Virus record (IMG/VR): IMGVR_UViG_2791355405_000002
Coordinates: 28,744-92,743 of that record
Origin: a virus
Taxonomy: Duplodnaviria > Caudoviricetes
DNA length: 64,000 nucleotides
Reading direction: 5' to 3' (one strand)
The notes beneath the pieces are model-generated. The model was not told the origin of the DNA, did no database searches, and saw nothing but the letters and a program-made list of their open reading frames with translations. Below, in pieces: positions 1-64,000 of this stretch. Within the stretch, counting starts at the first letter, position 1. Each line of letters opens with the position of its first letter. Position numbers and translations under genes: made by a program.

Positions 1-191
1 CGCCCGGCGTCCTTGTTGGCCCGCAGGCGCTGGGCAACGGCGTACTTCGTTCCCGAGGCCCGGCACTCCAGACGCCGCGCGCTGGCCAGGGCCCGCTCGT
101 TGCCCCGGTGCCGGTACAGCTTCCCCGTGGCGGTGAAGGAGACCGGGTTACGGCACAGGGGGCAGGTGCCCCCGCTGCTCGCCCTGCCCAT
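1..191 (-). CDS. Small CxxC..H..C zinc-finger protein (runs off window start)
   Basis: ATG at 191 overlaps the stop of the upstream gene; reads MGRASSGGTCPLCRNPVSFTATGKLYRH...CRASG. Confidence 0.6.
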   Translation of the reverse strand, partial: MGRASSGGTCPLCRNPVSFTATGKLYRHRGNERALASARRLECRASGTKYAVAQRLRANKDAG

Positions 192-373
192 TACTCCCGG
201 CCCCCTCGGTTGCGCAGGGCCTGAGCGATGTTCAGGATCTCGTCCGTGATGGCGTCCACGGCGTCCTGCCCGAGTCGCTTCACGAGGTCGTCGGGCCCCC
301 ACTCGCCCATGGCCGCTTCCAGGATCAGCCCCGCCCGGAAGTTGGCCTCTCGCCGGATCTCCCGCTTGTTCAT
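191..373 (-). CDS. Hypothetical protein
   Basis: Tightly packed in the leftward operon, with an RBS-like GGAGGG upstream. Confidence 0.65.
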   Translation of the reverse strand: MNKREIRREANFRAGLILEAAMGEWGPDDLVKRLGQDAVDAITDEILNIAQALRNRGGRE

Positions 374-376
374 CGC

Positions 377-1036
377 TCAGCCCTCCACCGGGTTGGCCGT
401 GATGACGGCGCGGATGGCCTTGATCGACGGGGTGTCGTGCAGGCGCCTGCGGTCCGGCGTGACGGACAGCCCGAACGGGGTCCGGCGTGCGACGCCCGGG
501 GCGACGAAGTACGACAGGTCGTACTTCCAGAGCCAGCCTTCGTCGGTGGCCCGGCTCACCCGGACGTCCAGGGCGTACCCGTCGTCACGCGACGCCCACG
601 CCTGCGCCGTGGTCCATCCGTTGGCCTCGGCGAGCGCGAACAGCTCCGCGACCGGCTTCGGCAAGGCGTAGCCGGCGGGCGCCCGGTCCACGATGCCTGC
701 CTTCAGGCGCCGCAGCGTGGTGTCCCGGGTGTACTTCTCCGCAGGAGTGAGCACGGCGTCGCGCTCCAGCGCGGCGGCCAGGGTGACCGTCCGGCCGCTG
801 TAGCGGCAGGTCCACCCGGTGCCGGTCGCATCGGCGATCACCGGCCGGCGCTTGCCGTCCCTGTCCCACGTCGACTTCGGCTCGTGGGTGGTCAGGACGC
901 CGTCCCGGACGCTCGTCGTGTTGCCGCACGGGCACAGCGCCTCCACGGTGCGCAGCAGGTCGTAGAAGGTGTTCGGCGGGATGATGCCCGGGTCGTGCTT
1001 CGCCCCAGTGGCCAGAGTCTCAGCGAGGGTCGTCAT
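377..1036 (-). CDS. Hypothetical protein with zinc-finger-like motif
   Basis: Start MTTLAE at 1036 follows GGAGGGG and overlaps the stop of 1033..1563. Confidence 0.7.
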   Translation of the reverse strand: MTTLAETLATGAKHDPGIIPPNTFYDLLRTVEALCPCGNTTSVRDGVLTTHEPKSTWDRDGKRRPVIADATGTGWTCRYSGRTVTLAAALERDAVLTPAEKYTRDTTLRRLKAGIVDRAPAGYALPKPVAELFALAEANGWTTAQAWASRDDGYALDVRVSRATDEGWLWKYDLSYFVAPGVARRTPFGLSVTPDRRRLHDTPSIKAIRAVITANPVEG

Positions 1037-1563
1037 GCCGTCCCCTCCGTCTCCGGGATCGGGTCGACGTGGCGGAGGGAGATCCAGGCGCCGTGCCCGG
1101 TGACGAACACGACGGCGGTGTGCCCCTCCGCCACCCACGCCGCGCTGCGGGTGCGCCCCGTCTCGCCGGCGCCCTCACGCGCTCCGGTCCAGTAGCGGAC
1201 CGTCTGGCCCTCGGGGTACGTCAGGTTCCACGCCTCCGCGCGCTCGGCCGGCGTCGGGCCGTCGTTGGCCACGCGGGAGCCGTTGCGCAGGGCCGCGTCC
1301 AGCGACGCGAACTCCCGGCGGTAGAGGTGGTGGCCGTCGTAGGTGTAGCCGTTCACCTGGAAGCGGGCGCCGTCGTCGCTGTAGTCAAGCACGGCCTGCG
1401 CGGTGACGCCGACGACCTTCGGGTGCTCCATGCCCGGCTCCCCGGGCTTCCAGTCGGCGCCGACCTTGTCGGTGTGCCGGCGGCGGTCGATGATCTTCCG
1501 GGCCCGCTCGATGCGGTCGATGCCGCTCGCGATGTGTCCCAGGTCGTAGGTGTCGGTGCTCAT
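1033..1563 (-). CDS. Hypothetical protein
   Basis: ATGA overlaps with both neighbours. Confidence 0.7.
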   Translation of the reverse strand: MSTDTYDLGHIASGIDRIERARKIIDRRRHTDKVGADWKPGEPGMEHPKVVGVTAQAVLDYSDDGARFQVNGYTYDGHHLYRREFASLDAALRNGSRVANDGPTPAERAEAWNLTYPEGQTVRYWTGAREGAGETGRTRSAAWVAEGHTAVVFVTGHGAWISLRHVDPIPETEGTA

Positions 1564-1901
1564 CGTCCTGCCCTCCGCGCCCGGTCCTCTGCGATCTCGG
1601 CGTGCAGCATGTCGCGGTAGACCTCGTACGCCTCCGCGAAGGTGTCGGTGCGCTCAGTCCCCAAGTACCACTTGGCGAAGCCCTTGCCGACGAAGATGCC
1701 GCTGCGCTCGGCCCACCGCTCGATCCGGGCCGGGGACGCCAGCCACGCGGCGTACGCGTCGGTGTAGCGGTCCGCACGCCCGGTGTCCTCGTACCACTCA
1801 GGGAAGCCGTCTCGGGCTTCCTTGCCAGCGCACTCGGCCCACTGCCGGGCCGCCGCGATGCGCTTGCTGCGCTCCGCCGTTTCCTTATGCCGCCAGTCCA
1901 T
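1560..1901 (-). CDS. Hypothetical protein, first gene of leftward early unit
   Basis: Preceded by the GACCAAGGAA leader and the conserved promoter/operator. Confidence 0.7.
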   Translation of the reverse strand: MDWRHKETAERSKRIAAARQWAECAGKEARDGFPEWYEDTGRADRYTDAYAAWLASPARIERWAERSGIFVGKGFAKWYLGTERTDTFAEAYEVYRDMLHAEIAEDRARRAGR

Positions 1902-1948
1902 GAGGCCCTGCCTTCCTTGGTCGTGGTCCGGCCATCAGCCGAACCATT

Positions 1949-1988
1949 CGATTTAATTAAACCATGGCCGGTGCGCCGGAACAACCCC
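1949..1988 (-). promoter_or_regulatory. Conserved promoter/operator cassette
   Basis: Minus strand GGGGTTGT-N-CATGGTTTAATTAAATCG. Confidence 0.75.
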
Positions 1989-2179
1989 TATGGGTGGGCC
2001 GCCAGTCGCAGCCGGTCCCCGCCCTCGGCCCGTATGAGCTGCACCGCCAGCGCGTCCTCGTAGGAGAGCACCGACGCCTCGCAGACCCGGCCCAGCCGGA
2101 CGGAGTGCACCGGGAGCGTGTCCCACATCTGCACCGGTTCACCGCACGCAGGGCACTCAGCCCACTCGCCTCGCAACAC
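1988..2179 (-). CDS. Small zinc-finger protein
   Basis: CPACG...H...C motif; GACCAAGGAA leader upstream. Confidence 0.6.
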   Translation of the reverse strand: MLRGEWAECPACGEPVQMWDTLPVHSVRLGRVCEASVLSYEDALAVQLIRAEGGDRLRLAAHP

Positions 2180-2281
2180 GGCCCGCCTCCTGCTCTTCCT
2201 GGTTCCTTGGTCATTACGTCACTTGTCCGGCGAATCGCCGAACGCGCCGGGGCCGGACGGTGAGGCCCGGCCCCGGCTCGG

Positions 2282-5200
2282 TCAGTCCTTCGCGTAGCAG
2301 GAGGCCCAGTCACGGGCCGCTTTGGAGGCCCCGGCCGTGATCGGCACGCCCTTGAACTCGAACGTGAACGCCTCCAGCACGGCCTCCTTGACGCCCTCGG
2401 CCATGTGTTCGGGGACGCACAGGACGACCTCGTCGTGCACGACGCAGCGCAGCCACTCCAGGGCCTCGGGGATCATGTCGACCAGGCGCAGCAGCGCCTC
2501 GCACATGATGTCCCGGGCGCCGCCCTGGCCCATGAGGGCCGGGGCCTGCGTCCAGGCACGGTCGGGGTTGCAGCGCATCTTGCGACCGAACCCGTTGTCC
2601 AGCATCTCGCCGGCCGCCGCCCGTTCCCGGACCTCGGTCCGCCAGGCGCACAGCCCGGGGTACTGCGCGTTCATCTGGTCGTCGAACTTCTGCGCCAGCT
2701 CCAGCTCCACACCGCTGTTGGCGATGCCCTTCACGGACATGCCGTAGTTCCAGCCGTGGCCGATGCGCTTGGAGTTGTCGCGCCACTCGCCATCGTGGCG
2801 GCCGAACACGGCATCGGCGATGCGCGAGTGGGCGTCTTCGCCGGGAGCGAAGTTCGCCATGTACGCCGGGTCCTGGCAGTGCCCGGCGATGGCGCGCATG
2901 TCGACCTGGTCCAGGTCGAAACAGATCAGGACGTGGCCGTCGTCGGCGATGAGGGGTCGCCTCTGCGTGACCTTGCCGCCGCGCTTGGCCATGTTGGTGA
3001 CCGAGGGGCGGACGTACGCCCACCGGCCGGCGCCCTGAAGGTCGCCGACCTGCGGGTGGATCCGGTCGCCGACGAGGTGGTCCATGATCTCGGCGTACTT
3101 CTGGACCGACGAGGTCACGGTGATGATGTGGCCGCACATCTCGCGCAGGGCGTCTACGTCGGCGCCGCGCTCGGCGAACATGCGCAAGACGTTCGGGTTG
3201 AGCATGGCGGGCACCTGCCGGGCCCCGGAGCCCTTGCCCACCATGTACGACGCCTCGCCCAGCGCGTCCTTGTTGAGGCTGATCAGCCCGGAGGCCGTCT
3301 TGGGGTAGTGCACCGCACCCCGGTCGGCGAAGGCCTTGATGATCGCCTCACGGCCTTCGTTGGTGGACAGCGGGGCCTTGACGGACTCGTCGGTGAAGAC
3401 GCGGTTCTTGCCCCGGCCCCTACCGACGGACTTGGTCAGGGGTACGCCGCAGTGCTCGTGCAGCCACTCCAGGGACTCCTGCCGCTTGGCCGCCTCCGCG
3501 TCGACCAGCTCGCGCAGGACGGGGACGTCGACCTTCCAGCCGGTCAGGGTGGGCCGGTGCTGGATGTGGGCGACCCGCATCTCCCGGCGGACGTAGTCCG
3601 AGGGCTCGCCCAGAGCGCGCCGCACGCCCCGGGTGGCCTGGAGATCGCCGCTGAAGTACACGCTCAGCTCGTTGACCGGGATGCGCCCGTACCCGAGGTC
3701 CGTGCGCTCGGCCTTGTCCAGTTTGCGGCCGCCGGCCTCCTCCGGACCGTACTTGAAGGCGAGCGCGGCCAGGTCGTCCGTCTTGCCGGGCAGGCCGTTG
3801 CGCTCGGCTACCTGGTCCAGGCCGTAGTAGCCCTTGGTCGCCCACGGCTTCTCGTGCGCGGCGCCGGGCGGGTCGATGGTCTGGACCCACCGCAGGGTGT
3901 CCATGGTCTTCGCGGCCAGCTTGTCGTAGTCGGCGCCGTGGTGACGGGCGAGCGCCATCAAGTCGAACCCGAGCAGGTTGTGGCCGTACAGCTCGTCGGC
4001 GTCCTCCAGCCGCTTGATCAACTCCTCCACGGAGTTGACGACGACCTCGGTGCCGTCCTCGGTGACGTAGCCGGCGAGGCGGACGTACGGGTCGCCTCCG
4101 AGATCCTTGTGGACGAACAGGCGCTTGGCGCTGTGGGTCTCCAGGTCGAACCCGATGACGCCGCCGGCGCGCGGCGGGGTGGCCGCGTCATCCGGAGCCG
4201 GGGACGGGGCGGGGACGGTGGCCGCGCGGGGAGCCTGATCAGCTTCCGCTTCCGCGAACGGATCACCCGCGAAAGGGTCCGCGTCCGGGTCGGTCAGAGG
4301 ACGTGTACCCGCTGTACCCTCTACCCCTGTTCCTCCTATGTGTGAGCCAATTTCTCGGTTATAGGGAGGAGAGGGTACAGGGGGTACACCATTGTCCTCG
4401 GTGGGGTTGACCTCGTCTTTTCCGTTCGGGTCCTGGAAGCGCACCCCGAGCCACGCCTGGTAGTTGACGCCCTTGGGCTCGTGACCGCCCAGAGTCGATC
4501 GCCCGTCCCGCGCCCGGATCTTCTTCCGCTGCACGCCGTTCCGCGCGCACTCGTCGTGGCTTCCGAATCGGGACACGAACGTGCGGTCCGTCCATTCCCG
4601 GTGACCTTTGTCCTCCAGGTACCGGTTGAAGACCTCGTGCAGCTCCCGGGCGAGGATGTGGGAGTTCCAGTCGAACGTCAGGCAGTCCCCGATGAACGAC
4701 AGAATCAGGTCCGACTCCTTGCGCCACTCCAGCGTGTCGTCCTCCACCCGCTTCGGCGGCGGCGGCATGATCTGTCCGGCCGCGTACCACTTGCGGGCGC
4801 CCTCCACGGCCCACGCCAGGACGGCCGCCGACACCCGCTCATCCGTCGCGAGGCGCTGCCGCAGGGTTCCGTCACCGGGCTTGTCATTCGGGCCCGTGCA
4901 CGGCTCCCCAGCCTTGCGGAAGGTGAACGGGAAGCACAGCAGCGCCAGACGCCGCCACGTACCGTGGTCGGTTTCGTCCACCAGAGGCCTGTGGTTCGTG
5001 TTGATGATCAACGTGTGCGACGTCGTGAAGGTGACCGGGTCCTGCCTCATCCGGCGGGCCTTGATGGCCTTCGTACCGGCGAGCTGCTTGGCCCGGTTGA
5101 CGTCCAGTCGCTTGGCCTCCGGGGTCTCCTCCAGTACCGCGAGCCGGGCCCCCATGAAATCCATCATCTCCGTGGGGTGGTTGTCGCTTGCGTTCCCGAG

Positions 5201-6619
5201 CAGGGCCCGGTGGGACACCACTGTGTGGTATCCGTCCTTCTCGCCGGCCGCGCGGGCGAGCGCGTCCATGACCGTGCTCTTGCCGTTGGAGCCGCCGCCC
5301 TGGAGCAGGAGGATGATGTCGTCTGGGGGGATGTGGCCGGTGAGCGCCTGCCCCATTCGGAGCTGGAACCAGTCGATCACGTCATCCGGCACGGCCTCCA
5401 GAGCCTTGTCCCAGTCAGGGTGCCGGGCGCCCGGGACATAGTCCGCCTCCGTGATCTTCGTCATGAGCCGGTCGGGGTCATGCGGCGTGAGCACGCCGGT
5501 GCGCAGGTCCAGGATGCCGTTCTGGCAGTTGAGCGCGTCAGGGTCGTAGTCGAAATCCGCCGCGTGAGCGACCAGACTGCCCTTGGACAGCTTCATCAGG
5601 TTGCCCAGCTTGGACGCGGACAGGGCCCCGCGCCAGCCGTCCATCTCCGCGCGGTAATCCTTGCTCGGCTCGGCGCGCTGCTTGTCCAGCACCCGCTGGA
5701 ACCCGGAGAGCGCCCATTGGCGGATCTCCTCCAACACCACCGGCTCGGGGCACTCGCCCCAGGTCTTGCCGTTCCAGCGCATCCACCCGAGGCCGTACGC
5801 CCAGCGGTACGTGCCGTCCAGAGCTTCGGAGCACACGGTGTCGGCGAGAACGGCGTCACTGAATGCCGCGTCGCGGGAGTTGTCGCTGGGGGTCTCCCGG
5901 GTGGCTGCGTCGCGCAGACCCTCAAGCGTTCCGCCGGCGTGGAAGTAGTCGTCCACGCCCTTGACGGCCTGGCCGTCGACTTCCTCTGGGACGATCAGAT
6001 ACCGGATGTCGGCAGCACCCTTGGACTCCAGCCACGCCCCCAGCCGCCGCATGGCCTTCAGAACGCTCATGTTGTGGCGCGCGTCGGAGTCGAAGCAGAT
6101 CACGACTGTGCGGTCCTTGAGGGGGATGTCCTCCCAGTCGCCGAGGGTGCCGTGTCGTGCACGCCAGTTGTAGACGCCCGAGATGGTGACGACTGGAAGT
6201 CCTTTGGACGCTAGGCAGTCCGCCTTTTTCACACCCTCGGTGATCCACAGAGGCGCCGAGACGGTACGGACAGCAGTCGCCATCAGCGGCGGTACGTCCA
6301 GGCGAGCTTTGCCGACCGCAGCCGCGTACTTCACAGGCTTCTCATCGCGCACCTGCGGCTGGCCGGGCTTGAACATTGCGCCGATCTGCTCACCGGTTAC
6401 TCGGTAGATCGGGATGAACAGGCCCGGGAACGCCGTGTCTTCGCGCCAGGCCCACACCGGAATGGACGCCTCGCGCAGCCGCGCGCGGTCCTCGTCGGTG
6501 CCGTACAGCGTCTCGTACCCGCGAGCGTCGCGGATCTCCGGGGCGATCTCGCTGGCGTCCAGTTCCGCCAGGTGGTGATCTGACAGCTGCCCCGCGTTCG
6601 CTTCCACGTACGTGGTCAT
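2282..6619 (-). CDS. Replicase fusion: TOPRIM-type (DUF3854-like) primase + D5/P4-type SF3 helicase + 3'-5' exonuclease/family A DNA polymerase
   Basis: WITEGVKKAD, CFDSD, KGVDDY (TOPRIM); GGGSNGKST Walker A; FDLET, GHNLLGFD (exonuclease); DLDQVDMR, KRIGHGWNYG, VHDE (PolA motifs A, B, C). Confidence 0.9.
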   Translation of the reverse strand: MTTYVEANAGQLSDHHLAELDASEIAPEIRDARGYETLYGTDEDRARLREASIPVWAWREDTAFPGLFIPIYRVTGEQIGAMFKPGQPQVRDEKPVKYAAAVGKARLDVPPLMATAVRTVSAPLWITEGVKKADCLASKGLPVVTISGVYNWRARHGTLGDWEDIPLKDRTVVICFDSDARHNMSVLKAMRRLGAWLESKGAADIRYLIVPEEVDGQAVKGVDDYFHAGGTLEGLRDAATRETPSDNSRDAAFSDAVLADTVCSEALDGTYRWAYGLGWMRWNGKTWGECPEPVVLEEIRQWALSGFQRVLDKQRAEPSKDYRAEMDGWRGALSASKLGNLMKLSKGSLVAHAADFDYDPDALNCQNGILDLRTGVLTPHDPDRLMTKITEADYVPGARHPDWDKALEAVPDDVIDWFQLRMGQALTGHIPPDDIILLLQGGGSNGKSTVMDALARAAGEKDGYHTVVSHRALLGNASDNHPTEMMDFMGARLAVLEETPEAKRLDVNRAKQLAGTKAIKARRMRQDPVTFTTSHTLIINTNHRPLVDETDHGTWRRLALLCFPFTFRKAGEPCTGPNDKPGDGTLRQRLATDERVSAAVLAWAVEGARKWYAAGQIMPPPPKRVEDDTLEWRKESDLILSFIGDCLTFDWNSHILARELHEVFNRYLEDKGHREWTDRTFVSRFGSHDECARNGVQRKKIRARDGRSTLGGHEPKGVNYQAWLGVRFQDPNGKDEVNPTEDNGVPPVPSPPYNREIGSHIGGTGVEGTAGTRPLTDPDADPFAGDPFAEAEADQAPRAATVPAPSPAPDDAATPPRAGGVIGFDLETHSAKRLFVHKDLGGDPYVRLAGYVTEDGTEVVVNSVEELIKRLEDADELYGHNLLGFDLMALARHHGADYDKLAAKTMDTLRWVQTIDPPGAAHEKPWATKGYYGLDQVAERNGLPGKTDDLAALAFKYGPEEAGGRKLDKAERTDLGYGRIPVNELSVYFSGDLQATRGVRRALGEPSDYVRREMRVAHIQHRPTLTGWKVDVPVLRELVDAEAAKRQESLEWLHEHCGVPLTKSVGRGRGKNRVFTDESVKAPLSTNEGREAIIKAFADRGAVHYPKTASGLISLNKDALGEASYMVGKGSGARQVPAMLNPNVLRMFAERGADVDALREMCGHIITVTSSVQKYAEIMDHLVGDRIHPQVGDLQGAGRWAYVRPSVTNMAKRGGKVTQRRPLIADDGHVLICFDLDQVDMRAIAGHCQDPAYMANFAPGEDAHSRIADAVFGRHDGEWRDNSKRIGHGWNYGMSVKGIANSGVELELAQKFDDQMNAQYPGLCAWRTEVRERAAAGEMLDNGFGRKMRCNPDRAWTQAPALMGQGGARDIMCEALLRLVDMIPEALEWLRCVVHDEVVLCVPEHMAEGVKEAVLEAFTFEFKGVPITAGASKAARDWASCYAKD
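4303..4389. repeat. Origin-like inverted repeat, copy 1 (inside the replicase linker)
   Basis: GTGTACCCGCTGTACCCTCT ... AGAGGGTACAGGGGGTACAC, 19/20 match, 47-nt AT-richer spacer. Confidence 0.75.
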
Positions 6620-6675
6620 GAGGGGGATCCTGCTTCCTTGGTCAGTGCTTCCTTGGTCTGCGGGGGCTTGGGCAC

Positions 6676-7158
6676 TTACTCTCTCCTCCCCTTCCGGCCG
6701 GCCGGGCGCCGACGATCAAACCGCGCGGCAGACGCCGCGTCCCACGCTGTCCGGAACTCGGGGCCGGTCCACATGCGGTGGACGTCGGCGACCATGCCGC
6801 TCGGGTGCCAGACACGGACGGTGTGATCCCGCCCGCAGACGTCACCCCGGCGGTGCAGGCCGCGCACCGTGAACAGCATCAAGCCGGTCCCGGCGACGAG
6901 GCCCTTCCAGCGTGGGTCGTCAAAGGTATCCGCGTCGGGCTTTATCTCCATCCACGCCTGGTCAGCACCGTGATGGGGCCGGATGCGGAAGTCCGGCAGG
7001 TACCCTCGCGAGCCGACGCGGTAGGCCTGCGGCTCGTACTCCCACGGGATGCCCGCGCGTTCGAAAAACACGATCCACCGGGCCTCCAGCCGCGAGCGGG
7101 TGGTGACCCCGTGCACGGTGGTGGGTATCGGCTTGACGACCTGGTACAGGCTGTTCAC
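6676..7158 (-). CDS. PD-(D/E)XK family endonuclease-like protein
   Basis: RSRLEARW..WEYEP..YLPDF..WMEIKP. Confidence 0.75.
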   Translation of the reverse strand: MNSLYQVVKPIPTTVHGVTTRSRLEARWIVFFERAGIPWEYEPQAYRVGSRGYLPDFRIRPHHGADQAWMEIKPDADTFDDPRWKGLVAGTGLMLFTVRGLHRRGDVCGRDHTVRVWHPSGMVADVHRMWTGPEFRTAWDAASAARFDRRRPAGRKGRRE

Positions 7159-7385
7159 GACGTGATGCCTGTGAGGGCCGGCGAGGCGGCCGAGACGTCG
7201 ACGACGACGGGCGTGTTGCGCAGCCGGGCCCACTCCTCGGCTTCCCTGCGCGGGATGCGCACGCGGCCGTTGGGCGTCTTGTGCTTGGTCAGCGGCACGT
7301 CCGGGTCGTCCAGCCAGCGGTAGACGGACCCGGGGTGGACCCCGGCGAGGTCCGCTACCTGGGCGACCGTCAGGAACTCTTCCAC
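7155..7385 (-). CDS. Excisionase/MerR-like helix-turn-helix protein
   Basis: LTVAQVADLAGVHPGSVYRW...GRVRIPR; strong AAGGAGG RBS. Confidence 0.8.
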   Translation of the reverse strand: MEEFLTVAQVADLAGVHPGSVYRWLDDPDVPLTKHKTPNGRVRIPRREAEEWARLRNTPVVVDVSAASPALTGITS

Positions 7386-7612
7386 TGCTCCTCCTTGATG
7401 GTGTGTAAGTACGCGTAGCGATGATACCCGCGTTTACACACGCTTATACACGGGGTACCATAACGGACATGAGGCCCGACGGAGCCTCGCCGACCCAGAC
7501 CAAGGAACTCCCGGGACGCCGGGCGCAGATGGGGCAACGTCACGGCCCCGCAGACCCCCTTGCGGCCTGCGGGTTCGGTGATTGTGCACCCCGCTGGGAG
7601 GATCACGGACTC

Positions 7613-7924
7613 ATGACCAAGGAAGAAACGGCTTACGCGGCTGCACTGAACCGTGTCGGCTCCGACGTTGAAGACGGCTTGCTGTTCTCCGAAGCGCTCG
7701 GCCGGATGCGGCGCGAGGCGCTGCACTCCACCGGCCCGCACGCCGACTGCCCGCACTGCTGGTGGACGGTCCCCTGCAACGGAGCGCTGGACGGGGACCA
7801 CTTCCTCGCCCTGTGGGAGCACCTGATCACGCGTCACGGGGTGGACGTCTGGCTCGCGACGGCCCCGGCCCGCGAAGTCTGGGACCGCGCCGTGGAAGAG
7901 TTCAAAGGAGCGATGGCCGCATGA
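7613..7924 (+). CDS. Hypothetical protein (CxxC, H..H)
   Basis: Start of the rightward operon; start site uncertain (7468 is an alternative). Confidence 0.55.
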   Translation: MTKEETAYAAALNRVGSDVEDGLLFSEALGRMRREALHSTGPHADCPHCWWTVPCNGALDGDHFLALWEHLITRHGVDVWLATAPAREVWDRAVEEFKGAMAA

Positions 7925-8289
7925 GCGCCGACGACGCCGACCGCAAGCTGCTGGGCCTGCTCGACTCGCTCAGCCCCGAGCACGTGGAGCGGCTCAAGGC
8001 ACCGCAGACGGACGGCCCGGAGACGTATCTGGGCGTGGACGTCCCCGCGTACATGAGGCCTCACTGGGACTCCCCGCAGGCGATGTGGTGGAGGGCCGGG
8101 GTGGAGGCCGCACGGCAGGCCCGCCGCTGCGCTCACTGCGGCGGGGTCATCGAGCCCACCGGCGGTCACGACTGGATCGGCCCCGTGTCGACCCCTGATG
8201 AGCCGCAGAAGCGGTACCACCTGCACCCCGACTTCCCGGACTGCCGTCGGGCGTCCGGCGCCTGCGGCACGGAAGGGAGCGAGCAGTGA
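7921..8289 (+). CDS. Hypothetical protein
   Basis: ATGA/GTGA translational coupling. Confidence 0.65.
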   Translation: MSADDADRKLLGLLDSLSPEHVERLKAPQTDGPETYLGVDVPAYMRPHWDSPQAMWWRAGVEAARQARRCAHCGGVIEPTGGHDWIGPVSTPDEPQKRYHLHPDFPDCRRASGACGTEGSEQ

Positions 8290-8738
8290 GCACCAGCGAC
8301 GAGCAGTACCGGGTCCTGTACTTCAAGGACGGCGAGGACGCGTTCACCGAGCCGGAGTCACTGGACGACGCCAGGGCGACCGCGCAGCGGCTGGGGAGCG
8401 AGGGCTACGACGTCAGCGCAGTCATGGGTGACGTCGCCGCCCAGGGCTACATGCACGCCCGGCAGAACGGCCCGGAAGGGTCCGACCCGTTCGGACCCGG
8501 GCCGGACCTGATGATGTCCCGCGAGACCGCTGATCTCCTCCTGCGGGCAGTCACCGGCCTGCTGGACGAGGGCTACTGGCCGAAGGCGTACACCGGCTAC
8601 GGGCCGGACGACACCGACGAGAAGGACTACGACACCGCGCTGGTGCGCAGGGCAGCCGACATCGTCGGCCGCGACCGGATCAAGAACCGGGGACTGCTGG
8701 AGCACCTCGCCGAGCTGGACGCGGAGGTCGACGGATGA
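8286..8738 (+). CDS. Hypothetical protein
   Basis: Coupled to the helicase gene. Confidence 0.7.
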   Translation: MSTSDEQYRVLYFKDGEDAFTEPESLDDARATAQRLGSEGYDVSAVMGDVAAQGYMHARQNGPEGSDPFGPGPDLMMSRETADLLLRAVTGLLDEGYWPKAYTGYGPDDTDEKDYDTALVRRAADIVGRDRIKNRGLLEHLAELDAEVDG

Positions 8739-10372
8739 GCCAGACGCTCCAGCTCCGTCCATACCAGCGCGAGTGCATCGACGCGATTCAGGCGGCATGG
8801 GCCGACGGGATGCAGCGGCCGGCCGTCGTGCTCGCCACGGGCATGGGCAAGACCGTCGTGTTCTCCCGCATGGCGGCCGAGCACGTCGAGTCCGAGGGCA
8901 CGCGCGTCGTCATCCTCGTGCACCGTGACGAGCTGGCCGACCAGACGATGAACAAGCTGAAGCAGACTGAGCCCGGCCTGTTCGTCGGCAAGGTGAAGGC
9001 GGCGGCCGACAACATCGCGGCCAACGTCATGGTCTGTTCGGTGCAGACGCTCGCCCGGGAGAAGCGCCTGCACCGGCTGCTCGACTCGCAGGAGAAGTGC
9101 GGCAAGGTCGGCCTGGTCATCGTCGACGAGTGCCACCACGCGGCGGCCGAGAGCTACCGCAACATCCTCGCCGCGCTCGGCTGCTACAGCGGGATGCCGG
9201 GCACGAAGGCCGTGGGCTTCACCGCGACGCTCGCCCGGGGCGACGGCCAAGGCCTCGGCGACGTGTGGGAAGACGCGGTGTTCACCCGCTCCCCGCTGTG
9301 GGCCATGAGCCGGGGCTTCCTGGTCGACGTCAAGTCCAAGCTGATCGACGTGGACACCCTGCACCTCGGCGACGTGAAGAAGTCCCGGGGTGACTACACC
9401 GCATCCTCTCTGGGCGACGCGATGATGGAGGCCGGCGGCCCGCAGATCATCGCCAAGGTGCTTCAGGAGCACGCGGCCGACCGGCGCAGCCCGATCGTCT
9501 TCACCCCGACGGTGGAAGTCGCACGAGCGACGGCCGAGGCCCTGCCCGACGCGGCGTACGTGCACGGCGGTACGCCCCGCGAGGAGCGGCTGAACATCTA
9601 CCGCCGGTTCCGCACCGGCGAGGTCCGCACGCTGGTCAACTGCATGGTCTTGACCGAGGGCGCCGACTTCCCTTTCTCCGACTGCGCGGTGATCGCCCGG
9701 CCGACGAAGTCCGAGCCGCTGTTCATACAGATGGTCGGCCGGGTCCTGCGGCCCTCCCCCGCCACCGGCAAGGCGGACGCCCTGGTGCTCATCCTCGCCG
9801 GCGAGGGTGGGTCGCTGTGCACGCTGGTTGACCTGGAGCCCGGGTTCGAGGGCAAGGTGGCCGACGGCGAGACCCTCGCCGACGCCTACGTGCGCGAGGA
9901 GTCCCGCAAGGACGAGAAGGTCCCGGCGGGCTCGCTGCGGTTCGAACTGACGCACCGTGATGTGGATCTGTTCAGGGCCTCGGCCGCCTACTCGTGGCTG
10001 CGCACGAAGGGCGGGATCCAGTTCATCCCACTGGGCGACAACGGAGAGATCCTGCTCTGGCCGTCCCGGGGCGAGGCGGAAAAGTGGGACGTTGCCTACG
10101 CCCCGCCGCGTGGAACCTGGGAGCGGCTGCACGAGGGCCTGGACCTCGGCATGGCGATGGCTTGGGCGGAGACGGAAGCCACGGACCGCAGCGAGCTGAA
10201 CATGACCCGCACGGCGTCGTGGAGGAAGAAACCTGCGTCGGAGAAGCAGACCAGGATCCTGCGGTACGCCGGTCACACGGTGCCCGACGGGCTTCGGGCG
10301 GGCCTCGCCTCCGACCTCCTCGCGGTCACCATCGCGTCGCGCAAGCTGGACCGTTTCCTTCCCCGCTCGTAG
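8735..10372 (+). CDS. SF2 DExH helicase (ResIII/RadD-like)
   Basis: LRPYQ, ATGMGKT, DECHH, TAT, QMVGRVLR. Confidence 0.92.
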   Translation: MSQTLQLRPYQRECIDAIQAAWADGMQRPAVVLATGMGKTVVFSRMAAEHVESEGTRVVILVHRDELADQTMNKLKQTEPGLFVGKVKAAADNIAANVMVCSVQTLAREKRLHRLLDSQEKCGKVGLVIVDECHHAAAESYRNILAALGCYSGMPGTKAVGFTATLARGDGQGLGDVWEDAVFTRSPLWAMSRGFLVDVKSKLIDVDTLHLGDVKKSRGDYTASSLGDAMMEAGGPQIIAKVLQEHAADRRSPIVFTPTVEVARATAEALPDAAYVHGGTPREERLNIYRRFRTGEVRTLVNCMVLTEGADFPFSDCAVIARPTKSEPLFIQMVGRVLRPSPATGKADALVLILAGEGGSLCTLVDLEPGFEGKVADGETLADAYVREESRKDEKVPAGSLRFELTHRDVDLFRASAAYSWLRTKGGIQFIPLGDNGEILLWPSRGEAEKWDVAYAPPRGTWERLHEGLDLGMAMAWAETEATDRSELNMTRTASWRKKPASEKQTRILRYAGHTVPDGLRAGLASDLLAVTIASRKLDRFLPRS

Positions 10373-10410
10373 CGGGTATGATTTAGCTAAATCGACAGGG
10401 CGGAGGCCCC

Positions 10411-10782
10411 GTGACCAAGGAATACGTGAAGGCGATCGGCGTCGATTTCGATGGCGTGATCCACGACTACGCCCGAGGCTGGCAGGGCGGGCTCATCTAC
10501 GGGGAGATGCTCCCCGGGGCGGCCGAGAGCCTGCGGGCCCTGATGGAGACCTACGCGGTGTTCATCCACACCACGCGCGAACCGCACACGGTGGTGCCGT
10601 GGATGAAGGACCGTGGCTTCCACGCCGAGGCTGACAACGACCCCGGCCGCCGGTTCTGGGACACCACGGGCACGCTGCTGGTGACCCAGCGGAAGCTGGT
10701 GGCCATCGCGTTCATTGACGACCGGGCCATCCCACACCGCACATGGGACCAGACGATGCAGGCCGTCGCACAGCTCTACTGA
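10411..10782 (+). CDS. HAD-superfamily phosphatase/nucleotidase-like protein
   Basis: VDFDGVI motif I and FIDDRA motif IV. Confidence 0.75.
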   Translation: MTKEYVKAIGVDFDGVIHDYARGWQGGLIYGEMLPGAAESLRALMETYAVFIHTTREPHTVVPWMKDRGFHAEADNDPGRRFWDTTGTLLVTQRKLVAIAFIDDRAIPHRTWDQTMQAVAQLY

Positions 10783-10859
10783 GTGACCCGGGGAGGGCTG
10801 CGGCGGCCCTCCCCACCTGGCCGTTAGGCCATTGACCAAGGAAGCAGGAAGGTACCGCA

Positions 10860-13601
10860 ATGACTCAGTCGACCCCTGAGCGCAAACGCTGCTCCGTGTG
10901 CCCCGGCGAGTACGCCGTCACGGCGAACGGGACGATCCGTCACCACTTCACCGACAACCCGGAGCTCCAGGCCGGGCCCGACTCCCGCAAGTGCCGGGGC
11001 GTCGGCGAGCTGCCCGCCGGCGAGCAGACGGCCGATGACCCGGCGAACGGCCCGCAGTGCCGCCTGTGCAAGCACCCGGTGGAGCTGACCGGCAACGGCC
11101 GGGCCCGCAGCCACCTCACCCCCGAGCAGACGCCCCGGCCCTGCCCCGGCGGCAGCGACTTCCCGCTGGGCACGTACCCGGACATCCTCGGCACGACGGA
11201 CGGCCTCGTGGCCACGCTCGCGGCCGACTGCGAACACGTGCCGGTCGGCCAGTGCTACGGCTGCCACGGCGCGGCCGGGAACCCCGTCAGCGACGCCGAG
11301 CTGGAGGTCATGGCCGAGGCGCAGGGCACCGGCGCGGCGCCGTGGGGCGTGAACCCGGACGCCGTGACGCAGCAGACCATGGCCGACCAGTTCAAGGGCG
11401 TCGGCGAGGCGGTGATCTGCAATTGCGGGGCCTCGTGGCCGACGAACGAGGAGATGCAGCGGGTCGGGCACGGCCTGGAGCAGTGCCCCCAGGACCGCGC
11501 CGCTGGGCCGACCATGGACGGCCCTTACCAGTTCCCCTCTGTCCGACCGATGGCGGCCGACGCCCTCAGCGATGCTGAGCGGTTCATGGGCGCGGCGCCG
11601 GCGACGCACACCGGCCGCCCGTCGATGCACAGCGGCGGCGGCCTCTCCGACGCGGAGCGAGAGCGCCTCGCGGCTGTCGTTGCCAAGGACCACCGCACCC
11701 CGGAGCAGAAGGCCCGGGACGCGCGGACGTCGGAGCTGACTCGGGAAGTCATCAAGGTGCTGGAACAGCGCAGCCCGGAAGAGAAGGCGGAGACGGCGGC
11801 TCGCATGGACCGCACCGCGTCGGCCGCCCTCGGGCTGCCGGTCGACCCGGCGCTGAACCGGCCCGAGGACGTGGAGGCGCACGTCGTCACTGACGACAGC
11901 GACGACCCGGAGCACGCGGACGACTGCCCCGGCTGTCCAGACGATGAGCCGCAGACGGGTCCGGTTCGCGTCGGCGACTTGGAGTACGGCGACGTCTTCG
12001 TCCGGCGCGGCACCGCTATGCGCGTGACGAGCGCGGGCTACGGCCTGGTGGAGGCCATCGTCGTGGACAACGGCCCGCACGCTGGGCGCACAGGTGAGCT
12101 GAAGAACCCCGACGAGGTGGTGGAGAGGATCGCCACCAGGACCAAGGAGCAGGAGACCAAGGAATGCACGGACGACAGGACGGCGACGTCGCCGCGTTCT
12201 TCGGCGGCATCGACGCCGACAACGACCAGCCGGCCGACGGTCCCGGCCCCTGGTTCGAGGCCGCCTACGAAGGCGAGTGCTCCGGCTGTTTCGCCGAAAT
12301 CGGAATCGGTGACATCATCCGCGCCGACGGTGCGGGCGGCTGGGAACTCCAGGGGTGCTGCGGTGACGACTGATCAGAGCGCAGCGGCAGCCGCATTCCT
12401 CGGCACTGACCGGCCGGCGGCCCCGGCGGGCGCGGCGCAGACACCCGGGCAGTTCCTCGCCGGTGCCGCCAGTTCGCGGGGCGAGGACGATACCAAGCGC
12501 GACCGGCACGGCCGGTACCTCATCCCGCACCCGGACACCGGCAAGGAGAAGGCGTGGACCAGGTCCACCACCTTCGCCAAGTCGATCAGCGACACTTACG
12601 CCCTGTCCCAGTGGGGGCTGCGCATGTGTCTGCTTGGTGCGACGAAGCGGCCGGACATCATCAAGCGGGCCCACGGCAAGCACGTCCGGGCGGACAAGGC
12701 CCTGCTGGACGAGCTGACGGCGGAGCTGAAGAACGCGGCGGGCGCCAAGGTGGCCGCCAACGACGGCACGGCGATGCACTCCTTCACGGAGCTGGCAGAC
12801 CGGGCGTGGCACTCCCCCGGCGGCCCGCGCAGCGTCCTGGACCAGGTGCCGGAGGACTGCCGCGAGATGGTCGAGACGTACATCCGGCTGCTGGAGGAGA
12901 CCGGCCTTGAGCCTGTGTCAGGGCTCATTGAGTTCACCGTGGTCGTCAAGCAGTACGGCGTCGCGGGCACCAGCGACAACTGCTACAAGGTCACCAAGCC
13001 GCTCACGCTGAAGATCGGCCGGGCTGAGGTCCGGCTGGAGCCCGGCCAGTACGTCATCGGCGACAAGAAGACCGGTAGGGATCTCGACTACGGATGGCAG
13101 GAGATCGCTATCCAGCTCGCGACCTATGCGCAGGGCATCAACACGTCCGGGGTCTGGGACAAGGCCCGCAAGGAGTGGACCCCCGACCCCCTCAACGGCT
13201 CCAAGGTACGGCTGGACGCGGGTGTCGTCATCCACCTGCCGGTGGACAAGGAGTCGGAGAAGACGCCGACGGTATACGGCATCGACCTGGAGTCCGGGTG
13301 GAACGCGGCCGTGCTGTGCGAGCGCGTCAGGGCCTGGCGCAACGTCCGCACCCTCGCCTCGCCGGTCATGGTCTCCGAGGCCGAGACGTTCGCCCCGGAA
13401 CGACCTGAGCCGACCGTCACCACGCGGACGACGGTACGGCCGCCGACGCTGATGGACCGGGCGCAGTCGGTCACGTCCAACGGCGAGGCCTCGGCCGTCT
13501 GGAAGGAGGCCATCACGGCCGGCCTGCCCAAGGACGAGGTGGATGAGCTGGTCGACGTCATGCAGTCGCGGCTGAAGAAACTCGCCGAACCCGGAGGCTA
13601 G
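10860..13601 (+). CDS. Zinc-finger N-terminal region joined to a C-terminal PD-(D/E)XK exonuclease (nuclease may also start at GTG 12363)
   Basis: Two CxxC..H..C motifs; C-terminal GTAMH, AGTSD, IGDKKTG, QLATYA. Confidence 0.75.
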   Translation: MTQSTPERKRCSVCPGEYAVTANGTIRHHFTDNPELQAGPDSRKCRGVGELPAGEQTADDPANGPQCRLCKHPVELTGNGRARSHLTPEQTPRPCPGGSDFPLGTYPDILGTTDGLVATLAADCEHVPVGQCYGCHGAAGNPVSDAELEVMAEAQGTGAAPWGVNPDAVTQQTMADQFKGVGEAVICNCGASWPTNEEMQRVGHGLEQCPQDRAAGPTMDGPYQFPSVRPMAADALSDAERFMGAAPATHTGRPSMHSGGGLSDAERERLAAVVAKDHRTPEQKARDARTSELTREVIKVLEQRSPEEKAETAARMDRTASAALGLPVDPALNRPEDVEAHVVTDDSDDPEHADDCPGCPDDEPQTGPVRVGDLEYGDVFVRRGTAMRVTSAGYGLVEAIVVDNGPHAGRTGELKNPDEVVERIATRTKEQETKECTDDRTATSPRSSAASTPTTTSRPTVPAPGSRPPTKASAPAVSPKSESVTSSAPTVRAAGNSRGAAVTTDQSAAAAAFLGTDRPAAPAGAAQTPGQFLAGAASSRGEDDTKRDRHGRYLIPHPDTGKEKAWTRSTTFAKSISDTYALSQWGLRMCLLGATKRPDIIKRAHGKHVRADKALLDELTAELKNAAGAKVAANDGTAMHSFTELADRAWHSPGGPRSVLDQVPEDCREMVETYIRLLEETGLEPVSGLIEFTVVVKQYGVAGTSDNCYKVTKPLTLKIGRAEVRLEPGQYVIGDKKTGRDLDYGWQEIAIQLATYAQGINTSGVWDKARKEWTPDPLNGSKVRLDAGVVIHLPVDKESEKTPTVYGIDLESGWNAAVLCERVRAWRNVRTLASPVMVSEAETFAPERPEPTVTTRTTVRPPTLMDRAQSVTSNGEASAVWKEAITAGLPKDEVDELVDVMQSRLKKLAEPGG
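12164..12373 (+). CDS. Nested small Cys-containing protein in an alternative frame
   Basis: Preceded by two GACCAAGGA leader motifs; WFEAAYEGECSGC..I..GD..CC. Confidence 0.6.
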   Translation: MHGRQDGDVAAFFGGIDADNDQPADGPGPWFEAAYEGECSGCFAEIGIGDIIRADGAGGWELQGCCGDD

Positions 13602-13859
13602 AGAGGGTTTAATTAAATCCTCTTCCGGGGTATCATAAAAGCATACGGAGCGCACCAACTCCGGGCGGTTCAGACCTTCGTGACGTTCCGTCACAGACCC
13701 ACCCGGAACAACTCCACAGAGACCGCCCCGGGGCTAACCCCCTGGCTCCGGGGCCTCAGCGACCTACGACGCACCAGCCGTGAGGCGAGTAAGCCACTGG
13801 CGGAAACACCAACACCGTGCGGGCGGATCGGGGTCGGGCGGCGGCCGTAAAACGCTGGA

Positions 13860-13955
13860 CGCGCGGTAGCTCAACTGGCTCAGAGCACAAGGACCCCGGC
13901 CCACCCCCGTGCCGGTAAGCCCTTGGAGATCCGGGTTCGAGACCCGGCCGCGCAC
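13860..13955 (+). ncRNA. tRNA-like RNA with extended anticodon arm and no canonical anticodon loop
   Basis: GCGCGG/CCGCGC acceptor, TA-GCTC..GAGC D arm, CAAGG/CCTTG stem enclosing 28 nt, CCGGG-TTCGAGA-CCCGG T arm. Confidence 0.75.
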
Positions 13956-14034
13956 CGGAGCCACGTACCACCGGCTCCCCTCCCTCGCTACCGGCGGCGG
14001 AGGAACAGGGATCAAAGGAACAAGGGATCACAGC

Positions 14035-14616
14035 ATGACGACTGCGACGCAGGCCGACCCGTTCGCCCCCAACCAGGCGGCGTTCACCCCCGGCCGGGCC
14101 AAGACGGCCACCGACTTCCTCATGGGCGGTGGGACCCTGTCCTGCCAGTTCCCGGCGAGGGGGACGGAGTACGCGGGCACCATCTCCGAGATGACCGTGG
14201 AGGTCCAGCGCGACTACGACGACCCGTCCAAGGTGCTCACCTGGAACGACGGGACAGCCCGTCAGCAGCTCCGGGTCGTCTTGGAGGGCACCGGCTACAC
14301 GAGGAAGTTCGACGGCGACACCGAGGAGTGGGTGGACGTCGAGGACGACGACGGCTCCCGCGCCCTGTACGTGAAGGGCCAGATGGCCAAGGCGTTCCGC
14401 GACGCGGTCCGCAAGGCCGGATCCAAGGAGCCCGAGGTTGGCGGGTACCTGAAGGTCACCTACGTCCGGAACGGGCAGAAGAAGCCCGGCAGCAAGGGCA
14501 AGCCGCCGAAGGAGTACACGGTGGAGTACCTGCCCCCGGCCAAGAACCCGAACCCGGCCGCACAGTTCCTCGCCGGCGGCGAGGGCGGCGAAGCCCCGAA
14601 CCCGTTCGGTGACTGA
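14035..14616 (+). CDS. Probable single-stranded DNA-binding protein
   Basis: Actinophage SSB-like pattern (GTI..VQRD..W.DG..RQQLRV), tail ending PF, located between exonuclease and RuvC. Confidence 0.65.
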   Translation: MTTATQADPFAPNQAAFTPGRAKTATDFLMGGGTLSCQFPARGTEYAGTISEMTVEVQRDYDDPSKVLTWNDGTARQQLRVVLEGTGYTRKFDGDTEEWVDVEDDDGSRALYVKGQMAKAFRDAVRKAGSKEPEVGGYLKVTYVRNGQKKPGSKGKPPKEYTVEYLPPAKNPNPAAQFLAGGEGGEAPNPFGD

Positions 14617-14638
14617 GCGGATCTAAGGCACCATAAGG

Positions 14639-14671
14639 AAGGCCCCCGGGATGGACGCTCCCGGGGGCCTT
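14639..14671. terminator. Bidirectional terminator hairpin
   Basis: AAGGCCCCCGGGA...TCCCGGGGGCCTT between convergent genes. Confidence 0.75.
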
Positions 14672-14688
14672 CCGCGTTCAGCATCATG

Positions 14689-15300
14689 TCAGGCCGCAAC
14701 CCTCCGCCGGCGGCGGGTCTGCTTCGCCGGTGGCGGCGCGAAGACCGGAGCCGGGGCCCCGGGGAGGGTCGGCCAGGCCACCTCGCGCAGGGCGTCCATG
14801 TTGGCCTTCGGCACCCGGACCACCGGCTCGCCGTAGGCGGCGTGACCGGCCGCCCGCAGCCACCACGCGTCGCACTGGTCGCCGCCCTTGTCGCCGGTGA
14901 ACTCCCGGCCCGCGTAGGTGAGCGCGGCCACGGCCATGGACGCCTTGTCGGCCCCGCCGTGGCCGGTGGCGTACAGCTTCAGCGTCTTCGTGTTGACCAG
15001 GACGAACGGGACGCCTGAACGCATGAGAACGAGTCGGACGGTGGCGTGGACCATCGGGATGACCTTGGCAGACGCTCCACGGAAGAGTCCGGGGTCATCC
15101 TCGATGACGGCGAGCTGTGGGCGGGCCACGCGCAGGGCCGCCGTCATGCGCTCCTCGATGCTCAGCAGGCGCCGGTCGCCGTCCCCGCGCGGTTTGATGA
15201 GCGCCGTGGAGTCGTCCGGGAAGCACACCCCCGTGCACTTCATCGACAGGTCCAGCCCCATGATGCGCATTCCTTGGTCCTCCATCCTGGGCGCACTCAT
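14689..15300 (-). CDS. ruvC: RuvC-like Holliday junction resolvase
   Basis: IMGLDLS..TG, AVIED, LKLYATGHGGADK, DQCDA. Confidence 0.85.
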   Translation of the reverse strand: MSAPRMEDQGMRIMGLDLSMKCTGVCFPDDSTALIKPRGDGDRRLLSIEERMTAALRVARPQLAVIEDDPGLFRGASAKVIPMVHATVRLVLMRSGVPFVLVNTKTLKLYATGHGGADKASMAVAALTYAGREFTGDKGGDQCDAWWLRAAGHAAYGEPVVRVPKANMDALREVAWPTLPGAPAPVFAPPPAKQTRRRRRVAA

Positions 15301-15427
15301 TTCGTTAAATCACACATACCCGATACGCTGGCCGGCCACGCTCCCGACGCGGCCTGGACTCGGCTACGCGCACGTTTACCCAGTGGGTACGCTCGGAGCA
15401 GGACCACGGACTGAGGAGAGCAGACCA

Positions 15428-15898
15428 ATGACGAGCCCTACACCCCTGCCCGGACTGGAGTCTGTCGGCAAGCCGGGGACCTGGACGATCACCAACCAGC
15501 ATGGCCAGTCGGTCACCATTACCGGGGAGCTGCTGGGCCTCGGCTCCAGCTACCGGCCCCGGCACCAGAACCACCCGGACAGCGAGTTCGCCCCGCCGCG
15601 CACGCACTGCTCCACCTGCCGCTGGACAGAGATCCGCGTCTTCGCTGTGGACGAGCAGGACGGCAATTCCAGCCCGCTGCCGTACATGGTCGTCAAGCGC
15701 GGCGCCTCCGTCGTTCCCGGGGAGAAGGACTTCGTGGAGTGGGAGGGCCTGGTCACCGGGGATGAAGTGCTGGAGCTGCTCACCACCCGTCGGGGCGGCC
15801 AGGCGACCCTCACCGCGCCGGCCTCCCGGGCACTCTCGCAAGCCGCCTCGTTCGACTCGGCGATGCGCGACGCATGGCAGAACCGCGCGGTGAAGTAG
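15428..15898 (+). CDS. Hypothetical protein
   Basis: GAGGAG RBS, CSTCRW motif. Confidence 0.7.
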   Translation: MTSPTPLPGLESVGKPGTWTITNQHGQSVTITGELLGLGSSYRPRHQNHPDSEFAPPRTHCSTCRWTEIRVFAVDEQDGNSSPLPYMVVKRGASVVPGEKDFVEWEGLVTGDEVLELLTTRRGGQATLTAPASRALSQAASFDSAMRDAWQNRAVK

Positions 15899-15970
15899 GC
15901 GTTCGGCGCCACCGCGACTCGCTGGTACCGTCCCCGGCTTTGACCGAGCCGTACGACAAGGACGGACTGC

Positions 15971-16258
15971 ATGGGCAAGCACAGCGCGGAACACATCCCC
16001 ACCCGGGACCTGCGCCGTTCGTACATCAGGCTGCGCGAGGCGTACGAGCGGCTGCTGCGAGATCATCTGGAACTGAAGAACGCAACCCACGGCCTGCCGG
16101 CCATCGCGTCCGGTGGGCCGTCGTCGTACGGGACTGAGGTAGTGCTGTGGAAGCCGGCTTCACACCTGGCCATGGGCCGGGAGCCGCTGGACGTAGACGC
16201 CGCCTGTGAGCTGGTGCGGTCCTCGGGCCTGCTGACGTCGCCGGGGCTTGAGGCGTGA
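15971..16258 (+). CDS. Hypothetical protein
   Basis: Short coiled-coil ORF in operon orientation. Confidence 0.55.
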   Translation: MGKHSAEHIPTRDLRRSYIRLREAYERLLRDHLELKNATHGLPAIASGGPSSYGTEVVLWKPASHLAMGREPLDVDAACELVRSSGLLTSPGLEA

Positions 16259-16318
16259 CAGCAGGGGGTATATCGATTAAGGTAAATCATCGACACCCTG
16301 ATCACCGAGGAAGGAACC

Positions 16319-16588
16319 ATGACCGTGACCGCGCCGCAGCGCCCCCCGCGTGGACGCCCGAGGCCCGCAGAGACCATCGAACGGGACCGCAAGATCCTGG
16401 ACCTGCTCAAGGCCAACCCGGACGGGATGGCCCGCAACGTCATCGCCCAGGAGATGGGTCTGAACAAGTCCGTCACCTACCTGTCCCTGGACCGCCTGCG
16501 CCGGCAGGGTCTGGCCGAGAAGATCAGCCCCGAAGGATCCCAGGCCGACAAGGACACCCTGTGGGTCGCCACCCCCGGGGAGTCATGA
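16319..16588 (+). CDS. Winged-helix DNA-binding protein (candidate regulator)
   Basis: RGRPRP AT-hook-like motif, then ILDLLK..IAQEMGLNKSVTYLSLDRLRRQGL; operator variant upstream. Confidence 0.8.
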   Translation: MTVTAPQRPPRGRPRPAETIERDRKILDLLKANPDGMARNVIAQEMGLNKSVTYLSLDRLRRQGLAEKISPEGSQADKDTLWVATPGES

Positions 16589-16871
16589 TGCAGCAGCCCG
16601 GAGACACCGTCCGGGACGACGAGCCCCCACGGAGCAGCCGTGGGGGCTCCGTGGTTTCCCGGGGCCTCATGCAGACGACCCCGCCGAGTTTCGATCAAGC
16701 ACGGCTGCGCGGATCCGTCCAGGACACTGCCGGGGGTCGTCGGATTGACTCTGCGACCTGGGTGGCCAGACTGTACGGTCTGCCGACGGATACGACATCC
16801 GGATCATCCACGCCGGGATCCGGAGACGCGATGCGCTGGTACCCGCTGGCCGAAGGAGAAGAGGTACCGTC

Positions 16872-17513
16872 ATGCCCCGCATGACCGTTGCCGTCGTCGT
16901 CCCCACCATCCCCGGGCGCGAGGCGATGCTGGAGCGCGCACTGGCGTCCGTACGCGCGCAGCGGCGCCGGCCGGACCAGGTCGTCGTCGAACGGGACTCC
17001 CTGCGCACCGGGGCGGACCAGGCGCGTAACCGGGCGCTGGAGCGGGTCACCACGGACGTGGTTGCCTGGCTGGACGATGACGACGAGCTGAAGCCGAACC
17101 ACCTCATGGCCTGCATGCGCGTGATGGAGCAGTCATCCGAGAAGCCGGACCTGGTGTACCCGGCGCCGGTGGTGCGCGGCGGCGAGGATCCCACGGCCGT
17201 GTCCGTTCAGGGCAGATGGGTGCTCCCGTGGGGCGTCCGCTTCGGACCGGAGCAGGAGACCCATCTGCGCCGGTTCGGGTCGTTCATCCCGATGACTCAC
17301 GTTGTGCGGACCGAGCGGGTCCGGGCCATCGGCGGATTCCGCCCTGGCGAAGAAGTGACGACAGAAGGCCTAGGCCGCCGCTACCGTGGCGAAGACGAGG
17401 ATTATCTGGTGCGTCTGCTTGACATAGGGGCCACATTCGAGCACTTGAGTGCTCGGACGTGGGTCTGGCACGTGCACCGTGGGAACACCGCCGGGCGAGC
17501 GCTCGCCAGGTAG
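16872..17513 (+). CDS. Glycosyltransferase family 2
   Basis: VVVPT..R..L.RALASV..Q, ARN.AL, WLDDDD, EDEDY. Confidence 0.88.
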   Translation: MPRMTVAVVVPTIPGREAMLERALASVRAQRRRPDQVVVERDSLRTGADQARNRALERVTTDVVAWLDDDDELKPNHLMACMRVMEQSSEKPDLVYPAPVVRGGEDPTAVSVQGRWVLPWGVRFGPEQETHLRRFGSFIPMTHVVRTERVRAIGGFRPGEEVTTEGLGRRYRGEDEDYLVRLLDIGATFEHLSARTWVWHVHRGNTAGRALAR

Positions 17514-17540
17514 ACATCTGAACACGGAAGAGGAGGAGTC

Positions 17541-17801
17541 GTGCCGACCACCACAGCCACGACTGGACCACCCCCCACCCTCGCCGATGCGGTCCGGGGA
17601 CGCATCGGCGAACTCAGCGACCGCAACAAAAAGACGTTCACTGTCGCGGACTTCCCGGGCGTTGCTGGCCGCGCCGGCCGGCCGGACTCCTGGCTGGAGG
17701 ACCACCTGCTGGTCCTGGAAGGCATCGGGATCCTGAAGCGCGTCCGTCGCCCCGGGGCCCGCACGTGGACCGTCAGCCCGGGCTCGGAGTATCTGAGGTG
17801 A
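17541..17801 (+). CDS. Stand-alone TraB-type winged-helix protein
   Basis: FTVADF...GRPDSWL...L..L...G.L matches the TraB C-terminus. Confidence 0.6.
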   Translation: MPTTTATTGPPPTLADAVRGRIGELSDRNKKTFTVADFPGVAGRAGRPDSWLEDHLLVLEGIGILKRVRRPGARTWTVSPGSEYLR

Positions 17802-18103
17802 CGCGGCGAGTGGAGCAGTTCGGATACGTCTACGGCGGAACAGCCCTCATCAAAGGGAAGCCGCACGAGCTGGAGGGAACGGCCTGGTCCCTGGGCCGGT
17901 GCGACGAGGTGCGGCTGCGCGCGGCAGCCGTACGCGAACTGACTCAGTCGCAGAACGTCCCGCTTGAGGGAATCGAGATCACCGACTTCTGGTTCAGCGA
18001 GATCTTCACTGAGAGCGAAGTCAGGCAGAGTACGGAGAGCGCCGACCCTTTCCGTCCTCACGCCGGCCCTGACCCCTTCCGCCCGTGCGGCGGGGACATC
18101 TGA
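17798..18103 (+). CDS. Hypothetical protein
   Basis: GTGA coupling, followed by a terminator hairpin at about 18123-18150. Confidence 0.5.
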   Translation: MTRRVEQFGYVYGGTALIKGKPHELEGTAWSLGRCDEVRLRAAAVRELTQSQNVPLEGIEITDFWFSEIFTESEVRQSTESADPFRPHAGPDPFRPCGGDI

Positions 18104-18161
18104 CGGAGGGACAGCGGACAGCGAGCCCCTGCGGGAGATCGCAGGGGCTTTGTCGTGCCCC

Positions 18162-18230
18162 GGGGTTGCGCCTCACGGGCCCGGGTAGGATGATTTAAGG
18201 AAATCATCGCGACCAAGGAACGAGGAGACC
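18162..18230 (+). promoter_or_regulatory. Promoter/operator plus leader cassette
   Basis: GGGGTTGC..TAGGATGATTTAAGGAAATCA..GACCAAGGAACGAGGAG. Confidence 0.7.
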
Positions 18231-18695
18231 ATGACCGAGCTCAAGACTTCCACCGGCCCCGAGGACCACGCCCTGAGCGCCCTCAACGCGATCACCCGCG
18301 ACGACCCCGAGGCGGCCCGGGAGCACATCCGCGCCCTGTCCTTCCGGGACCGCGCCCTGATCACCGCGTGGGCCGGGGAGTTGTCCAGGCTTGTCCAGGA
18401 CGAACAGGACAACTACGAGATCTCCGAGCGACGGGCCGCTCGCGATCGACACGCGGCTGAAGATCGCGCGGCTACGAGCCGCAAAGTTCTGCGCACACGC
18501 ATCAGCCTCATGTTCGAGGAGTCCGGCGCTGACGCTCCCGCCGTGCGCGTGACCGACTTCGCCGACCTCCGGCAGAGCCGGCCCTGGATCGTCGGCGAAC
18601 TGAAGCAGCTCACCGACGAGGGCGTGCTGGAGCCGGTCCCCGACTACCCGGGGCGGTACGTCGTCCTCAAGGCGCCTGACGGGGACAGCGTCTGA
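18231..18695 (+). CDS. Protein with C-terminal TraB-type winged helix
   Basis: VTDFADLRQSRPWIVGELKQLTDEGVL. Confidence 0.75.
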   Translation: MTELKTSTGPEDHALSALNAITRDDPEAAREHIRALSFRDRALITAWAGELSRLVQDEQDNYEISERRAARDRHAAEDRAATSRKVLRTRISLMFEESGADAPAVRVTDFADLRQSRPWIVGELKQLTDEGVLEPVPDYPGRYVVLKAPDGDSV

Positions 18696-18900
18696 CGGGA
18701 CAGTGGGACAGGGACAAGAGACGCCGAGGGGCTCCGGGACACCGGGGCCCCTTCGTCGTGTCCCGGGACAACCGGCCGTCGGGACAGAGCGAGCGTGTCC
18801 CCGGAGGGACACGGGACAAGGGGACAGATCGGCCCGTGTCCCGCCGGGGACATGTCCCGGGACAAATGTTTGCCGGGGCACGGGACAAGGGGACAGATCA
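18680..18900. repeat. GGGACA/TGTCCC hexamer array
   Basis: More than a dozen copies in about 220 bp, in both orientations. Confidence 0.85.
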
Positions 18901-18967
18901 GGTGTACGATGATTTAAGAAAATCAGCACCGACCAAGGAATCGTGACCAAGGAAGAGAGGACAGACG

Positions 18968-20206
18968 ATGTCCCGCATGTCCCGTCAGACGGCCGCCACC
19001 GTCGGGCTCCTTGTCCCGGCCGCACTGGCCCTGACCATGTCCGCCGACACCTCGTACCGCTTCATGGAGACGGCGCTTCAGATCACCGACGAGAACGAGC
19101 GGATGGCCCTGTGCGGCGTCGCCGAGGCGGCCATCATCGCCCTCACGGTCTACTCCTGGGCTACCCGGACCAAGGGCCCTGCGTACCTCGCCTACGCCGC
19201 CGTCCTCGTGCAGGCCCTCCCTGCCTTCACGGTCTCCGGCAGCGTCGGCGGCCCGGTGCGTGTCGTCCTCGGCCCCGTGCTCCTGGCCGTCCTCCTGCAC
19301 CTGCTCCTGGGCCTTGAGCTGCGGATGTCCGGCGAGAAGTCGACCGGCATCCTGGCCTCCGCCCTGCGTGAGATGCGGGAACGTCTCGTCGCATTCCTCG
19401 GCATCGGCCGGCGCGGCGCCGACAGCGCGGCTATCGCCCGCAGCCGGGCCGCTGACCGTGCCGTAGACCTCGCGGACCGCCTGGAGGGCGCTGAGCCTGG
19501 CAAGCGCAGGCACACCCGCCTGACGGCCAAGCTGGCCGCCCAGATCGATGCGGCCCGCCACGGGCTGGACGCGGACGAGGCCGCAGCCGCCGAAGCAGCG
19601 ATCGTCGCGCGGGTGGTCCGGCGCAAGTCGGTCAAGTCCCTCGCCAACATCAAGTCGCGGCACGACTGGACGTTGTCCCTTGTCCCGGCTGAGGGCGGAG
19701 CCCGGGACAAGGGACACAGCGATGTCCCCGGGGACATGTCCCCAGCGCCGGTTGTCCCGGTGTCCCCTGTCCCCCAGGACGGTGTCCCAGCCGCCGTGTC
19801 CCCCGCGCCGGTTGTCCCCGCGCGTGTCCCGGCGGTCGTGTCCCGTCCTCGCTCGGCTGTCCCCGCCGTGTCCCCCTCGCGTCCCTCGGTCCACGTGTCC
19901 CTGGACAAGGTCTCCGAGTCTGTCCCGGCCGACCGGGACATGTCCCGGGACAGCGCGCGCTACGAGGTGAAGTCGTTCGGGGACATCACGGCCGAAGCGC
20001 GCGGCGAGTCCCCGGACACGGGACAGGCCGTGGTCGATGTCCCCGAGGACCGGCTGGGCAGCGTGGCCTCCGTCGTCCGGTTCCTGACCGAGACGGGACA
20101 CAGCCGGGACGAGATCCGGAGGATTGTCCCGACCCTGCCTCTGGAGAAGCCTGCGGGTGAGGAGGCCTTGAAGAAGGCGATCCAGCGGTGCGGGCCCAAG
20201 GCGTAG
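18968..20206 (+). CDS. SpdB-like membrane spread protein
   Basis: Four N-terminal hydrophobic helices, coiled coil, Pro/Val-rich tail; lies upstream of tra genes. Confidence 0.65.
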   Translation: MSRMSRQTAATVGLLVPAALALTMSADTSYRFMETALQITDENERMALCGVAEAAIIALTVYSWATRTKGPAYLAYAAVLVQALPAFTVSGSVGGPVRVVLGPVLLAVLLHLLLGLELRMSGEKSTGILASALREMRERLVAFLGIGRRGADSAAIARSRAADRAVDLADRLEGAEPGKRRHTRLTAKLAAQIDAARHGLDADEAAAAEAAIVARVVRRKSVKSLANIKSRHDWTLSLVPAEGGARDKGHSDVPGDMSPAPVVPVSPVPQDGVPAAVSPAPVVPARVPAVVSRPRSAVPAVSPSRPSVHVSLDKVSESVPADRDMSRDSARYEVKSFGDITAEARGESPDTGQAVVDVPEDRLGSVASVVRFLTETGHSRDEIRRIVPTLPLEKPAGEEALKKAIQRCGPKA

Positions 20207-20324
20207 AACGGCCTTGCGGTCGGCAGCCGACCGCGAGACGCTTGATTTAGGTAAAGCCCTACCGGGGACAACCTCGGTAGGGCTTTCGCCCATCAGGAAC
20301 CAGGAATCAGGAAGAGAGGCGGCC

Positions 20325-20891
20325 ATGAGCCGTATCGGAGAGAACCACCCGGACAACCCGTTCAGCGCGGCCGGCCGCGCCAACGGACAGACCAACGACC
20401 AGCTCCGCAACCGGGGACTGGACGGCCAGGGCAACCCCCTGCCGAACAAGAACTTCGCAGGTCAGAAGTCGTTCCGGTCGGGCGGTTCGAGGAACCAGGG
20501 CATCGCCCAGCTCGCCCAATCCATCGGCGACATGGACCTGGCCAACCAGGAAGACCTCCACGCCTTCTGTGACGCGATCAGGAAGATCCTGAACTATTTC
20601 GCGATCTCCGTGGAATTGGCAAAGGGCCAGCTCAAGGCAGCTTCCCGGCAGATGGCGAAGGAGTCTGTTGACGGGCGGCTGACGATGACGCAGCGCGCCG
20701 AACTGGCCAGGGCGCTGTCCATGATGAGCCGCGACCTGGACGCGGTCTCGCGCGCGTGCATCGCCGGAGCGGTCGGCGCGGTCAAGGCCTGGCGCAGGTT
20801 CGACTCGTTCCTGGGCGACCTGGACAAGGGCAACGACTCCAAGTTCACCCGCCCCGGGGGCCGTGGTCGCGGCCCCTTCACCGTGGTGTAG
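20325..20891 (+). CDS. TraA-like transfer protein
   Basis: Helical protein with Gly/Asn-rich N-terminus directly upstream of traB. Confidence 0.55.
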   Translation: MSRIGENHPDNPFSAAGRANGQTNDQLRNRGLDGQGNPLPNKNFAGQKSFRSGGSRNQGIAQLAQSIGDMDLANQEDLHAFCDAIRKILNYFAISVELAKGQLKAASRQMAKESVDGRLTMTQRAELARALSMMSRDLDAVSRACIAGAVGAVKAWRRFDSFLGDLDKGNDSKFTRPGGRGRGPFTVV

Positions 20892-20896
20892 GGGCG

Positions 20897-22894
20897 GTGG
20901 ACAACGTGTCGAACAGTCACCGCGTGCGCGGATACGCCCTGTTCAGGGTGCCTGAGCGCATCGTCTCGTACGTCCTGCCGTGGGCCATCGTCGTGGCCGT
21001 GTGGCCGCTGACCCTGGTACTCCACCTCGCCATCGGCGACAGCCCGTTGTGGGTGGGCCTGCTCGCCGTCGGGTTCACCTACCTCGCGCATCAGACATGG
21101 AAGATCTGGACGGTGCGCCGCCAGGAGACCCGGAACATGGCGACGGTCTTCGTCGTTGCCGTCCTGACCTGGGCACTCTTCGCCGTGGCGATCCGTCCCT
21201 GGCAAGCCGACATCGTCAAGGCGTGGGCCATCGGCGGCCTCGTCATGTCGGTCGCCTGGTGCATCCGGCACGCGGCCCTGTCGGGCATCCGGGACACCGA
21301 CAAGTCCCCGGAGACCAGCGGAAACGACGGCCTGCTGAGCAAGATCCGGGCGTTCAAGGACGCCAAGGTTGGCAAGGTGACGGAGACCGCCGACGAGCTG
21401 CGCGTCCCGGTCCACCTGGACGCGCCGACCACGGCGAAGGAGGCGCAGGACGCCCGTGAGCAGATCGCGGCCGTCGCCGGTGTGGGCGCTGACCAGGTGA
21501 AAGTCCTCAAGGTCAAAGGCGACGAGAGCAAGGTCAACGTGGCGTTCACCCGGGACACCAGCGACGCCAAGCCGGTCATCTGGAAGGGCCCGAGGCACCT
21601 CGGCAAGTCCATCGCGGACGCGCCGATCTGGCTCGGCGGACGCACCGACGGCTCCGACATCAACTGGTGGATCGTCGGCTCTGAGGACGACGAAAACCCC
21701 AGGCCACTGGCTCACACGAAGTGCACAGGCATGACCGGCGCGGGCAAGACGGAGACCATCTGCACCGCCATCCTCCAGATGCGCGAGCGCACCGACGTCG
21801 TCCCGGTCGTGGGCGACCCTGCCAAGTTCCAGCAGTCGTTCGGCGACATCGAGGAGGTGCTGGGCCTGGCCGCGAAGACCCGGGAGGACACCGAGCAACT
21901 GGTGCGCAACCTCATCCCGCTCATCGAGTACCGAGCCGGCTTGTTCGGCACGCTGACCAGGGCAGACGGCGGCAAGGGCTACAAGCAGTGGGTGCCTGAG
22001 ATGTACACGCTGCACGGCATCCCGGCCATCTTCCTGGACATCGAGGAGGCCGCCGACGTGCTGATGGTCGTGGACGAGGAGGCCGACGAGGCTCTGCGCA
22101 AGCTGCGCTCCATCGGCGTGCACTTCTGCGCGTCGATGCAGACCATGCCGCACGACAACATCCCCCGGAAAACCCGAGGTCAGTTCGCCCAGAGCCTGGC
22201 CCACGGGCAGAAGGAGTTCCAGGACGCAAAGTACAGCCTGGAGGCCGAGACGCTGGAGGCAGGGGCCGACCCGACCAAGTGGGCCAACAACGCGCCCGGC
22301 AGCCTGTATGCCGAGGTCACGGGCACGGACAAGGCTCATTGGCCTGTCGACGGCCGGGCGCCGCGCGTGAAGGCGGCCGACCGTGAGGAGATGATCCGGG
22401 TCACCCGTCCGTACTGGGCGGAACTGGACGAGGGCAGCTACCGCATCCTCTCCCGGGGTATCGCGGACGAGCACGACGGGGCCGCGCCGGCGGCCGTGGA
22501 CCAGCCCTTGGAGGGCACCGTGGACGACGACTTCGCCGAGGTCAGCGGCCTGGATCTGACCAGCGACGGAATCGACACGAGCGAGCCGCTGGCCGCGCCG
22601 AGCGGCCCGGAGGTCACGTTCGCCGCGCCGCTGAACACGAGCCGGATGACCGACGAGGACGCTCGCGCGGAGCTGCTGAACCGCATCGGGATCCTGGCCG
22701 CCGGACCGAGGACCGAGGTCACGTTCGAGGCTCTGGAGGACATCCCGGAGCTGGTCGGCAGGCCCCGTGGATGGGTGTACGGCGAGCTGGAGCAGCTCGC
22801 TGATGACGGCGTGCTGCGCCGGCTCAACCCGCCCACCGAGAAGGCCGTCTACGAGATCACCGGCAGCCTGTACGCGGAGGCCGCCGCCGGGTGA
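20897..22894 (+). CDS. traB: TraB-type FtsK/SpoIIIE conjugative DNA translocase
   Basis: N-terminal transmembrane helices, GMTGAGKT Walker A, FLDIEE Walker B, C-terminal winged helix. Confidence 0.82.
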   Translation: MDNVSNSHRVRGYALFRVPERIVSYVLPWAIVVAVWPLTLVLHLAIGDSPLWVGLLAVGFTYLAHQTWKIWTVRRQETRNMATVFVVAVLTWALFAVAIRPWQADIVKAWAIGGLVMSVAWCIRHAALSGIRDTDKSPETSGNDGLLSKIRAFKDAKVGKVTETADELRVPVHLDAPTTAKEAQDAREQIAAVAGVGADQVKVLKVKGDESKVNVAFTRDTSDAKPVIWKGPRHLGKSIADAPIWLGGRTDGSDINWWIVGSEDDENPRPLAHTKCTGMTGAGKTETICTAILQMRERTDVVPVVGDPAKFQQSFGDIEEVLGLAAKTREDTEQLVRNLIPLIEYRAGLFGTLTRADGGKGYKQWVPEMYTLHGIPAIFLDIEEAADVLMVVDEEADEALRKLRSIGVHFCASMQTMPHDNIPRKTRGQFAQSLAHGQKEFQDAKYSLEAETLEAGADPTKWANNAPGSLYAEVTGTDKAHWPVDGRAPRVKAADREEMIRVTRPYWAELDEGSYRILSRGIADEHDGAAPAAVDQPLEGTVDDDFAEVSGLDLTSDGIDTSEPLAAPSGPEVTFAAPLNTSRMTDEDARAELLNRIGILAAGPRTEVTFEALEDIPELVGRPRGWVYGELEQLADDGVLRRLNPPTEKAVYEITGSLYAEAAAG

Positions 22895-22909
22895 GACCCA
22901 CGGTTCGCA

Positions 22910-23060
22910 CCCCCTCAGGGCGGGCATCCCCAGTGTCAGGGGTGCCCGCCCTGACACGTCTCTGACGGGCCGTGGTGGCACCGCTGACGCGTCAGCAGAC
23001 GCCGCCTGACTGTCCGTGACTCCAGCGATTACACGGGTCTGACAGGGGCCCTGACAGCCT
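22910..23060. repeat. CTGAC/GTCAG array, candidate clt (cis-acting locus of transfer)
   Basis: About eight copies including the palindrome GCTGACGCGTCAGC, immediately downstream of traB. Confidence 0.6.
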
Positions 23061-23142
23061 CGGCAGCGCTGCGACCTAAGACTCTTCCCCGCCCGGCCCG
23101 GCCGGAGCGGACAACCACCGATGACGCAAGGACTGATGACAC

Positions 23143-23535
23143 ATGACCAAGGAACTCAACTGCACCGGATGCGGCCTCCAGGCGGTCCACACCCAGACGG
23201 TCCCGCTGTGCCCCCGGTGCGCCCTGGCCGTCGCCGAGGAAGCGTTGGGCGTCGTGTTCGCCGGGCTGCGCAGCGACGACGGGGTGATCAAGTTGCCCGC
23301 TGCGCCGGAGGACCGTATGAGCCCTGCGGAGGCGGACGACGTGACATACCAGCGGCTGTCCGCGCTGCGCCGGAAGGGCGTGAAGCGGGTGACCTACGAG
23401 GACTTCAAGGACTTGCGGGAGATCACAGGCCGGTCCCGGCCGTGGGTCTACCGCTGGCTGGACAGCCGGGTGAAGGACGGCGATCTGATCAAGGACACGT
23501 CGCAGGACCGGGTGGGCTACACCTTCGCGTACTGA
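23143..23535 (+). CDS. Zinc ribbon + TraB-type winged-helix protein
   Basis: CTGC..CPRC, then VTYEDFKDLREITGRSRPWVYRWL. Confidence 0.75.
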   Translation: MTKELNCTGCGLQAVHTQTVPLCPRCALAVAEEALGVVFAGLRSDDGVIKLPAAPEDRMSPAEADDVTYQRLSALRRKGVKRVTYEDFKDLREITGRSRPWVYRWLDSRVKDGDLIKDTSQDRVGYTFAY

Positions 23536-23540
23536 TCGCC

Positions 23541-23581
23541 GGGGTTGTGCGGACCGCCGGACCTGTGGTTTAATTAATTCA
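23541..23581 (+). promoter_or_regulatory. Conserved promoter/operator cassette
   Basis: GGGGTTGT..TGTGGTTTAATTAATTCA. Confidence 0.75.
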
Positions 23582-23604
23582 TCGGGACCGACCGGGAGGC
23601 ATAC

Positions 23605-23841
23605 ATGAACCGCGATGACATCGTCTACTCCGTACCCAGCTACGAGAACGAGGCGGACCGCTACGCAATGGACGAGTCCCCGCTGCGTCTGGGCGAACTC
23701 GGCGCCGGCCTCGGCCTGGGCGAGCCGGTTGCGACGCCCAAGGCTCGCGACCTGACCAACCCTCGGTTCCCGAACGGCTGCCTCACCGCACAGACCGAAG
23801 GCACCCGGTGCGGCTACGGTCACGACTGCCGCCCCGCCTGA
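23605..23841 (+). CDS. Hypothetical protein
   Basis: GGGAGG RBS; lies between promoter and terminator. Confidence 0.65.
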   Translation: MNRDDIVYSVPSYENEADRYAMDESPLRLGELGAGLGLGEPVATPKARDLTNPRFPNGCLTAQTEGTRCGYGHDCRPA

Positions 23842-23983
23842 TCAACTGAGACGCCCCGCCGACAGCCCCGGAGCCGCAACGGCCCGGGGCTTCGTCGTTC
23901 CCGCAGGTGGTTGGCGGGGCCGCCGTCGTGGTACACCTAATTCAGGGTCGCAGCGGCGGCCAAGACCTAGGAATCAAGGAATC

Positions 23984-24409
23984 GTGACCATGGAGATAGA
24001 GCGGAGGCATGCGCCGGTCACCGGCGAGCTGCTGGAGTACCTGCGGGCGAATCCGATGACGGCGGAGCCGGTCGGCGAGGGCGGCAAGCAGGAAGTCCAC
24101 GTCCACGTGCATCACCACTACGAGGCCCCGCCGGCCGTCCCCGCCGGGCACATCATGCACCAGGGCCCGGAGAAGACGGTGGCGGAGAAGGTGATCCCGT
24201 GGCTCTACACCGCGCTGGTCGCCTGCATCGTCCTGACCCTCTGTGCGGTGGCCCTCGCCACGGTGATGATCGTCGCCGTGGTGGTGCTGGCGGCGCTGGT
24301 GCTGCTCGGCCTGGTGGTCGCGCACATCATCAACTCCCACGCCGGCGCCGCAGAGGCGAAGGCCAAGGCCGAGGCGATGCTGGACAAGGGCAAGCACAAG
24401 AGGCGGTGA
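23984..24409 (+). CDS. Small membrane protein (SpdD-like)
   Basis: Long hydrophobic stretch; leader motif upstream; near the tra module. Confidence 0.6.
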   Translation: MTMEIERRHAPVTGELLEYLRANPMTAEPVGEGGKQEVHVHVHHHYEAPPAVPAGHIMHQGPEKTVAEKVIPWLYTALVACIVLTLCAVALATVMIVAVVVLAALVLLGLVVAHIINSHAGAAEAKAKAEAMLDKGKHKRR

Positions 24410-24474
24410 GGCTCATGGCACCGCCGACCCGGAGAACCCCGGACCCGACGAGGGCCGGGGTTCTTTGCGTTGCG

Positions 24475-24514
24475 GGGGTTGTGCTCCGTCCCGAGTGATG
24501 GTTTAATTAAATCA
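24475..24514 (+). promoter_or_regulatory. Conserved promoter/operator cassette
   Basis: GGGGGTTGT..GATGGTTTAATTAAATCA. Confidence 0.75.
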
Positions 24515-24535
24515 GTCGGGGAGAACGAGCCCGGC

Positions 24536-24748
24536 GGACAACTCAACAGGGAGCGGCAACAACAAGGCGAGAACGACTCTGGTGGAGTCAAGAGGCGCAA
24601 AGCGTCGCAACGGCGAGCGGGTGAGAACCGGGCAGCCACGCGAACCCGTAGCCCATACGGTAGGGCAGGGTGTGGTTGGCGGGATGGATGCTCCAAACCA
24701 GGCTGAGGATATGAATCGCATGAGCACCGCCGCTCCCTGTTGAGGTCC
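24536..24748 (+). ncRNA. Candidate structured ncRNA with a 16-bp closing stem
   Basis: 24542-24557 is the exact reverse complement of 24729-24744; several internal hairpins; no convincing ORF. Confidence 0.65.
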
Positions 24749-24774
24749 ACAGACCACGACGGAGGGAGCCGGGG

Positions 24775-25152
24775 ATGAGCCACCAGCGGACGCACCGCTA
24801 CTGCGGCGGTAAGGGTGAAGTCCCCCGCACGTCGGGTATGCCCGGCTACTGCTTCGGCTGCGAAGGCACCGGCAAGATCACCGTTTACACCGCTGCGGAG
24901 AAGGCGGCCCGGCAGGCCAAGCGTGAACGGTGGGAGTCCGCCCGCGCCCTGGTCGAGAAGCACGCCCGCACGGTTCAGGCCCCGGAGGGTGTGCGGGCTC
25001 TGGTGTTCCGGCACGAAGTCGTCGCAGGGTTCGACACGCTCGGAGAGCGCGAGCCCCAGCGGATGGAAAAGCTGTACGCCTCGCTGGACGCGGGCCGGAT
25101 CGACGACGTCGTGTATGCCCTGTACGAGTACCGGCAGTCCACCGCTGCCTGA
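24775..25152 (+). CDS. Hypothetical protein with CxxCxGxG-type zinc motif
   Basis: YCGGKG..CFGCEGTG. Confidence 0.7.
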   Translation: MSHQRTHRYCGGKGEVPRTSGMPGYCFGCEGTGKITVYTAAEKAARQAKRERWESARALVEKHARTVQAPEGVRALVFRHEVVAGFDTLGEREPQRMEKLYASLDAGRIDDVVYALYEYRQSTAA

Positions 25153-25494
25153 CCCGCACCACCAACCAAGGAACGAGGAACCCTGTGAGCACCGACTACC
25201 CGAAGGATCCGCATCCTCGCCGTCGCCGGTGAACTGGCCTTACGGCTTCACCTGGACGGAGGCGAGGTGGCCGACCTCGCCGGGCTGCCGAACGGCACGC
25301 ACTCGGCCACCTGCGACTTCAACTGACCGACCACGAAACGAGGAACCCGCCATGGCCGTTATCGCCCTCATCGCCATCATGTCCCCGCTCATCGCCGCCA
25401 CACTGTGGCTCGTCTTCGCGCCCGTGACGAGCAGCACCGACGACTGACCGGACCGACCCTCCGCAGCACCGACCAAGGAACGAGGAGACACGTC

Positions 25495-25776
25495 ATGGGC
25501 TGGAACCCATTCGCCCCGAAGCACCCGGCGTCCGACACCCCAGACGCCACGAGCGCTCCGCGCCCCAGGCAGTCCCGGCGCAGATCCCGCAACTCAGCCC
25601 CGGCCTCGTCGGGCCTGACGACGGAACAACTGCGCGGCCTGGCCGTGCACGAGGGCGGCACCGCCGACATTCGCGGGAACACCGCCATCGTCCGCGTGGA
25701 CCGCTGGGACGAGGAGGCCCGCATCGCCACCCAGCGGTACGTGCGGCGATCCGACGGCACTTGGGTCGCCGGCTGA
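25495..25776 (+). CDS. Hypothetical protein
   Basis: Full leader motif upstream. Confidence 0.65.
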   Translation: MGWNPFAPKHPASDTPDATSAPRPRQSRRRSRNSAPASSGLTTEQLRGLAVHEGGTADIRGNTAIVRVDRWDEEARIATQRYVRRSDGTWVAG

Positions 25777-25808
25777 CCGCCGCACCCTGACCACGGAACG
25801 AGGAAGCG

Positions 25809-26012
25809 ATGACCACGAAGCACAACCACGCCCCGCGCTTCGGCCAGAAGTTCGACGGCTGTCCGCGCTGCGACGAGCTGAAGGCGGGAGCCGCGCCGGT
25901 CACCTGGGGCAAGTCCCGAAAGCAGCAGGACGCGGAGCGCGCGGCCGAGATCCGGGCGCACGACTGCAATGCGGCCGGTTGTTCCATCGTCTGCACCTTC
26001 GGGGACTGGTGA
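25809..26012 (+). CDS. Small Cys/His protein
   Basis: Leader motif; CPRC..HDC..C..C. Confidence 0.7.
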   Translation: MTTKHNHAPRFGQKFDGCPRCDELKAGAAPVTWGKSRKQQDAERAAEIRAHDCNAAGCSIVCTFGDW

Positions 26013-26014
26013 CC

Positions 26015-26410
26015 ATGACCGCAGCGAACCCCGCGCCCGTGCGGATCGTCTCCTTCGGCTACGGCCACGGCGACGCCCCGGCCGCCCACCTGACCCTGGA
26101 TCTGCGCCACCACTTCCGGGACCCGCACGTGCGCCCGGAGATGCGCGAGCTGACCGCTGTTCACCGCAAGGTGCGCCGCGCCGTCCTCGGCACCCCGGGC
26201 GTCAAGGCCCTGCTGACCGCCGCCGTGCGGATGGTCCAGGCGTACGACGCCGGGCCGTCTGCTCAGGGCACGGTCGTCGCGGTCGGCTGCGTCGGTGGCC
26301 GTCACCGCTCCGCAGTCGCGGCCGATGCCCTCGCGCGCCGACTGCGCCGGCGGGGCCATCGCGTGATCGTGGAGCACCGGGACCTGCACCGCCCCGTCAT
26401 CATCCGCTGA
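26015..26410 (+). CDS. Stand-alone RapZ C-terminal domain protein
   Basis: IVSFGYGHG, DLR..FRDPH, AVGCVGGRHRS. Confidence 0.82.
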   Translation: MTAANPAPVRIVSFGYGHGDAPAAHLTLDLRHHFRDPHVRPEMRELTAVHRKVRRAVLGTPGVKALLTAAVRMVQAYDAGPSAQGTVVAVGCVGGRHRSAVAADALARRLRRRGHRVIVEHRDLHRPVIIR

Positions 26411-26455
26411 CTCACCCAGGGCTTCGTCGACCAAGGAACGAGGAATCACAGGATC

Positions 26456-26932
26456 ATGACCGACGCCGCTGGCACGTTCGCTGCCGCCTTCGGCGCCCTG
26501 TTCGTCGCCCACTCCGTTGGGGACCACTGGGTGCAAACGTCTTGGCAGGCGGCCCGCAAGGGCGACCGTTCGCGCACCGGGCTCGTCGCCTGCGGGCGGC
26601 ACGTCCTCGGCCTGACCGCGACCAAGATCGTTCTGCTGCTCGTTGCCGTGGCCGTCCTCGGCCTGGACGTGAGTGTCACCGGCGTGGCAGTCGGCCTCGG
26701 CCTGGACGCGGCGACGCACTACTGGGCGGACCGCCGGCACACGCTCGCGGGCCTCTCCAAGGTCTGCCGCAAGACAGAGTTCCACGTCCTCGGCACCCCG
26801 GCGCACGAGCACCACCCGGTGGACGCCGGGGGCAAGTTCGCCCCGACGCTCGGCACGGGGGCCTACGCGCTGGACCAGTCGTTCCATCACCTCTGGTTGT
26901 TTGTCGCGGCGCTCATCATCGCCGCCGTCTGA
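26456..26932 (+). CDS. DUF3307-like membrane protein
   Basis: AHSVGDHWVQT, HYWAD, LDQSFH. Confidence 0.75.
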   Translation: MTDAAGTFAAAFGALFVAHSVGDHWVQTSWQAARKGDRSRTGLVACGRHVLGLTATKIVLLLVAVAVLGLDVSVTGVAVGLGLDAATHYWADRRHTLAGLSKVCRKTEFHVLGTPAHEHHPVDAGGKFAPTLGTGAYALDQSFHHLWLFVAALIIAAV

Positions 26933-27052
26933 CCGCAGGTCATCCAAGCCCCGGAGCCCCACGGTTCCGGGGCTTCGTCATGCTCCGGTCGGTGATTCAG
27001 CGAATCGGCGCTACCGTTCCGGCGCTCGACTGGATCACGGAACGGAGGCACC

Positions 27053-27757
27053 GTGACAGCACCCCTGCTGGTCATCGTCCCGACGAGGGGCCGCCCGCAG
27101 AACGCGGCCCGGCTGGTGTACGCATTCGCGGAGACCGAGTCGCTCAACGCGGACCTGGTGTTCGTCGCCGACCACGACGACCCGGAACTCCCCGCCTACC
27201 ACGTCGCGGCGCCCCGGCTGCTGATCCACCGGGGCGAGACCGGGACGGGCATGGTCGCCGGCCTCAACTGGGCGGCCAGCCTCTACACCGACATCTACGA
27301 TCACATCGGGTTCATGGGCGACGACCATCTGCCGCGCACGCCCGGCTGGGACGCCCACGTGCTCGGCGCGCTGAATTCGCCGTGGCCGCAGGTGGTCTAC
27401 GGCAACGATCTGTTCCAGGGTGAGCGGCTGCCGACGGCCGCCTTCCTCCCGTCCCGGATCGTGCGGGCGCTGGGTTACATGGCGCCGCCGGTGCTGCGGC
27501 ACCTGTACGTGGACGACTTCTGGCTGGAGCTGGGCCGCCGGCTCGGCGGGCTCAAGTACCTGCCGGACGTCGTCATCGAGCATCTGCACCCGGCGGCCGG
27601 GAAAACGGTGATGGACGAACGGTACGCGGCCGTCAACGCTCCCGAGGCGGACGTGGCCGACCGGCTCGCCTGGCTGGAGTTCCGGGACGGCGAGGGGTTC
27701 GCGGCAGCCCTCCGTCGCGTGCGCGAGGAGTACAGCGTGAAGGGGCTGAGCCCGTGA
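27053..27757 (+). CDS. GT-A fold glycosyltransferase
   Basis: VIVPTRGRP, FMGDDH, HLYVDD, EHLH. Confidence 0.8.
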   Translation: MTAPLLVIVPTRGRPQNAARLVYAFAETESLNADLVFVADHDDPELPAYHVAAPRLLIHRGETGTGMVAGLNWAASLYTDIYDHIGFMGDDHLPRTPGWDAHVLGALNSPWPQVVYGNDLFQGERLPTAAFLPSRIVRALGYMAPPVLRHLYVDDFWLELGRRLGGLKYLPDVVIEHLHPAAGKTVMDERYAAVNAPEADVADRLAWLEFRDGEGFAAALRRVREEYSVKGLSP

Positions 27758-28653
27758 GGGCGTTGGTCACCGGGGACCGGGGCTTCCTCGGACGGCACTT
27801 CAAAGCGGAGCTGCTCCGGCGCGGGTACGACGTCACCGGCCTGGACGTGAAGGCCTCCCCAGCGCAGGACTGCCGGAACTACTTCCGCGAGTGCCTGAGC
27901 AAGGGTGCGGTGCCCGGCATGTGGGACCTCGTCGTGCACTGCGCGGCCGTGGTCGGCGGCCGGGCGACGATCGACGGTGACCCGCTCGCCACGGCGGAGT
28001 CGCTGAGCATCGACGCTGAGATGTTCCGCTGGGCGGCCGTCGCGCGGCCGGGCCGGGTGCTCTACTTCAGCTCCAGCGCGGCGTACCCGGTGACACACCA
28101 GACCGGTGACTTGCCCGCCCGGCTGTACGAGGAGTTGACGGACCCGGTCGCGTATTCGGTCGACCGGCCGGACCAGGTGTACGGCTGGAGCAAGGTCACG
28201 GGCGAACTCCTCGCGGCCCGGCTGCGCGAGACTGGCGTCCCCGTGACCGTGGTCCGGCCGTTCAGCGGGTACGGCGAGGACCAGGACGAGACGTACCCGT
28301 TCCGGGCGATCCTCGGTCGCGTCCAGCGCCGGGAAGACCCGCTGGAAGTCTGGGGGTCCGGTGAGCAGGTGCGCGACTGGATCCACGTGGACGACGTCGT
28401 CGCCGGGGCCCTGGCCGTCGCGGAGTCGGGCACCGAGGACCCGGTGAACCTCTGCACCGGTCGGCCGACGTCGTTCCTAGAGCTGGCCCGGATGATGGCG
28501 GCGGTCGCGGAGTACGAGCCGGAGATCAAGCCGTTGCCGGGCAAGCCGGCCGGCGTGGCGTACCGGGTCGGCGACCCGGCGCGGATGCGCCGCTTCTACG
28601 AGCCCCGGGTGGACTTGATGGACGGGGTCCTGCGGGCGTTGAACGTGATCTGA
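27754..28653 (+). CDS. NAD-dependent nucleotide-sugar epimerase/dehydratase
   Basis: VTGDRGFLG, SSSAAY, YGWSK, RDWIHVDD. Confidence 0.92.
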   Translation: MRALVTGDRGFLGRHFKAELLRRGYDVTGLDVKASPAQDCRNYFRECLSKGAVPGMWDLVVHCAAVVGGRATIDGDPLATAESLSIDAEMFRWAAVARPGRVLYFSSSAAYPVTHQTGDLPARLYEELTDPVAYSVDRPDQVYGWSKVTGELLAARLRETGVPVTVVRPFSGYGEDQDETYPFRAILGRVQRREDPLEVWGSGEQVRDWIHVDDVVAGALAVAESGTEDPVNLCTGRPTSFLELARMMAAVAEYEPEIKPLPGKPAGVAYRVGDPARMRRFYEPRVDLMDGVLRALNVI

Positions 28654-28658
28654 GATCA

Positions 28659-28731
28659 GGGGTTGTCCCGTCACCAGACCTATGATTTAATTAAGTCATC
28701 GAGAGGGACCGACCAAGGAAAGCAGGCCACC
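28659..28731 (+). promoter_or_regulatory. Promoter/operator plus leader cassette
   Basis: GGGGTTGT..TATGATTTAATTAAGTCA..ACCGACCAAGGAA. Confidence 0.8.
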
Positions 28732-29265
28732 ATGACCGACGTCATCATCAGCCGCCAGGGTTTCGGCGAGAACGATGAGCTGCCCGCCACGGTCACCGAG
28801 GCTGCGCCCGGTCAGGTTGTCGTCGTCCCGGACGGCCGGATGAAGCACGTTGTCTTCGTGGACGGCGAGCAGGCTGGCGTGGTGTTCGACGAGTCGGCCG
28901 CCAGGCTGGAGCGCGGCGCCTTCGCCGTGTGGGCCCCGAAGCAGAGCAAGCGCCGGGACGGCACAGCCGGCTTCTACCCCACTTTGGAGGACGCGGCCCT
29001 GGCCGCCGTTGGCCGCACCGCGAAGCCGGCCGAGACGGACAGCAAGGGCCGCCGGATCGTCACCGTCAAGGGCAAGCGGTACATCGTCAGCGCCGTCACC
29101 CCGGCCCGGCCCAAGACCGAAGGCGCCGTTAGCTGGATCCCCGAGGCGTACGCCTGCTACTGGTCCGAGCGGAACGGCGAGACCTTCGGCCCCATGCAGC
29201 GCGCCCTCGCGAGCCGGAGGCCGGGCACCGTCGGCCGCGCCATCTGGGACGCGATCAGCCAGTGA
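28732..29265 (+). CDS. Hypothetical protein
   Basis: First gene after the cassette. Confidence 0.7.
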   Translation: MTDVIISRQGFGENDELPATVTEAAPGQVVVVPDGRMKHVVFVDGEQAGVVFDESAARLERGAFAVWAPKQSKRRDGTAGFYPTLEDAALAAVGRTAKPAETDSKGRRIVTVKGKRYIVSAVTPARPKTEGAVSWIPEAYACYWSERNGETFGPMQRALASRRPGTVGRAIWDAISQ

Positions 29266-29320
29266 CCCGCCGGCCCGGGAGCCGTGCGGCTCCCGGGCCC
29301 GACCAAGGAACGAGGAACCC

Positions 29321-29647
29321 ATGACGGACACAAACCCCCGGCCGATGCTGGCGAACGCGCACGAGGCCGCCGAGGAGTACCTGATGCGCAAGGTGGCAGC
29401 CGGCGACATGGAGCCCGACGTCGCCAAGGCCCTGGCCACTACGGGCTTCACCGCCGCGACCCGGATCCTCTCCGAGCTGCGCAAGCAGGGTGTGGGCGAG
29501 CAGAGCATCACGGAGTCCTTCCAGCGGCAGCTCGACCGGGCCCGCGCCGACGGTGACGTCCAGCGCGTCATCGCGGCGGAGTTCACCCTGGCCGTCTGGG
29601 ACGGGATGCAGCGCGACCTCGCCGAGTACCTGAGCAACGCGGGCTGA
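29321..29647 (+). CDS. Hypothetical protein
   Basis: Leader motif upstream. Confidence 0.7.
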   Translation: MTDTNPRPMLANAHEAAEEYLMRKVAAGDMEPDVAKALATTGFTAATRILSELRKQGVGEQSITESFQRQLDRARADGDVQRVIAAEFTLAVWDGMQRDLAEYLSNAG

Positions 29648-29685
29648 CGGCCCGGCCACCCTTGCGACCACGGAACGAGGAACCG

Positions 29686-30264
29686 ATGAACGAACCGAGG
29701 GCAAGCGTCCGGGAGATCAGCCACCGGGTGTACGTCAACCTGCCGGACCGGCCCATCGTCAAGACGCTCAGCGGGAGCCGCCGGAAGGTGTACGGCCTGC
29801 GCCTCGAATACGGAATCCGCCGGGACATCTCCCGCGTGGACATCACCCTGGAGTTCCACAACGCGGCGGAGCACTTCCCGCCCGTCATGGAGATGCCCGA
29901 GTGGATGCGCCGGATCGTGGAGGCCAATCGGCCGGCCGACGTCGACAACCCCGACCCGAACCGCCGCACCGGCATGGGTGGCTGGCCGCTCCCGGCGCCG
30001 ACCCTGCCCGCACACCCGGATGCATACGCCAAGCACGACCCAGACGCGATGCACGCGGCCGTCATCCGGGGCCTGCGGGCCATCGGCCTGAACCCGGAGG
30101 AGGCGAGCGCATGGGCCACGGCTCATCAGCAGGACGTGCTGGACCGCGCTGGGGACGCCATCGACGATGAGGCGTGGCCGCACGAGAAGCCCGAGCACGA
30201 GAACGAGGAGCTGTACCGTCTGGCCGACAAGGTCCGGAAGCTGCTGGCCACTGAGACGCCGTGA
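29686..30264 (+). CDS. Hypothetical protein
   Basis: Leader motif upstream. Confidence 0.7.
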   Translation: MNEPRASVREISHRVYVNLPDRPIVKTLSGSRRKVYGLRLEYGIRRDISRVDITLEFHNAAEHFPPVMEMPEWMRRIVEANRPADVDNPDPNRRTGMGGWPLPAPTLPAHPDAYAKHDPDAMHAAVIRGLRAIGLNPEEASAWATAHQQDVLDRAGDAIDDEAWPHEKPEHENEELYRLADKVRKLLATETP

Positions 30265-30308
30265 GGCGCTGCCGCCCCGATCCTCTGCGATCAAGGAATG
30301 AGGAACGC

Positions 30309-30632
30309 ATGACGTACACCCTGACCCGAACCCTGCCCGACGGCACGGTGAAGACCAGCCCGACCGCGATGGGCACCCTGCCCGACGGCACGGTGAAGAC
30401 CAGCCCGACCGCGATGGGCACCCTGCCCGACGGCACGGTGAAGACCAGCCCGACCGCGATGGGCACCCTGCGCGCGGTGGAGATTGCCATCGCGTACTGC
30501 CTGATGGACAACTCCAACGTGCCGCGCGGGGAGGCCCGCCGGTTCGCCGCCGACGTGGTCAGCCGGCCGATCGGCGCGGAGGTCGAGCACGAGTCGTCTG
30601 GCTACGCCTTCCGCGTGGAGCGTGCCCGGTGA
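30309..30632 (+). CDS. Hypothetical protein with a triple 15-aa repeat
   Basis: TLPDGTVKTSPTAMG three times. Confidence 0.7.
   Translation: MTYTLTRTLPDGTVKTSPTAMGTLPDGTVKTSPTAMGTLPDGTVKTSPTAMGTLRAVEIAIAYCLMDNSNVPRGEARRFAADVVSRPIGAEVEHESSGYAFRVERAR
30330..30471 (+). repeat. Perfect 45-bp tandem repeat, three copies
   Basis: ACCCTGCCCGACGGCACGGTGAAGACCAGCCCGACCGCGATGGGC. Confidence 0.95.
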
Positions 30633-30790
30633 GCCGCGCCCTGTTCCGGGCCCTGGCCCTGCCGATGATCGTCGCGGAGTGCGTCGCCCAGTTCGTCCTG
30701 CACGACCAGCAGTGGACGGTCCTGTTCGCGGTTCTGATCCTCGGCGTCTGCACCGTCGGAATGATCGTAAAGGTGCGCCCGTAGCGGACC

Positions 30791-30813
30791 GCGTGTCGAA
30801 AATTTTAGACATG
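30791..30813. promoter_or_regulatory. parS-like palindrome, copy 1
   Basis: GCGTGTCGAAAATTTTAGACATG, identical to 44623-44645. Confidence 0.6.
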
Positions 30814-30853
30814 GAACCCCGACGCCCTCTGGCCTCGGGGTTTTGTCGTGCCC

Positions 30854-30893
30854 GGGGTTGTCCCGTCGTCCGACCTATGATTTAATTAAGTCA
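30854..30893 (+). promoter_or_regulatory. Conserved promoter/operator cassette
   Basis: GGGGTTGT..TATGATTTAATTAAGTCA. Confidence 0.8.
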
Positions 30894-30934
30894 TCGGGTC
30901 GCCAGCCAGGCGGCTCTAGGGTCAAGGAGACGTA

Positions 30935-31018
30935 ATGATCGACTACGCCGCGCTGGTCGCCGACCTCTACGACGAGGACGTCGTGGACTACGACGAGATC
31001 CTTGAGCTGGACGCCTAG
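30935..31018 (+). CDS. 27-aa acidic micropeptide
   Basis: AAGGAG RBS; MIDYAALVADLYDEDVVDYDEILELDA. Confidence 0.6.
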   Translation: MIDYAALVADLYDEDVVDYDEILELDA

Positions 31019-31074
31019 GCCAGCGACTGACGCCTGCCCCACCCTGACCACGGAACTAAGGAAACGAGGACGAC

Positions 31075-31323
31075 ATGGCCCGCAGGAACCGTACCGGGAC
31101 CCGGTTGACGGCGCGTGAGGTCCGGAGCATGTACCCGACGCTGGACCCCGGATTCTTCGGGATCGTGTCCGACGAGGACGTCTACGACCACAACGAGATC
31201 GTGGCCCCGGAGTACACCAGTCGCTCGTGCGGTTGCGTCACCGCCGCGTGCCCGACGTGCAAGCCCTTCTGGTTCGACGCGGACGGCAACTTCACCGGAC
31301 AGCGGATGTCGCGCTTCTTGTGA
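31075..31323 (+). CDS. Hypothetical protein
   Basis: Leader motif; Cys cluster. Confidence 0.65.
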   Translation: MARRNRTGTRLTAREVRSMYPTLDPGFFGIVSDEDVYDHNEIVAPEYTSRSCGCVTAACPTCKPFWFDADGNFTGQRMSRFL

Positions 31324-31403
31324 CCACCCCGGGCCCCGGCGCCAGTTGGCGATACCGGGGCCCTGCTCCACCCTGACCAAGGAACTGAGGAATCGAGGGC
31401 GTC

Positions 31404-31703
31404 ATGGACCGGATCATCATCGACCAGGCAAAGATCAAGGTGGACGAGAACCTGGTCCGCCGGGGCGCGCCGCCTTTCCCGCGTCCGCTGACCTGGTGGC
31501 AGCGCACAGTGCCGATCTGGGTTGATGTCTCTGAAGCCGAAGACGGCCGCATCGTCCTGACTCCCAACGGCAAGAGGGCTGACGGGTACCAGTACGAACT
31601 CACCCCGGCCGTTGTCCACCAGGAGATCAAGGCCATCGTGAAGTACCTCGGCGACCGCCGGTACCTGGACTTCTCCGACGCCTGCTCAATGACCAGGGGC
31701 TGA
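31404..31703 (+). CDS. Hypothetical protein
   Basis: Leader motif upstream. Confidence 0.65.
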   Translation: MDRIIIDQAKIKVDENLVRRGAPPFPRPLTWWQRTVPIWVDVSEAEDGRIVLTPNGKRADGYQYELTPAVVHQEIKAIVKYLGDRRYLDFSDACSMTRG

Positions 31704-31709
31704 GAGACC

Positions 31710-32315
31710 ATGGACCGGATCTGGCGGGACGCGCGCAGCATCGGGGACCTCGGCGGCGCGATGGCCGGGTGGCTGGAGGGCCGCATCGCCTCGCAGCCGG
31801 GTTGCCCGGCCGGGCCGGACGACGAGACGCTGCCGCTCGTGCCGGTGCTCGCGCGGCTGAACCGGCGGGGCTGGGTCACCACGTGCTCGCAGCCCGGCGA
31901 GACCGGCACGGCGTACGACGGCCGTCGGTGGGAGCAGCGCGCGGCCGTGGAGGGATGGATCTCCTGCCGGAATCCCCTGCTCGGCACGCTCATCCGCCAG
32001 GCGCGAGCGACCGGGCTCATCGTCTCCGCGTACGGCCCGGGACGCGCTGTGGGCCCGTCTCGCGGCCTCGTGGTGACCCGATGGGGCGACGAGCCGCACA
32101 CCGGCTTCGGAGGGCGCCCCAGGCGCTTCCAGCGCCGCGCGGAGCTGCCGGGCATCGGTCGCCAGGCCCGGCAGGAACTCGCCCGCCACGGCGTCGCCCT
32201 CGCCGTCATCGACCCCGTCTGGGGCCGGGACTCCGTGCTCTGGGACGCCCTGGACCAGGCCATCGGGCACCGCGCGGACGACACCGCACCGACCAAGGAA
32301 ATGAGGACCCTGTGA
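31710..32315 (+). CDS. Conserved actinobacterial hypothetical protein (DUF6919-like)
   Basis: WLEG.I.S.PG..D.ET..LNR.G..T..SQPG pattern, recalled rather than searched. Confidence 0.6.
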   Translation: MDRIWRDARSIGDLGGAMAGWLEGRIASQPGCPAGPDDETLPLVPVLARLNRRGWVTTCSQPGETGTAYDGRRWEQRAAVEGWISCRNPLLGTLIRQARATGLIVSAYGPGRAVGPSRGLVVTRWGDEPHTGFGGRPRRFQRRAELPGIGRQARQELARHGVALAVIDPVWGRDSVLWDALDQAIGHRADDTAPTKEMRTL

Positions 32316-32713
32316 CCACTGCCGCACAGCACCCCGCCAACCTCCGTCGCCGGGTGCACGACAGGATCTCCGCTGCCCGGTACGCCGGCGACCGCGACGC
32401 CTGCGAGGCCGCTCAGGCCGACCTGGTGAGGGTGAATCTGTACGAGGCTGACTACCTCGGCATCCCGCCGCAGTACGTCGACCAGGAGACGGGCCGGTGG
32501 GGGATCCCGGAGAACGTCTGCCGCGCCTGCTGGCAGGAGATCGGGGGGCCCGTGTTCGCCGTCGGGGTGGACGGCTCGTGCATGCATTACCACCCCGACT
32601 GCCGCCCCCAGTACGCCGATCTGCCGCCGCGTCCGCTGGACCTGCTGTACCCGGCCGGCTGGCAGCACCCTCGGCGGTCGTGCCGGTCGCAACTCCCCTA
32701 CTACCTCGGCTGA
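32312..32713 (+). CDS. Hypothetical protein
   Basis: Leader motif and GTG start; followed by a terminator. Confidence 0.6.
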   Translation: MTTAAQHPANLRRRVHDRISAARYAGDRDACEAAQADLVRVNLYEADYLGIPPQYVDQETGRWGIPENVCRACWQEIGGPVFAVGVDGSCMHYHPDCRPQYADLPPRPLDLLYPAGWQHPRRSCRSQLPYYLG

Positions 32714-32762
32714 CCCACCGCAGAGCCCCGAACCCTCACCGGTTCGGGGCTCTTTCGCGTTT

Positions 32763-32803
32763 GGGGGTTGTGTCCTCAGCCCAACTATGGTTTAATTAAA
32801 TCA
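32763..32803 (+). promoter_or_regulatory. Conserved promoter/operator cassette
   Basis: GGGGGTTGT..TATGGTTTAATTAAATCA. Confidence 0.8.
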
Positions 32804-32831
32804 TCGACAGGGCGGGATAAGGGAGACGGCG

Positions 32832-33104
32832 ATGATGACGACTCAGAAGACCAAGGCCAGCACTTGGGTTCGCGTCTTCGCCGGCTTCTACGAGCGCATC
32901 GGCAGCGACGGCGTCACCGTCCTGGCGGAGATCAGTCGGGACGAGGACGGCACCTGGAGCTACATGGTGAAGCCCTTCGGCAAGGCAGGGCTGGCCTGGC
33001 AGGTGACCGGCAAGGCGACCCTGGCCGATGCCAAGCGCGGCGCTGAGGCCGCGTACCGCCGGTACATGCAACAGCACTGCGCCATGAACGCCCGCAGCAA
33101 CTGA
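32832..33104 (+). CDS. Hypothetical protein
   Basis: RBS, follows the promoter. Confidence 0.65.
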   Translation: MMTTQKTKASTWVRVFAGFYERIGSDGVTVLAEISRDEDGTWSYMVKPFGKAGLAWQVTGKATLADAKRGAEAAYRRYMQQHCAMNARSN

Positions 33105-33123
33105 CCAAAGAAGGGGGCCCGAC

Positions 33124-33408
33124 ATGGCCGTCAACTACTCCACCGTGCGGAACTACCTCGGCAAGGAGTTCAAGCTGAGCCGGACGTCCACCGGCCGCCG
33201 GTCCGGGCAGCGCTGGTCCGAGGGCGTCCAGGTCCGCACCTCGCACACCCTCGGCGTGGTCGTGGACTACGTCGAATCACACGCCGCGTGGGGCTCCGAC
33301 GGATCCCTGCGGAGGGCCGAGCTGCGCGCGGTTCGGGAGTACCTGGAGCAGCGCTTCACCGTGGAGGACCACCCGGCCCGCGATGGCCGCATGGTCGTCT
33401 CCGACTGA
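33124..33408 (+). CDS. Hypothetical protein
   Basis: Leader variant upstream. Confidence 0.65.
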   Translation: MAVNYSTVRNYLGKEFKLSRTSTGRRSGQRWSEGVQVRTSHTLGVVVDYVESHAAWGSDGSLRRAELRAVREYLEQRFTVEDHPARDGRMVVSD

Positions 33409-33532
33409 CGAGGACTGAGGAGCGCATCGGGTTCTGCCGTGTTCGTTGGGTCGTCGAGGCGACTCACTAGACCGGGCGGCCTGAACACCACTGAGCCCCG
33501 GAGCCACCGCGCTCTGGGGCTTCTTCGTTTCC

Positions 33533-33617
33533 GGGGTTGTGTCCGTCGGGCAGTCATGGTTTAATTAATTCATCGGGGCCGGTAGGGCCCGACAGACCAA
33601 GGAAAGAGGAACCGACC
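33533..33617 (+). promoter_or_regulatory. Promoter/operator plus leader cassette
   Basis: GGGGTTGT..CATGGTTTAATTAATTCA..GACCAAGGAAAGAGGAACCGACC. Confidence 0.8.
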
Positions 33618-34043
33618 ATGATCAAGGCCTCCCGCCTCCGCCGCCGGATCGTCCGTGAGCGCGCCGCCGCCCGCCGCTTCGTCCGCTCCCTGTACCGGGG
33701 CCGCTCCCTCGCGACGCACCTGGCCTTCGCCGGTGTGGAGGACGCCGAGGTCATCAAGGGCGCCGCGAGCGGCCTGCGCTCGGCGGCCAAGCGGATCGGA
33801 GTGGGGCCTGCCAAGGTCGCCCGTACGCACCGCACCGCCGACGGCCGCTCGCCCCGGCTGCGCAAGGTGAACCACTACACCCCGGCGCAGATCGCCCGGA
33901 TCGCCGCCGCATACAAGCCCCGCAAGGCGGAATACAAGGCAGCCCTGGTCCTGCTCGTCCTGGCCTACGGCGCCCCGGTGACGGTCCGCCAGACGGCCCG
34001 TCCCGTCCAGGCCCCGGCCACCCGCGAACTGGTCAGCGCCTGA
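33618..34043 (+). CDS. Basic hypothetical protein
   Basis: Arg/Lys/Ala-rich, leader motif upstream. Confidence 0.7.
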   Translation: MIKASRLRRRIVRERAAARRFVRSLYRGRSLATHLAFAGVEDAEVIKGAASGLRSAAKRIGVGPAKVARTHRTADGRSPRLRKVNHYTPAQIARIAAAYKPRKAEYKAALVLLVLAYGAPVTVRQTARPVQAPATRELVSA

Positions 34044-34105
34044 CCGACAGACTTCCGGGGCCGTCGACCGGCGGCCCCGGCCCACCGCAGAGAGGAACCG
34101 ACACG

Positions 34106-34360
34106 ATGGCTACCGGACCCGAGCACTACCGCGAGGCCGAGCGACTCATCGAGCAGTCCAAGACGTGGGCGAACGCGGACACAGGGTGGAAGGCTCATCT
34201 GTCCCCCGAGGTGCGCCGGGCCTACCGCATGGCCGACCTCGCCGAGGCGCAGGTGCACGCGGACCTCGCGAAGGCCGCCGCCACGGCGATGGGCGCTCTG
34301 TCGGGCGGCATGGCCGGCGAGGACTACTCGGCATGGGACAAGGTCGCCGGCGAGCACTGA
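34106..34360 (+). CDS. Hypothetical protein
   Basis: GAGGAACCGAC leader; TGPEHYREAERL N-terminus. Confidence 0.7.
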   Translation: MATGPEHYREAERLIEQSKTWANADTGWKAHLSPEVRRAYRMADLAEAQVHADLAKAAATAMGALSGGMAGEDYSAWDKVAGEH

Positions 34361-34444
34361 GCCCTACGTGGACGTCATCGGCCCCGCGCCGGTGGCGCCC
34401 GCGAGGCGGCTCAGCCTCACCGACCAAGGAATGAGGAACCGATC

Positions 34445-34600
34445 ATGGCAGTTGTGTTCTCGGTCCCGGATGCCGGTCTTCTGCGCAACCTCAAGCGGGC
34501 CGACGAGGTGGCCGCCGAGTACGGCGGGGACGCCACCGTGAAGCAGGACCCCGCCACCGACACCTGGAACGTGCACGTCCCGGACGGGGACGACCGCTGA
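34445..34600 (+). CDS. 51-aa hypothetical protein
   Basis: Full leader motif; followed by a hairpin terminator. Confidence 0.65.
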   Translation: MAVVFSVPDAGLLRNLKRADEVAAEYGGDATVKQDPATDTWNVHVPDGDDR

Positions 34601-34659
34601 CACACTGAGGCCCCGCCACCCGGCGGGGTCTTTCTCTTTGACCACGGAAGGAACTGACC

Positions 34660-34887
34660 GTGACGAGCACCGGAGGCTCGGTCGTACCGACCAACGACCA
34701 CGGCCCGGACGGCCTGACGTCTTGTGGTGGCGGGTGCTGCGACGGATTCGGACCGGCCGGCACACGACCGGGCGACGAGATGCGTTGCCCCTGCGGCCAC
34801 GCAGCCCGCACGGTGAGGATCTGCCGAGAGTGCGGCCACAAGGGGCACCGTGCGGCTGCGTGCCGCGAGACCGTAATCCGAGACTAG
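34660..34887 (+). CDS. Cys-rich small protein
   Basis: Leader variant; several CxxH/CxxC motifs. Confidence 0.5.
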   Translation: MTSTGGSVVPTNDHGPDGLTSCGGGCCDGFGPAGTRPGDEMRCPCGHAARTVRICRECGHKGHRAAACRETVIRD

Positions 34888-34927
34888 TGGGAGGGCTGAC
34901 CCGCCGTCACCGCTGAATCTGTGCCCC

Positions 34928-34972
34928 GGGGGTTGTCCTAGCCCCGTGGCACAGGTATGATTTAGCTAAATC
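34928..34972 (+). promoter_or_regulatory. Promoter/operator variant
   Basis: GGTATGATTTAGCTAAATCGAC, same variant as at about 10375-10396. Confidence 0.7.
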
Positions 34973-35016
34973 GACCTGTTAGGTCGTAGACCAAGGAACC
35001 AGGAAAGTGGTGCCCC

Positions 35017-35481
35017 ATGACCAGCTACTCGGTGGAGAGGCCGGCGCGCTCGCGCGGCTCCCGTCCGTCCAGCGTCAGTCCCGGACTGGTCCACCTGCGC
35101 CCCGGCCAGGCGACCATCGGCCAGCCGGTGACCGTCCGCACGTTCGACGAGGGCGGCGACGAGATCGAATTCCCGGCCGTCTACGTACGCATGGACCGCA
35201 ACGGTCTGCACCTGCGCTGCGCCCGCGAGGACGAGACCCGGACCCACAAGTACCGGCCGTCGCAGGTCTTCCCGCGCCGCGTGGAGTACCGCCGGTGGAC
35301 CGTCACGCTCAAGCACAAGGACGTGGCCCCCGACGGCAGCGGAGACGAACTGCTGCCGGTGTTCGTCAACGCCCGTACGGAACTGGAGGCGCGGTATCAG
35401 GCCCTTCAGCAGGTGCGCGCCGAGAGCGGCCCGCGCGCCAACTGGTCGTTCACGCTTCACTCCGTCAAGCGGGACCGGTGA
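35017..35481 (+). CDS. Hypothetical protein
   Basis: Leader motif upstream. Confidence 0.65.
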   Translation: MTSYSVERPARSRGSRPSSVSPGLVHLRPGQATIGQPVTVRTFDEGGDEIEFPAVYVRMDRNGLHLRCAREDETRTHKYRPSQVFPRRVEYRRWTVTLKHKDVAPDGSGDELLPVFVNARTELEARYQALQQVRAESGPRANWSFTLHSVKRDR

Positions 35482-35484
35482 GTC

Positions 35485-35994
35485 GTGGCCGTCGACACAC
35501 TCTCGCGCCGGGCCCTGCTGGAGGCGAAGCGGGACAACGACTACGCGCCCCGGGTGAAGGTCTGGCCGCCGGACGGCTACGCCCCACCGACGGAGGACGA
35601 GTTCGCGGAGCTGCGGCGGGCCGCCCGCCGGTACTTCGGTCAGCACGCGTATCCGCCGAAGCACTGGGACTTCATGAACGACGGCCAGGTGCTGCGCCAT
35701 GTGCAGCTCGCCGAGCTGGCCGGCTCGATGCACGGTCACGCGGAAGCCGAGCTGTACGCATACACCCGGGCCCTGCGCGATGAGCTGCACCGCCGGGGCG
35801 TGACGTTCCAGTCCCTCGCCGTCCTGCGGTGTGAAGCCTGTTCGCATGCTTCTGAGCGGCTGTTCGAGGTGACGCAGGATACCCACCCTGGGCTGAGGAG
35901 CCAGCGCGGCCCGGTGACGTCCGGCTGGTACTGCGCGCGGTGCTGGAGCGGTGATGACGTCGCCGACGAAGACGAGCTGGAGGACGCGGGATGA
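35485..35994 (+). CDS. Hypothetical protein with C-terminal zinc ribbon
   Basis: CEAC..CARC; coupled to the methyltransferase gene. Confidence 0.65.
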   Translation: MAVDTLSRRALLEAKRDNDYAPRVKVWPPDGYAPPTEDEFAELRRAARRYFGQHAYPPKHWDFMNDGQVLRHVQLAELAGSMHGHAEAELYAYTRALRDELHRRGVTFQSLAVLRCEACSHASERLFEVTQDTHPGLRSQRGPVTSGWYCARCWSGDDVADEDELEDAG

Positions 35995-37271
35995 GCGCTT
36001 CCACGGGCGGACACACATCGGTCCACTTCTTCAACGGCGGGTGCGGGAGCCTGCGCGGCTTCACCGGTGCGGGCCTGACCCCGCTGTTCGGCGCCAACCA
36101 CCACCCGGCATCCGTGAAGACGGCCCGGCTCAACTGGCCCGGACTGTACGTGCGAGAGGCCGAGGTGCAGAACCTCGACATGAACTCGGTACCGGCGGCC
36201 GACGTCCTGGAGGCATCCCCCATCTGCACTGAAGCCGCACCGTCTGGGGGCAAGTCGGCTCCCCGCAAACCCGTACAACTGGACGCCTTCGGGCGGGTGG
36301 TGGGGATGACCGAGTGGCCGATGACTCGCGTCACCATGTTCGAGCCCATCCGCTACGCCTCGGTCCACCGGCCGATGGTATACGCCGGGGAGAACGTCCC
36401 CGAGTTCGGGTTCTCCCCGCTGTTCCGTCCGTGGGTCAAGTTCTGGGAGGGGATCGACTACACCGCAGTCGTCGCGTCGGTCAACGCGGCCCACCTCCGG
36501 GTCAACGGGGTGGAGCCGCTCCCTCAGTCCCGGAACCGGATGGTGTGGGCGTTCGTGCGCAACGACGTCGTTGCGGAGAACGGGCTGCCCGACCTCAACC
36601 CGACCTGTGCGGCCGTTTGCCAGGGGTGCGGGCCCGTGCAGGGCATCCAGTTCTGGAAGGAAGAACCTGAGTTCCGGATCGGCTCCTACGGTCGCCGCCG
36701 TCAGTACATCTACGTGTGTCCCGCATGCGGGGACGAGGTCGATCCTGTCACTCGGGGCATCGACAGCGTCATCGAATCCGACGTGCGCGGCGAGCCGTTC
36801 GGGCTCGGGTACCTCCGCTCACCGAACGGCAAGAAGCGCACGCCTTACCGGCAGGGCACCCGTGACCGTGTGGCCGCCGGGCTGGAGCGGTACCGGGGCG
36901 AGCCGTTCATCGTGACCCTACGGAACCACTGCGACGCCTCGCCGCTGAGTGAGCCGATCGGGACCCTGTCGGCGCAGGGCGGCGGGCACCACTACCTGGC
37001 CCGGCCCACGGAGGAGATGACGGTGGACTCCGTGGAGTACCGGCCGTTGACCAACCTGGAGAAGGCCCGGTGCCAGGGGTTCCCGGATGAGCACGTGTTC
37101 GCCGGGACCCCTGCGGACCGGCGTCTCCAGATCGGCAACGCGGTGCCGGTGAACGTGGCCACCTGGCAGGCCGGAAGCATCCGGAGCGTGCTGCCACCGC
37201 ACCGGGCGAGCCTCGGTGCGGTGGACCTCCGCGTCCTGCGGCCGGTGCCCGACAGCGAGGCAGCGGCCTGA
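35991..37271 (+). CDS. DNA cytosine-5 methyltransferase (divergent)
   Basis: FFNGGCG motif I, SPICT motif IV, ENV motif VI, PQSRNR motif VIII, QIGNAV motif X. Confidence 0.85.
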   Translation: MSASTGGHTSVHFFNGGCGSLRGFTGAGLTPLFGANHHPASVKTARLNWPGLYVREAEVQNLDMNSVPAADVLEASPICTEAAPSGGKSAPRKPVQLDAFGRVVGMTEWPMTRVTMFEPIRYASVHRPMVYAGENVPEFGFSPLFRPWVKFWEGIDYTAVVASVNAAHLRVNGVEPLPQSRNRMVWAFVRNDVVAENGLPDLNPTCAAVCQGCGPVQGIQFWKEEPEFRIGSYGRRRQYIYVCPACGDEVDPVTRGIDSVIESDVRGEPFGLGYLRSPNGKKRTPYRQGTRDRVAAGLERYRGEPFIVTLRNHCDASPLSEPIGTLSAQGGGHHYLARPTEEMTVDSVEYRPLTNLEKARCQGFPDEHVFAGTPADRRLQIGNAVPVNVATWQAGSIRSVLPPHRASLGAVDLRVLRPVPDSEAAA

Positions 37272-37285
37272 CCCATCTTCACCCG

Positions 37286-37318
37286 AGCCCCGGAGTCCCA
37301 GACTCCGGGGCTTCGTCG
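37286..37318 (+). terminator. Terminator hairpin, near-identical to 38944-38977
   Basis: AGCCCCGGAGTC....GACTCCGGGGCTTCGTCG. Confidence 0.8.
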
Positions 37319-37483
37319 TGTCCTGGGGCCGGCGGCATTCGGTTACGGAGCGCCGGCTAATTCGCCGCCGGCGGGCGTGAATAGGCGGTTTTCGTAACGC
37401 TGCGCCGGCCATTTGGGGCCGATGAATTCGCCGGCTATCTTGCCCGCACCGCAGCCGGCTGACCAGCGACTTTATCCATCTGA

Positions 37484-37573
37484 GGGGTTGTCCGCTCGTG
37501 AAATCCTTGGTTTAATTAAATCAGTCCGGGGTGCTTCCGGACTGACCAAGGAATCAGGAACGAGGAACCGACC
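37484..37573 (+). promoter_or_regulatory. Promoter/operator plus leader cassette
   Basis: GGGGTTGT..TGGTTTAATTAAATCA..GACCAAGGAA..GAGGAACCGACC. Confidence 0.8.
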
Positions 37574-38632
37574 GTGATTGAAAACGAGGAAGCGACCGAC
37601 CTATTCGGCGGTCCCGGCGGCTGGGATCTCCCCGCCAGGAAGCGGGGCCTGATCGTCACGGGCATAGAGAAGAGCCGTCCCGCGTGCGAGACGCGCCGGG
37701 CGGCCGGGCTGGGCACCGTTGAGGGCGACGTCCGGGACTTCGGCCCGGCGGACTTCCCCAAGGCGCGACACCTGATCGGCTCTCCCCCGTGCCAGCCGTT
37801 CGCGGTGAACGGACTGGGCAAGGGACGCCGGGCCCTGGACGCGGTGCTCACCTTCGCCGACCGGCTCGCCGCCCGCCAGGACATCCGCCGGGACCTGGCG
37901 ACGCTGGACGACGAACGCACGGGCCTTGTACTGGAGCCGCTGCGCTGGGCCCTGGAGGCGATCGACCTCGGACGGCCGTACGAGACGGTGATGCTGGAGC
38001 AGGTCTCGCCCGTGCTGCCCGTATGGGAGGCAGTCGCGCGCATCCTCCGGGCCGAGGGCTACGGCGTGGCCACGGGGCGGCTGTCCTCGGAGCGCTACGG
38101 CGTTCCGCAGACCCGCGTGCGGGCCATCCTCGCGGCCCGGCTGGGCGGCGAGGCGGCGCTGCCGGAGCCGACCCACCGCAAGTACCGCAAGAACGTTCCG
38201 CAGGACGAGGGCGAGCCGGAGCTGCTGCCGTGGCTGTCCATGGCGGAGGGCTGCGGCTGGGGCATGACCCACCGGCCCGCGCTGACCATCACCGTGGGCA
38301 CGGCGGCGGGCGGTGCGGACCCGTCCTGCGTCGGCGGCTCAGGGGCCAGGAAAACTCTGTACGGCGAGCGGGACGAGGGGCGTTGGATCGCGGACACCCG
38401 GCTGACTCCGGCGGACGAGCTGCCTGCGTACCGGGGTGGGCGCCGGGACACCATCCGGGTCCGCGTGGAGGACGCGGCCCGGCTCCAGTCCTTCCCCGAG
38501 GGCCATCCGTTCCAGGGCAGCCGGACCCAGCAGTACCAGCAGGTCGGTGACGCGTTCCCACCGAAGATGGCAGACGCGATCATCCGGAGGATGATGCAGG
38601 CCGAACTCGGTTCCCTGGCCGAGGCCGCCTGA
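37574..38632 (+). CDS. DNA cytosine-5 methyltransferase
   Basis: DLFGGPGG, GSPPCQ, EQV, YGVPQTRVR, RLQSFP, QVGDAFPP. Confidence 0.9.
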   Translation: MIENEEATDLFGGPGGWDLPARKRGLIVTGIEKSRPACETRRAAGLGTVEGDVRDFGPADFPKARHLIGSPPCQPFAVNGLGKGRRALDAVLTFADRLAARQDIRRDLATLDDERTGLVLEPLRWALEAIDLGRPYETVMLEQVSPVLPVWEAVARILRAEGYGVATGRLSSERYGVPQTRVRAILAARLGGEAALPEPTHRKYRKNVPQDEGEPELLPWLSMAEGCGWGMTHRPALTITVGTAAGGADPSCVGGSGARKTLYGERDEGRWIADTRLTPADELPAYRGGRRDTIRVRVEDAARLQSFPEGHPFQGSRTQQYQQVGDAFPPKMADAIIRRMMQAELGSLAEAA

Positions 38633-38718
38633 CCGCGCGAGGCCCTGGGGTTGTCCGACCCCAGGGCCTCATGATTTAATTAAGTCAGCAACACCGACCA
38701 AGGAACGAGGAGATCAGC

Positions 38719-38928
38719 ATGGCGGATTGGACCGAAGCAACGGCGGACGACCTGCGGGCGGGCGATGTGTTCCGCTTCGTCGGGGAGCCTGAGAGGAAGC
38801 GCAGCGTCGTCACCGCCCGTTGGGACGAGGGTGGCGAGGTGAAGCTGTTCAGTCGGAACGCGGTCAGCGACCGCGCCGACGGCCCCTCCGCCCTGCCGCC
38901 TGACCACTCGGTGCTGATCCTGAAGTGA
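38719..38928 (+). CDS. Hypothetical protein
   Basis: Own promoter/operator (38647-38687), leader and terminator. Confidence 0.7.
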   Translation: MADWTEATADDLRAGDVFRFVGEPERKRSVVTARWDEGGEVKLFSRNAVSDRADGPSALPPDHSVLILK

Positions 38929-39023
38929 CCCATCTTCCACCCGAGCCCCGGAGTCCAGGACTCCGGGGCTTCGTCGTGTCTGGGGGTTGACCCGTAGCCG
39001 GATCCATGGTTTAATTAATTCAT

Positions 39024-39094
39024 CGGGACACCGGCCGGGTGAACCGGGCCGCGACCGCCGCCGAGGCGGGGAAGCCCACCCGGCCGGTGTCCCG
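39024..39094 (+). ncRNA. Structured 5' leader or small RNA with an 18-bp perfect stem
   Basis: CGGGACACCGGCCGGGTG pairs with CACCCGGCCGGTGTCCCG directly after the promoter at 38982-39022. Confidence 0.55.
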
Positions 39095-39133
39095 GACAGA
39101 CGGACCGCAGACCAGGGGAACGAGGAACCGACC

Positions 39134-39376
39134 ATGGCCGAGCACTTCACCGCCACCGGCTCACCCATGAACAACGCTGCTGAGGTCACGAGTCTGGCCC
39201 GCTGCAGCCGGTGCGGGGACGACAGGCTTGCCTGGAAGAAGTCGGCTCGCACCGGCAAGTGGTACCTCTGCGACGTCCAAGCCTGTGGCCGCTACGCGAC
39301 CCGCGAGAACCCGACGTTCCGTCGCTACTACGTCCTCGCGCGGCTGCCGCACAAGTGCCCGGCCCGCAACGCCTGA
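39134..39376 (+). CDS. Small zinc-binding protein
   Basis: CSRCG..W..S..GKWYLCD..PHKC. Confidence 0.7.
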   Translation: MAEHFTATGSPMNNAAEVTSLARCSRCGDDRLAWKKSARTGKWYLCDVQACGRYATRENPTFRRYYVLARLPHKCPARNA

Positions 39377-39501
39377 CTCACCTGGCCCCCGGCCACCGCG
39401 CCGGGGCCCTGCACCGCTGACCAAGGAATCAAGGAACGCGATTCGCCGCTGCGGCCGTATGATCCGGCCCGGCGCGCGGGGCGCCAAGGGGAGGACCGAC
39501 C

Positions 39502-39711
39502 GTGACGACTGCACAGGACCGTATCAGCGACCCCGGTTTCACCAGCGCGATGAGCGCGACCGACGCCGCGATAGCCGAGCTGATCGGCGAGGGTGTGTCG
39601 GTGGACCGCGCCGTCGTCATCGTGCAGCGGGTCTACAGCGCCGGCCGCGACCGGGGCCTGCACCTCGGCCTGCGGCGCCTCACCGCCGACGAGCCGGCCG
39701 TCACGTCCTGA
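39502..39711 (+). CDS. Hypothetical protein
   Basis: GGAGGACCGACC-GTG leader. Confidence 0.6.
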   Translation: MTTAQDRISDPGFTSAMSATDAAIAELIGEGVSVDRAVVIVQRVYSAGRDRGLHLGLRRLTADEPAVTS

Positions 39712-39744
39712 CCCGTACGACGATCAAGGAACGAGGAACCGACC

Positions 39745-40434
39745 GTGAGCAACCTGGACATCCACTCTGAGAAGCGCGGGGAGTGGCACGTCGTCACCGT
39801 GCCCGCCGGCATCCGCGTCACCGTCTACTCACTGCCCAACAAGAAGGCGGCGGTCGCTGCCCGGGACGCCATCGCGGCCGGGGTGCCGGACTTCCCGTGG
39901 GGCGTCGACAAGGACGGCCTCAAGGCCGCCGTGGGCGCCTTCGTGGAGTCCCAGGGCATGCCGCTGGGCGAGGCCGTGACGCGGGCCCTGGCGGCTGTGC
40001 CCGCCGCCGACCCGGGCGGCTGGAACCGGATCAGCATCGAGTCCATGGACGCCTCGCGGGCGGCCCACCGGGCGTTCATCGAACGGGAGAACGCCGACGG
40101 GTACACCGAGCTGGTGAAGGTCAGCGACATCGAGACCGGCGACGAGATCAGTTTCAAGTACACCGTCACCCGGACCCGGTACGGCTTCACCGGCATGGCC
40201 CCGCTCGGCAAGGGCCCCGGGTCCGCCCGTACGGTCGTCGTGCGTGCCACCGTGACCGGCGAGGGCCGGGTGATGACCCGGTCCGGCAACAACTACGACG
40301 AGGGCGTGTCCGGCCTGCGCTTCCCGCTCACAGACGCGACGTGGACCGACGAGAACGGCAGCTCCGGCCCGCTGGAGGCGGCGGTCACTGTGGACTGGCT
40401 GGCCGGGGTCCGGCGCCGGCCGCGCAAGGGGTGA
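39745..40434 (+). CDS. Hypothetical protein
   Basis: Leader motif upstream. Confidence 0.7.
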   Translation: MSNLDIHSEKRGEWHVVTVPAGIRVTVYSLPNKKAAVAARDAIAAGVPDFPWGVDKDGLKAAVGAFVESQGMPLGEAVTRALAAVPAADPGGWNRISIESMDASRAAHRAFIERENADGYTELVKVSDIETGDEISFKYTVTRTRYGFTGMAPLGKGPGSARTVVVRATVTGEGRVMTRSGNNYDEGVSGLRFPLTDATWTDENGSSGPLEAAVTVDWLAGVRRRPRKG

Positions 40435-40451
40435 CGGAGAATCCGAGCCCC

Positions 40452-40491
40452 GGGGTTGTGCTCCCCGGGGCTTTCTGATTTAATTAAATCA
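40452..40491 (+). promoter_or_regulatory. Promoter with perfect operator palindrome
   Basis: TGATTTAATTAAATCA at 40476-40491. Confidence 0.85.
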
Positions 40492-40528
40492 GTGGCCGGA
40501 CGGACCGGCCGGAAACGAGGAACCGACC

Positions 40529-40771
40529 ATGACTCAGTACCGCGTCAACTTCGCCCGCATCGGCCAGGACTTCAACGTGGCGCCGTTCGTCACCGAGGCG
40601 GAGGACCGGACGGAGCTGGAGCTGAACATCGGCGAGTACGTCAACAGCAGCCGCACCGCCCAGCTCAACCGCGAAGTCATCGGCGGAGGTCTGGACGACA
40701 ACGGACTCGGCGGGCGCCTGTTTGGCGAGTCGGGCGAGGACTACGGCACCTTCACCGTCATCAGCCTCTGA
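40529..40771 (+). CDS. Hypothetical protein
   Basis: Leader motif upstream. Confidence 0.7.
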   Translation: MTQYRVNFARIGQDFNVAPFVTEAEDRTELELNIGEYVNSSRTAQLNREVIGGGLDDNGLGGRLFGESGEDYGTFTVISL

Positions 40772-40864
40772 CCTGAGCACCGCTCGGGTCTACGGTCCGG
40801 ACACTCCGGCCCGCAGACCCTGTGAGACAGCTCAGCCCAGGATCACAGAAACGAGGAACCGACC

Positions 40865-41485
40865 ATGAGCAAAGGCGGAGGCCACAGCAAGGGCCAGACG
40901 ATGCCGTACGCCGTGGTGTACGCGTGGGACGGCGGCAAGCCGGCCCGGAACGCGAAGTGGAGCCTCGGCGCGGCCGAGGCAGCCATGCTCGACACGCTGC
41001 GCGCCTCGAACGCACGCGGCGGAAAGCTGGAGATCCGGATCATTGACCGGGCGACCGACGAGACCGTGGCCGAGCCGCAGCGCTGCGCCGTGTGCGGCGA
41101 CAACTGGGCCACCGAGGCGCGTGACTCCGGCCAGCCGACCGTGTGCCGCGACTGCGAGCACGACGTGGAGGACGGCCCGCAGCTCGACGCGAGCGACCGC
41201 GCTGCCTTCCGCAGCCTGGCCGCGCGAGCCGGCCTGGTCAAAGCCCCGGCTGAGTCGGCGCCGCTCGTCGCGGCCCTCCAGGCTAGGAAGCTGCACCCCG
41301 TCGCGCAGCCGAACGGCACGGTGACCGTCACGGTGAACGGCATCGAATGGACGCTGGAGCCGGTCCCGCACGCGGTCACGGGCGAGCCGTGCGGCGTGTG
41401 GTCGGCCGTCGGTCCCGCCGGCTCGCGCGGCCAGTTCGTGGCGCTCAACGCGGCCGAGTTCGTCGCCCAGCGCCGCGTCCCGTAG
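40865..41485 (+). CDS. Hypothetical protein
   Basis: Leader motif; CAVC..CRDC. Confidence 0.7.
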   Translation: MSKGGGHSKGQTMPYAVVYAWDGGKPARNAKWSLGAAEAAMLDTLRASNARGGKLEIRIIDRATDETVAEPQRCAVCGDNWATEARDSGQPTVCRDCEHDVEDGPQLDASDRAAFRSLAARAGLVKAPAESAPLVAALQARKLHPVAQPNGTVTVTVNGIEWTLEPVPHAVTGEPCGVWSAVGPAGSRGQFVALNAAEFVAQRRVP

Positions 41486-41524
41486 AACCCGTACATCCGA
41501 GACTGAGGAAACGAGGAACCGACC

Positions 41525-42109
41525 ATGACCCGGCAGACCGCCGCCCCGCTGGAACACACCAGCCTGAACCCGGCGTACCGCGAAGCATGGGGCCAGGTCC
41601 AGAACATCAAGGACGGGTCCCTGCTGCTGGACCCGTCGTACCAGCGCGGCAGCGTGTGGACGCTGGACCAGCGCATCGCGCTCGTGGAATCGTGGCTGCG
41701 CGGCCTGCCCGCCGGCGTCGTCATCCTCTCCAACCGGGGTACCAACCTCTGGCGCAGCGGCGACCCGTACGAGACTGGCCTGGGCATCTGGGCCGTGGTC
41801 GACGGCAAGCAGCGCCTGACCACCGCCATTCAGTGGTTCGCCGGCGAGTTCGCCGTCCCCGCCTCGTGGATGCCCGACGACTACGTGGCTGAGACCGAGG
41901 ACACCGACGACGGCCCGTACGTCCGGTTCACAGGCCTGACCCGGAAGGGCTCGATCTTCGTGAAGCGCCGGTGTGGGTTCATGGTTGCCGAGATCAGCGA
42001 CTGCGCGACCGAGGCTGATGAAGCCCGGTTCTACCTGCTCGTCAACGGCGGCGGCACGCAGCAGACCGAGGACGACATGGTCAACGCGGCCCGCGTCGCC
42101 GGGGCGTGA
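41525..42109 (+). CDS. Stand-alone DUF262 (GmrS/ParB-Srx fold) protein
   Basis: PSYQRGSVW, LVESWLRGLP, VVDGKQRLTT, FYLLVN.GG. Confidence 0.82.
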   Translation: MTRQTAAPLEHTSLNPAYREAWGQVQNIKDGSLLLDPSYQRGSVWTLDQRIALVESWLRGLPAGVVILSNRGTNLWRSGDPYETGLGIWAVVDGKQRLTTAIQWFAGEFAVPASWMPDDYVAETEDTDDGPYVRFTGLTRKGSIFVKRRCGFMVAEISDCATEADEARFYLLVNGGGTQQTEDDMVNAARVAGA

Positions 42110-42288
42110 CCGCGATGGACGACGGCTGGCACTACGGCCCCGACGGCGAACCGGTGCGGGGCTTCCTGGAGGGCACGGCCTTCCAGCCGGACGACACCCG
42201 CGACCACATGGACGCGTGGGGCAGCGTGCACCCGGAGAACCTCAAGGACTGCGGCCCGTGCCGCAGCTCCGCAGCACTGACCGACTGA
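42106..42288 (+). CDS. Hypothetical protein
   Basis: GTGA coupling. Confidence 0.5.
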   Translation: MTAMDDGWHYGPDGEPVRGFLEGTAFQPDDTRDHMDAWGSVHPENLKDCGPCRSSAALTD

Positions 42289-42310
42289 CCACGGAAGCGA
42301 GGAAGAGACG

Positions 42311-42559
42311 ATGAACCGAGCGACGCTCAAGGCCCTGGCCGAGATGGGGCCGGGCGACGACCGGCCCGGCGTCAAGGCCATCACGCGAGGTGACATCCGC
42401 GAGTGGGCCGAGGGCGACGGCGGCCTCCCGGCCGTGAGCGCCCGCCCGTTCGCCGCCTGGCTGGACGAGGAGGCGTTCTACGACTTCAACGAGGACGGCG
42501 ACAAGACCAACGAGGAAGTGCTGAAGGGCGCGCGGGCCCACTGGGTCGGCGGAGCGTGA
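42311..42559 (+). CDS. Hypothetical protein
   Basis: Leader motif upstream. Confidence 0.65.
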   Translation: MNRATLKALAEMGPGDDRPGVKAITRGDIREWAEGDGGLPAVSARPFAAWLDEEAFYDFNEDGDKTNEEVLKGARAHWVGGA

Positions 42560-42591
42560 CGGCCGGCCGGGAGCCGTGATCCCGGCAACGA

Positions 42592-42692
42592 GGGCCTATA
42601 GCTCAGTCAGGCAGAGCACCCGTAGAGCGCGAGCCTTGGTCGGTTCCCACGCGCTCCGGGAGACCCCGGTTCGAATCCGGGCGGGCCCGCCA
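42592..42692 (+). ncRNA. tRNA-like RNA with encoded CCA and an extended anticodon arm displaying CCUUGGUCGGUUCC
   Basis: GGGCCTA/CGGGCCC acceptor, GCTC/GAGC D stem, CCCG-TA-GAGCGCG...CGCGCTC-CGGG arm, CCCGG-TTCGAAT-CCGGG T arm, G-CCA end. Confidence 0.82.
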
Positions 42693-42728
42693 CCAACAGA
42701 CGACCGACGACCACGGAAGCGAGGAAGC

Positions 42729-43307
42729 GTGACCATCGACTTTCTGCCCGACGAGTACAGCCGGGTGACACAGACCACGGTGGTTGTCCCGGTGTCCGGC
42801 TGGGAGCCGCTCACCGACCCGTCCAACGGCTACGTCGTTCTCCCGTCCCGCGTGGAGATCACACTGCGGCTCGACGTGGGCACCCCGCGCGGGGACCGCA
42901 CTTCGGCGCACGTCGCCGTGGTCGGACCGCGACGGCTGAAGTCCGGGGCGGCTGGCCAGCCCATCATCGCCACCGGGTGGGAGAAGGCGCGCAACAAGGG
43001 CCCGCGTGGCTACGTCGCCCGGCCGGATCAGCTCACGGACCTGCTCGCCGAGAACCTGCCGGACGGCTGGGATCCGGCTCTGCTGGAGCTGCCGAAGCCC
43101 GTGCGGTACGGCGACACCGGCCACCGGATCCGCGCGCACGTCGTGAACGAGGAATGGGTAGCGCCGTACGCCGCCGAGGGCGTGGCCCTGTGCGGGGTCA
43201 CGCTCTACAAAATCCTGGGTCCGACGCCGGACGGTATCGCCGTCTGTGAGGAGTGCCTGGCCGTGCAGGCCGGACAGACCGACGACCACGGAAGCGAGGA
43301 ATCGTGA
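42729..43307 (+). CDS. Hypothetical protein
   Basis: Leader motif and GTG start after the tRNA-like RNA. Confidence 0.65.
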   Translation: MTIDFLPDEYSRVTQTTVVVPVSGWEPLTDPSNGYVVLPSRVEITLRLDVGTPRGDRTSAHVAVVGPRRLKSGAAGQPIIATGWEKARNKGPRGYVARPDQLTDLLAENLPDGWDPALLELPKPVRYGDTGHRIRAHVVNEEWVAPYAAEGVALCGVTLYKILGPTPDGIAVCEECLAVQAGQTDDHGSEES

Positions 43308-43897
43308 GCAACACACTGCCGGAGTGGTTAGTGGACTACGTGCTGAAGCGAGACCAGCAGCGGGCCGACGAGGTGAACGCCGTGCTCGCCGCCATGAGCG
43401 AGCGGGAGCGGCGACTGGTCCGTGAGGCCTCCGTCATGGGTTACGTCCACGGCCGCCAGCACCCGAAAGGTGCCGACCATCCGAAGGACAGCACCGTCGT
43501 GGCCAACGTGATCGGGGCGTGCCTGGCGAACGCTGATCTCTACCCGGTGACCAACGCCATCGCCGAGGCCGGCCCGCCCATCGCCTTGACGCCGTGCGTG
43601 CACGTGAAGTCTCTGCACGACACGGAGCACACCGGGCTGATCGTGGAGGGGTGCTCGTGGTGCGCCGGCCGCGAGCAGCTCAGGACGCCAGAGGACAGCA
43701 AGCCGCTGGTCCGTGTGACGTCCGGCGGGGTCCGGCCCATCGAGCTGAACTCCGCTGAGCGAGCGATGCTGCGCTACGCCCTGGAGCTGGTGGACGACCG
43801 GATCGCTTCCGAGGGTGACGAGTTCGCCGCCGTGGACCGTGCGGCCGTGGAGTCCCTGCGGCGCCTGGCCGGGACGGATGAGGGATCCGAGCGATGA
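43304..43897 (+). CDS. Hypothetical protein
   Basis: Leader motif, translational coupling. Confidence 0.65.
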   Translation: MSNTLPEWLVDYVLKRDQQRADEVNAVLAAMSERERRLVREASVMGYVHGRQHPKGADHPKDSTVVANVIGACLANADLYPVTNAIAEAGPPIALTPCVHVKSLHDTEHTGLIVEGCSWCAGREQLRTPEDSKPLVRVTSGGVRPIELNSAERAMLRYALELVDDRIASEGDEFAAVDRAAVESLRRLAGTDEGSER

Positions 43898-44175
43898 CGG
43901 CCGCCCGGACCAAGTGGGCCGCTGCCGGGCACCTTCAGCAGGCAGCCGATCAGTTGCGGGAGCCCGACCCCAACCTGGACCCCGATCGGAAGTTCTACAC
44001 CGAGCCCCTCGGGGACTGGCTCGACAAGGCGGCCAACGAGCTGGCGTGGCTCGCCCCGTACCGCGAGCACGAGGGTGGTTACCACCCCTGGCGCACGGCT
44101 ACGCGGACCGCACACGGCGTTCTCGGCCTGCCTGACGCGGACGAGTGCGCCGTGTGTCACCCACCTCGTCGTTGA
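43894..44175 (+). CDS. Hypothetical protein
   Basis: ATGA coupling. Confidence 0.6.
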   Translation: MTAARTKWAAAGHLQQAADQLREPDPNLDPDRKFYTEPLGDWLDKAANELAWLAPYREHEGGYHPWRTATRTAHGVLGLPDADECAVCHPPRR

Positions 44176-44188
44176 CCCCGCCCAACGC

Positions 44189-44221
44189 GAGGCCCCGGAG
44201 CCCTCACGGCTCCGGGGCCTC
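44189..44221. terminator. Bidirectional terminator hairpin
   Basis: GAGGCCCCGGAGCC...GGCTCCGGGGCCTC between convergent genes. Confidence 0.8.
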
Positions 44222-44230
44222 GTCGTGCCG

Positions 44231-45043
44231 TCACGGCGTGAGGCGGCCGATCTTCGCGGCGATGGAGGCCACCTGCCGGGCCAGCTCCAGGCCGCGCTCC
44301 CGGTCGGCGGCCAGAGCGTCGGTGACGACCGTGCCGCGCAGGGCCTTGTGCGCGACGCGCAGCGCGGCCAGGCCCTGCTCCAGCCGGACGATGGCACGGG
44401 CCTGCTCGGGCGTGTGCTCCGTCGGCGGGTCGGTCGGTTCGTCCTCGGGCTCGCCGTCCGACTGGCTGGGGATGTAGCGCAGGCGCAAGGCCGCCGCCTT
44501 GAGCGTGGCCGCCGTGACCTTCGGCCCGGCCTGCTTCGCCGCGACGACGACCTCCCGCACGGCCTCCTCGCCGTGGGCGTCCAGGACCGGGCCGAGCATG
44601 CGGGCCTGTGACTCCACCGGCGGCGTGTCGAAAATTTTAGACATGACGAGCATGGCCGGGGCCGCGTCGATGAGCTGATAGGCCCGGCTACGGTCCATAT
44701 CCCACCGGCCGGCGATGTACTCGTCGAACGTCTCGTGGGACAGCTTGAACAGCCCCTCGTCGCGGATTGCGCGCAGAGCCGTCCCCGCCTCCACGACGAA
44801 CCGCGCACGCGCTGCCTTCAGCGACCGGCCAGCGGTCTCCTGAGCCTGGTCGATGGCCTGCTCGAACGCGGCCAGGCGTTCCTCGGCCGTGCCGGTGACG
44901 GCGGCCGGGTCGAGCGGCTTCGGGGCGAATGGGTCATCCCGCTCCACGGGCAGCAGGGGATTGATCGCGTCGTCATCTTCGGCTTTCGCCCGGTCACCCA
45001 GAAGCAGGCTGGTTCGGCTGACACGCTGAGCGGTAGGGCTCAC
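44231..45043 (-). CDS. Putative ParA partner / centromere-binding protein
   Basis: Coupled downstream of parA; L..IRD..L....ETFDEY...RW.M.RSRAYQLI HTH-like motif. Confidence 0.7.
   Translation of the reverse strand: MSPTAQRVSRTSLLLGDRAKAEDDDAINPLLPVERDDPFAPKPLDPAAVTGTAEERLAAFEQAIDQAQETAGRSLKAARARFVVEAGTALRAIRDEGLFKLSHETFDEYIAGRWDMDRSRAYQLIDAAPAMLVMSKIFDTPPVESQARMLGPVLDAHGEEAVREVVVAAKQAGPKVTAATLKAAALRLRYIPSQSDGEPEDEPTDPPTEHTPEQARAIVRLEQGLAALRVAHKALRGTVVTDALAADRERGLELARQVASIAAKIGRLTP
44623..44645. promoter_or_regulatory. parS-like palindrome, copy 2
   Basis: Identical 23-mer inside the ParA-partner gene. Confidence 0.6.
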
Positions 45044-45711
45044 CGGGTCACCTCCCGCAGGAGTTCGTCACCGAGCCGGGCCATGGGGCTGCCAGGCCGC
45101 ACGTCTGGCTTGGTACCGAAGGATTGGGCGTAGCTGCCTCGGCCGTCCTTGCGGGGGATCGTGGTGGTCAGTACCTGGAAGTTGTCGGCCACCAGGTCGT
45201 CCCGGGTCTCTTTGGTCGATGCCGTGTTGGGGTTCGGGTTGACCAGGGTGAGCAGGAACACCGTGCGCGGCGGGGTGAGGCCGAAGTCCCGCATCTGCTT
45301 GTACGCCCGCAGTACAGAACCTGCGCGCTCCATCTCCATCGGCGTCGGCGGCAGGGCGAATACGCACAGATCGATGTTGGCCAGGACAGCGAAGTGGGTG
45401 TTACCGCTGCGGCGGTCCCACGCCCCGGTGTCGATGAGGCAGAGTCCGTGTGGCGGGGTCAGCCGCCGTGCCTCCTCGCCGATCCTCGGTGCGGCCGGAG
45501 CGCGGTAGACCGGTGCGCCGATGTCCACCTTTTCGCTCCAGGTTAGAAGGCTCCCCTTCTCCTTCTCGCCGGGCTCGTCGGCGTCCTGGCCAATGGCCGG
45601 TACGCCGATGGACGCGTAGTAGGCGAGCACGTGCGCCCACGCTGTGGACTTGCCGCTGCCGCCCTTGCCGATGATGCCGATGCGCTTGCCCTCGGCCGGT
45701 AGTCGCGCCAT
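45040..45711 (-). CDS. parA: ParA family partition ATPase
   Basis: Deviant Walker A GKGGSGKST, QDAD, LIDTG. Confidence 0.88.
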   Translation of the reverse strand: MARLPAEGKRIGIIGKGGSGKSTAWAHVLAYYASIGVPAIGQDADEPGEKEKGSLLTWSEKVDIGAPVYRAPAAPRIGEEARRLTPPHGLCLIDTGAWDRRSGNTHFAVLANIDLCVFALPPTPMEMERAGSVLRAYKQMRDFGLTPPRTVFLLTLVNPNPNTASTKETRDDLVADNFQVLTTTIPRKDGRGSYAQSFGTKPDVRPGSPMARLGDELLREVTR

Positions 45712-45795
45712 GCCGTATCTCCCTGTTCCTCGGTCGGTGGTCCGAGCCAGAGCGTAGCGACCGCCGGCCGGGCTGTGCCCGAAGGGTCGCGGGTA

Positions 45796-45871
45796 TTGCC
45801 CCGACCGGGGACCTATGATTTAATTAAGTCATCCCCGGCTGATCGGGGTCTGACCAAGGAATCGAGGAGCC
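45796..45871 (+). promoter_or_regulatory. Promoter/operator plus leader cassette
   Basis: TTGCC..TATGATTTAATTAAGTCA..GACCAAGGAATCGAGGAG. Confidence 0.75.
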
Positions 45872-46144
45872 ATGCGGACCACGTGGGCGAGCTGGACCCC
45901 AGGCGACATGCAGGAAGCCGCCGAGCTGGAGGGCTGGGTGGGCCTGACCGCGTTGAAGGTCCCCGAGCAGAAGTTGGTGGAGACGTTGCCGTACTACGGC
46001 GGACTCACGGACTACCAGGCCCACGTCACCGCCTGCGCCGACTGCCGCCGCGACGACCGTCCGGACTGCGCCGAGGGCGAGATGCTGCTGACCGTCTCCC
46101 GCATCGGCGTGGAGGAGCAGCACCGCCTCGCCGCATCCAACTGA
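45872..46144 (+). CDS. Hypothetical protein
   Basis: H..CADC..C motif; leader upstream. Confidence 0.65.
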   Translation: MRTTWASWTPGDMQEAAELEGWVGLTALKVPEQKLVETLPYYGGLTDYQAHVTACADCRRDDRPDCAEGEMLLTVSRIGVEEQHRLAASN

Positions 46145-46177
46145 CCGCACCGCCCCGGGGCCGTTCGGCCCCAACCC

Positions 46178-46248
46178 GCTCCCGTGGGATAACGGATGTC
46201 CGTCGGGCCCTCAACCCGGAAGTGCCGGATCGTGACCGGCCGGGAGCA
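46178..46248 (+). tRNA. Atypical tRNA-Glu(CTC)-like gene
   Basis: All four stems pair (GCTCCCG/CGGGAGC, GGAT/GTCC, TCGGG/CCCGG, GCCGG/CCGGC); loop CC-CTC-AA has C33; T loop is ATCGTGA. Confidence 0.65.
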
Positions 46249-46291
46249 CGCCACCCCTCACCCGCATCGCTGACCAAGGAAAGCAGGGCAC

Positions 46292-46732
46292 ATGGACGCA
46301 CTCACGACACCTGGCAACGTCCGGGAGACCGCGTTGAGGATCACCCCGGCGGACGGCAAGCTGCTCATGACCGTGGTGGGCCCCTTCGCCGGTGGACACA
46401 GCGGCGTGCTGCTGTCGCCCGACTGGGTGCTCCCGCTCGCGGCGTGGTTCGCCGGCGAGGCGCAGCCGGTCGCTCTCGGGGACAGGCCGGGGACGCTGTA
46501 CAGCCGCCGCCTGGACGTGTCCGGCGATGAGTACTCCGTCGTCTGGAACACGCACACATGGGCCCGCCTGGACTGCCTGCTGCCGTTCGGTACCGCCCGC
46601 GTGCAGACCGGCCCACGCGGCAAGGCGTACGGCTCCACGGTGATGCTCTCGCCCGAGGCGCGGCAGGACGTCGCCGCGTGGCTGCGCCGGGCCGACGCCG
46701 AGGGCTGGACGCGGCGCGAACTGACGGCCTGA
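46292..46732 (+). CDS. Hypothetical protein
   Basis: Leader motif upstream. Confidence 0.65.
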   Translation: MDALTTPGNVRETALRITPADGKLLMTVVGPFAGGHSGVLLSPDWVLPLAAWFAGEAQPVALGDRPGTLYSRRLDVSGDEYSVVWNTHTWARLDCLLPFGTARVQTGPRGKAYGSTVMLSPEARQDVAAWLRRADAEGWTRRELTA

Positions 46733-46881
46733 GCTGGCCGTTCGGCGATCGCAGTACTCACTGGCACACTCCGTGCCCACGCCGTGGCTCACCCCCTGCC
46801 GGGTCACGGCCCTGGTGCCCCGTCCACCCCATGGGCGGGGCACCCGCAACTGGACCAAGGAACAAGGGGAGGCGGCCCGCC

Positions 46882-47394
46882 ATGGGCATAGATCACTCCG
46901 AGACGTACACGCCCCGGCAACCTGCTGGCGGACTCCTTCAGGACCCCGTCGCGGCCCTGCGCCGTATCGAGAAGCTGGAGACCGAGCGGCGCCGCGTGCG
47001 GCGCTCCCGGGACCGGTGCCGCGAGGGCTCGGACTACGCCCGAGAGCTGGACCAGCAACTCGTGGAGCTGGAGGAGCGGATAGAGCACTGGGGCAAGCTG
47101 CTCGCCCGCGCCGAGGCCGAGGGCTTCAAGGTCTGGACCCCTGCGGACTTCGCCAAGGGCGACTTCGTCCGGTACAGGGGCACGTGGTACGAGGTGCTGC
47201 GGGTCAACGCCAAGAGCCTGACCATCCCGCACGCTCCCGCTGTGGGACGGGACGTCGTTCTCGGGGGCGACGGCGGCCGGCTGGGCGGCGGGACGTGGAC
47301 GGCGCCGTACAGCGACGGCGTGACAGGACGGATGGGCCCCGAGGAGATGCACGCGTATCTGGCCGCCCGGGACGGCGGAGAGAACCGAGAGTGA
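46882..47394 (+). CDS. Hypothetical protein resembling the C-terminus of DUF3560-type proteins
   Basis: LRRIEKLE..W...DF.KGDFVRYRGTWYEVLRVNAKS. Confidence 0.6.
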   Translation: MGIDHSETYTPRQPAGGLLQDPVAALRRIEKLETERRRVRRSRDRCREGSDYARELDQQLVELEERIEHWGKLLARAEAEGFKVWTPADFAKGDFVRYRGTWYEVLRVNAKSLTIPHAPAVGRDVVLGGDGGRLGGGTWTAPYSDGVTGRMGPEEMHAYLAARDGGENRE

Positions 47395-47714
47395 AAGCGC
47401 TCCCCAGAGCTTAGGTGAGCTTTATACCGGGTGACTGACCGGTATAGCGAGGGCCCTTCTCCGAACGCCCGGAGTGGGGCCCTCCGCGTTGCCCGCCGCA
47501 ACTCCGTTGTGAATATGCCGAGTTGGTACGTAGGCTCGCCAATCGTGGACGATTGGTGAAAGCGACCGCTCCTGAGCTGGGGTAACTCACAATCGGAAAC
47601 GTGTCTCTTACTTAGAGCGAGGATCGTATTTATGCACGTGTGCGCCGTTCCAAACGTCGGTGCACACAGCAATGATGCGGTCTGAAGGTGTCACTGCGTC
47701 CGAGGAGTCGATAA

Positions 47715-48116
47715 GTGATACAGCGACAGGGCAGCGGCTACGCTGCTTCTGAGGTTCGTTGGCAAGACGACGCACTGTGCAACGGTCTCCCGTTGGAAGC
47801 GTTCGTCCCCGACAAGGAGGACGAAGCGGGTCTGGAAGAGGCCCGTACGCACTGCAACCCGTGCTCCGTTCGAGGGACATGCCTGCGGTACGCGCTTACC
47901 TACGGGCTGCGCGGGTATTGGGGCGGGACCGACACGGCAGAGCGTCGGCGTCTCAAGGCGAAGAAGGACAGAGCCAAGTGCCCGAGCTGCTTGTCAGCTC
48001 GTGTCGTCGACATGGAGAACTGCGACGACGCGCTGTGCCTGGCCTGCGGTCTGTCATGGCTGAGGGAGTCGGCCGCGCAGCCGCGTACCCGTACCACGGT
48101 GCGCGCCATAGCCTGA
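47715..48116 (+). CDS. whiB: WhiB family transcriptional regulator with extra C-terminal zinc ribbon
   Basis: W...ALC, C..C.V...C...AL, GYWGG...ERR; then CPSC..CLAC. Confidence 0.88.
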   Translation: MIQRQGSGYAASEVRWQDDALCNGLPLEAFVPDKEDEAGLEEARTHCNPCSVRGTCLRYALTYGLRGYWGGTDTAERRRLKAKKDRAKCPSCLSARVVDMENCDDALCLACGLSWLRESAAQPRTRTTVRAIA

Positions 48117-48150
48117 CGGCCCTCCCCGATGTCAGCGGGGAGGGCCGTCA
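48114..48150. terminator. Terminator hairpin
   Basis: TGACGGCCCTCCCCG...CGGGGAGGGCCGTCA. Confidence 0.75.
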
Positions 48151-48240
48151 GTAAGGAACAACGTAGCGGCCGGGACGCCCCTCAGTGAGAGGCGTCCCGG
48201 CCCTCTTTGGTTCAGATATTGCTCTCCCTGACGGGCTGTA

Positions 48241-49335
48241 TCACGCTGCGCACGCCTTGTGCCCGTTCTGCACCTCGCGCGCCCTCTCCCACGCCTCCCA
48301 CCACCGCCACACGTTGTCGGACAGCCGCAGGCCCTCGGCCACGGCCCGGCCCGCCTCCGCCCGCTCCGCGCGCAGGGACGGTGAGTCAACCAGGCGCTTC
48401 ATCTCGCGGTACCAGCGCCGGGGGCTGTCGGCGAGAGCGCCCGCGACACCGGCGCCGAGCTTGTGCAGCCGGACGTACTCCTCACGGGGCGAGGCCACCC
48501 ATGGGACCCCGAGCGCGCTCATCTCCAGCGGCTTGAGCCACGACTTGGCCCGGTTGAACGCGGTGTCCGCCAGTGGCGCGATCCCTACGCCGACGTCCCC
48601 CGCCACGGCCGCCGGCCAGCCGGCCACGTCCACCCCGGTACGCCCCTGCGGGTCACGGAAGAGCCCGAACGCCCGCCCCACGCCGGTCGGATCCCCGACG
48701 ACACGGAAGTCCGCACCCTCGGAGACCAGGCGTGCGACGGCGCCGCCGAGCACCGCTGGGTCGTCCGGGTGTGACGCGAGCGCGGCAGGCCAGCCGATGA
48801 CGTCCCGGTCCACGCGCGGGACGTCGTAGTAGGTGTCGGGCAGGTGGTTGTAGAGGACGTGGCCGCGCCCGTGCCGGGCGTAGCGCTCCAGCAGCGCCGG
48901 CGTGGACACTGTCACCAGCGTGGCGTCCCGGCACGCGGCGGCGAGGTGCTGCCAGGAGTGCCGGTGGACCGTACCGCCCCGGCCCGTCTTGCCGGCGCCG
49001 CGCGGGTGCATCGACTCGTAGGCCGGGTTACGCGGGTGGACGGTGGACAGGTCGTCGTCCACGTCCACGACGACGGCTATGCCCTTGGCCCGCAGCAGCG
49101 GCACGGCCTCGGCCATCCACTGGTGGGTGAGGCGCTGGAAGACGAAAACGTCCACGCCGTCCACGTCCAGGACGTCCTCCACGTGGTCGTCGGCGCCGAT
49201 CTGAAGCCGCAGTCCCCGGTTGGCGGGCGGCCGGATCTCCACGTCGTGCCCGGCCGCCGCGAGCAGCTCCGCAGCCCAGATGATCCGGAAGTATCCACAC
49301 CCGCCGGTGTCGGCCGGGTAGGTGACGACTCGCAC
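48241..49335 (-). CDS. GT-B fold glycosyltransferase
   Basis: GCGYFRI, VDVDDD, VTVSTPAL, IAPL..FNRAKSWLK.LE.SALGVP. Confidence 0.82.
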   Translation of the reverse strand: MRVVTYPADTGGCGYFRIIWAAELLAAAGHDVEIRPPANRGLRLQIGADDHVEDVLDVDGVDVFVFQRLTHQWMAEAVPLLRAKGIAVVVDVDDDLSTVHPRNPAYESMHPRGAGKTGRGGTVHRHSWQHLAAACRDATLVTVSTPALLERYARHGRGHVLYNHLPDTYYDVPRVDRDVIGWPAALASHPDDPAVLGGAVARLVSEGADFRVVGDPTGVGRAFGLFRDPQGRTGVDVAGWPAAVAGDVGVGIAPLADTAFNRAKSWLKPLEMSALGVPWVASPREEYVRLHKLGAGVAGALADSPRRWYREMKRLVDSPSLRAERAEAGRAVAEGLRLSDNVWRWWEAWERAREVQNGHKACAA

Positions 49336-49368
49336 TCCCTGGTCTCCGTTCCCTGGTCGCCCGCCGGC

Positions 49369-49596
49369 CTAGCGGCCGGCCGTAGCGGCTTCGCCGGCCT
49401 TACCCTCCGACGGCCCTCTGCCCCTGGCTGTACGGCCCGCAGACGGCCGCTTCGGCGGCTCGGCAGGCGACGGACCGCCGGACTCCTCCACGGCCCGCAG
49501 ACGGCTCTCCAGCTCCTCCACACGGTCCTTCAGCGGCGCGACGGCCTGCTCCACCGCGTCGTCGATGACCGCGCGCATCCTCGCGTCCTGGGACAT
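49369..49596 (-). CDS. Small coiled-coil protein
   Basis: Directly downstream of the endolysin. Confidence 0.55.
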   Translation of the reverse strand: MSQDARMRAVIDDAVEQAVAPLKDRVEELESRLRAVEESGGPSPAEPPKRPSAGRTARGRGPSEGKAGEAATAGR

Positions 49597-49598
49597 CC

Positions 49599-50570
49599 TC
49601 ACGCCCCCAGCTTGGACTTGATCGCGTCCACGGCCTGCTTCAGCTCGGTGATCTGCTCGCCGTTGGAGCGAACCTGCGCCCGCACCTCGCGCACCGCCGT
49701 GGTGGTGGACTGCACGTGCGTGGCGAACGTCCAGTGCTTGTTCGTCGCGTAGTCCGAGGAGTCGGCGGGAGCGGTGAGGATCTCGTCCGTGGTGAAGAAC
49801 CGCCGGATGTCACCACCCTCCAGCGCACCGCCGCCGGCGAGCAGCTTGGCCACCACCCGGTCGGCGATCTTGTCTATGTCCGTGCTGCTCAGTGCCATGT
49901 CCTCGTCCTCTCCGGGGCCCCAGCCGGGCTCGTGGCGCAGACGCTCGGCGACGTCCGCGCGGAACTGCTTCGGGGTGTACTCGAACCGGCCGCGCGAGCC
50001 GTAGCCCTCCACCGGGCCGCGCGGGTCGACTTTGCCCTCTACGCTCGTCTCCTTGTGGCAGGCGACCGACTCGGCCGACCAGCCGTAGTGACGGCAGACG
50101 GCGGCGTTGATGCGCACCCACGCGTCGTACTGAACGCGCGGGTAGACGTCCGTTCCGTTGCCCAGGTTCTCCGTCTCGACGCCGTAGGAGACGTCGTTGC
50201 CGTCGATGGTGCCCGAGGCGCGGGACGGCGCCGGGTGCGTGGACGACTCGTCGCGGAACGACTGGTAGGCGTTGACGCCCATCGGCCCGGCGTGGTTCGC
50301 GCGGCCCGCGCTGCACATCGTGGCCAGACCCGACTTCGCGAGGTGGATGTGAGCGAGCGGCGCGGGCAGCCCGGGGACGCCGTTCTTGGCGACGATGTCC
50401 CGGCTGTTCGAGCCGGCGGTGTGGTGGTTGAGGATCATCCGCACCGGGCCGAAGGTCAGGCCCGTAGCCGCGTCGCGCGAGCGGGTGCGCCAGCCCGGGT
50501 ATTCGGAGACCTTCACGCCCTCCTCGCGGAGGATGCGTATGAACGTGTCAGGTGTCATCGGCGACGCCAC
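49599..50570 (-). CDS. Endolysin, N-acetylmuramoyl-L-alanine amidase
   Basis: HHTAG, GRANHAG, GVETEN, HKE..GKVDP. Confidence 0.9.
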   Translation of the reverse strand: MASPMTPDTFIRILREEGVKVSEYPGWRTRSRDAATGLTFGPVRMILNHHTAGSNSRDIVAKNGVPGLPAPLAHIHLAKSGLATMCSAGRANHAGPMGVNAYQSFRDESSTHPAPSRASGTIDGNDVSYGVETENLGNGTDVYPRVQYDAWVRINAAVCRHYGWSAESVACHKETSVEGKVDPRGPVEGYGSRGRFEYTPKQFRADVAERLRHEPGWGPGEDEDMALSSTDIDKIADRVVAKLLAGGGALEGGDIRRFFTTDEILTAPADSSDYATNKHWTFATHVQSTTTAVREVRAQVRSNGEQITELKQAVDAIKSKLGA

Positions 50571-50868
50571 GGCGCGCTCCCTTGATCTGCGTGTGGCCCA
50601 CGAGCCACGCCTGATAGATCATCAGCGCCCCGAACAGGGCCGCGAGGATGCCGCGCACGAAGCGCAGCACCGCGACGTCGGCTCCGAGCGCGGTGACGCA
50701 GATGGAGATGGCCATGAAGGCGGCGATGGCAAGAGCCTTGATGACGAGCAGCCGGCCGACCGGGTCCCGCCACCACCGGGCGAGCAGGCTGTAGACGGCG
50801 ACGAAGGAGAGGCAGCCGACCAGAGCGATCGCACTGCCCCACAGGTTCACCGTCTCCCCTGACGTCAT
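50548..50868 (-). CDS. Putative holin
   Basis: Three hydrophobic helices, adjacent to the endolysin. Confidence 0.7.
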   Translation of the reverse strand: MTSGETVNLWGSAIALVGCLSFVAVYSLLARWWRDPVGRLLVIKALAIAAFMAISICVTALGADVAVLRFVRGILAALFGALMIYQAWLVGHTQIKGARRGVADDT

Positions 50869-51095
50869 CGGAACTTGCCCCCAAGTGCGTCCTTGATCAA
50901 CGGGGCGAAGTGGTTGCGCTCGCCCAGCCGCCGCAGGGTACGTGAAATCTCCGAAATCACCGCCGTACGGGCACGGGCCTGGGCAAGATCCCGCTCCAGC
51001 GATTGCAGCGCCTCCTGGACGGCCTGTACCTCGTCGGCTGCCTGCTCGTGGGCCGTCTCACCCTTCCTGCGCCTGATCCAGGGCACGGCCGCCAC
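50865..51095 (-). CDS. Lysis-cassette hypothetical protein
   Basis: ERNHFAPLI motif typical of actinophage lysis regions. Confidence 0.65.
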   Translation of the reverse strand: MAAVPWIRRRKGETAHEQAADEVQAVQEALQSLERDLAQARARTAVISEISRTLRRLGERNHFAPLIKDALGGKFR

Positions 51096-51378
51096 CTCCC
51101 CGGTTGAGCCGGGCCGCTTCGCCGACGGCGTCCAGAACGCGGTTGGTGGTCTGTGCGGTGCCCATCAGCATGTCGAGTTGGGCCTGCTGAATGTCGATCA
51201 TCTCCTGGCGGCCGTCGGCGAGGGCCTGCAACATCTCTATCTGCCGGTCCTTCGCCTGCACCACCATGTCGACAGTGGGCCGGGGTACGAGCGCGCCGCG
51301 CAGCACCATGAGCACGACGAGGATGATGACGCCCCCGGCGCCGAGGGTAGGGGTGAGGAACGCGGTGAAGCCGTCCAT
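51058..51378 (-). CDS. Membrane protein of the lysis cassette
   Basis: N-terminal transmembrane helix, RGALVPR, coiled coil. Confidence 0.7.
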   Translation of the reverse strand: MDGFTAFLTPTLGAGGVIILVVLMVLRGALVPRPTVDMVVQAKDRQIEMLQALADGRQEMIDIQQAQLDMLMGTAQTTNRVLDAVGEAARLNRGGGGRALDQAQEG

Positions 51379-51384
51379 GGCGCC

Positions 51385-51864
51385 CTACAGTCCGCTCAGC
51401 CAGGAGAAGTCGGCGGCCTGGACGGCGCTGCACGCGGCGGCTATGTCGTCGTCCGTCAGGGAGCCCTCGTCCACCAGGGTGCGCACCAGCCCGACGAGCA
51501 TCACGTCCTGGCTGAAGAGCAGAGCGCGCTGGGCGGCGGGCAGGGCGGGAACGTTGACGCCCAGCTTGCCGAGCAGCTCCCGGTGGGTGGTCCAGAACAG
51601 GGCGAGGACGGACTTGACGGCGTCGCTGGACCCGGCGCGGGCGAACACGGCGCGGCTGCCGCTCTCGTCGTCACCCATGTAGGTCCACGAGCCGACGGGG
51701 CTCAGCCCCAGCGCGGCCAGCTTCGTGGCTGCCTCGGTCTCGGCCGCCGCGCGGCTGGAGGCCGTCAGCGGCCGGGCGCGGACCTCGGAACGGTCGCCGG
51801 AGGCGTACCAGGCGTCCGTGTCGTGCTCGTAGTAGACCCGGACGGTGACGTATCCAGCGGGCAC
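51385..51864 (-). CDS. Hypothetical protein
   Basis: GTG at 51864 after AGGAGG. Confidence 0.6.
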   Translation of the reverse strand: MPAGYVTVRVYYEHDTDAWYASGDRSEVRARPLTASSRAAAETEAATKLAALGLSPVGSWTYMGDDESGSRAVFARAGSSDAVKSVLALFWTTHRELLGKLGVNVPALPAAQRALLFSQDVMLVGLVRTLVDEGSLTDDDIAAACSAVQAADFSWLSGL

Positions 51865-51872
51865 GGCGCCTC

Positions 51873-52409
51873 CTAGAGCGGCAGGACGGTGATACGACGA
51901 GAGGTGAAGCTGCCCGTTCCGCCGGCCACGCGGTACTTCGCGGTGAACGTGTTGCTGCCCGCCGTCAGGTCGTTGTGGAAGAGCACGTTCGCGGCGACGA
52001 TGCCCACGCCGGCCACCCCGAACGTGGCCACGCCCCGGTTGTCCGCCGGGGCGATGGCTGACGCCCCGCTCACCTCGTACGCCATGCGCGCGGACACGTT
52101 CGCTGTGTTGCTTATCGAGGCGGAGATGATGACCACGGCGCAGTTGCTGGTGGCCACGGTGAGGGACGGGCCGGTGGTGGTGTCCAGGTCGGTGTAGGAC
52201 GTGGACGTCGTGCTGTCGTTGGTGAGCTGAGTAGCGATCGCACCGGAGCGCTCGGCGATCTGGTTCGTGGCCGTGGTGACGAAGTAGCCGCCGGGCGTGG
52301 TCGCCTTGGCGGGCGCGGTCTCGGCGAGGTTGTCGCGGACGAACTGGTTGAACTGGGCCGCCGTGAAGACGGAGCCCGCGATGGCGGTCATGGGTGCTGT
52401 CCATGCCAT
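51873..52409 (-). CDS. Minor tail protein, paralogue 2
   Basis: MAWTAPMTA..FTAAQFNQFVRDNL. Confidence 0.75.
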   Translation of the reverse strand: MAWTAPMTAIAGSVFTAAQFNQFVRDNLAETAPAKATTPGGYFVTTATNQIAERSGAIATQLTNDSTTSTSYTDLDTTTGPSLTVATSNCAVVIISASISNTANVSARMAYEVSGASAIAPADNRGVATFGVAGVGIVAANVLFHNDLTAGSNTFTAKYRVAGGTGSFTSRRITVLPL

Positions 52410-52424
52410 GGCCAGTCTCCTCCC

Positions 52425-52967
52425 CTACAGCGGCAGGACCGCGATCTCGCGGTCCCGGAACGATGCCGTGCCTGTTGCCCCGACGCGGTACTTCATGGTG
52501 AAGGTGTTGCTGCCGACGGCGAGGCCGGTGAAGACGTGGAAGCTGCCGCCGCGCACGAAGTTCGTCGCTGTGATGCCGTCGACACTGTGCTGCCACGCGT
52601 TGCTCGCCGCCACGGTGGAGGCGCCGGACACGGCGACGGAGCAGGCCGTTTCGTTGTTGTCCATGCTGTGGGCGTGGCTGGCGGCGAACCAGACCAGCGC
52701 GATGGTGCCGGTGTCGACGGTGACCCGGGGGCCCACGGTGGTGAGGTCCACGAAGCTGGACGAGGTCGTGGACTGGAGGGTGGCGACGGACGCCGTTGAC
52801 GGGACCCGGGTGGTGATCGCGTTCGGACCCGTGGAGACGAAGAGCTGGGACGCGGCGGTCGCCTTGGCCGGCGCCGTCTCGGCGAGGTTGTCGCGGACGA
52901 ACTGGTTGAACTGAGCCGCCGTGAAGGTCGCCCCGGCGACGGCGGTCATAGGTGCGCTCCAGGCCAT
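52425..52967 (-). CDS. Minor tail protein, paralogue 1
   Basis: MAWSAPMTA..FTAAQFNQFVRDNL. Confidence 0.75.
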   Translation of the reverse strand: MAWSAPMTAVAGATFTAAQFNQFVRDNLAETAPAKATAASQLFVSTGPNAITTRVPSTASVATLQSTTSSSFVDLTTVGPRVTVDTGTIALVWFAASHAHSMDNNETACSVAVSGASTVAASNAWQHSVDGITATNFVRGGSFHVFTGLAVGSNTFTMKYRVGATGTASFRDREIAVLPL

Positions 52968-53013
52968 CGTTCAGGCCACCTCCGAAGCCCGGTTATCGAA
53001 ACGAATCAGTTTC

Positions 53014-53098
53014 TGTACCCGCTGTACCCTCTGCTCCCTATAACGCTTACGTGAGGCCATTCTTAGCGTTAACAGACGGAGAGGGTACAGCGGGTACA
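53014..53098. repeat. Origin-like inverted repeat, copy 2 (intergenic)
   Basis: Perfect 19-bp arms TGTACCCGCTGTACCCTCT with a 47-nt spacer. Confidence 0.8.
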
Positions 53099-53193
53099 CG
53101 TTCATGGTGCAGGGTCTGACCTGCATACTTTCAGCCTTAACCCTTACTGTGCCTAACGTTTCCGCGTGGTCCCCACGGCGCCTTGACGCCTCA

Positions 53194-53580
53194 TCAACGC
53201 ACACCGTGGGCCTCGTTCTCGTCCTCCAGATCGCGCACGCTCTGCCCATGCGGGAGGCTGAATCGGACCGCCACGGGGTGGTCGCTCGGGTACCAGTTGC
53301 GCGTCCCCGGCACCGGCCGCCGGCCGAGCACCGCGAGGATGGCGTGCTGGTTGTCCGGCCACACCACGGGCGCCTGCATCCCGCAGTGCGAGCACATGAA
53401 GAACTCCACCGGCCGGTCCCTCGGGCCGCCCATGCGCGAAGGCCGGTACAGGAACTCCGCGTTGCCGCATCCCGCCCGACCCGGCTCCGGGCCCGGCCTC
53501 GGGCAGTCGGCCACCCACTCCCCGCCGTAGACGTACGCGCGAGCCACCGGCGTTCGCTCGTGCGGTACTTCCATCCCCAT
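53194..53580 (-). CDS. Hypothetical tail-region protein (Cys motifs)
   Basis: GAGGAG RBS; WVADCP..CGNAE..CSHC..RNW. Confidence 0.65.
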   Translation of the reverse strand: MGMEVPHERTPVARAYVYGGEWVADCPRPGPEPGRAGCGNAEFLYRPSRMGGPRDRPVEFFMCSHCGMQAPVVWPDNQHAILAVLGRRPVPGTRNWYPSDHPVAVRFSLPHGQSVRDLEDENEAHGVR

Positions 53581-53593
53581 CGCTGTCTCCTCA

Positions 53594-56500
53594 TCACGTA
53601 CCGAGCCGGCCACGGTCGAACTGGCCCTGGACCGGGTCGTCGAACACGAACACCTCGCCAGGGGCATCGGCCACCGTCAGGTCGAACACGCCCTGGTCGA
53701 ACCCGGCGCCGCGCACGTCGAACGTGAACACATTCGACGGCGTCACCAGGTCCCGCTCACACCCGAGGACCACCGAATGCACCGGGGCCCGGCCCGGCTG
53801 GCCGGTGCGCTGGATCGTGTGCGTCACCCGCTCCACGAAGAAGTCGCTGTCCAGCCCCATCTCCTCGTTGACGATGCGGATGCGGTCGCTCACGGTGCGC
53901 TGGAGCACCTGCATGAAGTGCGCGGGATCCTGGCTGGTGACACGGAGCTGGACGGTGGGCCGCCGGTGCCCGTAGTGCAGCAGGATCATGTTGGCGATGG
54001 CCTCGGCGTCCTCCGGGCCCGCCCACGGCGCACTGTCCGGGTAGGACCGCTCCCCGTGCCGGGTGACAGAGCCGGGGTCGGTCAGCGACACCTTCACCGT
54101 GCGCTGCACGGCCAGTGGCCGGGCCCGGAGCTGGACGGCGGTGACCGTCACCGGGCCGCCCACGGCCCGCAGCGTCAGCGTGGCCGATGCCCCCGACCTC
54201 CGGCTCAGCAGCGCCCACACCCACGCCGCGCCGGACGCGCTGTAGGTGATGTCCGTCCCGCTCAGCGGGATGACGGCGTCCACGAACGGGTCGGAAGAGG
54301 TGACCTCTATCTGCACGGACTGCCCGGCCGCCAGGGCGTAGGTGGACTCGTCCGTCCACACCGCCTCCAGCGACGCCGCCGGGGTGCGCTCCTCCACATC
54401 GAACGTCACCGCGTTGACGATGTCGCGCCAGCCGTGGGAGTAGGTGAACGGCTTGGTGAAGTCGTAGCCCGTCGCGGCCGGAGCCCCGGCCGTGCAGTCC
54501 TCCAGCCGGCCGCCGGTGAACGTCGCGCGGGTCTCCCGGGACTGCGTGCGCAGCAGCCGGTGGTGCCGGTCACGGAAGGTGAACGTGCCGTCCGGCGCGA
54601 CGTAGGCGACCGCCGGCGGGCCCTCGCTCTTCACCAGGTCGTTGATGGCGCTCAGGGCGTCGGCGCCCTCCGCCCACCAGTACCGCACCACCGTGGCGCC
54701 CTGGTCGATGTCCCTCCCGGCCGTCCACCCGGCCAGATCCAGGATCGTGTTGACCAGCTCGCCGGTGCGCATGGACGCGTAGACGCCGGTGGACAGCTTG
54801 ATGCCGGACAGGTCGTTCAACGCGTCGAGGAAGGTGAACTCCGCAGTCCTGTCGGCGTAGTCGGCGTGCACGTTGTAGTCGTCGATGCGGCCGTTGAACA
54901 GGTCGGTGGTCTGGCCGTTGAAGTCCACGCTCGTGCGCATCAGCCTCGCCGGGTCCAGATCCCCGTACAACGGACTCGCCGTGTTCTCCGGGCTGTACTT
55001 CCGGGTCGAGTTGTTCAGCGTGAGAGCGGCCGAGCCGACGGCCGCCGGGCTGAGCTGGCGTTCCTGGTCCCGCCCGTAGGTGATGGAGATCTCGCTGATG
55101 ATGTCCTCGGTGACGTCCTCGGGGTCGGCCGGGTCGGACGCCCGGAAGTTGTCGAACGAGAACGTCACCGGGAGCGCGCTGGACGATGTGTAGGAGATCA
55201 CCCCGACACGCCCCGCGTCTGTGAGCAGTGACCCGGAGGAGGCTGTGGCGGTCGCCTGCCAGTCGGGCTCGGCTCCCGAGGGGTTCCAGACCTTGGCGCG
55301 CAGGGTCTGGCCGGTGAGCCGGAAGCGGAACCGGTACGACGTCCCCGGGGACAGCGTCATCGGGTACGCGGTCGCCAGCGCCGGCTCGTTCCCACCGGCG
55401 ACGATCTTGCGCAGGCTGAGGCTGGTCAGGTCCTCGCCGGAAGGGATCTGGAGACGGGCGTAGTAGAAACTGCCGGATGCCTCGCGGGCGAACAGGAACA
55501 CGTAATGGACCTGGCCTGCGGCAGCCGGCCGCTGGTCCATGGAGAAGTCGACGGCCAGGTCCACGTCCTCCCGGTCGGACGGCAGCAGGGTGTAGCGGGT
55601 GACGTTGTTGGTGGCATGCAGGTGCCGGCCGGTCCCCGAGGAGACCGCGTAGTCCGACACCAGCCCGCCGTCGGTCGCCCATGCCTGCCCGCTGTCAGCA
55701 GTGCCCCAGCCGTCCGTCGCCGTGCGGCTGAAGGAGTCCGTGGCCCACGTGTCCGCCAGTTCCTCGACGCCCTCAGGGATGCCGTCCGCGTTCCAGTCGA
55801 TGCCGACCCGGTAGCGCGGCAGGCCCTGCTCCCCGCACAGCTCCCACCCGCCCGGAGCGGTAGCCACTGCCGGGTTGTAGGCCGTGGCCGTCACGGACGC
55901 GGTGCCTGGAAGGGCGACGGTGGCGGCAGCGGCTGTGACCGGCTTGAGCGCCAGGGACCACATCGTCGAGCCGCCCTGGCACACGGCGTCCCCGCCGGCC
56001 GAGGTCGTGGAGCGCTGCGTCTGCGCGCCCGGGTTGAGCGCTGCCCCGGAGTCGTACAGTGCGGCGAACAGTTCTCCGAAGCCGTCGGTGTCGTCGACCC
56101 GCTCAGTGTTCGTGCCACCCGTGACGGTGACGGTCCGGGCCTGCCAGGCGGAGCCCGTGCGCAGAGTCAGCAGCCAGTCCCCGCTCACCACGGTGGTGAG
56201 CTGAGGATGGACCTGCGTCGCGGCCGTGTTCGCGGTGCCGACGGCACCCCACTTCTCGATGGGGCCCGCAGTGTCCACGCCGGTGTACGCGGCGATGAAG
56301 GCCAGTACGTACGGCGAGCCGGCGGGCCAGGGGCTGGTGTTGAAGTCCACCGTGACGTATGACCCGAGAGCGCCCGTGTCGCGCCGGTAATACACACGGG
56401 TCTGCACCTTGGCCAGGGTCGACGTGGATGACCCCGCATCCGCCTTGCCGAGGTACAGCCAGTTCGACGACAACGACGGCGCGGCGTCATCGTCGGTGAC

Positions 56501-56623
56501 AACCACCATCAGCAGGAAGTCGTCGGTCGTGTGACCGGGAGGCAGCGGCACCCGTTGGGATGCACCCGATACGGCTACATCAGCCTTGAGCCGGGTACCG
56601 ACGGAGCGGAAGGCGATAGGCAT
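53594..56623 (-). CDS. Large minor tail protein
   Basis: Follows the tape measure; beta-rich; I.YGRD..LTLNN..YSP tail motif. Confidence 0.8.
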   Translation of the reverse strand: MPIAFRSVGTRLKADVAVSGASQRVPLPPGHTTDDFLLMVVVTDDDAAPSLSSNWLYLGKADAGSSTSTLAKVQTRVYYRRDTGALGSYVTVDFNTSPWPAGSPYVLAFIAAYTGVDTAGPIEKWGAVGTANTAATQVHPQLTTVVSGDWLLTLRTGSAWQARTVTVTGGTNTERVDDTDGFGELFAALYDSGAALNPGAQTQRSTTSAGGDAVCQGGSTMWSLALKPVTAAAATVALPGTASVTATAYNPAVATAPGGWELCGEQGLPRYRVGIDWNADGIPEGVEELADTWATDSFSRTATDGWGTADSGQAWATDGGLVSDYAVSSGTGRHLHATNNVTRYTLLPSDREDVDLAVDFSMDQRPAAAGQVHYVFLFAREASGSFYYARLQIPSGEDLTSLSLRKIVAGGNEPALATAYPMTLSPGTSYRFRFRLTGQTLRAKVWNPSGAEPDWQATATASSGSLLTDAGRVGVISYTSSSALPVTFSFDNFRASDPADPEDVTEDIISEISITYGRDQERQLSPAAVGSAALTLNNSTRKYSPENTASPLYGDLDPARLMRTSVDFNGQTTDLFNGRIDDYNVHADYADRTAEFTFLDALNDLSGIKLSTGVYASMRTGELVNTILDLAGWTAGRDIDQGATVVRYWWAEGADALSAINDLVKSEGPPAVAYVAPDGTFTFRDRHHRLLRTQSRETRATFTGGRLEDCTAGAPAATGYDFTKPFTYSHGWRDIVNAVTFDVEERTPAASLEAVWTDESTYALAAGQSVQIEVTSSDPFVDAVIPLSGTDITYSASGAAWVWALLSRRSGASATLTLRAVGGPVTVTAVQLRARPLAVQRTVKVSLTDPGSVTRHGERSYPDSAPWAGPEDAEAIANMILLHYGHRRPTVQLRVTSQDPAHFMQVLQRTVSDRIRIVNEEMGLDSDFFVERVTHTIQRTGQPGRAPVHSVVLGCERDLVTPSNVFTFDVRGAGFDQGVFDLTVADAPGEVFVFDDPVQGQFDRGRLGT

Positions 56624-59600
56624 CTACGCGGTCCCCCTCAGTCCTCGGGGCAGCCGGTTGCGGCGGCTGAGCTGATCCAGGGAGGCCACCAGCCAGTTCA
56701 GCACTTCCTGCTGAGAGCCGATCACCCCGTGGTTCTCCACGGTCAGGTGGACCACGGCGGGGGCGACGGATGTAGCGGCCTGGCGCACGGAGGCGCGGTG
56801 ACTGCGCACGCGGGCCCCGGCGGGAAGCTTCAGCAACTCGGGGCCCGTCTCGCCGACCCAGTGCCATCCGGTCGACGCACCGTCGGTGCCGGTCGCGTAG
56901 CCGCCGGGCCGGTTGTAGGCACGTGAGAGGTTGCCGTAGGCCGACAACGCGTAGCGCATCGAGGCGTACACGTTGGCGAGCGGGTTGATAGACGTGCCGT
57001 ACATGAACGGCCCGGTCTTCCGGAACCGGCCGGCGTGGGCCTGGAAGGTGGGCCGGATGACCTGCATGAGACCGACCGACGGATAGCCGCGCTTGGCGTT
57101 GATGTCCCGGAGGTTGACGGCGCGCGGATTGCCGCCCGACTCCTGGTTCATACGGCGCAGCGTGGTGTTCGTCAGGGACAGCGGCTGGCCGACGAGCCCG
57201 AGCGCCTGCCGCACGACGCCCGTCCAGCGCTTCACACCGGAACCGCCGATGTCGACCGGGCCACCGCCGCCGAGGCCGAGAAGGTCCGAACCAACCGACT
57301 TCACGGCCCGGATGAGGCCGTCCACGGCCATGCGCGGCAGCCTGGCCGCCATCTTCGCCCACGCGCTGGAACCGATGGCCCTGGTCATGCCCTTCAGCGG
57401 GCCCATCAGCATGTCCTTGGCCTTGTCCACCGGGTCGGACAGGAAGGACAGGGCTACCTTGCTGAGGGACTTACCGGTGTCGAACACGCTGCCGATGGCG
57501 CCCTTGATGGTGCCGAGGATGCCGCCCTCCGCGTAGAAGTGCGCGCCAGCCGCCTCCCACAGACCGCGCGCCCGCGTGGCGTACCGGGGATCGGTGGGGA
57601 TCACGAATTCCGGATACCGGGGGTTGCCCTCGCCGACAATCGCCGTCGGCTTGCTGAACACCCCCGGCTCGGCCCGACGGGGGCCGACTGTGCCGCCGGC
57701 CGCCAGCATCTTGACCTTCTTCAGGCTGTTCTTCAGCCCGACCCACCCGGCGATCTTGCCCCAGACGCTGACCAGGCCACGGTTCCACACATGATCCAAA
57801 ACCCAGTTGATGGGCGATTTCGTCTTGGACTTGATCCCGTTCCAGATGGTGCCGATGCCGTCGCGCATGGACCGGAAGAAGCCGTGCACCTTGTCCCGCA
57901 AGGTCTTCGCCCAGCCCGGGATGGTCCGTGTGAAGAAGTTGCCGATGGGGGTGAAGACCCTGGACTTGATGGAGCCGTAGACACCGACGAGGCTGTTACG
58001 CAGCCCGTTCCAGGTTCCGGACACCCGGTTGCGCACCGTGCCCGCCCAGCCGGGGATGGTCCGGGTGAAGAAGTTGCCGATGGGGGTGAAGACCTTGGAG
58101 CGGACGGAGCTGTAGACGCCGGCGAGCCGGTCGCGCAGTCCGTTCCAGGCGCCCACCACCCGATCGCGTACGGTGCCCGCCCAGCCGGGGACCACCTTGG
58201 TGAAGAAGTTGCCGATGGGCGTGAAGAACCTGTTCTTCAGCCCCTGGTACACGGTACTGAGCCGCTCCAGGATGACGTTCCAGGTGTGCACGACGAAGTC
58301 CCGCACGTACGCGGCCCAGCTCGGGATGGTCTTAGTGAAGAAGTTCCCGATGGGGTTGAGGACGTTGGAGCGGATCGCGCCCCAGACGGCGGACATTCCG
58401 GCCCGCAGGATCTCCCACCGGTCCAGGATGTACCGCACGCCCATCTGCACCGGCAGAGACATCAGGCTGACGAGGGCGGTCCACTTGGTCTGCACCCAGT
58501 TGAGCAGGGCCTGGAAGGCGCCGGGGATCTTCTCCGTGAAGAACCGGACGAACGGTCCGGCGAACCAGCCGCCGACCGCGATGCCGACGTCCTTGGCCCC
58601 GTTGAGGACGGCCTTTACGCCGTCGCGGAACGCCTCCGACTTCTTCCACGCGATGAAGAACGCGGCGCCGAGCGCGATCAGGGCGGTGATGATGATGCCG
58701 ACAGGGTTGGTCAGCATGGCGATCGCGAGGGCGCGCATGGCGCCCGCCGTCAGCAGCACAGCCACGCGGGCGACACGCAGCACGCCGGTGAGCAGCCGCA
58801 GGCCCAGCGCCGCTGCTCGGGAGGCCATGTTGGCGGTCCAGGTGGCTGCGGCCCATACGCGGGTGGCCACCGTGGAGGCCGTGGTGGCGATGCGGTTGCC
58901 GATCAGGGCGAGCCGGTGGCCGACGAGGGCCAGGCGGTTGGCGTAGACGGCGCCGGTAGACGTGGTGACCGAGGTGGTGAAGAGCCACGATGCCGTCGCT
59001 GCCGCTGCCTGGTAGATCCGGTACAGCTTCATGCCCGCGTTGACGGCGAGGATCGCCGGGACGAGCAGCTTCAGCGCCGGCGTGGGGATGGCCGACACGA
59101 GCTGTGAGAAGACCTGGAGCATGAGCAGGCCGAAGCCGCTCATCGGCCCGGCGGCGGAGACGACGTCGGCGATGGCCGAACCGATGTCCTTCAGGGCCGG
59201 GACGGCCCCGCGCGCCCGCTCCAGAAACGTCGCGAACCCCTCGCTCTGCCCGAGGTTCGCGCCGAAGGTAGCGAACCTGTCCGTCAGCTCGACCAGCCCG
59301 CCGGACATGTCCGACTGCACCGGCATGAAGGCATTGATCATGCCGACGACGCCCACCGTCACGTTCCGGATGGTGTCGAGGAGGTTGCCCAGGGCGCTGC
59401 CCGCGTTGCCCTGGAGGTTCCGGCCGAACTCGGAGAAGACGCGGCCCGCCTGGCCGAAGCTGAACGACGAAACGAATTCCTTGATCTCCCGGGAGGCGAT
59501 CTTCACGAACGGGGTCAGCTTGGGCAACAGCTCCCGAACCTTGTTGATCCCGGCGGTGAAGATCGGCATCGTGGTCGACGACAGGCTGTCCGACCACTTG

Positions 59601-60142
59601 TCTATGTCGTCCTTCAGGTTCTGGAACGCCTTGGCCGTGTCTCTGGTGGCCGGCGTCATCGCCTTCATCTTCTCGTCGTAGATGGCCTGCGACTTGCGGG
59701 CGACGTTGGTAGCGGTGGCGACCTCGCGCACCGCTTTGTTGTACTCCTGCGCCTTGGCCTTGGACTCCTCCGACATCTTGGAGGTGATCTTGATCTGCTG
59801 GCCGTACTTGACGCCCATCTCCTTGGCCAGCCGTTGGGCGTGGGCCTTGGCGATGGTGGCTTTCTCGTTGTTCTCCTCAGCCGTTTCCAGCTTCTCGCTG
59901 GCCTCGGTGATCTTCTTGAACTGAGGAGCGACGGCCGCCGCGAAGGCGCCGCCAGCCGCGCCGGCGGAAGCCAGGGATGCGGTCATGGCGCCGACGCCAG
60001 CCGTCACGGCTGCCGTCATGGGCAGGAGCGACGTGGACAGGGCGCTCGCCGCGATGGAGCCCAGCCCCTTGACCGCCTTCATGGCCGGGGACGTGTCGGC
60101 GTCGATGCGGACGAAGCCGGTCCCGATCAGCACTCCGGCCAT
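56624..60142 (-). CDS. Tape measure protein with C-terminal lytic transglycosylase domain
   Basis: Ala/Gly-rich helical body, Trp/Phe periodic repeats, QESGGNP.A.N..D.NA..G.PSVGLMQVI.PTF. Confidence 0.92.
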   Translation of the reverse strand: MAGVLIGTGFVRIDADTSPAMKAVKGLGSIAASALSTSLLPMTAAVTAGVGAMTASLASAGAAGGAFAAAVAPQFKKITEASEKLETAEENNEKATIAKAHAQRLAKEMGVKYGQQIKITSKMSEESKAKAQEYNKAVREVATATNVARKSQAIYDEKMKAMTPATRDTAKAFQNLKDDIDKWSDSLSSTTMPIFTAGINKVRELLPKLTPFVKIASREIKEFVSSFSFGQAGRVFSEFGRNLQGNAGSALGNLLDTIRNVTVGVVGMINAFMPVQSDMSGGLVELTDRFATFGANLGQSEGFATFLERARGAVPALKDIGSAIADVVSAAGPMSGFGLLMLQVFSQLVSAIPTPALKLLVPAILAVNAGMKLYRIYQAAAATASWLFTTSVTTSTGAVYANRLALVGHRLALIGNRIATTASTVATRVWAAATWTANMASRAAALGLRLLTGVLRVARVAVLLTAGAMRALAIAMLTNPVGIIITALIALGAAFFIAWKKSEAFRDGVKAVLNGAKDVGIAVGGWFAGPFVRFFTEKIPGAFQALLNWVQTKWTALVSLMSLPVQMGVRYILDRWEILRAGMSAVWGAIRSNVLNPIGNFFTKTIPSWAAYVRDFVVHTWNVILERLSTVYQGLKNRFFTPIGNFFTKVVPGWAGTVRDRVVGAWNGLRDRLAGVYSSVRSKVFTPIGNFFTRTIPGWAGTVRNRVSGTWNGLRNSLVGVYGSIKSRVFTPIGNFFTRTIPGWAKTLRDKVHGFFRSMRDGIGTIWNGIKSKTKSPINWVLDHVWNRGLVSVWGKIAGWVGLKNSLKKVKMLAAGGTVGPRRAEPGVFSKPTAIVGEGNPRYPEFVIPTDPRYATRARGLWEAAGAHFYAEGGILGTIKGAIGSVFDTGKSLSKVALSFLSDPVDKAKDMLMGPLKGMTRAIGSSAWAKMAARLPRMAVDGLIRAVKSVGSDLLGLGGGGPVDIGGSGVKRWTGVVRQALGLVGQPLSLTNTTLRRMNQESGGNPRAVNLRDINAKRGYPSVGLMQVIRPTFQAHAGRFRKTGPFMYGTSINPLANVYASMRYALSAYGNLSRAYNRPGGYATGTDGASTGWHWVGETGPELLKLPAGARVRSHRASVRQAATSVAPAVVHLTVENHGVIGSQQEVLNWLVASLDQLSRRNRLPRGLRGTA

Positions 60143-60490
60143 CTACAACACCACCCCTTGAGCTGCGAGGAACTGCTGCGAGGCGTCCTCCTCGCCGTTC
60201 CACCACCAGGGAGCGCCTTCCTCGATCTCCACCGGCTTGGGCGCTTCCTGCCCCGGGACGCGCCACAGGTGGACACTCAGCTCGGAGTCGAGCCGCTTCT
60301 GCGCGGCCTCCTCGGGCTCCCCCTCGCGCGGCTCGGTTCGCTGGCTCATCTCGTAGTAGACGAGGTTCAGGAAGCGATCGACGGGGAGCTGGCGGAGATC
60401 GATACCTCGGCCGGTGTACTGGCCATCGAGGTAATGCCAGGTACCGGGTCGGGCGGCCCATCCTGCGAGGAGGAGGGCAGTTCGGTAGGG
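60143..60490 (-). CDS. Tail assembly chaperone extension (-1 frame)
   Basis: Open -1 frame WHYLDG..GIDL..LP.DRFLNLVY continuing into ORF 60143..60349. Confidence 0.65.
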   Translation of the reverse strand, partial: PYRTALLLAGWAARPGTWHYLDGQYTGRGIDLRQLPVDRFLNLVYYEMSQRTEPREGEPEEAAQKRLDSELSVHLWRVPGQEAPKPVEIEEGAPWWWNGEEDASQQFLAAQGVVL

Positions 60491-60798
60491 CGGAGCCCGT
60501 ACTGCTCCATCAGCCAGGTGACGATGTCCTCCACCTGGTCGATCTCGATAGGGTTTGCCCGGTCGCGCATCCTCTCGTTGAACCGCGCGAGCGAATCGGG
60601 CAGCAGCACGACGTCCAGCATCGAGCGGAACGCCTCAAGCTGCTGGTCCACGGTGGCGTTCGTGTCCATGCTGGAGAACTTGGAGGCGAACGCCATCAGC
60701 ACCTCGGCCGGAATGCCCCGCGCGGCGTGGAACACGTCCTCATCGACGCGGAAGGAGATGTCCTTCCGCTGCTTGCTGAAGTCCCGGATCTCGGTCAT
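60367..60798 (-). CDS. Tail assembly chaperone
   Basis: Upstream of the tape measure; WLMEQYGLRPT motif. Confidence 0.75.
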   Translation of the reverse strand: MTEIRDFSKQRKDISFRVDEDVFHAARGIPAEVLMAFASKFSSMDTNATVDQQLEAFRSMLDVVLLPDSLARFNERMRDRANPIEIDQVEDIVTWLMEQYGLRPTELPSSSQDGPPDPVPGITSMASTPAEVSISASSPSIAS

Positions 60799-60882
60799 GG
60801 CGCGCACGGTAAGCCCACAGCACACCATGATCGTTCCGGAGTCTCTTGGACCGGTGAACGGCTGCGCCGATACGCTCGTGCC

Positions 60883-61257
60883 ATGACCAAGGAATCCGCC
60901 CCGGCGCCCGTTGTCCAGGCCACCGACGAGCGGGGCATCGTCCTCGCGGCCCCTCTGTCGTACGCAGCCCTCCTCGGAGCTGTGCAGTGCCTCAGCCTCG
61001 CCCGGAACACACGCGGCGAAGCCGAGCCCCTGCGGGCACGCCTGTGGCCGTACATGAACGCGGCTGGAATCGCGGATCCGCAAGAGGCCCGAGTTCCCTG
61101 CGACGTGCTCCGGGCTGTCACCCACTGCTTGCGCAAGTGGAGAGTCGCGACCGGCACCACGCTGTGGGACGACACCGACGACGCGGAGCTGACCGCCGCG
61201 TGGCGGGACGGATTGAACGCCGTCAGACCTAGCCCATCCGCAGAGCCTTTGTCATAA
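60883..61257 (+). CDS. Hypothetical protein on the opposite strand within the virion operon
   Basis: TTGGAC/TACGCT promoter-like boxes just before ATG-ACC-AAG-GAA. Confidence 0.55.
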   Translation: MTKESAPAPVVQATDERGIVLAAPLSYAALLGAVQCLSLARNTRGEAEPLRARLWPYMNAAGIADPQEARVPCDVLRAVTHCLRKWRVATGTTLWDDTDDAELTAAWRDGLNAVRPSPSAEPLS

Positions 61258-61594
61258 AATCATTCGGTTTATTTCCCGGGTGGTTGACCACGCGGGCGAA
61301 CACCGTGCCTCGCTTCGTCGTGAACTTCAGCACCTGCCGGGTGCGCGGGCGGATCTGGTGCGGCCTCGTGCCCTTGATGACGTACATCGTGGCGGGGTGG
61401 TTGGACTCCACGCGCACGTGGCGGCCGACGACCACCGCCTTCACCCGGCGGCCCATCTTCCCCGGAGCCATGCGCCGGGCGTTGCGCTGTACCCGGCGGG
61501 CCTTGCGGACCAGCTCCTTCATCACCGGCGAGTCCGGCGCCAGCAGCAGCTCGTTGACACCGCCGGCCCGGATCTCGATGCGCGCGGCCGGCAT
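61229..61594 (-). CDS. Neck/tail completion protein (HK97 gp10-like)
   Basis: YV..GTRPH.I.P....L.F...V.HPG.KPN.F. Confidence 0.75.
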   Translation of the reverse strand: MPAARIEIRAGGVNELLLAPDSPVMKELVRKARRVQRNARRMAPGKMGRRVKAVVVGRHVRVESNHPATMYVIKGTRPHQIRPRTRQVLKFTTKRGTVFARVVNHPGNKPNDFMTKALRMG

Positions 61595-62091
61595 CAGAGC
61601 GCCAGACCGATGCGCACGGTCATGTTGACCCCGACGCACCCGCCCTCGGGGCCGACCGGCTCCACCGGTGTCACCAGGTAGTCCAGCACCTCGTCGTCCT
61701 CCTTCAGGCGACACAGCGCGGCGGACACGGCGCCCAGCATCTCGGTGGCGTCCTGGAGCAGCAGCCCCGCCGCCGTGTCCAGCTCGTCGGCCGGCGGGGC
61801 GGCCTCCACGCCGTCCGGGTTCGGTGCGCAGCGCACCACCGCCACGGTGAACTGCCCGACCTCGTACGGCGGCTGGCAGGCGCCGTTCACCGCCTCGGAC
61901 TCCTCGGGGAACGTCTCAGAGAGGTACAGCCTGGACAGGGATACGGCGAGCATCCCGCCACAGTCGCAGGAGTCCCAGGCGATCTCGCCGGGGACCTGCC
62001 CCGAGCGATTCGGCTTGGACGACAGGCCGTCGCGGACAGCGGTCACCAGGTAAGTGCCCAGGGTGTACCAGCGCGCAGGGCCGTCGATCAC
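61594..62091 (-). CDS. Putative tail terminator
   Basis: Position; AWDSC, V.RC.P, GPEGGCVG. Confidence 0.65.
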   Translation of the reverse strand: MIDGPARWYTLGTYLVTAVRDGLSSKPNRSGQVPGEIAWDSCDCGGMLAVSLSRLYLSETFPEESEAVNGACQPPYEVGQFTVAVVRCAPNPDGVEAAPPADELDTAAGLLLQDATEMLGAVSAALCRLKEDDEVLDYLVTPVEPVGPEGGCVGVNMTVRIGLAL

Positions 62092-62858
62092 AGTCGCCTC
62101 CTCAGCATCCGGTCCACGTCGTAGACACGGGCCCGGCGGCGTAGGCCGTCCGGGTTCTCGGAGGCCAGGAACAGGTCCACGAGGTACAAGCCGGTACGGC
62201 CGTCCTTGAGAAGCTGACCCATGTCCGGGTACTGGATCGTGACGCCCTGGCGGACGAGCTGCGTCACGCCCGGGGGCAGACGGCAGTCGACGCCGGAGCC
62301 GGCCTTGAGGATCTCGCAGGCGAGTTCGCCCATCGCGAGGCGGCCGGAGTCCGGCACATCCTCGCCGAACACAGCCGTCACCGACCAGGTGCCCGGTTGA
62401 CTGTCGTCCAGGGCGAGATTGTTGCAGCGCGGCCACGGCTCGCCATCGGTCCGCATCAACGCCGCGCCGTCCAGCCGGTAAGAGCCAGTCACCATCGGCG
62501 CGCCGTCCAGCCGCACTTCCACGACGCGGCTCACACTGTCGGGCAGCCGGACGGTAGGGATGTGCCTGCACGAGCAGCCGGACGAACAACCGCCGGCGCA
62601 GTACGGCGTGCGGTAGAAGTCCCACGGAGGCATCGAGTAGCCGGCCCGCCAGTCCCACAGCGGGATGGACGTCCAGTCGCCGCAGTCGTCCGCGCACGGC
62701 CGCAGAGTCGCCTCACACTGCCCGAAACGGCGCCCGGACAACGCCCACAGCACCCGCGTGGCAGCGGACACCGCGTACCCGGTCAGCTCAGGTGAGTAGG
62801 CCGAGACGTCGCACGTCCAGTAGATCGGCCACGCCTCGCACGGCCCGAGTTCAGCCAC
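62088..62858 (-). CDS. Head-to-tail adaptor
   Basis: LWALSGRRFG, WPRC, CRLP.GV..LVRQGV, TGL..VDLF. Confidence 0.8.
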   Translation of the reverse strand: MAELGPCEAWPIYWTCDVSAYSPELTGYAVSAATRVLWALSGRRFGQCEATLRPCADDCGDWTSIPLWDWRAGYSMPPWDFYRTPYCAGGCSSGCSCRHIPTVRLPDSVSRVVEVRLDGAPMVTGSYRLDGAALMRTDGEPWPRCNNLALDDSQPGTWSVTAVFGEDVPDSGRLAMGELACEILKAGSGVDCRLPPGVTQLVRQGVTIQYPDMGQLLKDGRTGLYLVDLFLASENPDGLRRRARVYDVDRMLRRRL

Positions 62859-62871
62859 GGTGCCCTCCCTG

Positions 62872-63354
62872 TCAGGCTGCGAACCGCGCGATGCCGTTGC
62901 TCGACCAGACCACAGTGAACGAGCCCGAGACAACCGGCTGCGGGCCGCCGAAGTAGAGGTAGGCCACGCCCTGATCGGCGACCGTGCCGCCAACGATGGA
63001 GTCGTCGTAGATGAGGCAGCCGTACGCGTCGGACAGGGTGACGGTGCCTGCGGCGGGGAGGTCGGCCGCGTCGAACATCACCACCCCCGCCTCTGGGGTG
63101 GTGAAGGTCTTGGAGGTCAGGGCCCGGCCGCCGGCGGGCCAGTTGGTACCGCCGGAGATCTCGCGCGCCGTCGTCCAGGTGCCCGTGCCGTACCCGGTCT
63201 CGGCGGTCACCGCGTCCCGGTCCGGGGTGACGGTGTTGTCGAACAGGGCGACCTTGACGGTGTCGGAGTCTAGGCCCGTGTAGCCGGTCCCGGAGGCCTG
63301 CATCATCGGGCCCTGGACCCACGACCGGAAGGCCCTGCTGTCCGTCCACGCCAT
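62872..63354 (-). CDS. Virion structural protein
   Basis: DTVKVALF..EISG..GG..L..FDAAD motif. Confidence 0.7.
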   Translation of the reverse strand: MAWTDSRAFRSWVQGPMMQASGTGYTGLDSDTVKVALFDNTVTPDRDAVTAETGYGTGTWTTAREISGGTNWPAGGRALTSKTFTTPEAGVVMFDAADLPAAGTVTLSDAYGCLIYDDSIVGGTVADQGVAYLYFGGPQPVVSGSFTVVWSSNGIARFAA

Positions 63355-63357
63355 CGC

Positions 63358-63651
63358 TCAGACCTTCCTCACGTGCGCGGTGGGGGCGAAGGCCACGCAG
63401 TCCCGTCCGTCGTCCCGCTCCGTGACCACGGACATCACCGGCCGCCCTTCGTCGTCGTACCGCACGTCCTCGCCGCCGACGTAGTCCTCCCGAACCACGG
63501 CCCGCACGCGGGCCCGCACCCCCTCCAGGACCATCGGGGCGAGCAGGCCGGCGAGGCCGGGACATGTGTGGAAACGGTTGTCTGCCCCGACTGTCACGGC
63601 TGTGGCCGGGCAGTTGGGGCAGACCCAGTGCTGCTCGCTGGTCAGGATCAC
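63358..63651 (-). CDS. Hypothetical protein
   Basis: GTG overlapping the major tail stop; CPNC..H.C. Confidence 0.6.
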   Translation of the reverse strand: MILTSEQHWVCPNCPATAVTVGADNRFHTCPGLAGLLAPMVLEGVRARVRAVVREDYVGGEDVRYDDEGRPVMSVVTERDDGRDCVAFAPTAHVRKV

Positions 63652-64000
63652 GTCAGCGTCAGCGGGTTGACCTGCGGCGCCGGTGGCGGAGTAGTCGTGA
63701 TGTTCCACAGCCAGTGCTCGCCGGCTCGGGCCGACTCCCCCACCGGGAGCCAGGACGTGGACCCCGGCCCGTCACCCCACCCGATGGTCGGTGTCGTGGA
63801 AACCGCCTGTGTCTCGGACTGGATCTGGAGGGTGGACCGTCCGTTCTCCACGGTGTACGTGCCGATGCGGGAGGCGCCGACGTTGGGCCACGCGTTGTAG
63901 ATGTAGCGCTGCGCTCCGGACGGGTCGCACGAGCCGGACCCGGCGACGCGCTGCCAGACCTCCAGCGAGTACCGGTTGGACGGCGAACCCTCTGCGAATG
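63648..64000 (-). CDS. Major tail protein (C-terminal part; begins beyond the window)
   Basis: Open frame from the window end: SLEVWQ..YIY.AWP...ENG...WGDGP. Confidence 0.7.
   Translation of the reverse strand, partial: FAEGSPSNRYSLEVWQRVAGSGSCDPSGAQRYIYNAWPNVGASRIGTYTVENGRSTLQIQSETQAVSTTPTIGWGDGPGSTSWLPVGESARAGEHWLWNITTTPPPAPQVNPLTLT

Follow-up and report, generated by a model that had tools for sequence, protein, structure and literature searches.

Which molecule reads the short tag GACCAAGGAA that precedes the starts of about 35 non-structural genes in a ~93 kb Streptomyces phage-plasmid, and is it read on the DNA or on the mRNA? We analyzed this question in a stretch of 64,000 nt (hereafter the window), in the whole 92.7 kb phage contig, C551, in the host contigs of the same genome, and in related phages. 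The tag is most likely a phage-only leader, read on the mRNA, which marks the translation start regions of non-structural genes. We give roughly even chances to a more specific reading, drawn from sequence comparison, in which this private translation leader would be paired by a tRNA-shaped RNA of the phage, probably to repress.

A leader motif at the starts of non-structural genes

With at most one mismatch, GACCAMGGAA is present 55 times in the window, compared to 7.7 ± 2.4 times in shuffled sequences (maximum 15). The window contains 37 exact copies of GACCA(A/C)GGAA and C551 contains 40. Of the latter, 37 have a same-strand start of a coding-like ORF (third-position GC of at least 0.8) between −2 and +49. 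The motif is thus real, start-associated, and located on the coding strand, as the first-pass annotation had claimed, and an exact copy lies on the strand given there at every coordinate it had named. That annotation had also asked whether the motif is equally common upstream of host genes, which is not the case: the remaining 9.02 Mb of the same genome contain 27 exact copies, a density ~140-fold lower than that of the phage contig, and at most about 4 of these 27 stand before an SD or a start-like context.

Counted from its first base, the motif most commonly lies 20–24 nt before the start codon, and counted from its last base 10–14 nt, with an ordinary SD (GAGGA) usually in between, 4–8 nt before the start. 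ATG is the start codon of 139 of the 156 motif-tagged genes in five genomes (89%). The motif precedes 31 of 91 non-structural genes and none of the 21 virion genes, whose lack of leaders had already been noticed. Copies show a single orientation relative to the gene; indeed, the exact antisense copies on the plus strand are all leaders of minus-strand genes, except for the loop of the tRNA-shaped RNA described below. Within the 10-mer, GACC and the AA at positions 9–10 are as invariant as GG, and the commonest single-mismatch variant is A6 to C (21 of 52). The downstream extension, N-GAGGAA(CCGACC), is real as well, although looser than the 10-mer.

On the minus strand, leaders are found at 1913–1922 (ATG 1901 of gene 1560–1901, 113 aa, distance 21; all distances are given between motif base 1 and the start codon) and 2203–2212 (GTG 2179, 63 aa, distance 33), and two tandem leaders, 6634–6643 and 6649–6658, precede ATG 6619 of the primase-PolA fusion gene (2282–6619). 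The minus-strand copy at 15270–15279 stands directly before a RuvC-like gene (ATG 15270 or 15261), where AAGGAA would itself be the SD.

On the plus strand, leaders occur at 7498–7507 (ATG 7529, 131 aa, distance 31), 10834–10843 (ATG 10860, 913 aa with an exonuclease-like C-terminus, distance 26), 25471–25480 (ATG 25495, distance 24), 26429–26438 (ATG 26456, distance 27), 29301–29310 (ATG 29321, distance 20, with a GC hairpin immediately upstream), 31375–31384 (ATG 31404, distance 29), 32291–32300 (GTG 32312, distance 21), 34422–34431 (ATG 34445, distance 23), 46272–46281 (ATG 46292, distance 20), and 46853–46862 (ATG 46882, distance 29), the last being the rightmost before the virion module. 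The C6 variant, also on the plus strand, is found at 25789–25798 (ATG 25809, distance 20), 29666–29675 (ATG 29686, distance 20), 31046–31055 (ATG 31075, distance 29, the gap containing two AGGA units), 34640–34649 (GTG 34660, distance 20), 42287–42296 (ATG 42311, distance 24), 42709–42718 (GTG 42729, distance 20), and 43284–43293 (GTG 43304, distance 20). The copy at 42709–42718 lies directly 3' of the tRNA-shaped RNA, and its position 6 is C or T in all five genomes.

Four copies had been proposed to overlap start codons. Two of them, both on the plus strand, do so: 10413–10422 over GTG 10411 (123 aa, with its own GGAGG upstream) and 23145–23154 over ATG 23143 (M-T-K-E, 130 aa). The copy at 7615–7624 (+) also overlaps an ATG, at 7613 (M-T-K-E), but this codon is in frame with the ATG at 7529, which has its own leader at 7498, and 7613 is therefore an alternative start or internal. 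The fourth, 60885–60894 (+), matches exactly but lies within the minus-strand virion module, on the strand opposite to the virion genes, and is probably due to chance. Two further plus-strand sites are exceptions: 12140–12164, a one-mismatch and an exact copy (the latter at 12155) inside the 913-aa gene and away from starts, and the exact copy at 39419–39428, which has no coding-like ORF within 50 nt, the next start being GTG 39502.

A separate promoter-like repeat

Upstream of many leaders we observe a GGGGTTGT box followed ~13 nt later by an 18-bp AT-rich palindrome, an arrangement that resembles a −35 box plus an extended −10. On the plus strand, the palindrome at 18190–18207 is just upstream of the leader at 18211–18220 (ATG 18231, distance 20), that at 18909–18926 is upstream of two tandem leaders at 18931–18954 (ATG 18968, 412 aa), and others precede the leaders at 28711–28720 (ATG 28732, distance 21; palindrome 28682–28699), 34989–34998 (ATG 35017, distance 28; palindrome 34957–34974), and 38696–38705 (ATG 38719, distance 23; palindrome 38671–38688). 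At 45852–45861 (ATG 45872, distance 20), a palindrome (45815–45832) and a hairpin are both upstream, as they are for the leaders at 33595–33617 (palindrome 33556–33573) and 37544–37573 (palindrome 37507–37524).

The box and palindrome appear to be promoters. As these are apparently a repeat separate from the tag, the tag itself is most likely read on the mRNA. The leader was also considered as a promoter in its own right and rejected: the 10-mer has no −35/−10 hexamers at the 16–18 nt spacing of a sigma-70-type promoter, and a promoter/terminator scan was empty at the leaders, the separate promoter-like repeat being found instead.

Conservation in related phages

The leader is under selection across a ~95 kb Streptomyces phage-plasmid family, as shown with four related IMG/VR phages of 96–99 kb and 75–82% DNA identity. 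Each contains 41–46 motif copies with identical spacing. The leader is kept in 46 ortholog pairs, while the flanking positions are only ~45% identical, which is near-random, and the copies overlapping start codons are conserved as well. The start-associated motif of G155, a more distant phage, is a variant, GACCAACGACC. We searched for a loop antisense to this variant and obtained no tRNA-like match, and the tRNA-shaped RNA is absent from the G155 contig, which is only 60% complete. A close sequenced isolated phage was not found, the best capsid match being 33% identical. In isolates, the element is seemingly maintained as a plasmid-like contig.

A tRNA-shaped RNA with a loop antisense to the leader

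A tRNA-shaped RNA encoded at 42592–42692 (+), with acceptor, D, and T arms and an encoded CCA, is the candidate trans-acting reader of the leader. Its anticodon stem is bulged and ~11 bp long, and carries an 18-nt loop whose core, CCTTGGTCGGTTCC at 42634–42647 (+), is antisense to the leader. With cmscan at the gathering threshold, the window matched only RF00005 (tRNA), and not the Rfam C4 family. The 14-nt loop core, CCUUGGUCGGUUCC, is invariant in all the family members recovered from IMG/VR, whereas the loop bases next to it differ among them and the stems contain compensatory substitutions.

The loop contains the exact antisense of GACCAAGG, and its other half is antisense to the GGAACCGACC-AUG spacer of a second leader class. 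Sites at which 9 nt or more are perfectly complementary to the loop are found 22–54 times per genome, compared to 3–10 times for the reversed loop. They adjoin the SD or the start and fall into two classes, which together cover the whole 14-mer. Both loop-complementary sites, A and B, are present in the full leader at 33595–33617 (+), which reads GACCAAGGAA-AGA-GGAACCGACC and is followed by ATG 33618. The leader at 37544–37573 (+), which precedes GTG 37574 of a C5 methyltransferase, has three AGGAA units and ends with GGAACCGACC. The same site-B spacer, GGAACCGACC, at 39735–39744 (+) stands before GTG 39745 and is preceded by a one-mismatch tag, GATCAAGGAA, at 39722. Site-B leaders lacking the 10-mer are found on the plus strand at 40519–40528 (ACGAGGAACCGACC-ATG 40529) and at 40855–40864 (before ATG 40865), and another plus-strand site-B leader, at 41515–41524, precedes ATG 41525 of a GmrSD_N-domain protein.

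Motif variation was compared with the loop. Apart from A6 to C, 27 single-base variants fall at positions 1–8, of which 18 are wobble-compatible with the loop. The A6 to C variant does not fit simple pairing, because it would yield a C·U mismatch, and the invariant AA at positions 9–10 in C551 is unable to pair with the loop. The upstream extension of the motif matches the loop complement partially: 69% of the copies have C at −2 and 42% have A at −3. The duplexes calculated with Duplexfold reach about −20 kcal/mol for leader genes, an advantage of only 3–6 kcal/mol over the other genes of this GC-rich DNA, and the loop is predicted to be partly self-pairing.

None of the relatives searched has an altered loop together with a matching altered motif. 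A scaffold pattern with the loop left free recovered only family members with an identical loop from IMG/VR, and only unrelated sequences among the matches listed for metagenome contigs. In 150 genomes of the host's family, the covariance model R1 detected only ordinary 77-nt host tRNAs, one of which was read as tRNA-Ala, and unrelated long tRNA-like RNAs. The proposal of the first-pass annotation that the RNA at 42592 reads the motif is thus partly supported: the antisense loop, its invariant core, and the match of its other half to the second leader class speak for it, while A6 to C and the small difference in duplex energy speak against it. An rRNA was also tried as pairing partner and rejected: the host rRNA operon contig does not match the antisense 8-mer, and only the anti-SD tail matches the AGGA parts.

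Proposed mechanism

The 5' part of the leader, (A)CC-GACCAA-GG, would be where the apical loop of the tRNA-shaped RNA docks; this loop may form a UUGGUC hexaloop closed by CC:GG. In the second leader class, the same loop would pair with GGAACCGACC-A, from the SD up to the start codon. We envisage a stable RNA that would be excised like a tRNA from early transcripts, accumulate over time, and then act on some 40 cistrons together. The likeliest effect would be that 30S binding is blocked or that the duplex is marked for an RNase, and the translation of non-structural genes would be turned off during carriage or in the late phase of infection. That the RNA represses rather than activates is a guess, and the AAGGAA part may additionally serve as an upstream SD-like standby site.

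A broader proposal, to which we would give a little less than even chances, is that a tRNA gene has become a guide RNA on a tRNA scaffold, whose enlarged anticodon loop would pair with a private 8–11 nt tag of about 40 cistrons and thereby switch the whole non-structural translation programme.

Alternative readers of the leader

An RNA-binding protein, as the first-pass annotation had also suggested, or the host ribosome alone are possible readers of the motif. The alternative that survives best, while being unlikely, is a cis-only enhancer, in which a tandem SD-like standby site (AAGGAA, then GAGGAA ~7 nt apart) would be read by the host 30S subunit without a phage factor and would raise initiation or re-initiation at cistrons located behind an intergenic gap. 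Indeed, AAGGA and GAGG are both complementary to the 3' tail of the host 16S rRNA, CCUCCUUUCU, some leaders contain two to four AGGAA-like units spaced by ~7 nt, and leaders are mostly found at genes with a preceding gap of at least 25 nt. Where the proximal SD is weak (CAGG), as in some leaders, AAGGAA may take its place, and at the RuvC-like gene it clearly does serve as the SD. Nevertheless, GACC and AA are as invariant as GG and yet unable to pair with the anti-SD, and the C6 variant is tolerated even though it breaks AAGGA. Such an enhancer would also leave the invariant antisense loop unexplained, and the motif is used neither by host genes nor by the highly expressed virion genes of the phage.

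Somewhat less probable still is an mRNA site for a phage protein, such as a RegA-like translational repressor, a RegB-like endoribonuclease by which early mRNAs would be inactivated in the SD region, or an adaptor to RNase E. In T4, the RegB endoribonuclease and the RegA repressor bring about a coordinated post-transcriptional shut-off of many early mRNAs, which are jointly controlled via sequences in their initiation regions (PMC1702504, PMC3014915). A short sequence common to the translation initiation regions of many mRNAs is the proposed likeness to our leader; the T4 readers, however, are proteins, and their motifs are GGAG within the SD or AU-rich at the start. The A/C degeneracy at position 6 is typical of protein recognition, most small proteins of the phage have no known family, and a stand-alone protein with the C-terminal (RNA-binding) domain of RapZ is encoded at 26015–26410. 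This RapZ-C domain is nevertheless the only RNA-binding domain, and no RegA or RegB homologue was detected, among ~65 phage proteins compared with Pfam or PHROGs. A protein alone does not explain the antisense loop, although a protein and the RNA could cooperate.

A site read on the DNA is improbable. It could be an asymmetric repressor operator, comparable to the stoperators of cluster A, that silences non-structural genes during carriage, or a part of a phage promoter. Stoperators are asymmetric repeats of ~13 bp, present many times per genome in intergenic gaps and oriented with transcription; they are DNA sites for the repressor, are spread over both genome arms, including the virion operons, and are not known to keep a fixed distance from start codons. 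The leader is similarly asymmetric (~10–13 bp), transcription-oriented, and present in ~40 copies in short intergenic gaps of a plasmid-like element that encodes small wHTH proteins, e.g. at 16319–16588. It differs from the distribution of the stoperators of cluster A mycobacteriophages, which are mentioned in PMC3203893, by its absence from virion genes and its fixed spacing of 20–24 nt. The tight spacing to the start codon with the SD in between, and the conservation of start-overlapping copies in relatives, also argue against a DNA site. Promoters and operators are already explained by the separate −35-like box and extended −10 element, and most operon-internal gaps, at ~45 nt, are too short for a promoter. 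Finally, no RNA polymerase, sigma factor, or ribosomal protein was found among the ~65 phage proteins scanned with Pfam or PHROGs.

A role in recombination instead of expression, with the motif as a linker or cassette boundary by which small genes are moved, as in the PeSL cassettes of T4-type phages, is very improbable and was rejected: 9 of the 31 leader genes of C551 have no ortholog in the four relatives and BLAST HSP ends are enriched near leaders relative to random positions, but these ends are rarer at leader starts than at leaderless starts (0.45 vs 1.03 per site), which means that gene boundaries alone account for the enrichment, and recombination needs neither an exact start spacing nor a strand rule.

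Relation to known systems

T-boxes are mRNA leaders near the SD that pair with the anticodon-loop region of a tRNA and control initiation, and translational T-boxes occur in Actinobacteria. Our leader is only ~25 nt long, has no T-box fold and, because it contains almost no U, no UGGN for an NCCA end. Moreover, the specificity of a T-box resides in the structured leader, whereas here it would reside in the enlarged loop of the RNA.

The C4 antisense RNA of P1/P7 and the CI RNA of satellite P4 are small stable RNAs cut from a longer transcript by tRNA-processing enzymes. Their loops pair with repeated targets at or near ribosome-binding sites, which shuts down a block of phage genes. The tRNA-shaped RNA resembles them in having a loop complementary to repeated targets at the phage's own ribosome-binding regions, the 22–54 sites per genome reported above. 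Nevertheless, C4 and CI act on two or three sites in one operon and are not known to be cloverleaf-shaped, whereas here the scaffold is a tRNA and ~40 sites are spread over ~60 kb.

The leader motif is a variant of the start-associated sequence (SAS) kind of element. SAS and extended SAS (ESAS) were described in cluster K mycobacteriophages by Pope et al. 2011 (PMC3203893), and motifs similar to SAS are known in Microbacterium cluster EF phages (PMC7302621). The comparison with cluster K, first drawn from the sequence alone, proved apt: both are short, asymmetric, phage-private repeats on the coding strand just before starts, restricted to non-structural genes, in one orientation, near-absent from the host, and with a strong preference for ATG (139/156 in our genomes; PMC3203893). 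Both are also conserved across subclusters or relatives before unrelated genes, and the palindrome upstream of a subset of leaders may correspond to the inverted repeat upstream of a subset of SAS.

Several features set the leader apart. Its sequence, GACCAAGGAA or GACCA(A/C)GGAA followed by N-GAGGAA, does not match the 13-bp SAS consensus, GGGATAGGAGCCC (PMC3203893). SAS are located 3–7 bp from the start and include the SD, whereas the leader 10-mer ends 10–14 nt upstream and a separate GAGGA stands at the RBS. There are ~40 leader copies per genome, compared to 11–19 SAS. About half of the SAS sites have the ESAS inverted repeat, with two spaced 17-bp arms; its possible counterpart here, upstream of ~10 leaders, is a single 18-bp palindrome with a −35-like box, which looks like a promoter or operator. 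Lastly, a conserved antisense RNA, the candidate partner, is present in the leader phage family, and none is reported in PMC3203893 or PMC7302621.

Implications

This phage family suggests, in a form open to testing, how the start-associated sequences of actinobacterial phages may work. It is an unusually clean case, with a conserved RNA as candidate partner, ~40 copies per genome, at least 10 sequenced relatives, and separate promoters. Should the pairing prove real, one small RNA would control dozens of phage genes, and Streptomyces engineering would gain a translation switch that is compact and orthogonal. If the proposed reading is true, SAS-type motifs would have a first mechanism, and other start-associated repeats of actinophages would have RNA partners still to be found.

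Leader sequences at the starts of non-structural genes

The motif GACCA(A/C)GGAA, which the first-pass annotation had described as an element-wide start-associated leader, occurs 55 times in the window with up to one mismatch, compared to 7.7 ± 2.4 in shuffles. The observation is confirmed, and all of the coordinates reported for the tag proved correct on re-scanning. It is not equally common in the host, since C551, the phage contig that holds the window, carries 40 exact copies, against 27 in the remaining 9.02 Mb of the genome. For 37 of the 40 copies, a coding-like ORF in the same orientation starts at -2 to +49 relative to the tag, and the most frequent distances from the first base of the tag to the start codon are 20-24 nt. 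An ordinary Shine-Dalgarno (SD) sequence, (G/A)(A/G)G(G/A)A, usually lies between the 10-mer and the start, a G is present at motif position +14 in 88% of the copies, and ATG is the start codon in 139 of 156 tagged starts in five genomes. Some leaders extend into GAGGAACCGACC-ATG, and genes 40529, 40865, and 41525 have this second half of the leader without the 10-mer.

The placement of the copies before gene starts on the coding strand, as initially proposed, does not extend to a pair at 12140 and 12155, inside a 913-aa gene, to an orphan copy at 39419, or to a copy at 60885 that is probably due to chance. The last was also among the copies thought to overlap start codons, and another of these lies at ATG 7613, which shares its reading frame with an earlier start codon, 7529, preceded by a leader of its own. 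The tag is found on 31 of the 91 non-structural genes, most of these 31 being preceded by a gap of at least 25 nt, and on 0 of the 21 virion genes, from which it had indeed seemed to be missing.

The phage element

The window corresponds to bases 28744-92743 of C551 (92,743 bp, 70% GC), which belongs to a 9.1 Mb draft genome and is phage-like along the entire contig. The left end comprises the major head and portal genes, and the right end of the window comprises minus-strand genes for the minor tail proteins, the tape measure protein (56624-60142), and an endolysin (49599-50570). The non-structural block of about 65 kb between these ends encodes a primase-PolA fusion (2282-6619), a helicase, an exonuclease, a RuvC-like resolvase, two C5 methyltransferases, a ParA-like protein (45040-45711), and an FtsK/TraB-like protein (20756-22894).

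No close isolated phage was found, the top capsid match being 33% identical. Streptomyces sp. NRRL S-455 and Streptomyces sp. NPDC017936 each have a near-identical design on a contig of its own (92-96 kb), and in several Streptomyces isolate assemblies (L295 and L296) the ends of such contigs are without host DNA. Near-identical designs are also present among IMG/VR contigs of 92-99 kb, several of which have terminal repeats and are 100% complete according to CheckV. The element is therefore a Streptomyces phage that probably persists extrachromosomally, and its own contig without host ends, together with the ParA-like and FtsK/TraB-like proteins, suggests a phage-plasmid lifestyle.

Conservation of the leader

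Identity to C551 is 75-82%, across 58-79% of its length, in four complete relatives (G001-G004). Each contains 41-46 exact tag copies, with a distribution of tag-to-start distances like that of C551. When C551 genes were paired with their reciprocal-best orthologs, both partners carried the leader in 46 pairs, neither did in 170, and just one did in 29, part of the latter being due to crude start-codon choice. The 46 leader-sharing pairs, whose mean protein identity is 66%, show about 45% identity at the positions flanking the 10-mer and 70-83% at the SD, the identity of the motif itself not being independent because the pairs were selected for it. Variable genes are tagged too, since G001-G004 lack an ortholog for 9 of the 31 C551 genes with a leader.

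G155 (L214, IMGVR_UViG_3300044693_000158) is a more distant relative, with a primase-PolA 58% identical. Its start-associated repeat, GACCAACGACC, differs from the tag and occurs in about nine copies before or overlapping start codons (L214 869, 2136, 2149, 14726, and 15013, for example). In a distant relative, the primase-PolA gene is followed directly by about 55 nt of (GA)n microsatellite (L212 14334-14390).

The leader is of the start-associated kind that Pope et al. (PMC3203893) described as the SAS of cluster K mycobacteriophages. Nevertheless, the sequences differ, the SAS contains the SD whereas the tag lies upstream of it, and the tag is about twice as numerous (PMC3203893). Beyond the SAS, the tag has a conserved candidate RNA reader.

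A separate promoter-like repeat

An AT-rich palindrome of 18 bp, with consensus ATGATTTAATTAAATCAT, occurs in about 20 copies in the non-structural region (including 18190, 18909, 23565, 24498, 28682, 30877, 32787, 33556, 34957, 37507, 38671, 39006, 40475, and 45815) versus 3 in all other parts of the genome. Upstream of the palindrome, at a distance of about 13 nt, a GGGGTTGT(C/G)C box is conserved. Judged from sequence, box and palindrome would form an extended -10 promoter (-35 TTGTCC, 17-nt spacer, TGnTTTAAT), with candidate transcripts beginning a few bases short of the leader, where the palindrome ends on its 3' side; these sites are probably early promoters with an overlapping operator for a dimeric regulator. 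A simple promoter scanner reports just one of the palindrome sites, because it accepts only -10 hexamers with A as the second base. A small GC hairpin is sometimes present between palindrome and leader. The phage also encodes a small wHTH protein (16319-16588).

Leaders inside operons follow the stop codon of the gene before them directly, in gaps of about 45 nt. These gaps and the fixed start spacing indicate that the tag is read on the mRNA and not as promoter DNA, and with the separate promoter-like repeat they make a promoter role for the tag unlikely. We consider it very probable that the tag has an mRNA-level function under selection.

A tRNA-shaped RNA with an antisense loop

A tRNA-like RNA was identified with Rfam at 42592-42689. 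Its fold is a cloverleaf, its CCA end is encoded, and the place of the usual anticodon arm is taken by an 18-nt loop on a stem of about 11 bp. Compensatory changes occur within the family in the acceptor, D, and T stems, and the loop core, CCUUGGUCGGUUCC, is identical in all family members recovered, while the flanking bases vary (AG..CA, AA..CA, CAU, UU, AA..AU, CGA..CG). The reverse complement of the core, GGAACCGACCAAGG, includes the tag core GACCAAGG, and for the G003-type loops (UUCC...) the complement spans the entire 10-mer. In the predicted fold, CC:GG pairing within the loop leaves a hexaloop, UUGGUC, which is precisely antisense to GACCAA.

Sites that are perfectly complementary to the loop over 9 nt or more number 22-54 per genome, versus 3-10 for the reversed loop. 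Class A sites, (A)CCGACCAAGG, are the leader, and class B sites, GGAACCGACCA, run from the SD to the A of AUG; between the two classes, every position of the invariant 14-mer is used, which would account for the conservation of all 14 bases. In five of five genomes, position 6 of the leader directly 3' of the RNA gene is C or T, speculatively a possible means of avoiding self-pairing in the precursor transcript. A hairpin immediately 5' of the RNA (42569-42587, CCGGGAGCCGTGATCCCGG), near-identical in five of five genomes, may be a terminator or processing signal.

The case for this pairing has its weaknesses. Among 52 single-mismatch start-associated sites, the commonest tag variant is A6 to C, with 21, and it would form a C.U mismatch with the loop. 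When it is omitted, wobble pairing would accommodate 18 of 27 variants at positions 1-8 (C3 to U, A6 to G, A5 to G, A2 to G); C4, G7, and G8 are invariant among the single-mismatch sites. As an after-the-fact reading, the variants would suit a tag in which GACCA does the docking, position 6 forms the duplex edge, and GGAA is fixed otherwise, for example as SD-like sequence. Duplex energies with the loop differ between leader genes and other genes by just 3-6 kcal/mol. Family searches, including IMG/VR and metagenome contigs, gave no changed-loop relative among the matches listed, and therefore no covariation evidence for loop and tag. A loop matched to the G155-type motif would be GGUCGUUGGUC; no tRNA-shaped RNA was found in the G155 contig, which is 60% complete. 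Overall, we give roughly even chances to the tag pairing with the tRNA-shaped RNA, probably for repression.

Other possible readers and structured RNAs

No alternative pairing partner was found in host rRNA. Among about 65 phage proteins scanned, RNA binding is suggested for just one, a 131-aa protein that consists of a stand-alone RapZ C-terminal (RNA-binding) domain (26015-26410, plus strand; Pfam PF22740, E = 3e-26). Similar genes occur in Streptomyces phages, such as TP1604, where they are annotated 'RNA binding protein', and the 131-aa protein is a candidate partner of the structured RNAs.

A second tRNA-shaped RNA, at 13860-13958 on the plus strand, scores 25.7 bits with R1, the covariance model for the tRNA-shaped RNA. 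A CAAGG/CCTTG stem enclosing about 28 nt replaces its anticodon arm, and no target of this RNA was identified. tRNA-like RNAs with long or odd anticodon arms are also present in other host-family genomes and distant phage relatives (L184 (G138:C2) 132572-132674 and 133104-133209; L189 (G098:C5) 89151-89240; G156:75676-75766; G157:76288-76369; G158:50545-50627). tRNA scaffolds with replaced anticodon arms may thus constitute a wider class in the family of the host.

What the first reader, a model, noticed from the sequence alone, without database searches (positions are those of the whole stretch)
13860..13955. Second tRNA-like RNA with an extended anticodon arm and an initiator-like C1:A72 mismatch
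Seen: same design as 42592, with D and T arms intact and a CAAGG/CCTTG stem enclosing 28 nt, including an inner CCGGC/GCCGG hairpin with loop CCACCCCCGT. There is no encoded CCA. Position 1:72 is C:A, which is the established hallmark of bacterial initiator tRNA. Two independent copies of this architecture argue for a functional class rather than decay. I found no repeated target for this loop by eye; it loosely resembles the 16S anti-Shine-Dalgarno (CACCUCC). Other possible roles are a decoy for anticodon nucleases or a processing signal for the downstream SSB mRNA.
Basis: partly seen in the sequence, partly recalled or inferred. Interest (0 to 1): 0.75.

Follow-up and report, generated by a model that had tools for sequence, protein, structure and literature searches.

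The report
Non-decoding tRNA-shaped RNA in phage-plasmid leader
A family of about 95-kb Streptomyces phage-plasmids keeps, in the untranslated leader of an early gene, an RNA that has every part of a transfer RNA except a usable anticodon; it cannot read codons and is most likely a cutting signal for the host's tRNA-processing enzymes, possibly with a second job for its C-rich tip.

Summary
Window 13860-13955 (+) folds as a tRNA with a 6-bp acceptor stem under a C1:A72 mismatch. D and T arms and all elbow nucleotides are canonical, and no CCA is encoded. The anticodon arm is lengthened to about 38 nt and ends in a CCCC(C)G loop.

I found 10 further distinct members, plus one variant with a replaced body, in 92-99-kb Streptomyces phage-plasmids, always in the same conserved leader. 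The arm is kept by compensatory changes, and 98.8% of cells are paired. The tRNA body is nearly invariant, although the downstream protein is only 35-45% identical.

It is not a decoding tRNA. Default ARAGORN and Rfam tRNA miss it. Intron-mode ARAGORN gives a different anticodon in most homologues. It is not an initiator either, because only the 1:72 mismatch fits.

Distant relatives of the downstream gene have real tRNAs (Leu-UAA, Asn-GUU) just upstream of it.

Unlike the second element at 42592, the loop has no repeated complementary target.

Best reading, about 0.5: a tRNA-derived RNase P/Z processing module of an early transcript. The role of the C-rich tip is open.

This scan had already met the same family on other genomes and read it the same way. 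I found no published description.

The parts
13606..13619 (+). Palindromic AT-rich box TTTAATTAAATC, the likely early promoter/operator that starts this transcription unit
   Evidence: The motif (up to 1 mismatch) lies at 18 places in the window against 0 expected, mostly just upstream of + strand early genes. It is conserved at the head of the leader in all family members. Promoter function is inferred; the sigma-70 consensus scan found nothing.
13650..13859 (+). Upstream structured leader domain. It includes hairpin GTGAC..GTCAC, the C-rich-loop hairpin 13725-13754, the long-range helix MGACC/GGUCK, and the invariant 22 nt 13837-13858 (GGCGGCGGCCGTAAAACGCTGG) next to the tRNA-like 5' end
   Evidence: Alignment of 11 leaders and RNAalifold give 40 pairs, 5 with changes on both sides, including A:U to C:G at the MGACC/GGUCK helix (alignment).
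13860..13868 (+). Position 1 (C, unpaired opposite A72), acceptor 5' strand GCGCGG 13861-13866, then U8 A9
   Evidence: The 6 acceptor pairs are invariant in 11 members. Position 1 is C or A, never paired with A72.
13869..13887 (+). D arm GCTC / AACTGGCTCA / GAGC (A14, G18 G19, A21 present), then position 26
   Evidence: The D stem is invariant. L037 tolerates a 15-nt hairpin inserted in the D loop.
13888..13925 (+). Extended 'anticodon' arm. Outer stem CAAGG 13888-13892 / CCTTG 13921-13925; internal loop ACC / TAAGC; inner stem CCGG 13896-13899 / CCGG 13912-13915; apical C-rich loop 13900-13911 (CCCACCCCCGTG, possibly CAC/GTG closing a CCCC tetraloop)
   Evidence: All 5 outer-stem pairs and 1 inner-stem pair show changes on both sides. 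Arm length is 26-44 nt in homologues and the tip holds a C run: CCCC(C)G in 9 of 11, CCCG in L042 and L072.
13926..13947 (+). Variable region GAGAT (U48 can pair with A15), then T arm CCGGG / TTCGAGA / CCCGG
   Evidence: The T loop is a canonical T54-T55-C56-R57-A58. The T stem has one pair changed on both sides (C:G to A:U in L053) and U:G variants.
13948..13955 (+). Acceptor 3' strand CCGCGC, A72 (mismatched), discriminator C73; no CCA follows (CGG)
   Evidence: 'CCGCGCAC' is invariant in all members and in the replaced-body variant L055.
13957..13978 (+). Trailer hairpin GGAGCC-loop-GGCTCC, starting 2 nt after the discriminator
   Evidence: The 6-bp stem is invariant in 11 sequences while the loop varies. 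A role as the 5' hairpin of the processed mRNA is inferred.
13985..13997 (+). Second trailer hairpin TCGCT / GGCGG
   Evidence: RNAalifold shows 2 pairs changed on both sides.
14035..14616 (+). Downstream early gene (193 aa, PHROG 1911, unknown function, possibly an OB-fold ssDNA-binding protein); likely ribosome site AAGGGA 14022-14027
   Evidence: phrog_1911 at E 1.9e-38; no Pfam family. The AlphaFold2 model (pLDDT 61) gives only weak OB-fold matches. There are two protein types, only 35-45% identical, behind the same leader.

Best explanation
The element is a tRNA-derived module that no longer decodes. It is built into the roughly 400-nt leader of an early transcription unit of a linear Streptomyces phage-plasmid.

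Proposed mechanism:
1. Transcription starts at the AT-rich palindromic box at 13606-13619.
2. The RNA folds into an upstream structured domain, the L-shaped tRNA-like body, and two trailer hairpins.
3. Host RNase P cuts 5' of C13860. A 3' tRNA-processing nuclease (RNase Z type, since no CCA is encoded) cuts after C13955.
4. This removes the upstream leader domain from the message of the downstream OB-fold-like protein. The message is left with a hairpin-capped 5' end, and a roughly 96-nt tRNA-shaped RNA is released.
5. That RNA cannot be used by the ribosome. Its 1:72 mismatch would also keep it away from elongation factor Tu.

The lengthened arm is kept as a helix with a C-run tip. This points to a second job for the tip, either a short G-rich pairing partner or a protein. 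That job is not identified.

Shown here: structure, conservation, absence of an anticodon, and position in the leader. Inferred from how these enzymes recognise substrates by shape: all cleavage steps and their consequences.
For: 1. tRNA shape with every elbow nucleotide is present: U8, A14, G18G19, T54-T55-C56, A58, G53:C61.
2. There are 11 distinct members, with 98.8% of cells paired and 7 pairs changed on both sides.
3. The body is 89% identical in nucleotides and the arm 65%. The upstream exonuclease is 67-84% identical in amino acids and the downstream protein only 35-45%. Selection therefore acts on the RNA itself.
4. No conserved anticodon exists. Intron-mode ARAGORN calls Gly-ccc, Leu-cag, Arg-ccg, Cys-gca, Gly-gcc or Leu-aag in near-identical homologues.
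5. In distant relatives of the downstream gene, ARAGORN calls tRNAs just upstream of it: Leu-UAA ending 40 nt before the start (L067), Asn-GUU 80 nt before (L095), and a looser Met-CAU nt before (L133). Other anticodon-less tRNA-likes sit there in L094, L103 and L105.
6. In the closest relative (L055, contig G301), the D and anticodon arms are replaced by an unrelated hairpin. The acceptor stem, a T-arm-like hairpin and both flanks are kept. What remains matches what I recall to be the minimal RNase P substrate (acceptor stem plus T arm).
7. All three tRNA-shaped genes of the element (13860, 42592, and tRNA-Glu at 46178) lie inside + strand early gene runs. Their excision must therefore cut messages.
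8. tRNA-like structures acting as RNase P/Z signals at mRNA ends have precedent in plant-mitochondrial t-elements (PMC1920247). RNase P substrates other than tRNA, including the phage P1/P7 C4 RNA precursor, are reviewed in PMC4919922.
Against:
- As I recall, a bare processing signal does not need a D arm or an anticodon arm. Here the D arm is invariant, the long arm is kept by compensatory changes, and a C run sits at the tip in all 11 cloverleaf members (CCCC(C)G in 9). Processing alone does not explain this.
- The 22 nt before the element and the hairpin after it are invariant. Shape recognition does not require that either.
- Cluster K mycobacteriophages carry the homologous gene with no tRNA-like element upstream. 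The gene does not need such a signal in general.
Confidence: 0.5

Rival explanations
1. It is a trans-acting small RNA on a natural tRNA scaffold. The tRNA body provides excision and stability, and the long arm displays a C-rich seed that pairs with G-rich sites (for example G-rich ribosome-binding sites of host or late phage messages), as the C-rich loops of actinobacterial 6C RNA do.
For: - A C run at the tip is the only conserved sequence feature of an otherwise fast-changing arm.
- A second C-rich loop hairpin lies in the same leader at 13725-13754.
- 6C sRNA binds mRNAs through C-rich loops without a chaperone in high-GC Gram-positives (PMC6486639).
- The sister element at 42592 has a tip complementary to GGAACCGACC/GACCAAGG. 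This tag lies in front of many early genes: GAGGAACCGACC occurs 12 times against 0.65 expected. A 'display arm' design therefore exists in this genome.
Against: - No enriched complement exists in the element's own genome: 13 matches against 17.4 expected.
- A duplex-energy scan of the whole 92.7-kb contig gave 1580 windows at or below -17 kcal/mol, with none of the best at translation starts.
- The seed would be only 4-6 nt.
- L072 and L042 have altered tips, and L055 has lost the arm altogether.
- Host targets were not tested.
Confidence: 0.2
2. It is a cis-acting operator or protein-binding platform. The tRNA-like body and the C-rich loops of the leader are bound by a protein that sets translation or decay of the message, as T4 gp32 does on its own leader. 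Candidates are the downstream OB-fold-like protein and the phage's stand-alone RapZ C-terminal-domain protein at 26015-26410.
For: - The flanks and the body are invariant at the sequence level, beyond what structure needs.
- The downstream protein gives weak OB-fold matches.
- The phage encodes a RapZ_C RNA-binding-domain protein (PF22740, E 3e-26).
Against: - The same leader sits in front of two protein types only 35-45% identical, which argues against a co-evolved autoregulatory pair.
- No binding data exist, and the fold assignment is weak.
Confidence: 0.1
3. It is a tRNA look-alike that soaks up a host factor which recognises tRNA bodies or acceptor ends, for example a defence toxin that modifies or cuts tRNA 3' ends, or a tRNA-modifying enzyme.
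For: - The elbow and acceptor stem are intact and nearly invariant.
- The conserved 1:72 mismatch plus C73 recurs in unrelated tRNA-likes: L103 has C:A, L105 has A:G, and the G443 locus L138 has G:A.
Against: - There is no anticodon-loop mimic, so it cannot be a decoy for anticodon nucleases.
- No defence or counter-defence gene context points to it.
- L055 has lost the elbow yet keeps the site.
Confidence: 0.08
4. It is part of an RNA-based replication or copy-number control region of the phage-plasmid, like ColE1 RNA II/I or the noncoding-RNA origins of extrachromosomal mycobacteriophage prophages.
For: - A 400-nt conserved, highly structured non-coding tract lies among replication genes: primase-polymerase, helicase, exonuclease and an SSB-like gene.
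- RNA-based prophage origins exist in actinophages (PMC7157519).
Against: - The tract begins with the same box as 17 other early units and runs straight into a gene with a ribosome site.
- The element has its own primase-polymerase.
- Nothing in PMC7157519 mentions tRNA-like structure; the term 'tRNA' occurs 0 times.
Confidence: 0.05
5. It is a real decoding tRNA whose insert is removed (an intron), or a tRNA pseudogene in decay.
For: - ARAGORN with introns allowed gives a call.
- Real tRNAs occupy the same slot in distant relatives.
- In plasmid NZ_CP041606.1, locus tag RS00750 is missing from the CDS-only table exactly here, so NCBI's PGAP annotation pipeline may have called an RNA gene or a pseudogene.
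Against: - The implied anticodon and intron position differ between homologues.
- 20-30 nt is far too short for a group I intron, and I saw no bulge-helix-bulge motif.
- No splicing or RNA-ligase gene appeared among the 29 proteins scanned.
- Decay is excluded by the invariant body and the compensatory changes.
Confidence: 0.04

Closest known systems
Plant-mitochondrial t-elements and the mitochondrial tRNA-punctuation principle (Forner et al. 2007, PMC1920247)
   Same: Both are tRNA-like structures lying next to protein-coding sequence in a longer transcript. Both lack decoding ability and are thought to be cut by RNase P and RNase Z to make mRNA ends.
   Different: This element is bacterial and phage-borne. 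It keeps a complete, canonical D arm and elbow. It also has a selected, lengthened anticodon arm with a conserved C-run tip, which t-elements do not need. No ends have been mapped here.
C4 antisense RNA of phages P1/P7 (Rfam RF01695; precursor cut by RNase P, Hartmann et al. 1995, as cited in PMC4919922)
   Same: As I recall, C4 is also a small structured RNA of a phage-plasmid made from the leader of the operon it belongs to. Only its RNase P dependence was checked here, through the citation in PMC4919922.
   Different: As I recall, C4 acts through loops complementary to sites in its own mRNA. No such complement was found for this loop. There is no Rfam match. The sister element at 42592 fits C4 better.
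6C RNA of Actinobacteria (Rfam RF01066; PMC6486639)
   Same: Both are from high-GC Gram-positive settings and show hairpin loops made of C runs. The leader here has two such loops.
   Different: There is no sequence or model match, and 6C has no tRNA body. The pairing function of the loop here is untested.
mascRNA / MEN-beta tRNA-like RNAs (Rfam RF01684)
   Same: Both are tRNA-like modules embedded in a longer transcript and cut out by tRNA-processing enzymes without decoding.
   Different: Those are eukaryotic. The match is only 15.2 bits against a gathering score of 42.5 (E 2.4), so this is an analogy, not membership.
Engineered 'tRNA scaffold' RNAs (Ponchon and Dardel design; from my own knowledge) and phage T4 stable RNAs species 1 and 2
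   Same: A tRNA body keeps its acceptor, D and T arms while the anticodon arm is replaced by another hairpin. The body provides processing and stability.
   Different: The first is a laboratory design. The T4 RNAs are of unknown function, and I did not compare sequences.

Membership tests
Canonical decoding tRNA (Rfam RF00005) | Model score at or above the gathering score (29 bits), or a call by a standard tRNA finder | tested here: not met
   There is no RF00005 match at gathering or at E<=10 on 13700-14100. Default ARAGORN makes no call.
Canonical decoding tRNA (Rfam RF00005) | 5-bp anticodon stem with a 7-nt loop (U33, purine 37) and an anticodon conserved among orthologues | tested here: not met
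   The arm is 26-44 nt, and the shortest form is a 9-bp stem with an 8-nt loop (L042). The implied anticodon differs between most homologues.
Canonical decoding tRNA (Rfam RF00005) | Acceptor, D and T arms with the tertiary-contact nucleotides | tested here: met
   U8, A14, G18G19, A21, T54-T55-C56-R57-A58 and G53:C61 can all be read in the sequence. The helices are 100% paired across members.
Bacterial initiator tRNA | Unpaired 1:72 | tested here: met
   C1:A72 here. The family shows C:A or A:A, never a pair. The host initiator has C1:U72.
Bacterial initiator tRNA | CAU anticodon, three consecutive G:C pairs at the base of the anticodon stem, and A11:U24 | tested here: not met
   There is no CAU loop. 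The outer stem is CAAGG/CCTTG and 11:24 is C:G. The host initiator shows all three marks.
Intron-bearing tRNA (group I or bulge-helix-bulge type) | An intron at a fixed site that leaves a canonical anticodon loop, with a group I core or a bulge-helix-bulge motif | tested here: not met
   ARAGORN puts the intron at positions 33-42 with lengths of 7-30 nt, and the anticodon differs between most homologues. The insert is too short for a group I core. The internal loop is 3x5 nt, not a bulge-helix-bulge.
tmRNA | tRNA-like domain plus a tag reading frame | tested here: not met
   ARAGORN finds no tmRNA in the window, and there is no Rfam match.
tRNA-like processing signal (t-element kind) | Acceptor-stem/T-arm stack embedded in a longer transcript beside a coding region | tested here: met
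   The element lies between the early box at 13606 and the gene at 14035, with no terminator-like site on the + strand. The acceptor stem and a T-like hairpin are kept even in the replaced-body variant L055.
tRNA-like processing signal (t-element kind) | RNA ends that map to the borders of the element and depend on RNase P/Z | not testable with these tools
C4-type antisense RNA (RF01695) | Loop(s) complementary to a site in the target message; model match | tested here: not met
   There is no Rfam match. The loop complement is not enriched and no target lies in the downstream leader.
6C RNA (RF01066) | Model match; two hairpins with C-run loops | tested here: inconclusive
   There is no model match at E<=10. 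C-run loops are present at 13900-13911 and in hairpin 13725-13754.

The most novel reading that the evidence does not exclude
These phage-plasmids use tRNA bodies as natural display scaffolds for regulatory hairpins. The host's tRNA enzymes cut out and stabilise the RNA, and the exchangeable 'anticodon' arm carries the working part.

In the sister element at 42592, the arm tip is antisense to the private tag in front of the early genes. In this element, the tip is a C-run seed aimed at G-rich sites or at a protein. The conserved 1:72 mismatch plus C73 would serve to keep the RNA out of translation.

This would make a new class of tRNA-scaffolded regulators in actinobacterial mobile elements.
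Probability: 0.22. Interest if true: 0.75.

Novelty: new variant of a known kind. Interest (0 to 1): 0.55.

Why it matters
If the reading is right, temperate phage-plasmids of Streptomyces have turned a tRNA gene into a fixed part of an early leader, so that host tRNA enzymes shape phage messages. That would be the mitochondrial 'tRNA punctuation' idea in a bacterial virus.

The selected long arm with a C-run tip hints at a further, unknown use of the tRNA shape.

Practical points:
- tRNA finders either miss these genes or, with introns allowed, give them false amino-acid identities. Annotation of phage tRNA sets is affected.
- The element is a natural counterpart of the engineered tRNA scaffold used to express RNAs.
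- It gives a testable case of RNase P acting on mRNA leaders in Actinobacteria.

Tried and rejected
1. Close DNA relatives. There were none in the GenBank phage set and only chance-level fragments in 300 family genomes. Homologues were reached through flank patterns instead.

2. Loop pairing with the conserved G-rich segment 20-50 nt upstream of the element.
   - It looked promising by eye: GGAUGG with CAUCC in L036, GGGUGG with CACCC in L048/L053, and 7-bp matches in L037 and L042.
   - The own-versus-cross duplex matrix gave -15.8 against -14.6 kcal/mol.
   - The same CACCCC loops occur with both upstream types.
   - Part of that segment is instead in a covarying helix, MGACC/GGUCK. Rejected as unsupported.

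3. Loop as a guide against the element's own genes. There is no enrichment and no hit at a translation start in a whole-contig duplex scan.

4. attP / integration-site reading. The longest match to any of the 79 host tRNAs is 16 nt.

5. Parent tRNA. No host tRNA stands out. tRNA-Asn is a weak best match.

6. Function of the downstream protein.
   - No Pfam family and nothing in the PDB by sequence.
   - The Foldseek hits are weak and all OB-fold.

7. Other copies. R1 finds only this copy in the 9.1-Mb assembly. In 150 other Streptomyces genomes it gives one weak hit, a different odd tRNA-like.

8. Tools that were not available.
   - PMC41593 is not held.

9. Literature. Five full-text searches found no description of this family.

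Full report
WHAT IS THERE

The window is the last 64 kb of a 92,743-bp contig (C551) in a 9.1-Mb, 69% G+C assembly. The contig is a phage-like extrachromosomal element. It carries a fused primase/family-A polymerase, a helicase, an exonuclease, glycosyltransferases and C5-methylases.

Its relatives are whole 92-99-kb contigs with direct terminal repeats in IMG/VR and in Streptomyces assemblies. One is the complete linear plasmid pS1D4-14.2 of Streptomyces sp. S1D4-14.

- C1, acceptor GCGCGG, U8 A9.
- D arm GCTC/AACTGGCTCA/GAGC.
- An arm made of CAAGG/CCTTG, an internal loop, CCGG(C)/(G)CCGG and the loop CCACCCCCGT.
- GAGAT, then T arm CCGGG/TTCGAGA/CCCGG.
- CCGCGC, A72, C73, then CGG (no CCA).

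All nucleotides that build the tRNA elbow are present. The minimum-energy fold is this cloverleaf, but the energy alone is unremarkable (z = -1.8).

IS IT MORE THAN CHANCE?

The answer is yes, by comparison. The 16-mer in front of the element, and a longer pattern, recovered homologues in IMG/VR, one metagenome contig and three Streptomyces genomes. A profile search with the downstream protein added L072.

A covariance model (R1) scores 11 distinct members at 56-115 bits. On their alignment:
- 98.8% of cells are standard pairs.
- 7 of 24 pairs changed on both sides: all five pairs of the outer arm stem, one of the inner stem and one of the T stem.
- No shuffle out of 500 reaches the observed values, and sliding the partner by one column drops pairing to 43-47%.
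- The acceptor and D stems never vary, so they say nothing about structure but show strong sequence constraint.

Against the window, the tRNA body is 89% identical and the arm 65%. The exonuclease gene upstream is 67-84% identical in protein. The gene downstream is only 35-45% identical, except 88% in one relative. The RNA, with its invariant 22-nt 5' flank and its 3' hairpin, is thus the best-kept feature of this neighbourhood.

IT DOES NOT DECODE

- Default ARAGORN and Rfam's tRNA model miss it.
- The same program calls the homologues Leu-cag, Arg-ccg, Cys-gca, Gly-gcc and Leu-aag, with introns of 7-30 nt at different places.
- The 'CCGG' that it reads as part of an anticodon loop is a strand of a conserved helix.
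- Arm length runs from 26 nt (L042: 9-bp stem, 8-nt loop) to 44 nt (L037). L037 also has a hairpin inserted in the D loop.
- The only conserved sequence in the arm is a C run at the tip: CCCC(C)G in 9 of the 11, often as CAC-CCCC-GUG, and CCCG in L042 and L072.

THE INITIATOR IDEA

The 1:72 position is always unpaired. It is C:A in nine cloverleaf members, and A:A in two and in the L055 variant.

That is the only initiator mark. There is no CAU, no G:C triplet in the arm, and 11:24 is C:G. The host's own initiator shows all of these marks and has C1:U72.

An unpaired 1:72 followed by C73 recurs in unrelated anticodon-less tRNA-likes: L103, L105, and a Streptomyces locus L138 with a 4-nt 'anticodon' loop. 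This is worth remembering. From textbook knowledge, it would keep such an RNA off elongation factor Tu. I could not test that.

CONTEXT

The leader begins at a palindromic box, TTTAATTAAATC. This box occurs at 18 places in the window against none expected, mostly in front of + strand early genes.

Between the box and the element lies a roughly 210-nt structured domain with covarying helices and another C-run loop. After the element come two hairpins, then the gene for a 193-aa PHROG-1911 protein. Its AlphaFold2 model gives only weak OB-fold matches.

Among 71 more distant loci that encode this protein family:
- Three have tRNAs called by ARAGORN within about 240 nt upstream of the gene. They are Leu-UAA (ending 40 nt before the start), Asn-GUU (80 nt) and a looser Met-CAU call.
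- Three have other tRNA-likes without a normal anticodon loop: L094 with a long arm, L103 and L105.
- Cluster K mycobacteriophages have none.

The slot is therefore an old home of tRNA genes, and the element is best seen as a tRNA that was remodelled and then kept.

In the window's closest relative (L055, contig G301), the D and anticodon arms are replaced by an unrelated hairpin and the T loop is altered. The acceptor stem, a T-like hairpin and both flanks are untouched. What survives there matches, from memory, the minimal substrate of RNase P.

THE LOOP HAS NO VISIBLE TARGET

- Its complement is not enriched: 13 matches against 17.4 expected.
- A duplex scan of the whole contig gave no hit at a start codon among the best.
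- The apparent pairing with a G-rich stretch upstream does not hold up as co-variation.

The second tRNA-shaped element (42592-42692) is different. It has G1:C72, an encoded CCA and an Rfam tRNA score of 43 bits. Its tip, CCUUGGUCGGUUCC, is antisense to the tag GACCAAGG...GGAACCGACC in front of many early genes (GAGGAACCGACC: 12 matches against 0.65 expected).

Both elements occur together in all five complete relatives I could search. They are not copies of each other, because R1 scores the second below ordinary tRNAs.

HOW IT MOST LIKELY WORKS

An L-shaped RNA with a normal acceptor/T-arm stack inside a longer transcript will be taken by RNase P. Without an encoded CCA, it will be taken by a 3' tRNA-processing nuclease of the RNase Z type. 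This follows from established knowledge of shape recognition by these enzymes and is not shown here.

The cuts would free the upstream leader domain, a roughly 96-nt tRNA-shaped RNA, and an mRNA that begins with a hairpin. The precedents are the t-elements of plant mitochondria (PMC1920247) and non-tRNA RNase P substrates, including the P1/P7 C4 RNA precursor (PMC4919922).

I give this reading about 0.5. What it leaves unexplained is the selected long arm with its C-run tip, the invariant D arm and the invariant flanks. These point to an added function of the excised RNA or of the leader: a 6C-like pairing seed (PMC6486639) or a protein site.

The rivals and their odds are listed in their own section.

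NOVELTY

I found no paper describing this family, and Rfam has no model for it.

This scan had already noted the same family on at least five other genomes. Two follow-ups (e1-3667446, e1-5842068) reached the same 'non-decoding module, probably a cutting signal' reading. That is not independent evidence.

- real tRNAs upstream of the homologous gene in distant relatives;
- the replaced-body variant;
- the inconsistent intron-mode anticodon calls;
- the contrast in conservation with the two flanking genes;
- the negative tests for a loop target.

I class it as a new variant of a known kind (tRNA-like processing or mimic modules) with moderate interest.

Noticed in passing
window 42592-42692 (+), and the tags in front of + strand early genes such as 37562-37573, 39733-39744 and 40517-40528: This is a second tRNA-shaped RNA with G1:C72, an encoded CCA and a 34-nt insert. 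Its arm tip CCUUGGUCGGUUCC is antisense to the tag GACCAAGG...GAGGAACCGACC that sits directly before many early start codons (12 matches against 0.65 expected). It is conserved in all 5 complete relatives searched.
   Followed up: partly
window, 18 places, e.g. 1950, 10380, 13606, 24500, 28684, 32789, 37509, 40477, 45817: The palindromic AT-rich box TTTAATTAAATC (0 expected by chance) marks the heads of early transcription units. It is probably the element's own promoter or repressor operator.
   Followed up: partly
window 26015-26410 (+): A stand-alone 131-aa protein matches the RapZ C-terminal (RNA-binding) domain (PF22740, E 3e-26). It is a candidate partner for the element's many structured RNAs.
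   Followed up: no
window 24393-24486 (+): A strongly structured 94-nt stretch (-52.8 kcal/mol, z = -4.1, 0 of 200 shuffles as good) ends just before the box at 24500. It is a weak R1 hit (19.4 bits).
   Followed up: no
window 14035-14616 and homologues (L036-L072): The gene behind the conserved leader comes in two protein types only 35-45% identical. The window and L055 share one type (88%), while the leader is about 85% identical in DNA. A mosaic joint therefore lies just inside the gene.
   Followed up: partly
L138:1310-1871 (Streptomyces genome G443, contig 2): Three tRNA-shaped genes lie behind a TTGACA...TATTCT promoter. The middle one (1501-1568) has a normal body, a 5-bp stem with a 4-nt loop instead of an anticodon loop, G1:A72 and C73. 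The first gene also has C1:A72 followed by C73.
   Followed up: partly
L094:1177-1267, L103:1225-1292, L105:1282-1352: Other, unrelated tRNA-like RNAs without a normal anticodon loop lie upstream of distant homologues of the same gene. L094 has a long two-part arm. L103 has C1:A72 and C73. L105 has a 6-nt loop and A1:G72.
   Followed up: partly
L065 (NZ_CP041606.1, record 17037-17450): In the complete plasmid pS1D4-14.2, locus tag FNV66_RS00750 is missing from the CDS-only table exactly where the element lies. The RefSeq record may therefore carry an RNA or pseudogene call there.
   Followed up: no
L037:9344-9454 (= L063): This member has a 15-nt hairpin inserted in its D loop as well as the longest arm (44 nt, CCCC tetraloop). 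The D loop therefore tolerates insertions.
   Followed up: no

What the first reader, a model, noticed from the sequence alone, without database searches (positions are those of the whole stretch)
42592..42692. tRNA-shaped RNA whose replaced anticodon loop is antisense to the element's own translation-initiation leader
Seen: acceptor stem, D arm, canonical TTCGAAT T loop and encoded CCA are intact. The anticodon arm is instead an 11-bp bulged stem with an 18-nt loop containing CCTTGGTCGGTTCC (42634-42647), whose reverse complement is GGAACCGACCAAGG. This matches both halves of the leader that precedes many early genes. ACCGACCAAGG occurs exactly at 18928, 25468, 28708, 32288, 34419 and 38693. 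GGAACCGACC sits immediately before start codons at 33608, 37564, 39124, 39735, 40519, 40855 and 41515; at 39124 GGAACCGACCATGG matches 13 of 14. Inference: a tRNA scaffold, matured and stabilised by host RNase P and 3' processing, presents a guide loop that pairs with the RBS/start region of a whole regulon, to silence it or to recruit ribosomes. I know of no described system like this.
Basis: partly seen in the sequence, partly recalled or inferred. Interest (0 to 1): 0.93.

Follow-up and report, generated by a model that had tools for sequence, protein, structure and literature searches.

The report
tRNA-shaped anti-leader RNA of phage-plasmids
A family of large Streptomyces phage-plasmids carries a gene for a tRNA-shaped RNA whose anticodon arm has been replaced by a hairpin; the tip of that hairpin can pair with the private sequence tag in front of about two dozen of the element's own early genes, so it is probably a single RNA switch for their translation, which has not been tested.

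Summary
Window 42592-42692 (+) scores as tRNA in Rfam (43.2 bits; cut-off 29). A 4-bp + 7-bp bulged stem with an 18-nt loop replaces the anticodon arm.

The 14-nt loop core (42634-42647) is the exact reverse complement of the two non-Shine-Dalgarno halves of the leader before the element's early genes. That leader is private to this 92.7-kb contig.

The RNA occurs in at least 15 related Streptomyces phage-plasmid contigs. The scaffold drifts to 81-91% identity, with compensatory changes and a reduced D arm in some. The core never changes.

A scan for the leader alone found 15 viral contigs. All nine that I searched for the RNA hold it. Phage ZL12 has neither leader nor RNA.

Best reading (about 0.6): an RNA excised from an early operon that pairs with the leaders and blocks translation initiation. 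It works like C4 RNA of P1/P7 but is not a member of that family.

- Expression, processing and the sign of the effect are inferred.
- No loop variants exist in the data searched, so co-variation could not be tested.
- The scan has flagged the same kind of RNA before on other DNA (four earlier notes).
- I found no description of it in the paper library I searched.

The parts
42592..42692 (+). tRNA-shaped RNA gene (101 nt including the encoded CCA)
   Evidence: Rfam tRNA at 43.2 bits over model positions 1-71. Homologues occur in at least 15 phage-plasmid contigs. The structure is 91.6% paired across 12 distinct sequences, with compensatory changes.
42619..42660 (+). Hairpin that replaces the anticodon arm: 4-bp outer stem, 2-nt bulge, 7-bp GC-rich inner stem and 18-nt loop
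   Evidence: Folds. The inner stem is invariant or G-U compatible in all 12 distinct homologues.
42634..42647 (+). 14-nt anti-leader core in the loop. The apical 6 nt (42638-42643 in the predicted fold) complement the commonest leader word.
   Evidence: Invariant in 12 distinct sequences, while the 2-3 loop bases on either side vary. It is the only reverse-sense copy of the leader halves in the window.
42567..42585 (+). Hairpin just upstream of the RNA, after the stop codon of the preceding gene. Likely the protective 3' end of the upstream mRNA piece after excision (inferred).
   Evidence: Conserved together with the RNA while the upstream coding sequence is unrelated between elements (alignment A2). 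Other homologues have a different hairpin at the same place.
40445..40491 (+). Nearest upstream terminator-promoter-operator cassette, the likely promoter of the operon that contains the RNA
   Evidence: One of about 20 such cassettes. No sigma-70-like promoter lies between it and the RNA.
18928..18938 (+). Leader site of type A (upstream box, near the 5' end of the transcript), exact 11-nt complement of the loop
   Evidence: It lies 2 nt after an operator palindrome.
25468..25478 (+). Leader site of type A
28708..28718 (+). Leader site of type A. Duplex with the loop is -28.5 kcal/mol.
32288..32298 (+). Leader site of type A
34419..34429 (+). Leader site of type A, followed by a near-copy of type B before the ATG at 34445
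38693..38703 (+). Leader site of type A
33608..33618 (+). Leader site of type B (abuts the start codon), 11-nt complement
37564..37573 (+). Leader site of type B before GTG
39124..39137 (+). Leader site of type B, 13 of 14 complementary, -28.3 kcal/mol
39735..39744 (+). Leader site of type B before GTG
40519..40529 (+). Leader site of type B
40855..40865 (+). Leader site of type B
41515..41525 (+). Leader site of type B

Best explanation
The gene makes a stable small RNA built on a tRNA body.

How it is made (inferred)
- It has no promoter of its own. It is transcribed inside an early operon that starts at the operator-controlled promoter near 40476.
- It is cut out like a tRNA: RNase P at the 5' end, then 3' trimming to the CCA.

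What it does
- It has no anticodon loop, so it cannot decode. This follows directly from the sequence.
- The lengthened arm presents a loop that pairs with the element's own mRNA leaders at two kinds of site.
- One site is an 11-nt box near the 5' end of the primary transcripts, over the first Shine-Dalgarno-like AAGG.
- The other is an 11-14-nt box from the second Shine-Dalgarno sequence to the A, and sometimes the G, of the start codon.
- Pairing would keep 30S subunits off about 15-28 early, non-structural genes at once.

Likely role (inferred)
- The RNA is made with those genes and should outlast their mRNAs. The most likely role is therefore delayed shut-off of early-gene translation.
- A second possible role is silencing of incoming relatives that carry the same leader.

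Shown: the structure, its conservation, the complementarity, and the co-occurrence with the leader.
Inferred: expression, processing, pairing in the cell, and the repressive sign.
For: 1. Complementarity far above chance.
2. The loop core is invariant in 12 distinct homologues. Meanwhile the scaffold falls to 81-91% identity, changes its acceptor, D and T stems in a compensatory way, and in three sequences loses most of the D arm. The loop bases flanking the core vary.
3. The hairpin-RNA-next-leader cassette is conserved while the flanking genes differ.
4. A scan for the leader alone, independent of the RNA, found 15 viral contigs. All nine that I searched for the RNA hold it; of the other six, four are marked as holders only by scans that required the 14-nt core or the stem (two of them, L032 and L033, read and aligned), and two small fragments were not checked. 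Phage ZL12, the only distant named relative, has neither leader nor RNA.
5. The leader is private. 33 of 45 copies of its 10-nt core in the 9.1-Mb genome, and 9 of 10 copies of the 12-nt form, lie in this one 92.7-kb contig, all in gene sense.
6. The conserved leader parts that match the loop centre are not Shine-Dalgarno bases, so ribosome binding alone does not explain them.
7. Leader-bearing start regions are unusually open: folding energy -6.7 against -11.3 kcal/mol (p = 3e-5). This fits repression rather than activation by unfolding.
8. A partial parallel exists in Cluster K1 mycobacteriophages. The single reverse-sense copy of their start-associated sequence sits in the 10-nt loop of a GC-rich bulged hairpin in a conserved non-coding region.
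Against: - No loop or leader variants were found, so there is no co-variation.
- The predicted fold pairs 5 nt on each side of the core, leaving only 6 nt free.
- The loop also pairs fairly well with ordinary Shine-Dalgarno regions. Genes outside the early block average -17.7 kcal/mol.
- Seven leaders, including that of the gene just downstream of the RNA, carry a C in place of an A in the box, which breaks the match.
- In the Cluster K parallel, Amgine keeps the canonical leader but has a changed loop. Pixie and SirPhilip have leaders without the hairpin. Leaders therefore work without an anti-leader RNA.
- Other members of the wider tRNA-like family show no repeated or nearby targets.
Confidence: 0.6

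Rival explanations
1. The same pairing, with the opposite sign. The RNA helps translation or stabilises the leader-bearing mRNAs, for example by protecting their 5' ends from RNases or by bringing them to ribosomes through its tRNA body.
For: - Type A sites lie within about 20 nt of the predicted transcript 5' ends, where a duplex could block 5'-end-dependent decay.
- The RNA is co-transcribed with its putative targets.
Against: - Type B sites cover the spacer and the start codon, where a duplex should block initiation.
- The leaders are already unstructured, so nothing needs opening.
- An arm lengthened by 7 bp is unlikely to fit a ribosomal tRNA site. That point rests on general knowledge.
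Confidence: 0.13
2. The motif works on DNA. The leader boxes are oriented binding sites for a phage protein, like the stoperators of Cluster A mycobacteriophages, and the copy in the RNA gene is one more site in the other orientation, or a decoy for that protein.
For: - Oriented repeats in short intergenic gaps are what stoperators look like. PMC3203893 draws this contrast.
- The element has many regulated promoters.
Against: - The element already has a separate palindromic operator at each promoter.
- The boxes are fused to the Shine-Dalgarno sequence and abut the start codon at fixed distance.
- The reverse copy sits exactly in the loop of a conserved hairpin within a structured RNA, and its flanks vary while it does not.
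Confidence: 0.08
3. The RNA serves replication or maintenance of the extrachromosomal prophage, as primer or copy-number RNA. Non-coding RNAs near parABS do this in some mycobacterial prophages. On this reading the match to the leader is secondary.
For: - The RNA lies 1.5-2.5 kb from a ParA-like gene, both here and in pS1D4-14.2.
- RNA-based prophage replication is documented in PMC7157519.
Against: - It does not explain a 14-nt invariant loop that matches about two dozen start regions.
- The RNA is not adjacent to the par genes.
- No tRNA-like RNA is mentioned in that paper.
Confidence: 0.05
4. A decaying tRNA gene that happened to acquire a palindromic insert. It has no function.
For: - ARAGORN fails on it.
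- The whole-molecule fold is only z = -1.9 against shuffles.
- No close host tRNA parent was found.
Against: - It is conserved in at least 15 elements, with compensatory changes and an invariant loop.
- It is conserved more strongly than the flanking genes.
Confidence: 0.03

Closest known systems
C4 antisense RNA of phages P1/P7 (Rfam RF01695), and the related CI RNA of satellite P4 (the latter from memory)
   Same: - A small RNA of a phage-plasmid.
- Cut out of a longer transcript by RNase P at a tRNA-like stem.
- Loops pair with the element's own mRNA, and one loop partly occludes a ribosome-binding site (PMC5320573, citing Hartmann 1995 and Citron and Schuster).
   Different: - No sequence or structure match: Rfam finds only tRNA here.
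- C4 is a three-hairpin RNA without D or T arms.
- C4 has one target region in one operon, not a tag shared by about two dozen start sites.
- Its host is enterobacterial.
Start-associated sequences (SAS) of Cluster K mycobacteriophages
   Same: - An asymmetric conserved motif that includes the Shine-Dalgarno sequence but extends beyond it.
- Placed a few bases before the start codons of 13-19 non-structural genes, in one orientation, mostly before ATG.
- Absent from the host.
- Its role is still called unknown in 2024-2025 papers (PMC3203893, PMC11373665, PMC12699233).
   Different: - The sequence differs.
- No RNA partner has been described. I found that the single reverse-sense SAS of K1 phages lies in a hairpin loop of a non-coding region, but that hairpin is not tRNA-like.
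- The hairpin is missing or altered in subclusters that keep the SAS.
Engineered 'tRNA scaffold' for recombinant RNA
   Same: The design is identical: acceptor, D and T arms are kept and the anticodon stem-loop is replaced by a payload, so that the cell processes and stabilises the RNA like a tRNA (PMC3753655, PMC3401473).
   Different: That is a laboratory construct in E. coli. This one is natural, and its payload is an antisense loop.
Other tRNA look-alikes: tmRNA, bacterial Y RNA (YrlA), and the stable RNAs C and D of the T4 tRNA cluster (from memory)
   Same: They use parts of the tRNA fold for processing or protein recognition, without decoding by an anticodon.
   Different: - tmRNA and YrlA lack this topology and do not match.
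- None displays an antisense loop against a set of leaders.

Membership tests
tRNA (Rfam RF00005) | Cloverleaf with acceptor, D and T arms that scores above the curated cut-off | tested here: met
   43.2 bits against a cut-off of 29, with model positions 1-71 matched. The pS1D4-14.2 homologue falls below the cut-off.
tRNA (Rfam RF00005) | 5-bp anticodon stem with a 7-nt loop, U33 and an anticodon, so that it can decode | tested here: not met
   A 42-nt bulged hairpin with an 18-nt loop takes the place of the 17-nt arm. ARAGORN does not call it. ARAGORN's calls on relatives disagree with one another.
tRNA (Rfam RF00005) | Aminoacylation and use on the ribosome | not testable with these tools
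   There is no G3:U70 pair and no long variable arm. The discriminator is G here and A in the relatives.
C4 antisense RNA (RF01695) | Match to the family's covariance model | tested here: not met
   No hit at the gathering score over the whole window, nor at E up to 1 around the gene.
C4 antisense RNA (RF01695) | Loop complementary to the ribosome-binding region of the element's own mRNA | tested here: met
   This shows that it works like C4, not that it belongs to the family.
C4 antisense RNA (RF01695) | Excised from a longer transcript by RNase P | not testable with these tools
   It has an acceptor stem plus an encoded CCA, and no nearby promoter. This is consistent only.
Start-associated sequence (applies to the leader, not the RNA) | Asymmetric motif, in gene sense only, within a few bases of the start codons of non-structural genes, rare in the host | tested here: met
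   The sequence differs from the Cluster K motif, so it is an analogue.
   20 distinct sequences. Six of seven acceptor pairs show changes on both sides. The invariance of the D and T arms was partly imposed by the search pattern.

The most novel reading that the evidence does not exclude
Private leader tags paired with a dedicated anti-leader RNA may be a general way for actinobacterial phages to switch translation of a whole gene set. In Streptomyces phage-plasmids the anti-leader is mounted on a tRNA body. In Cluster K1 mycobacteriophages it sits in a hairpin of a non-coding transcript. If so, this would give the long-unexplained start-associated sequences their missing partner. The wider family of tRNA bodies with hypervariable hairpins in Streptomyces genomes would then be a natural, reprogrammable tRNA-scaffold platform for regulatory RNAs.
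Probability: 0.25. Interest if true: 0.9.

Novelty: new variant of a known kind. Interest (0 to 1): 0.78.

Why it matters
- One small RNA gating the translation of a whole early-gene set, through a tag that only the element's own mRNAs carry, would be a compact regulatory layer not described for phages in the paper library I searched.
- It would make a fifteen-year-old question directly testable: what start-associated sequences are for. The test needs loop mutants and compensatory leader mutants.
- It would show that nature uses the 'tRNA scaffold' trick of RNA engineers.
- It could supply an orthogonal leader/anti-leader pair for gene control in Streptomyces, a genus with few such tools.

Tried and rejected
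Nothing was laid.
- Loop variants: scans that leave the loop free gave no group member with a different core.
- A scan for the 14-mer alone in viral contigs is swamped by chance hits.
- Generalising to other tRNA-like/hairpin RNAs: their loops have no repeated reverse-complement matches. They have no significant local targets either, except L036, whose loop matches a site about 26 nt downstream (z = -3.3). They share no conserved neighbour gene.
- Mimicry of 16S rRNA: the host 16S shares an 8-mer plus a gapped 5-mer with the loop, near position 1000. By homology that stretch should be base-paired in the ribosome, and the match is weak. I treat it as chance.
- Host parent tRNA: none is close.
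- ZL12 as a relative: it shares only about 70 nt and lacks both features.
- Broad pattern for tRNA bodies with long inserts in viral contigs: the result is a mixed bag, including intron-bearing tRNAs of giant viruses, and cannot serve as one family.
- Literature: no paper in the library describes a tRNA-bodied antisense RNA or an RNA partner of the SAS.

Full report
WHAT IS THERE

Window 42592-42692 (+) matches the Rfam tRNA model from first to last position at 43.2 bits, against a cut-off of 29. Thirty-four nucleotides stand where the model has nine. The sequence reads as follows.
- A 7-position acceptor stem: five Watson-Crick pairs, one U-G pair and one A-C mismatch.
- U8 and A9, then a 4-bp D stem whose loop contains GG.
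- A 42-nt hairpin: a 4-bp stem, a 2-nt bulge, a 7-bp GC-rich stem and an 18-nt loop.
- A 4-nt variable region, then a 5-bp T stem with a canonical T loop.
- Discriminator G and an encoded CCA.

ARAGORN misses the gene. No other reverse-sense copy of either box exists in the window.

THE SETTING

The window is the right-hand 64 kb of a 92.7-kb contig, C551.
- The contig carries tail and lysis genes, a ParA-like gene and about 20 repeated cassettes.
- Each cassette holds a terminator hairpin, a -35-like element, a 17-nt spacer, a -10-like element and a 16-bp AT-rich palindromic operator.
- Its size and content match Streptomyces phage-plasmids, such as the 98.8-kb linear plasmid pS1D4-14.2 and several 90-98-kb IMG/VR contigs.
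- Phage ZL12 is only a distant relative.

The full leader has five parts in this order: box, AAGGAA, a second Shine-Dalgarno sequence, box, start codon. Individual genes carry all or part of it.
- The upstream box begins a few bases after the predicted transcription start at several promoters.
- The downstream box abuts the start codon.
- The leader is private to the element. 33 of 45 genome-wide copies of its 10-nt core, 9 of 10 copies of the 12-nt form, and all 10 copies of the operator word lie in this one contig.

IS THE COMPLEMENTARITY MEANINGFUL?

- The 14-mer with up to three mismatches occurs 35 times, against 10.0 +/- 3.4 in shuffles.
- Of 81 predicted start regions, 15 pair with the loop at -22 kcal/mol or better. 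For 300 shuffled loops the mean is 1.1 and the largest count is 8. A sense copy of the loop gives none.
- The boxes are not Shine-Dalgarno bases, so ribosome binding alone does not account for their conservation.

CONSERVATION

A pattern built from the D and T arms, leaving the middle free, found the RNA in pS1D4-14.2, three IMG/VR contigs and three Streptomyces assemblies.

An independent scan for the leader alone found 15 viral contigs.
- I searched nine of them for the RNA, and all nine hold it.
- Four more are marked as holders only by scans that required the 14-nt core or the stem. Two of these, L032 and L033, were read and aligned.
- Two small fragments, of 6.7 and 8.7 kb, were not checked.
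- ZL12 has neither leader nor RNA.

The twelve distinct sequences were aligned (A4).
- Identity to the window's RNA falls to 81-91%.
- The D stem switches U-A to A-U or G-C. The first T-stem pair switches C-G to U-A. Acceptor pairs change as well.
- Three sequences have lost most of the D arm.
- Two lack an encoded CCA.
- The 14-nt core and the 7-bp inner stem never change, while the two or three loop bases on each side of the core do.

Between the window and pS1D4-14.2, only the RNA and its immediate flanks are alignable at DNA level. The conserved cassette consists of an upstream hairpin, the RNA and the leader of the next gene.

HOW IT PROBABLY WORKS

No promoter-like site lies between the cassette at 40445-40491 and the RNA. 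The RNA is therefore most likely part of an early operon and is released by tRNA-processing enzymes. The upstream hairpin could protect the 3' end of the upstream mRNA piece. This is inference.

Repression is the more likely sign of the effect, for three reasons.
- Pairing at the downstream box covers -10 to +1, and the G of the start codon where the next base allows. At 39124 it is 13 of 14 and -28.3 kcal/mol.
- Pairing at the upstream box covers the first AAGG.
- Leader-bearing start regions are significantly less structured than the rest (-6.7 against -11.3 kcal/mol, p = 3e-5) and poor in U. They look like constitutively open, efficient start sites, which need a trans-acting block rather than an opener.

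In the predicted fold the core pairs with itself at its ends and leaves a 6-nt apical loop. That loop complements the most widespread leader word. This is the usual geometry for loop-first antisense recognition, a point that rests on general knowledge.

The RNA would be made with its targets and, like a tRNA, should outlive them. A delayed shut-off of early translation is therefore the simplest role. Immunity against incoming relatives that carry the same leader is a second possibility.

WEAK POINTS

- Nothing shows that the RNA exists in cells.
- Loop and leader are both invariant in every element found, so co-variation cannot be tested.
- The loop's CCUU and UUCC ends give it some affinity for any Shine-Dalgarno region.
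- Seven leaders carry a C that breaks the match, including the leader just downstream of the RNA in every element. They may be an exempt class, or they may count against the model.

A WIDER FAMILY

The same D and T arms occur in at least 14 further distinct Streptomyces sequences. These have co-varying acceptor stems (six of seven pairs with changes on both sides, 93% paired) and completely different long GC-rich hairpins.
- Some occur in pairs (L045, L044, L036).
- One lies next to an IS110-family transposase and one near RtcB.
- Their loops have no repeated targets and no significant nearby targets, apart from L036.
- The anti-leader use is thus established, as a pattern in the sequence, only for the phage-plasmid group.

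A PARALLEL IN MYCOBACTERIOPHAGES

Pope et al. (PMC3203893) noted that Cluster K1 phages have one start-associated sequence in the opposite orientation, with no gene start nearby. In Anaya that copy has these features.
- It lies in the 385-nt gap between gp96 and gp97.
- An intrinsic terminator and a SigA-like promoter precede it.
- It forms the 10-nt loop of a bulged GC-rich hairpin. The fold has z = -3.0 in Anaya and -6.0 in Adephagia.

The region is conserved in 145 Cluster K records. The K1-like phages I aligned (Anaya, Adephagia, Murucutumbu, Niklas and Amelie) keep the anti-SAS loop.

Other subclusters break the pattern.
- Amgine and DarthP have altered pyrimidine-rich loops, although Amgine keeps 17 canonical SAS copies.
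- Keshu and Pixie have a different hairpin.
- SirPhilip has no hairpin.

The logic recurs with a different sequence in a different phage group, which supports the idea. It also shows that the leaders function without the RNA.

COMPARISON WITH KNOWN SYSTEMS

- In function, the RNA is closest to C4 of P1/P7: processed by RNase P, with a loop that masks a ribosome-binding site in a phage-plasmid (PMC5320573). It fails the family's model, so it is an analogue and not a member.
- In design, it equals the engineered tRNA scaffold (PMC3753655).
- It is not a decoding tRNA.
- I found no description of such an RNA, or of an RNA partner for the SAS, in the library searched.
- Four earlier notes of this scan describe the same kind of RNA on other DNA with the same reading. 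I re-derived the points independently. New here are the leader-first co-occurrence test, the diverged scaffolds with an invariant core, the wider family, the openness of the leaders, and the Cluster K test.

VERDICT

- The mechanism is untested.
- Novelty: a new variant of a known kind, namely phage antisense RNA with tRNA-like maturation.
- Interest: 0.78.

Noticed in passing
L036 (=L005), L037, L040-L046, L048, L049, L035/L038, L135: A wider Streptomyces family of tRNA-like RNAs. They share the D and T arms, have co-varying acceptor stems (often C1-G72), and carry a long GC-rich hairpin of entirely variable sequence in place of the anticodon arm. Some occur in tandem or in pairs. Their function is unknown, and no repeated or local targets were found.
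   Followed up: partly
L036, oriented minus strand, about 26 nt after the first tRNA-like RNA: The 16-nt loop of this RNA is complementary (15 of 16, with one bulge) to a site just downstream (duplex -30.3 kcal/mol, 0 of 100 shuffles as good). A second, degenerate tRNA-like gene follows.
   Followed up: partly
L172 39852-39902 (Mycobacterium phage Anaya, record 59851-59901) and alignment A3: The single reverse-sense start-associated sequence of Cluster K1 phages sits in the 10-nt loop of a bulged GC-rich hairpin. The hairpin lies in a conserved non-coding region with its own terminator and promoter. It is altered in Amgine and DarthP and absent in SirPhilip, Keshu and Pixie.
   Followed up: partly
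window 1949-45831, about 20 sites, e.g. 28659-28698 and 40445-40491: Repeated terminator-promoter-operator cassettes. A 16-bp AT-rich palindrome overlaps the -10 element. All 10 genome copies of its 12-nt word lie in this contig.
   Followed up: partly
own genome, contig C255 33371-33384: The only other perfect copy of the 14-mer in the 9.1-Mb genome, in target sense, lies inside a coding region that reads like the ATPase of an ABC transporter. It is probably chance.
   Followed up: no
window 25809, 27053, 29686, 31075, 42311, 42729, 43304 (gene starts): A second class of leader has C in place of A in the box, which breaks pairing with the loop. The gene directly downstream of the RNA has this form in every element aligned.
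   Followed up: no
window 46178-46249: An ordinary tRNA-Glu (CUC) gene lies 3.5 kb downstream of the tRNA-like RNA.
   Followed up: no
window 41525-42106: The gene two positions upstream of the RNA encodes a protein with a GmrSD N-terminal (DUF262) domain, which suggests a nuclease directed at modified DNA.
   Followed up: no
L050-L169 (IMG/VR): Many viral contigs of varied GC content carry tRNA bodies with 33-57-nt inserts between the D and T arms. Some are intron-bearing tRNAs of giant viruses. Others are bacterial-phage genes with long hairpins (for example L139, L141, L157, L166).
   Followed up: no
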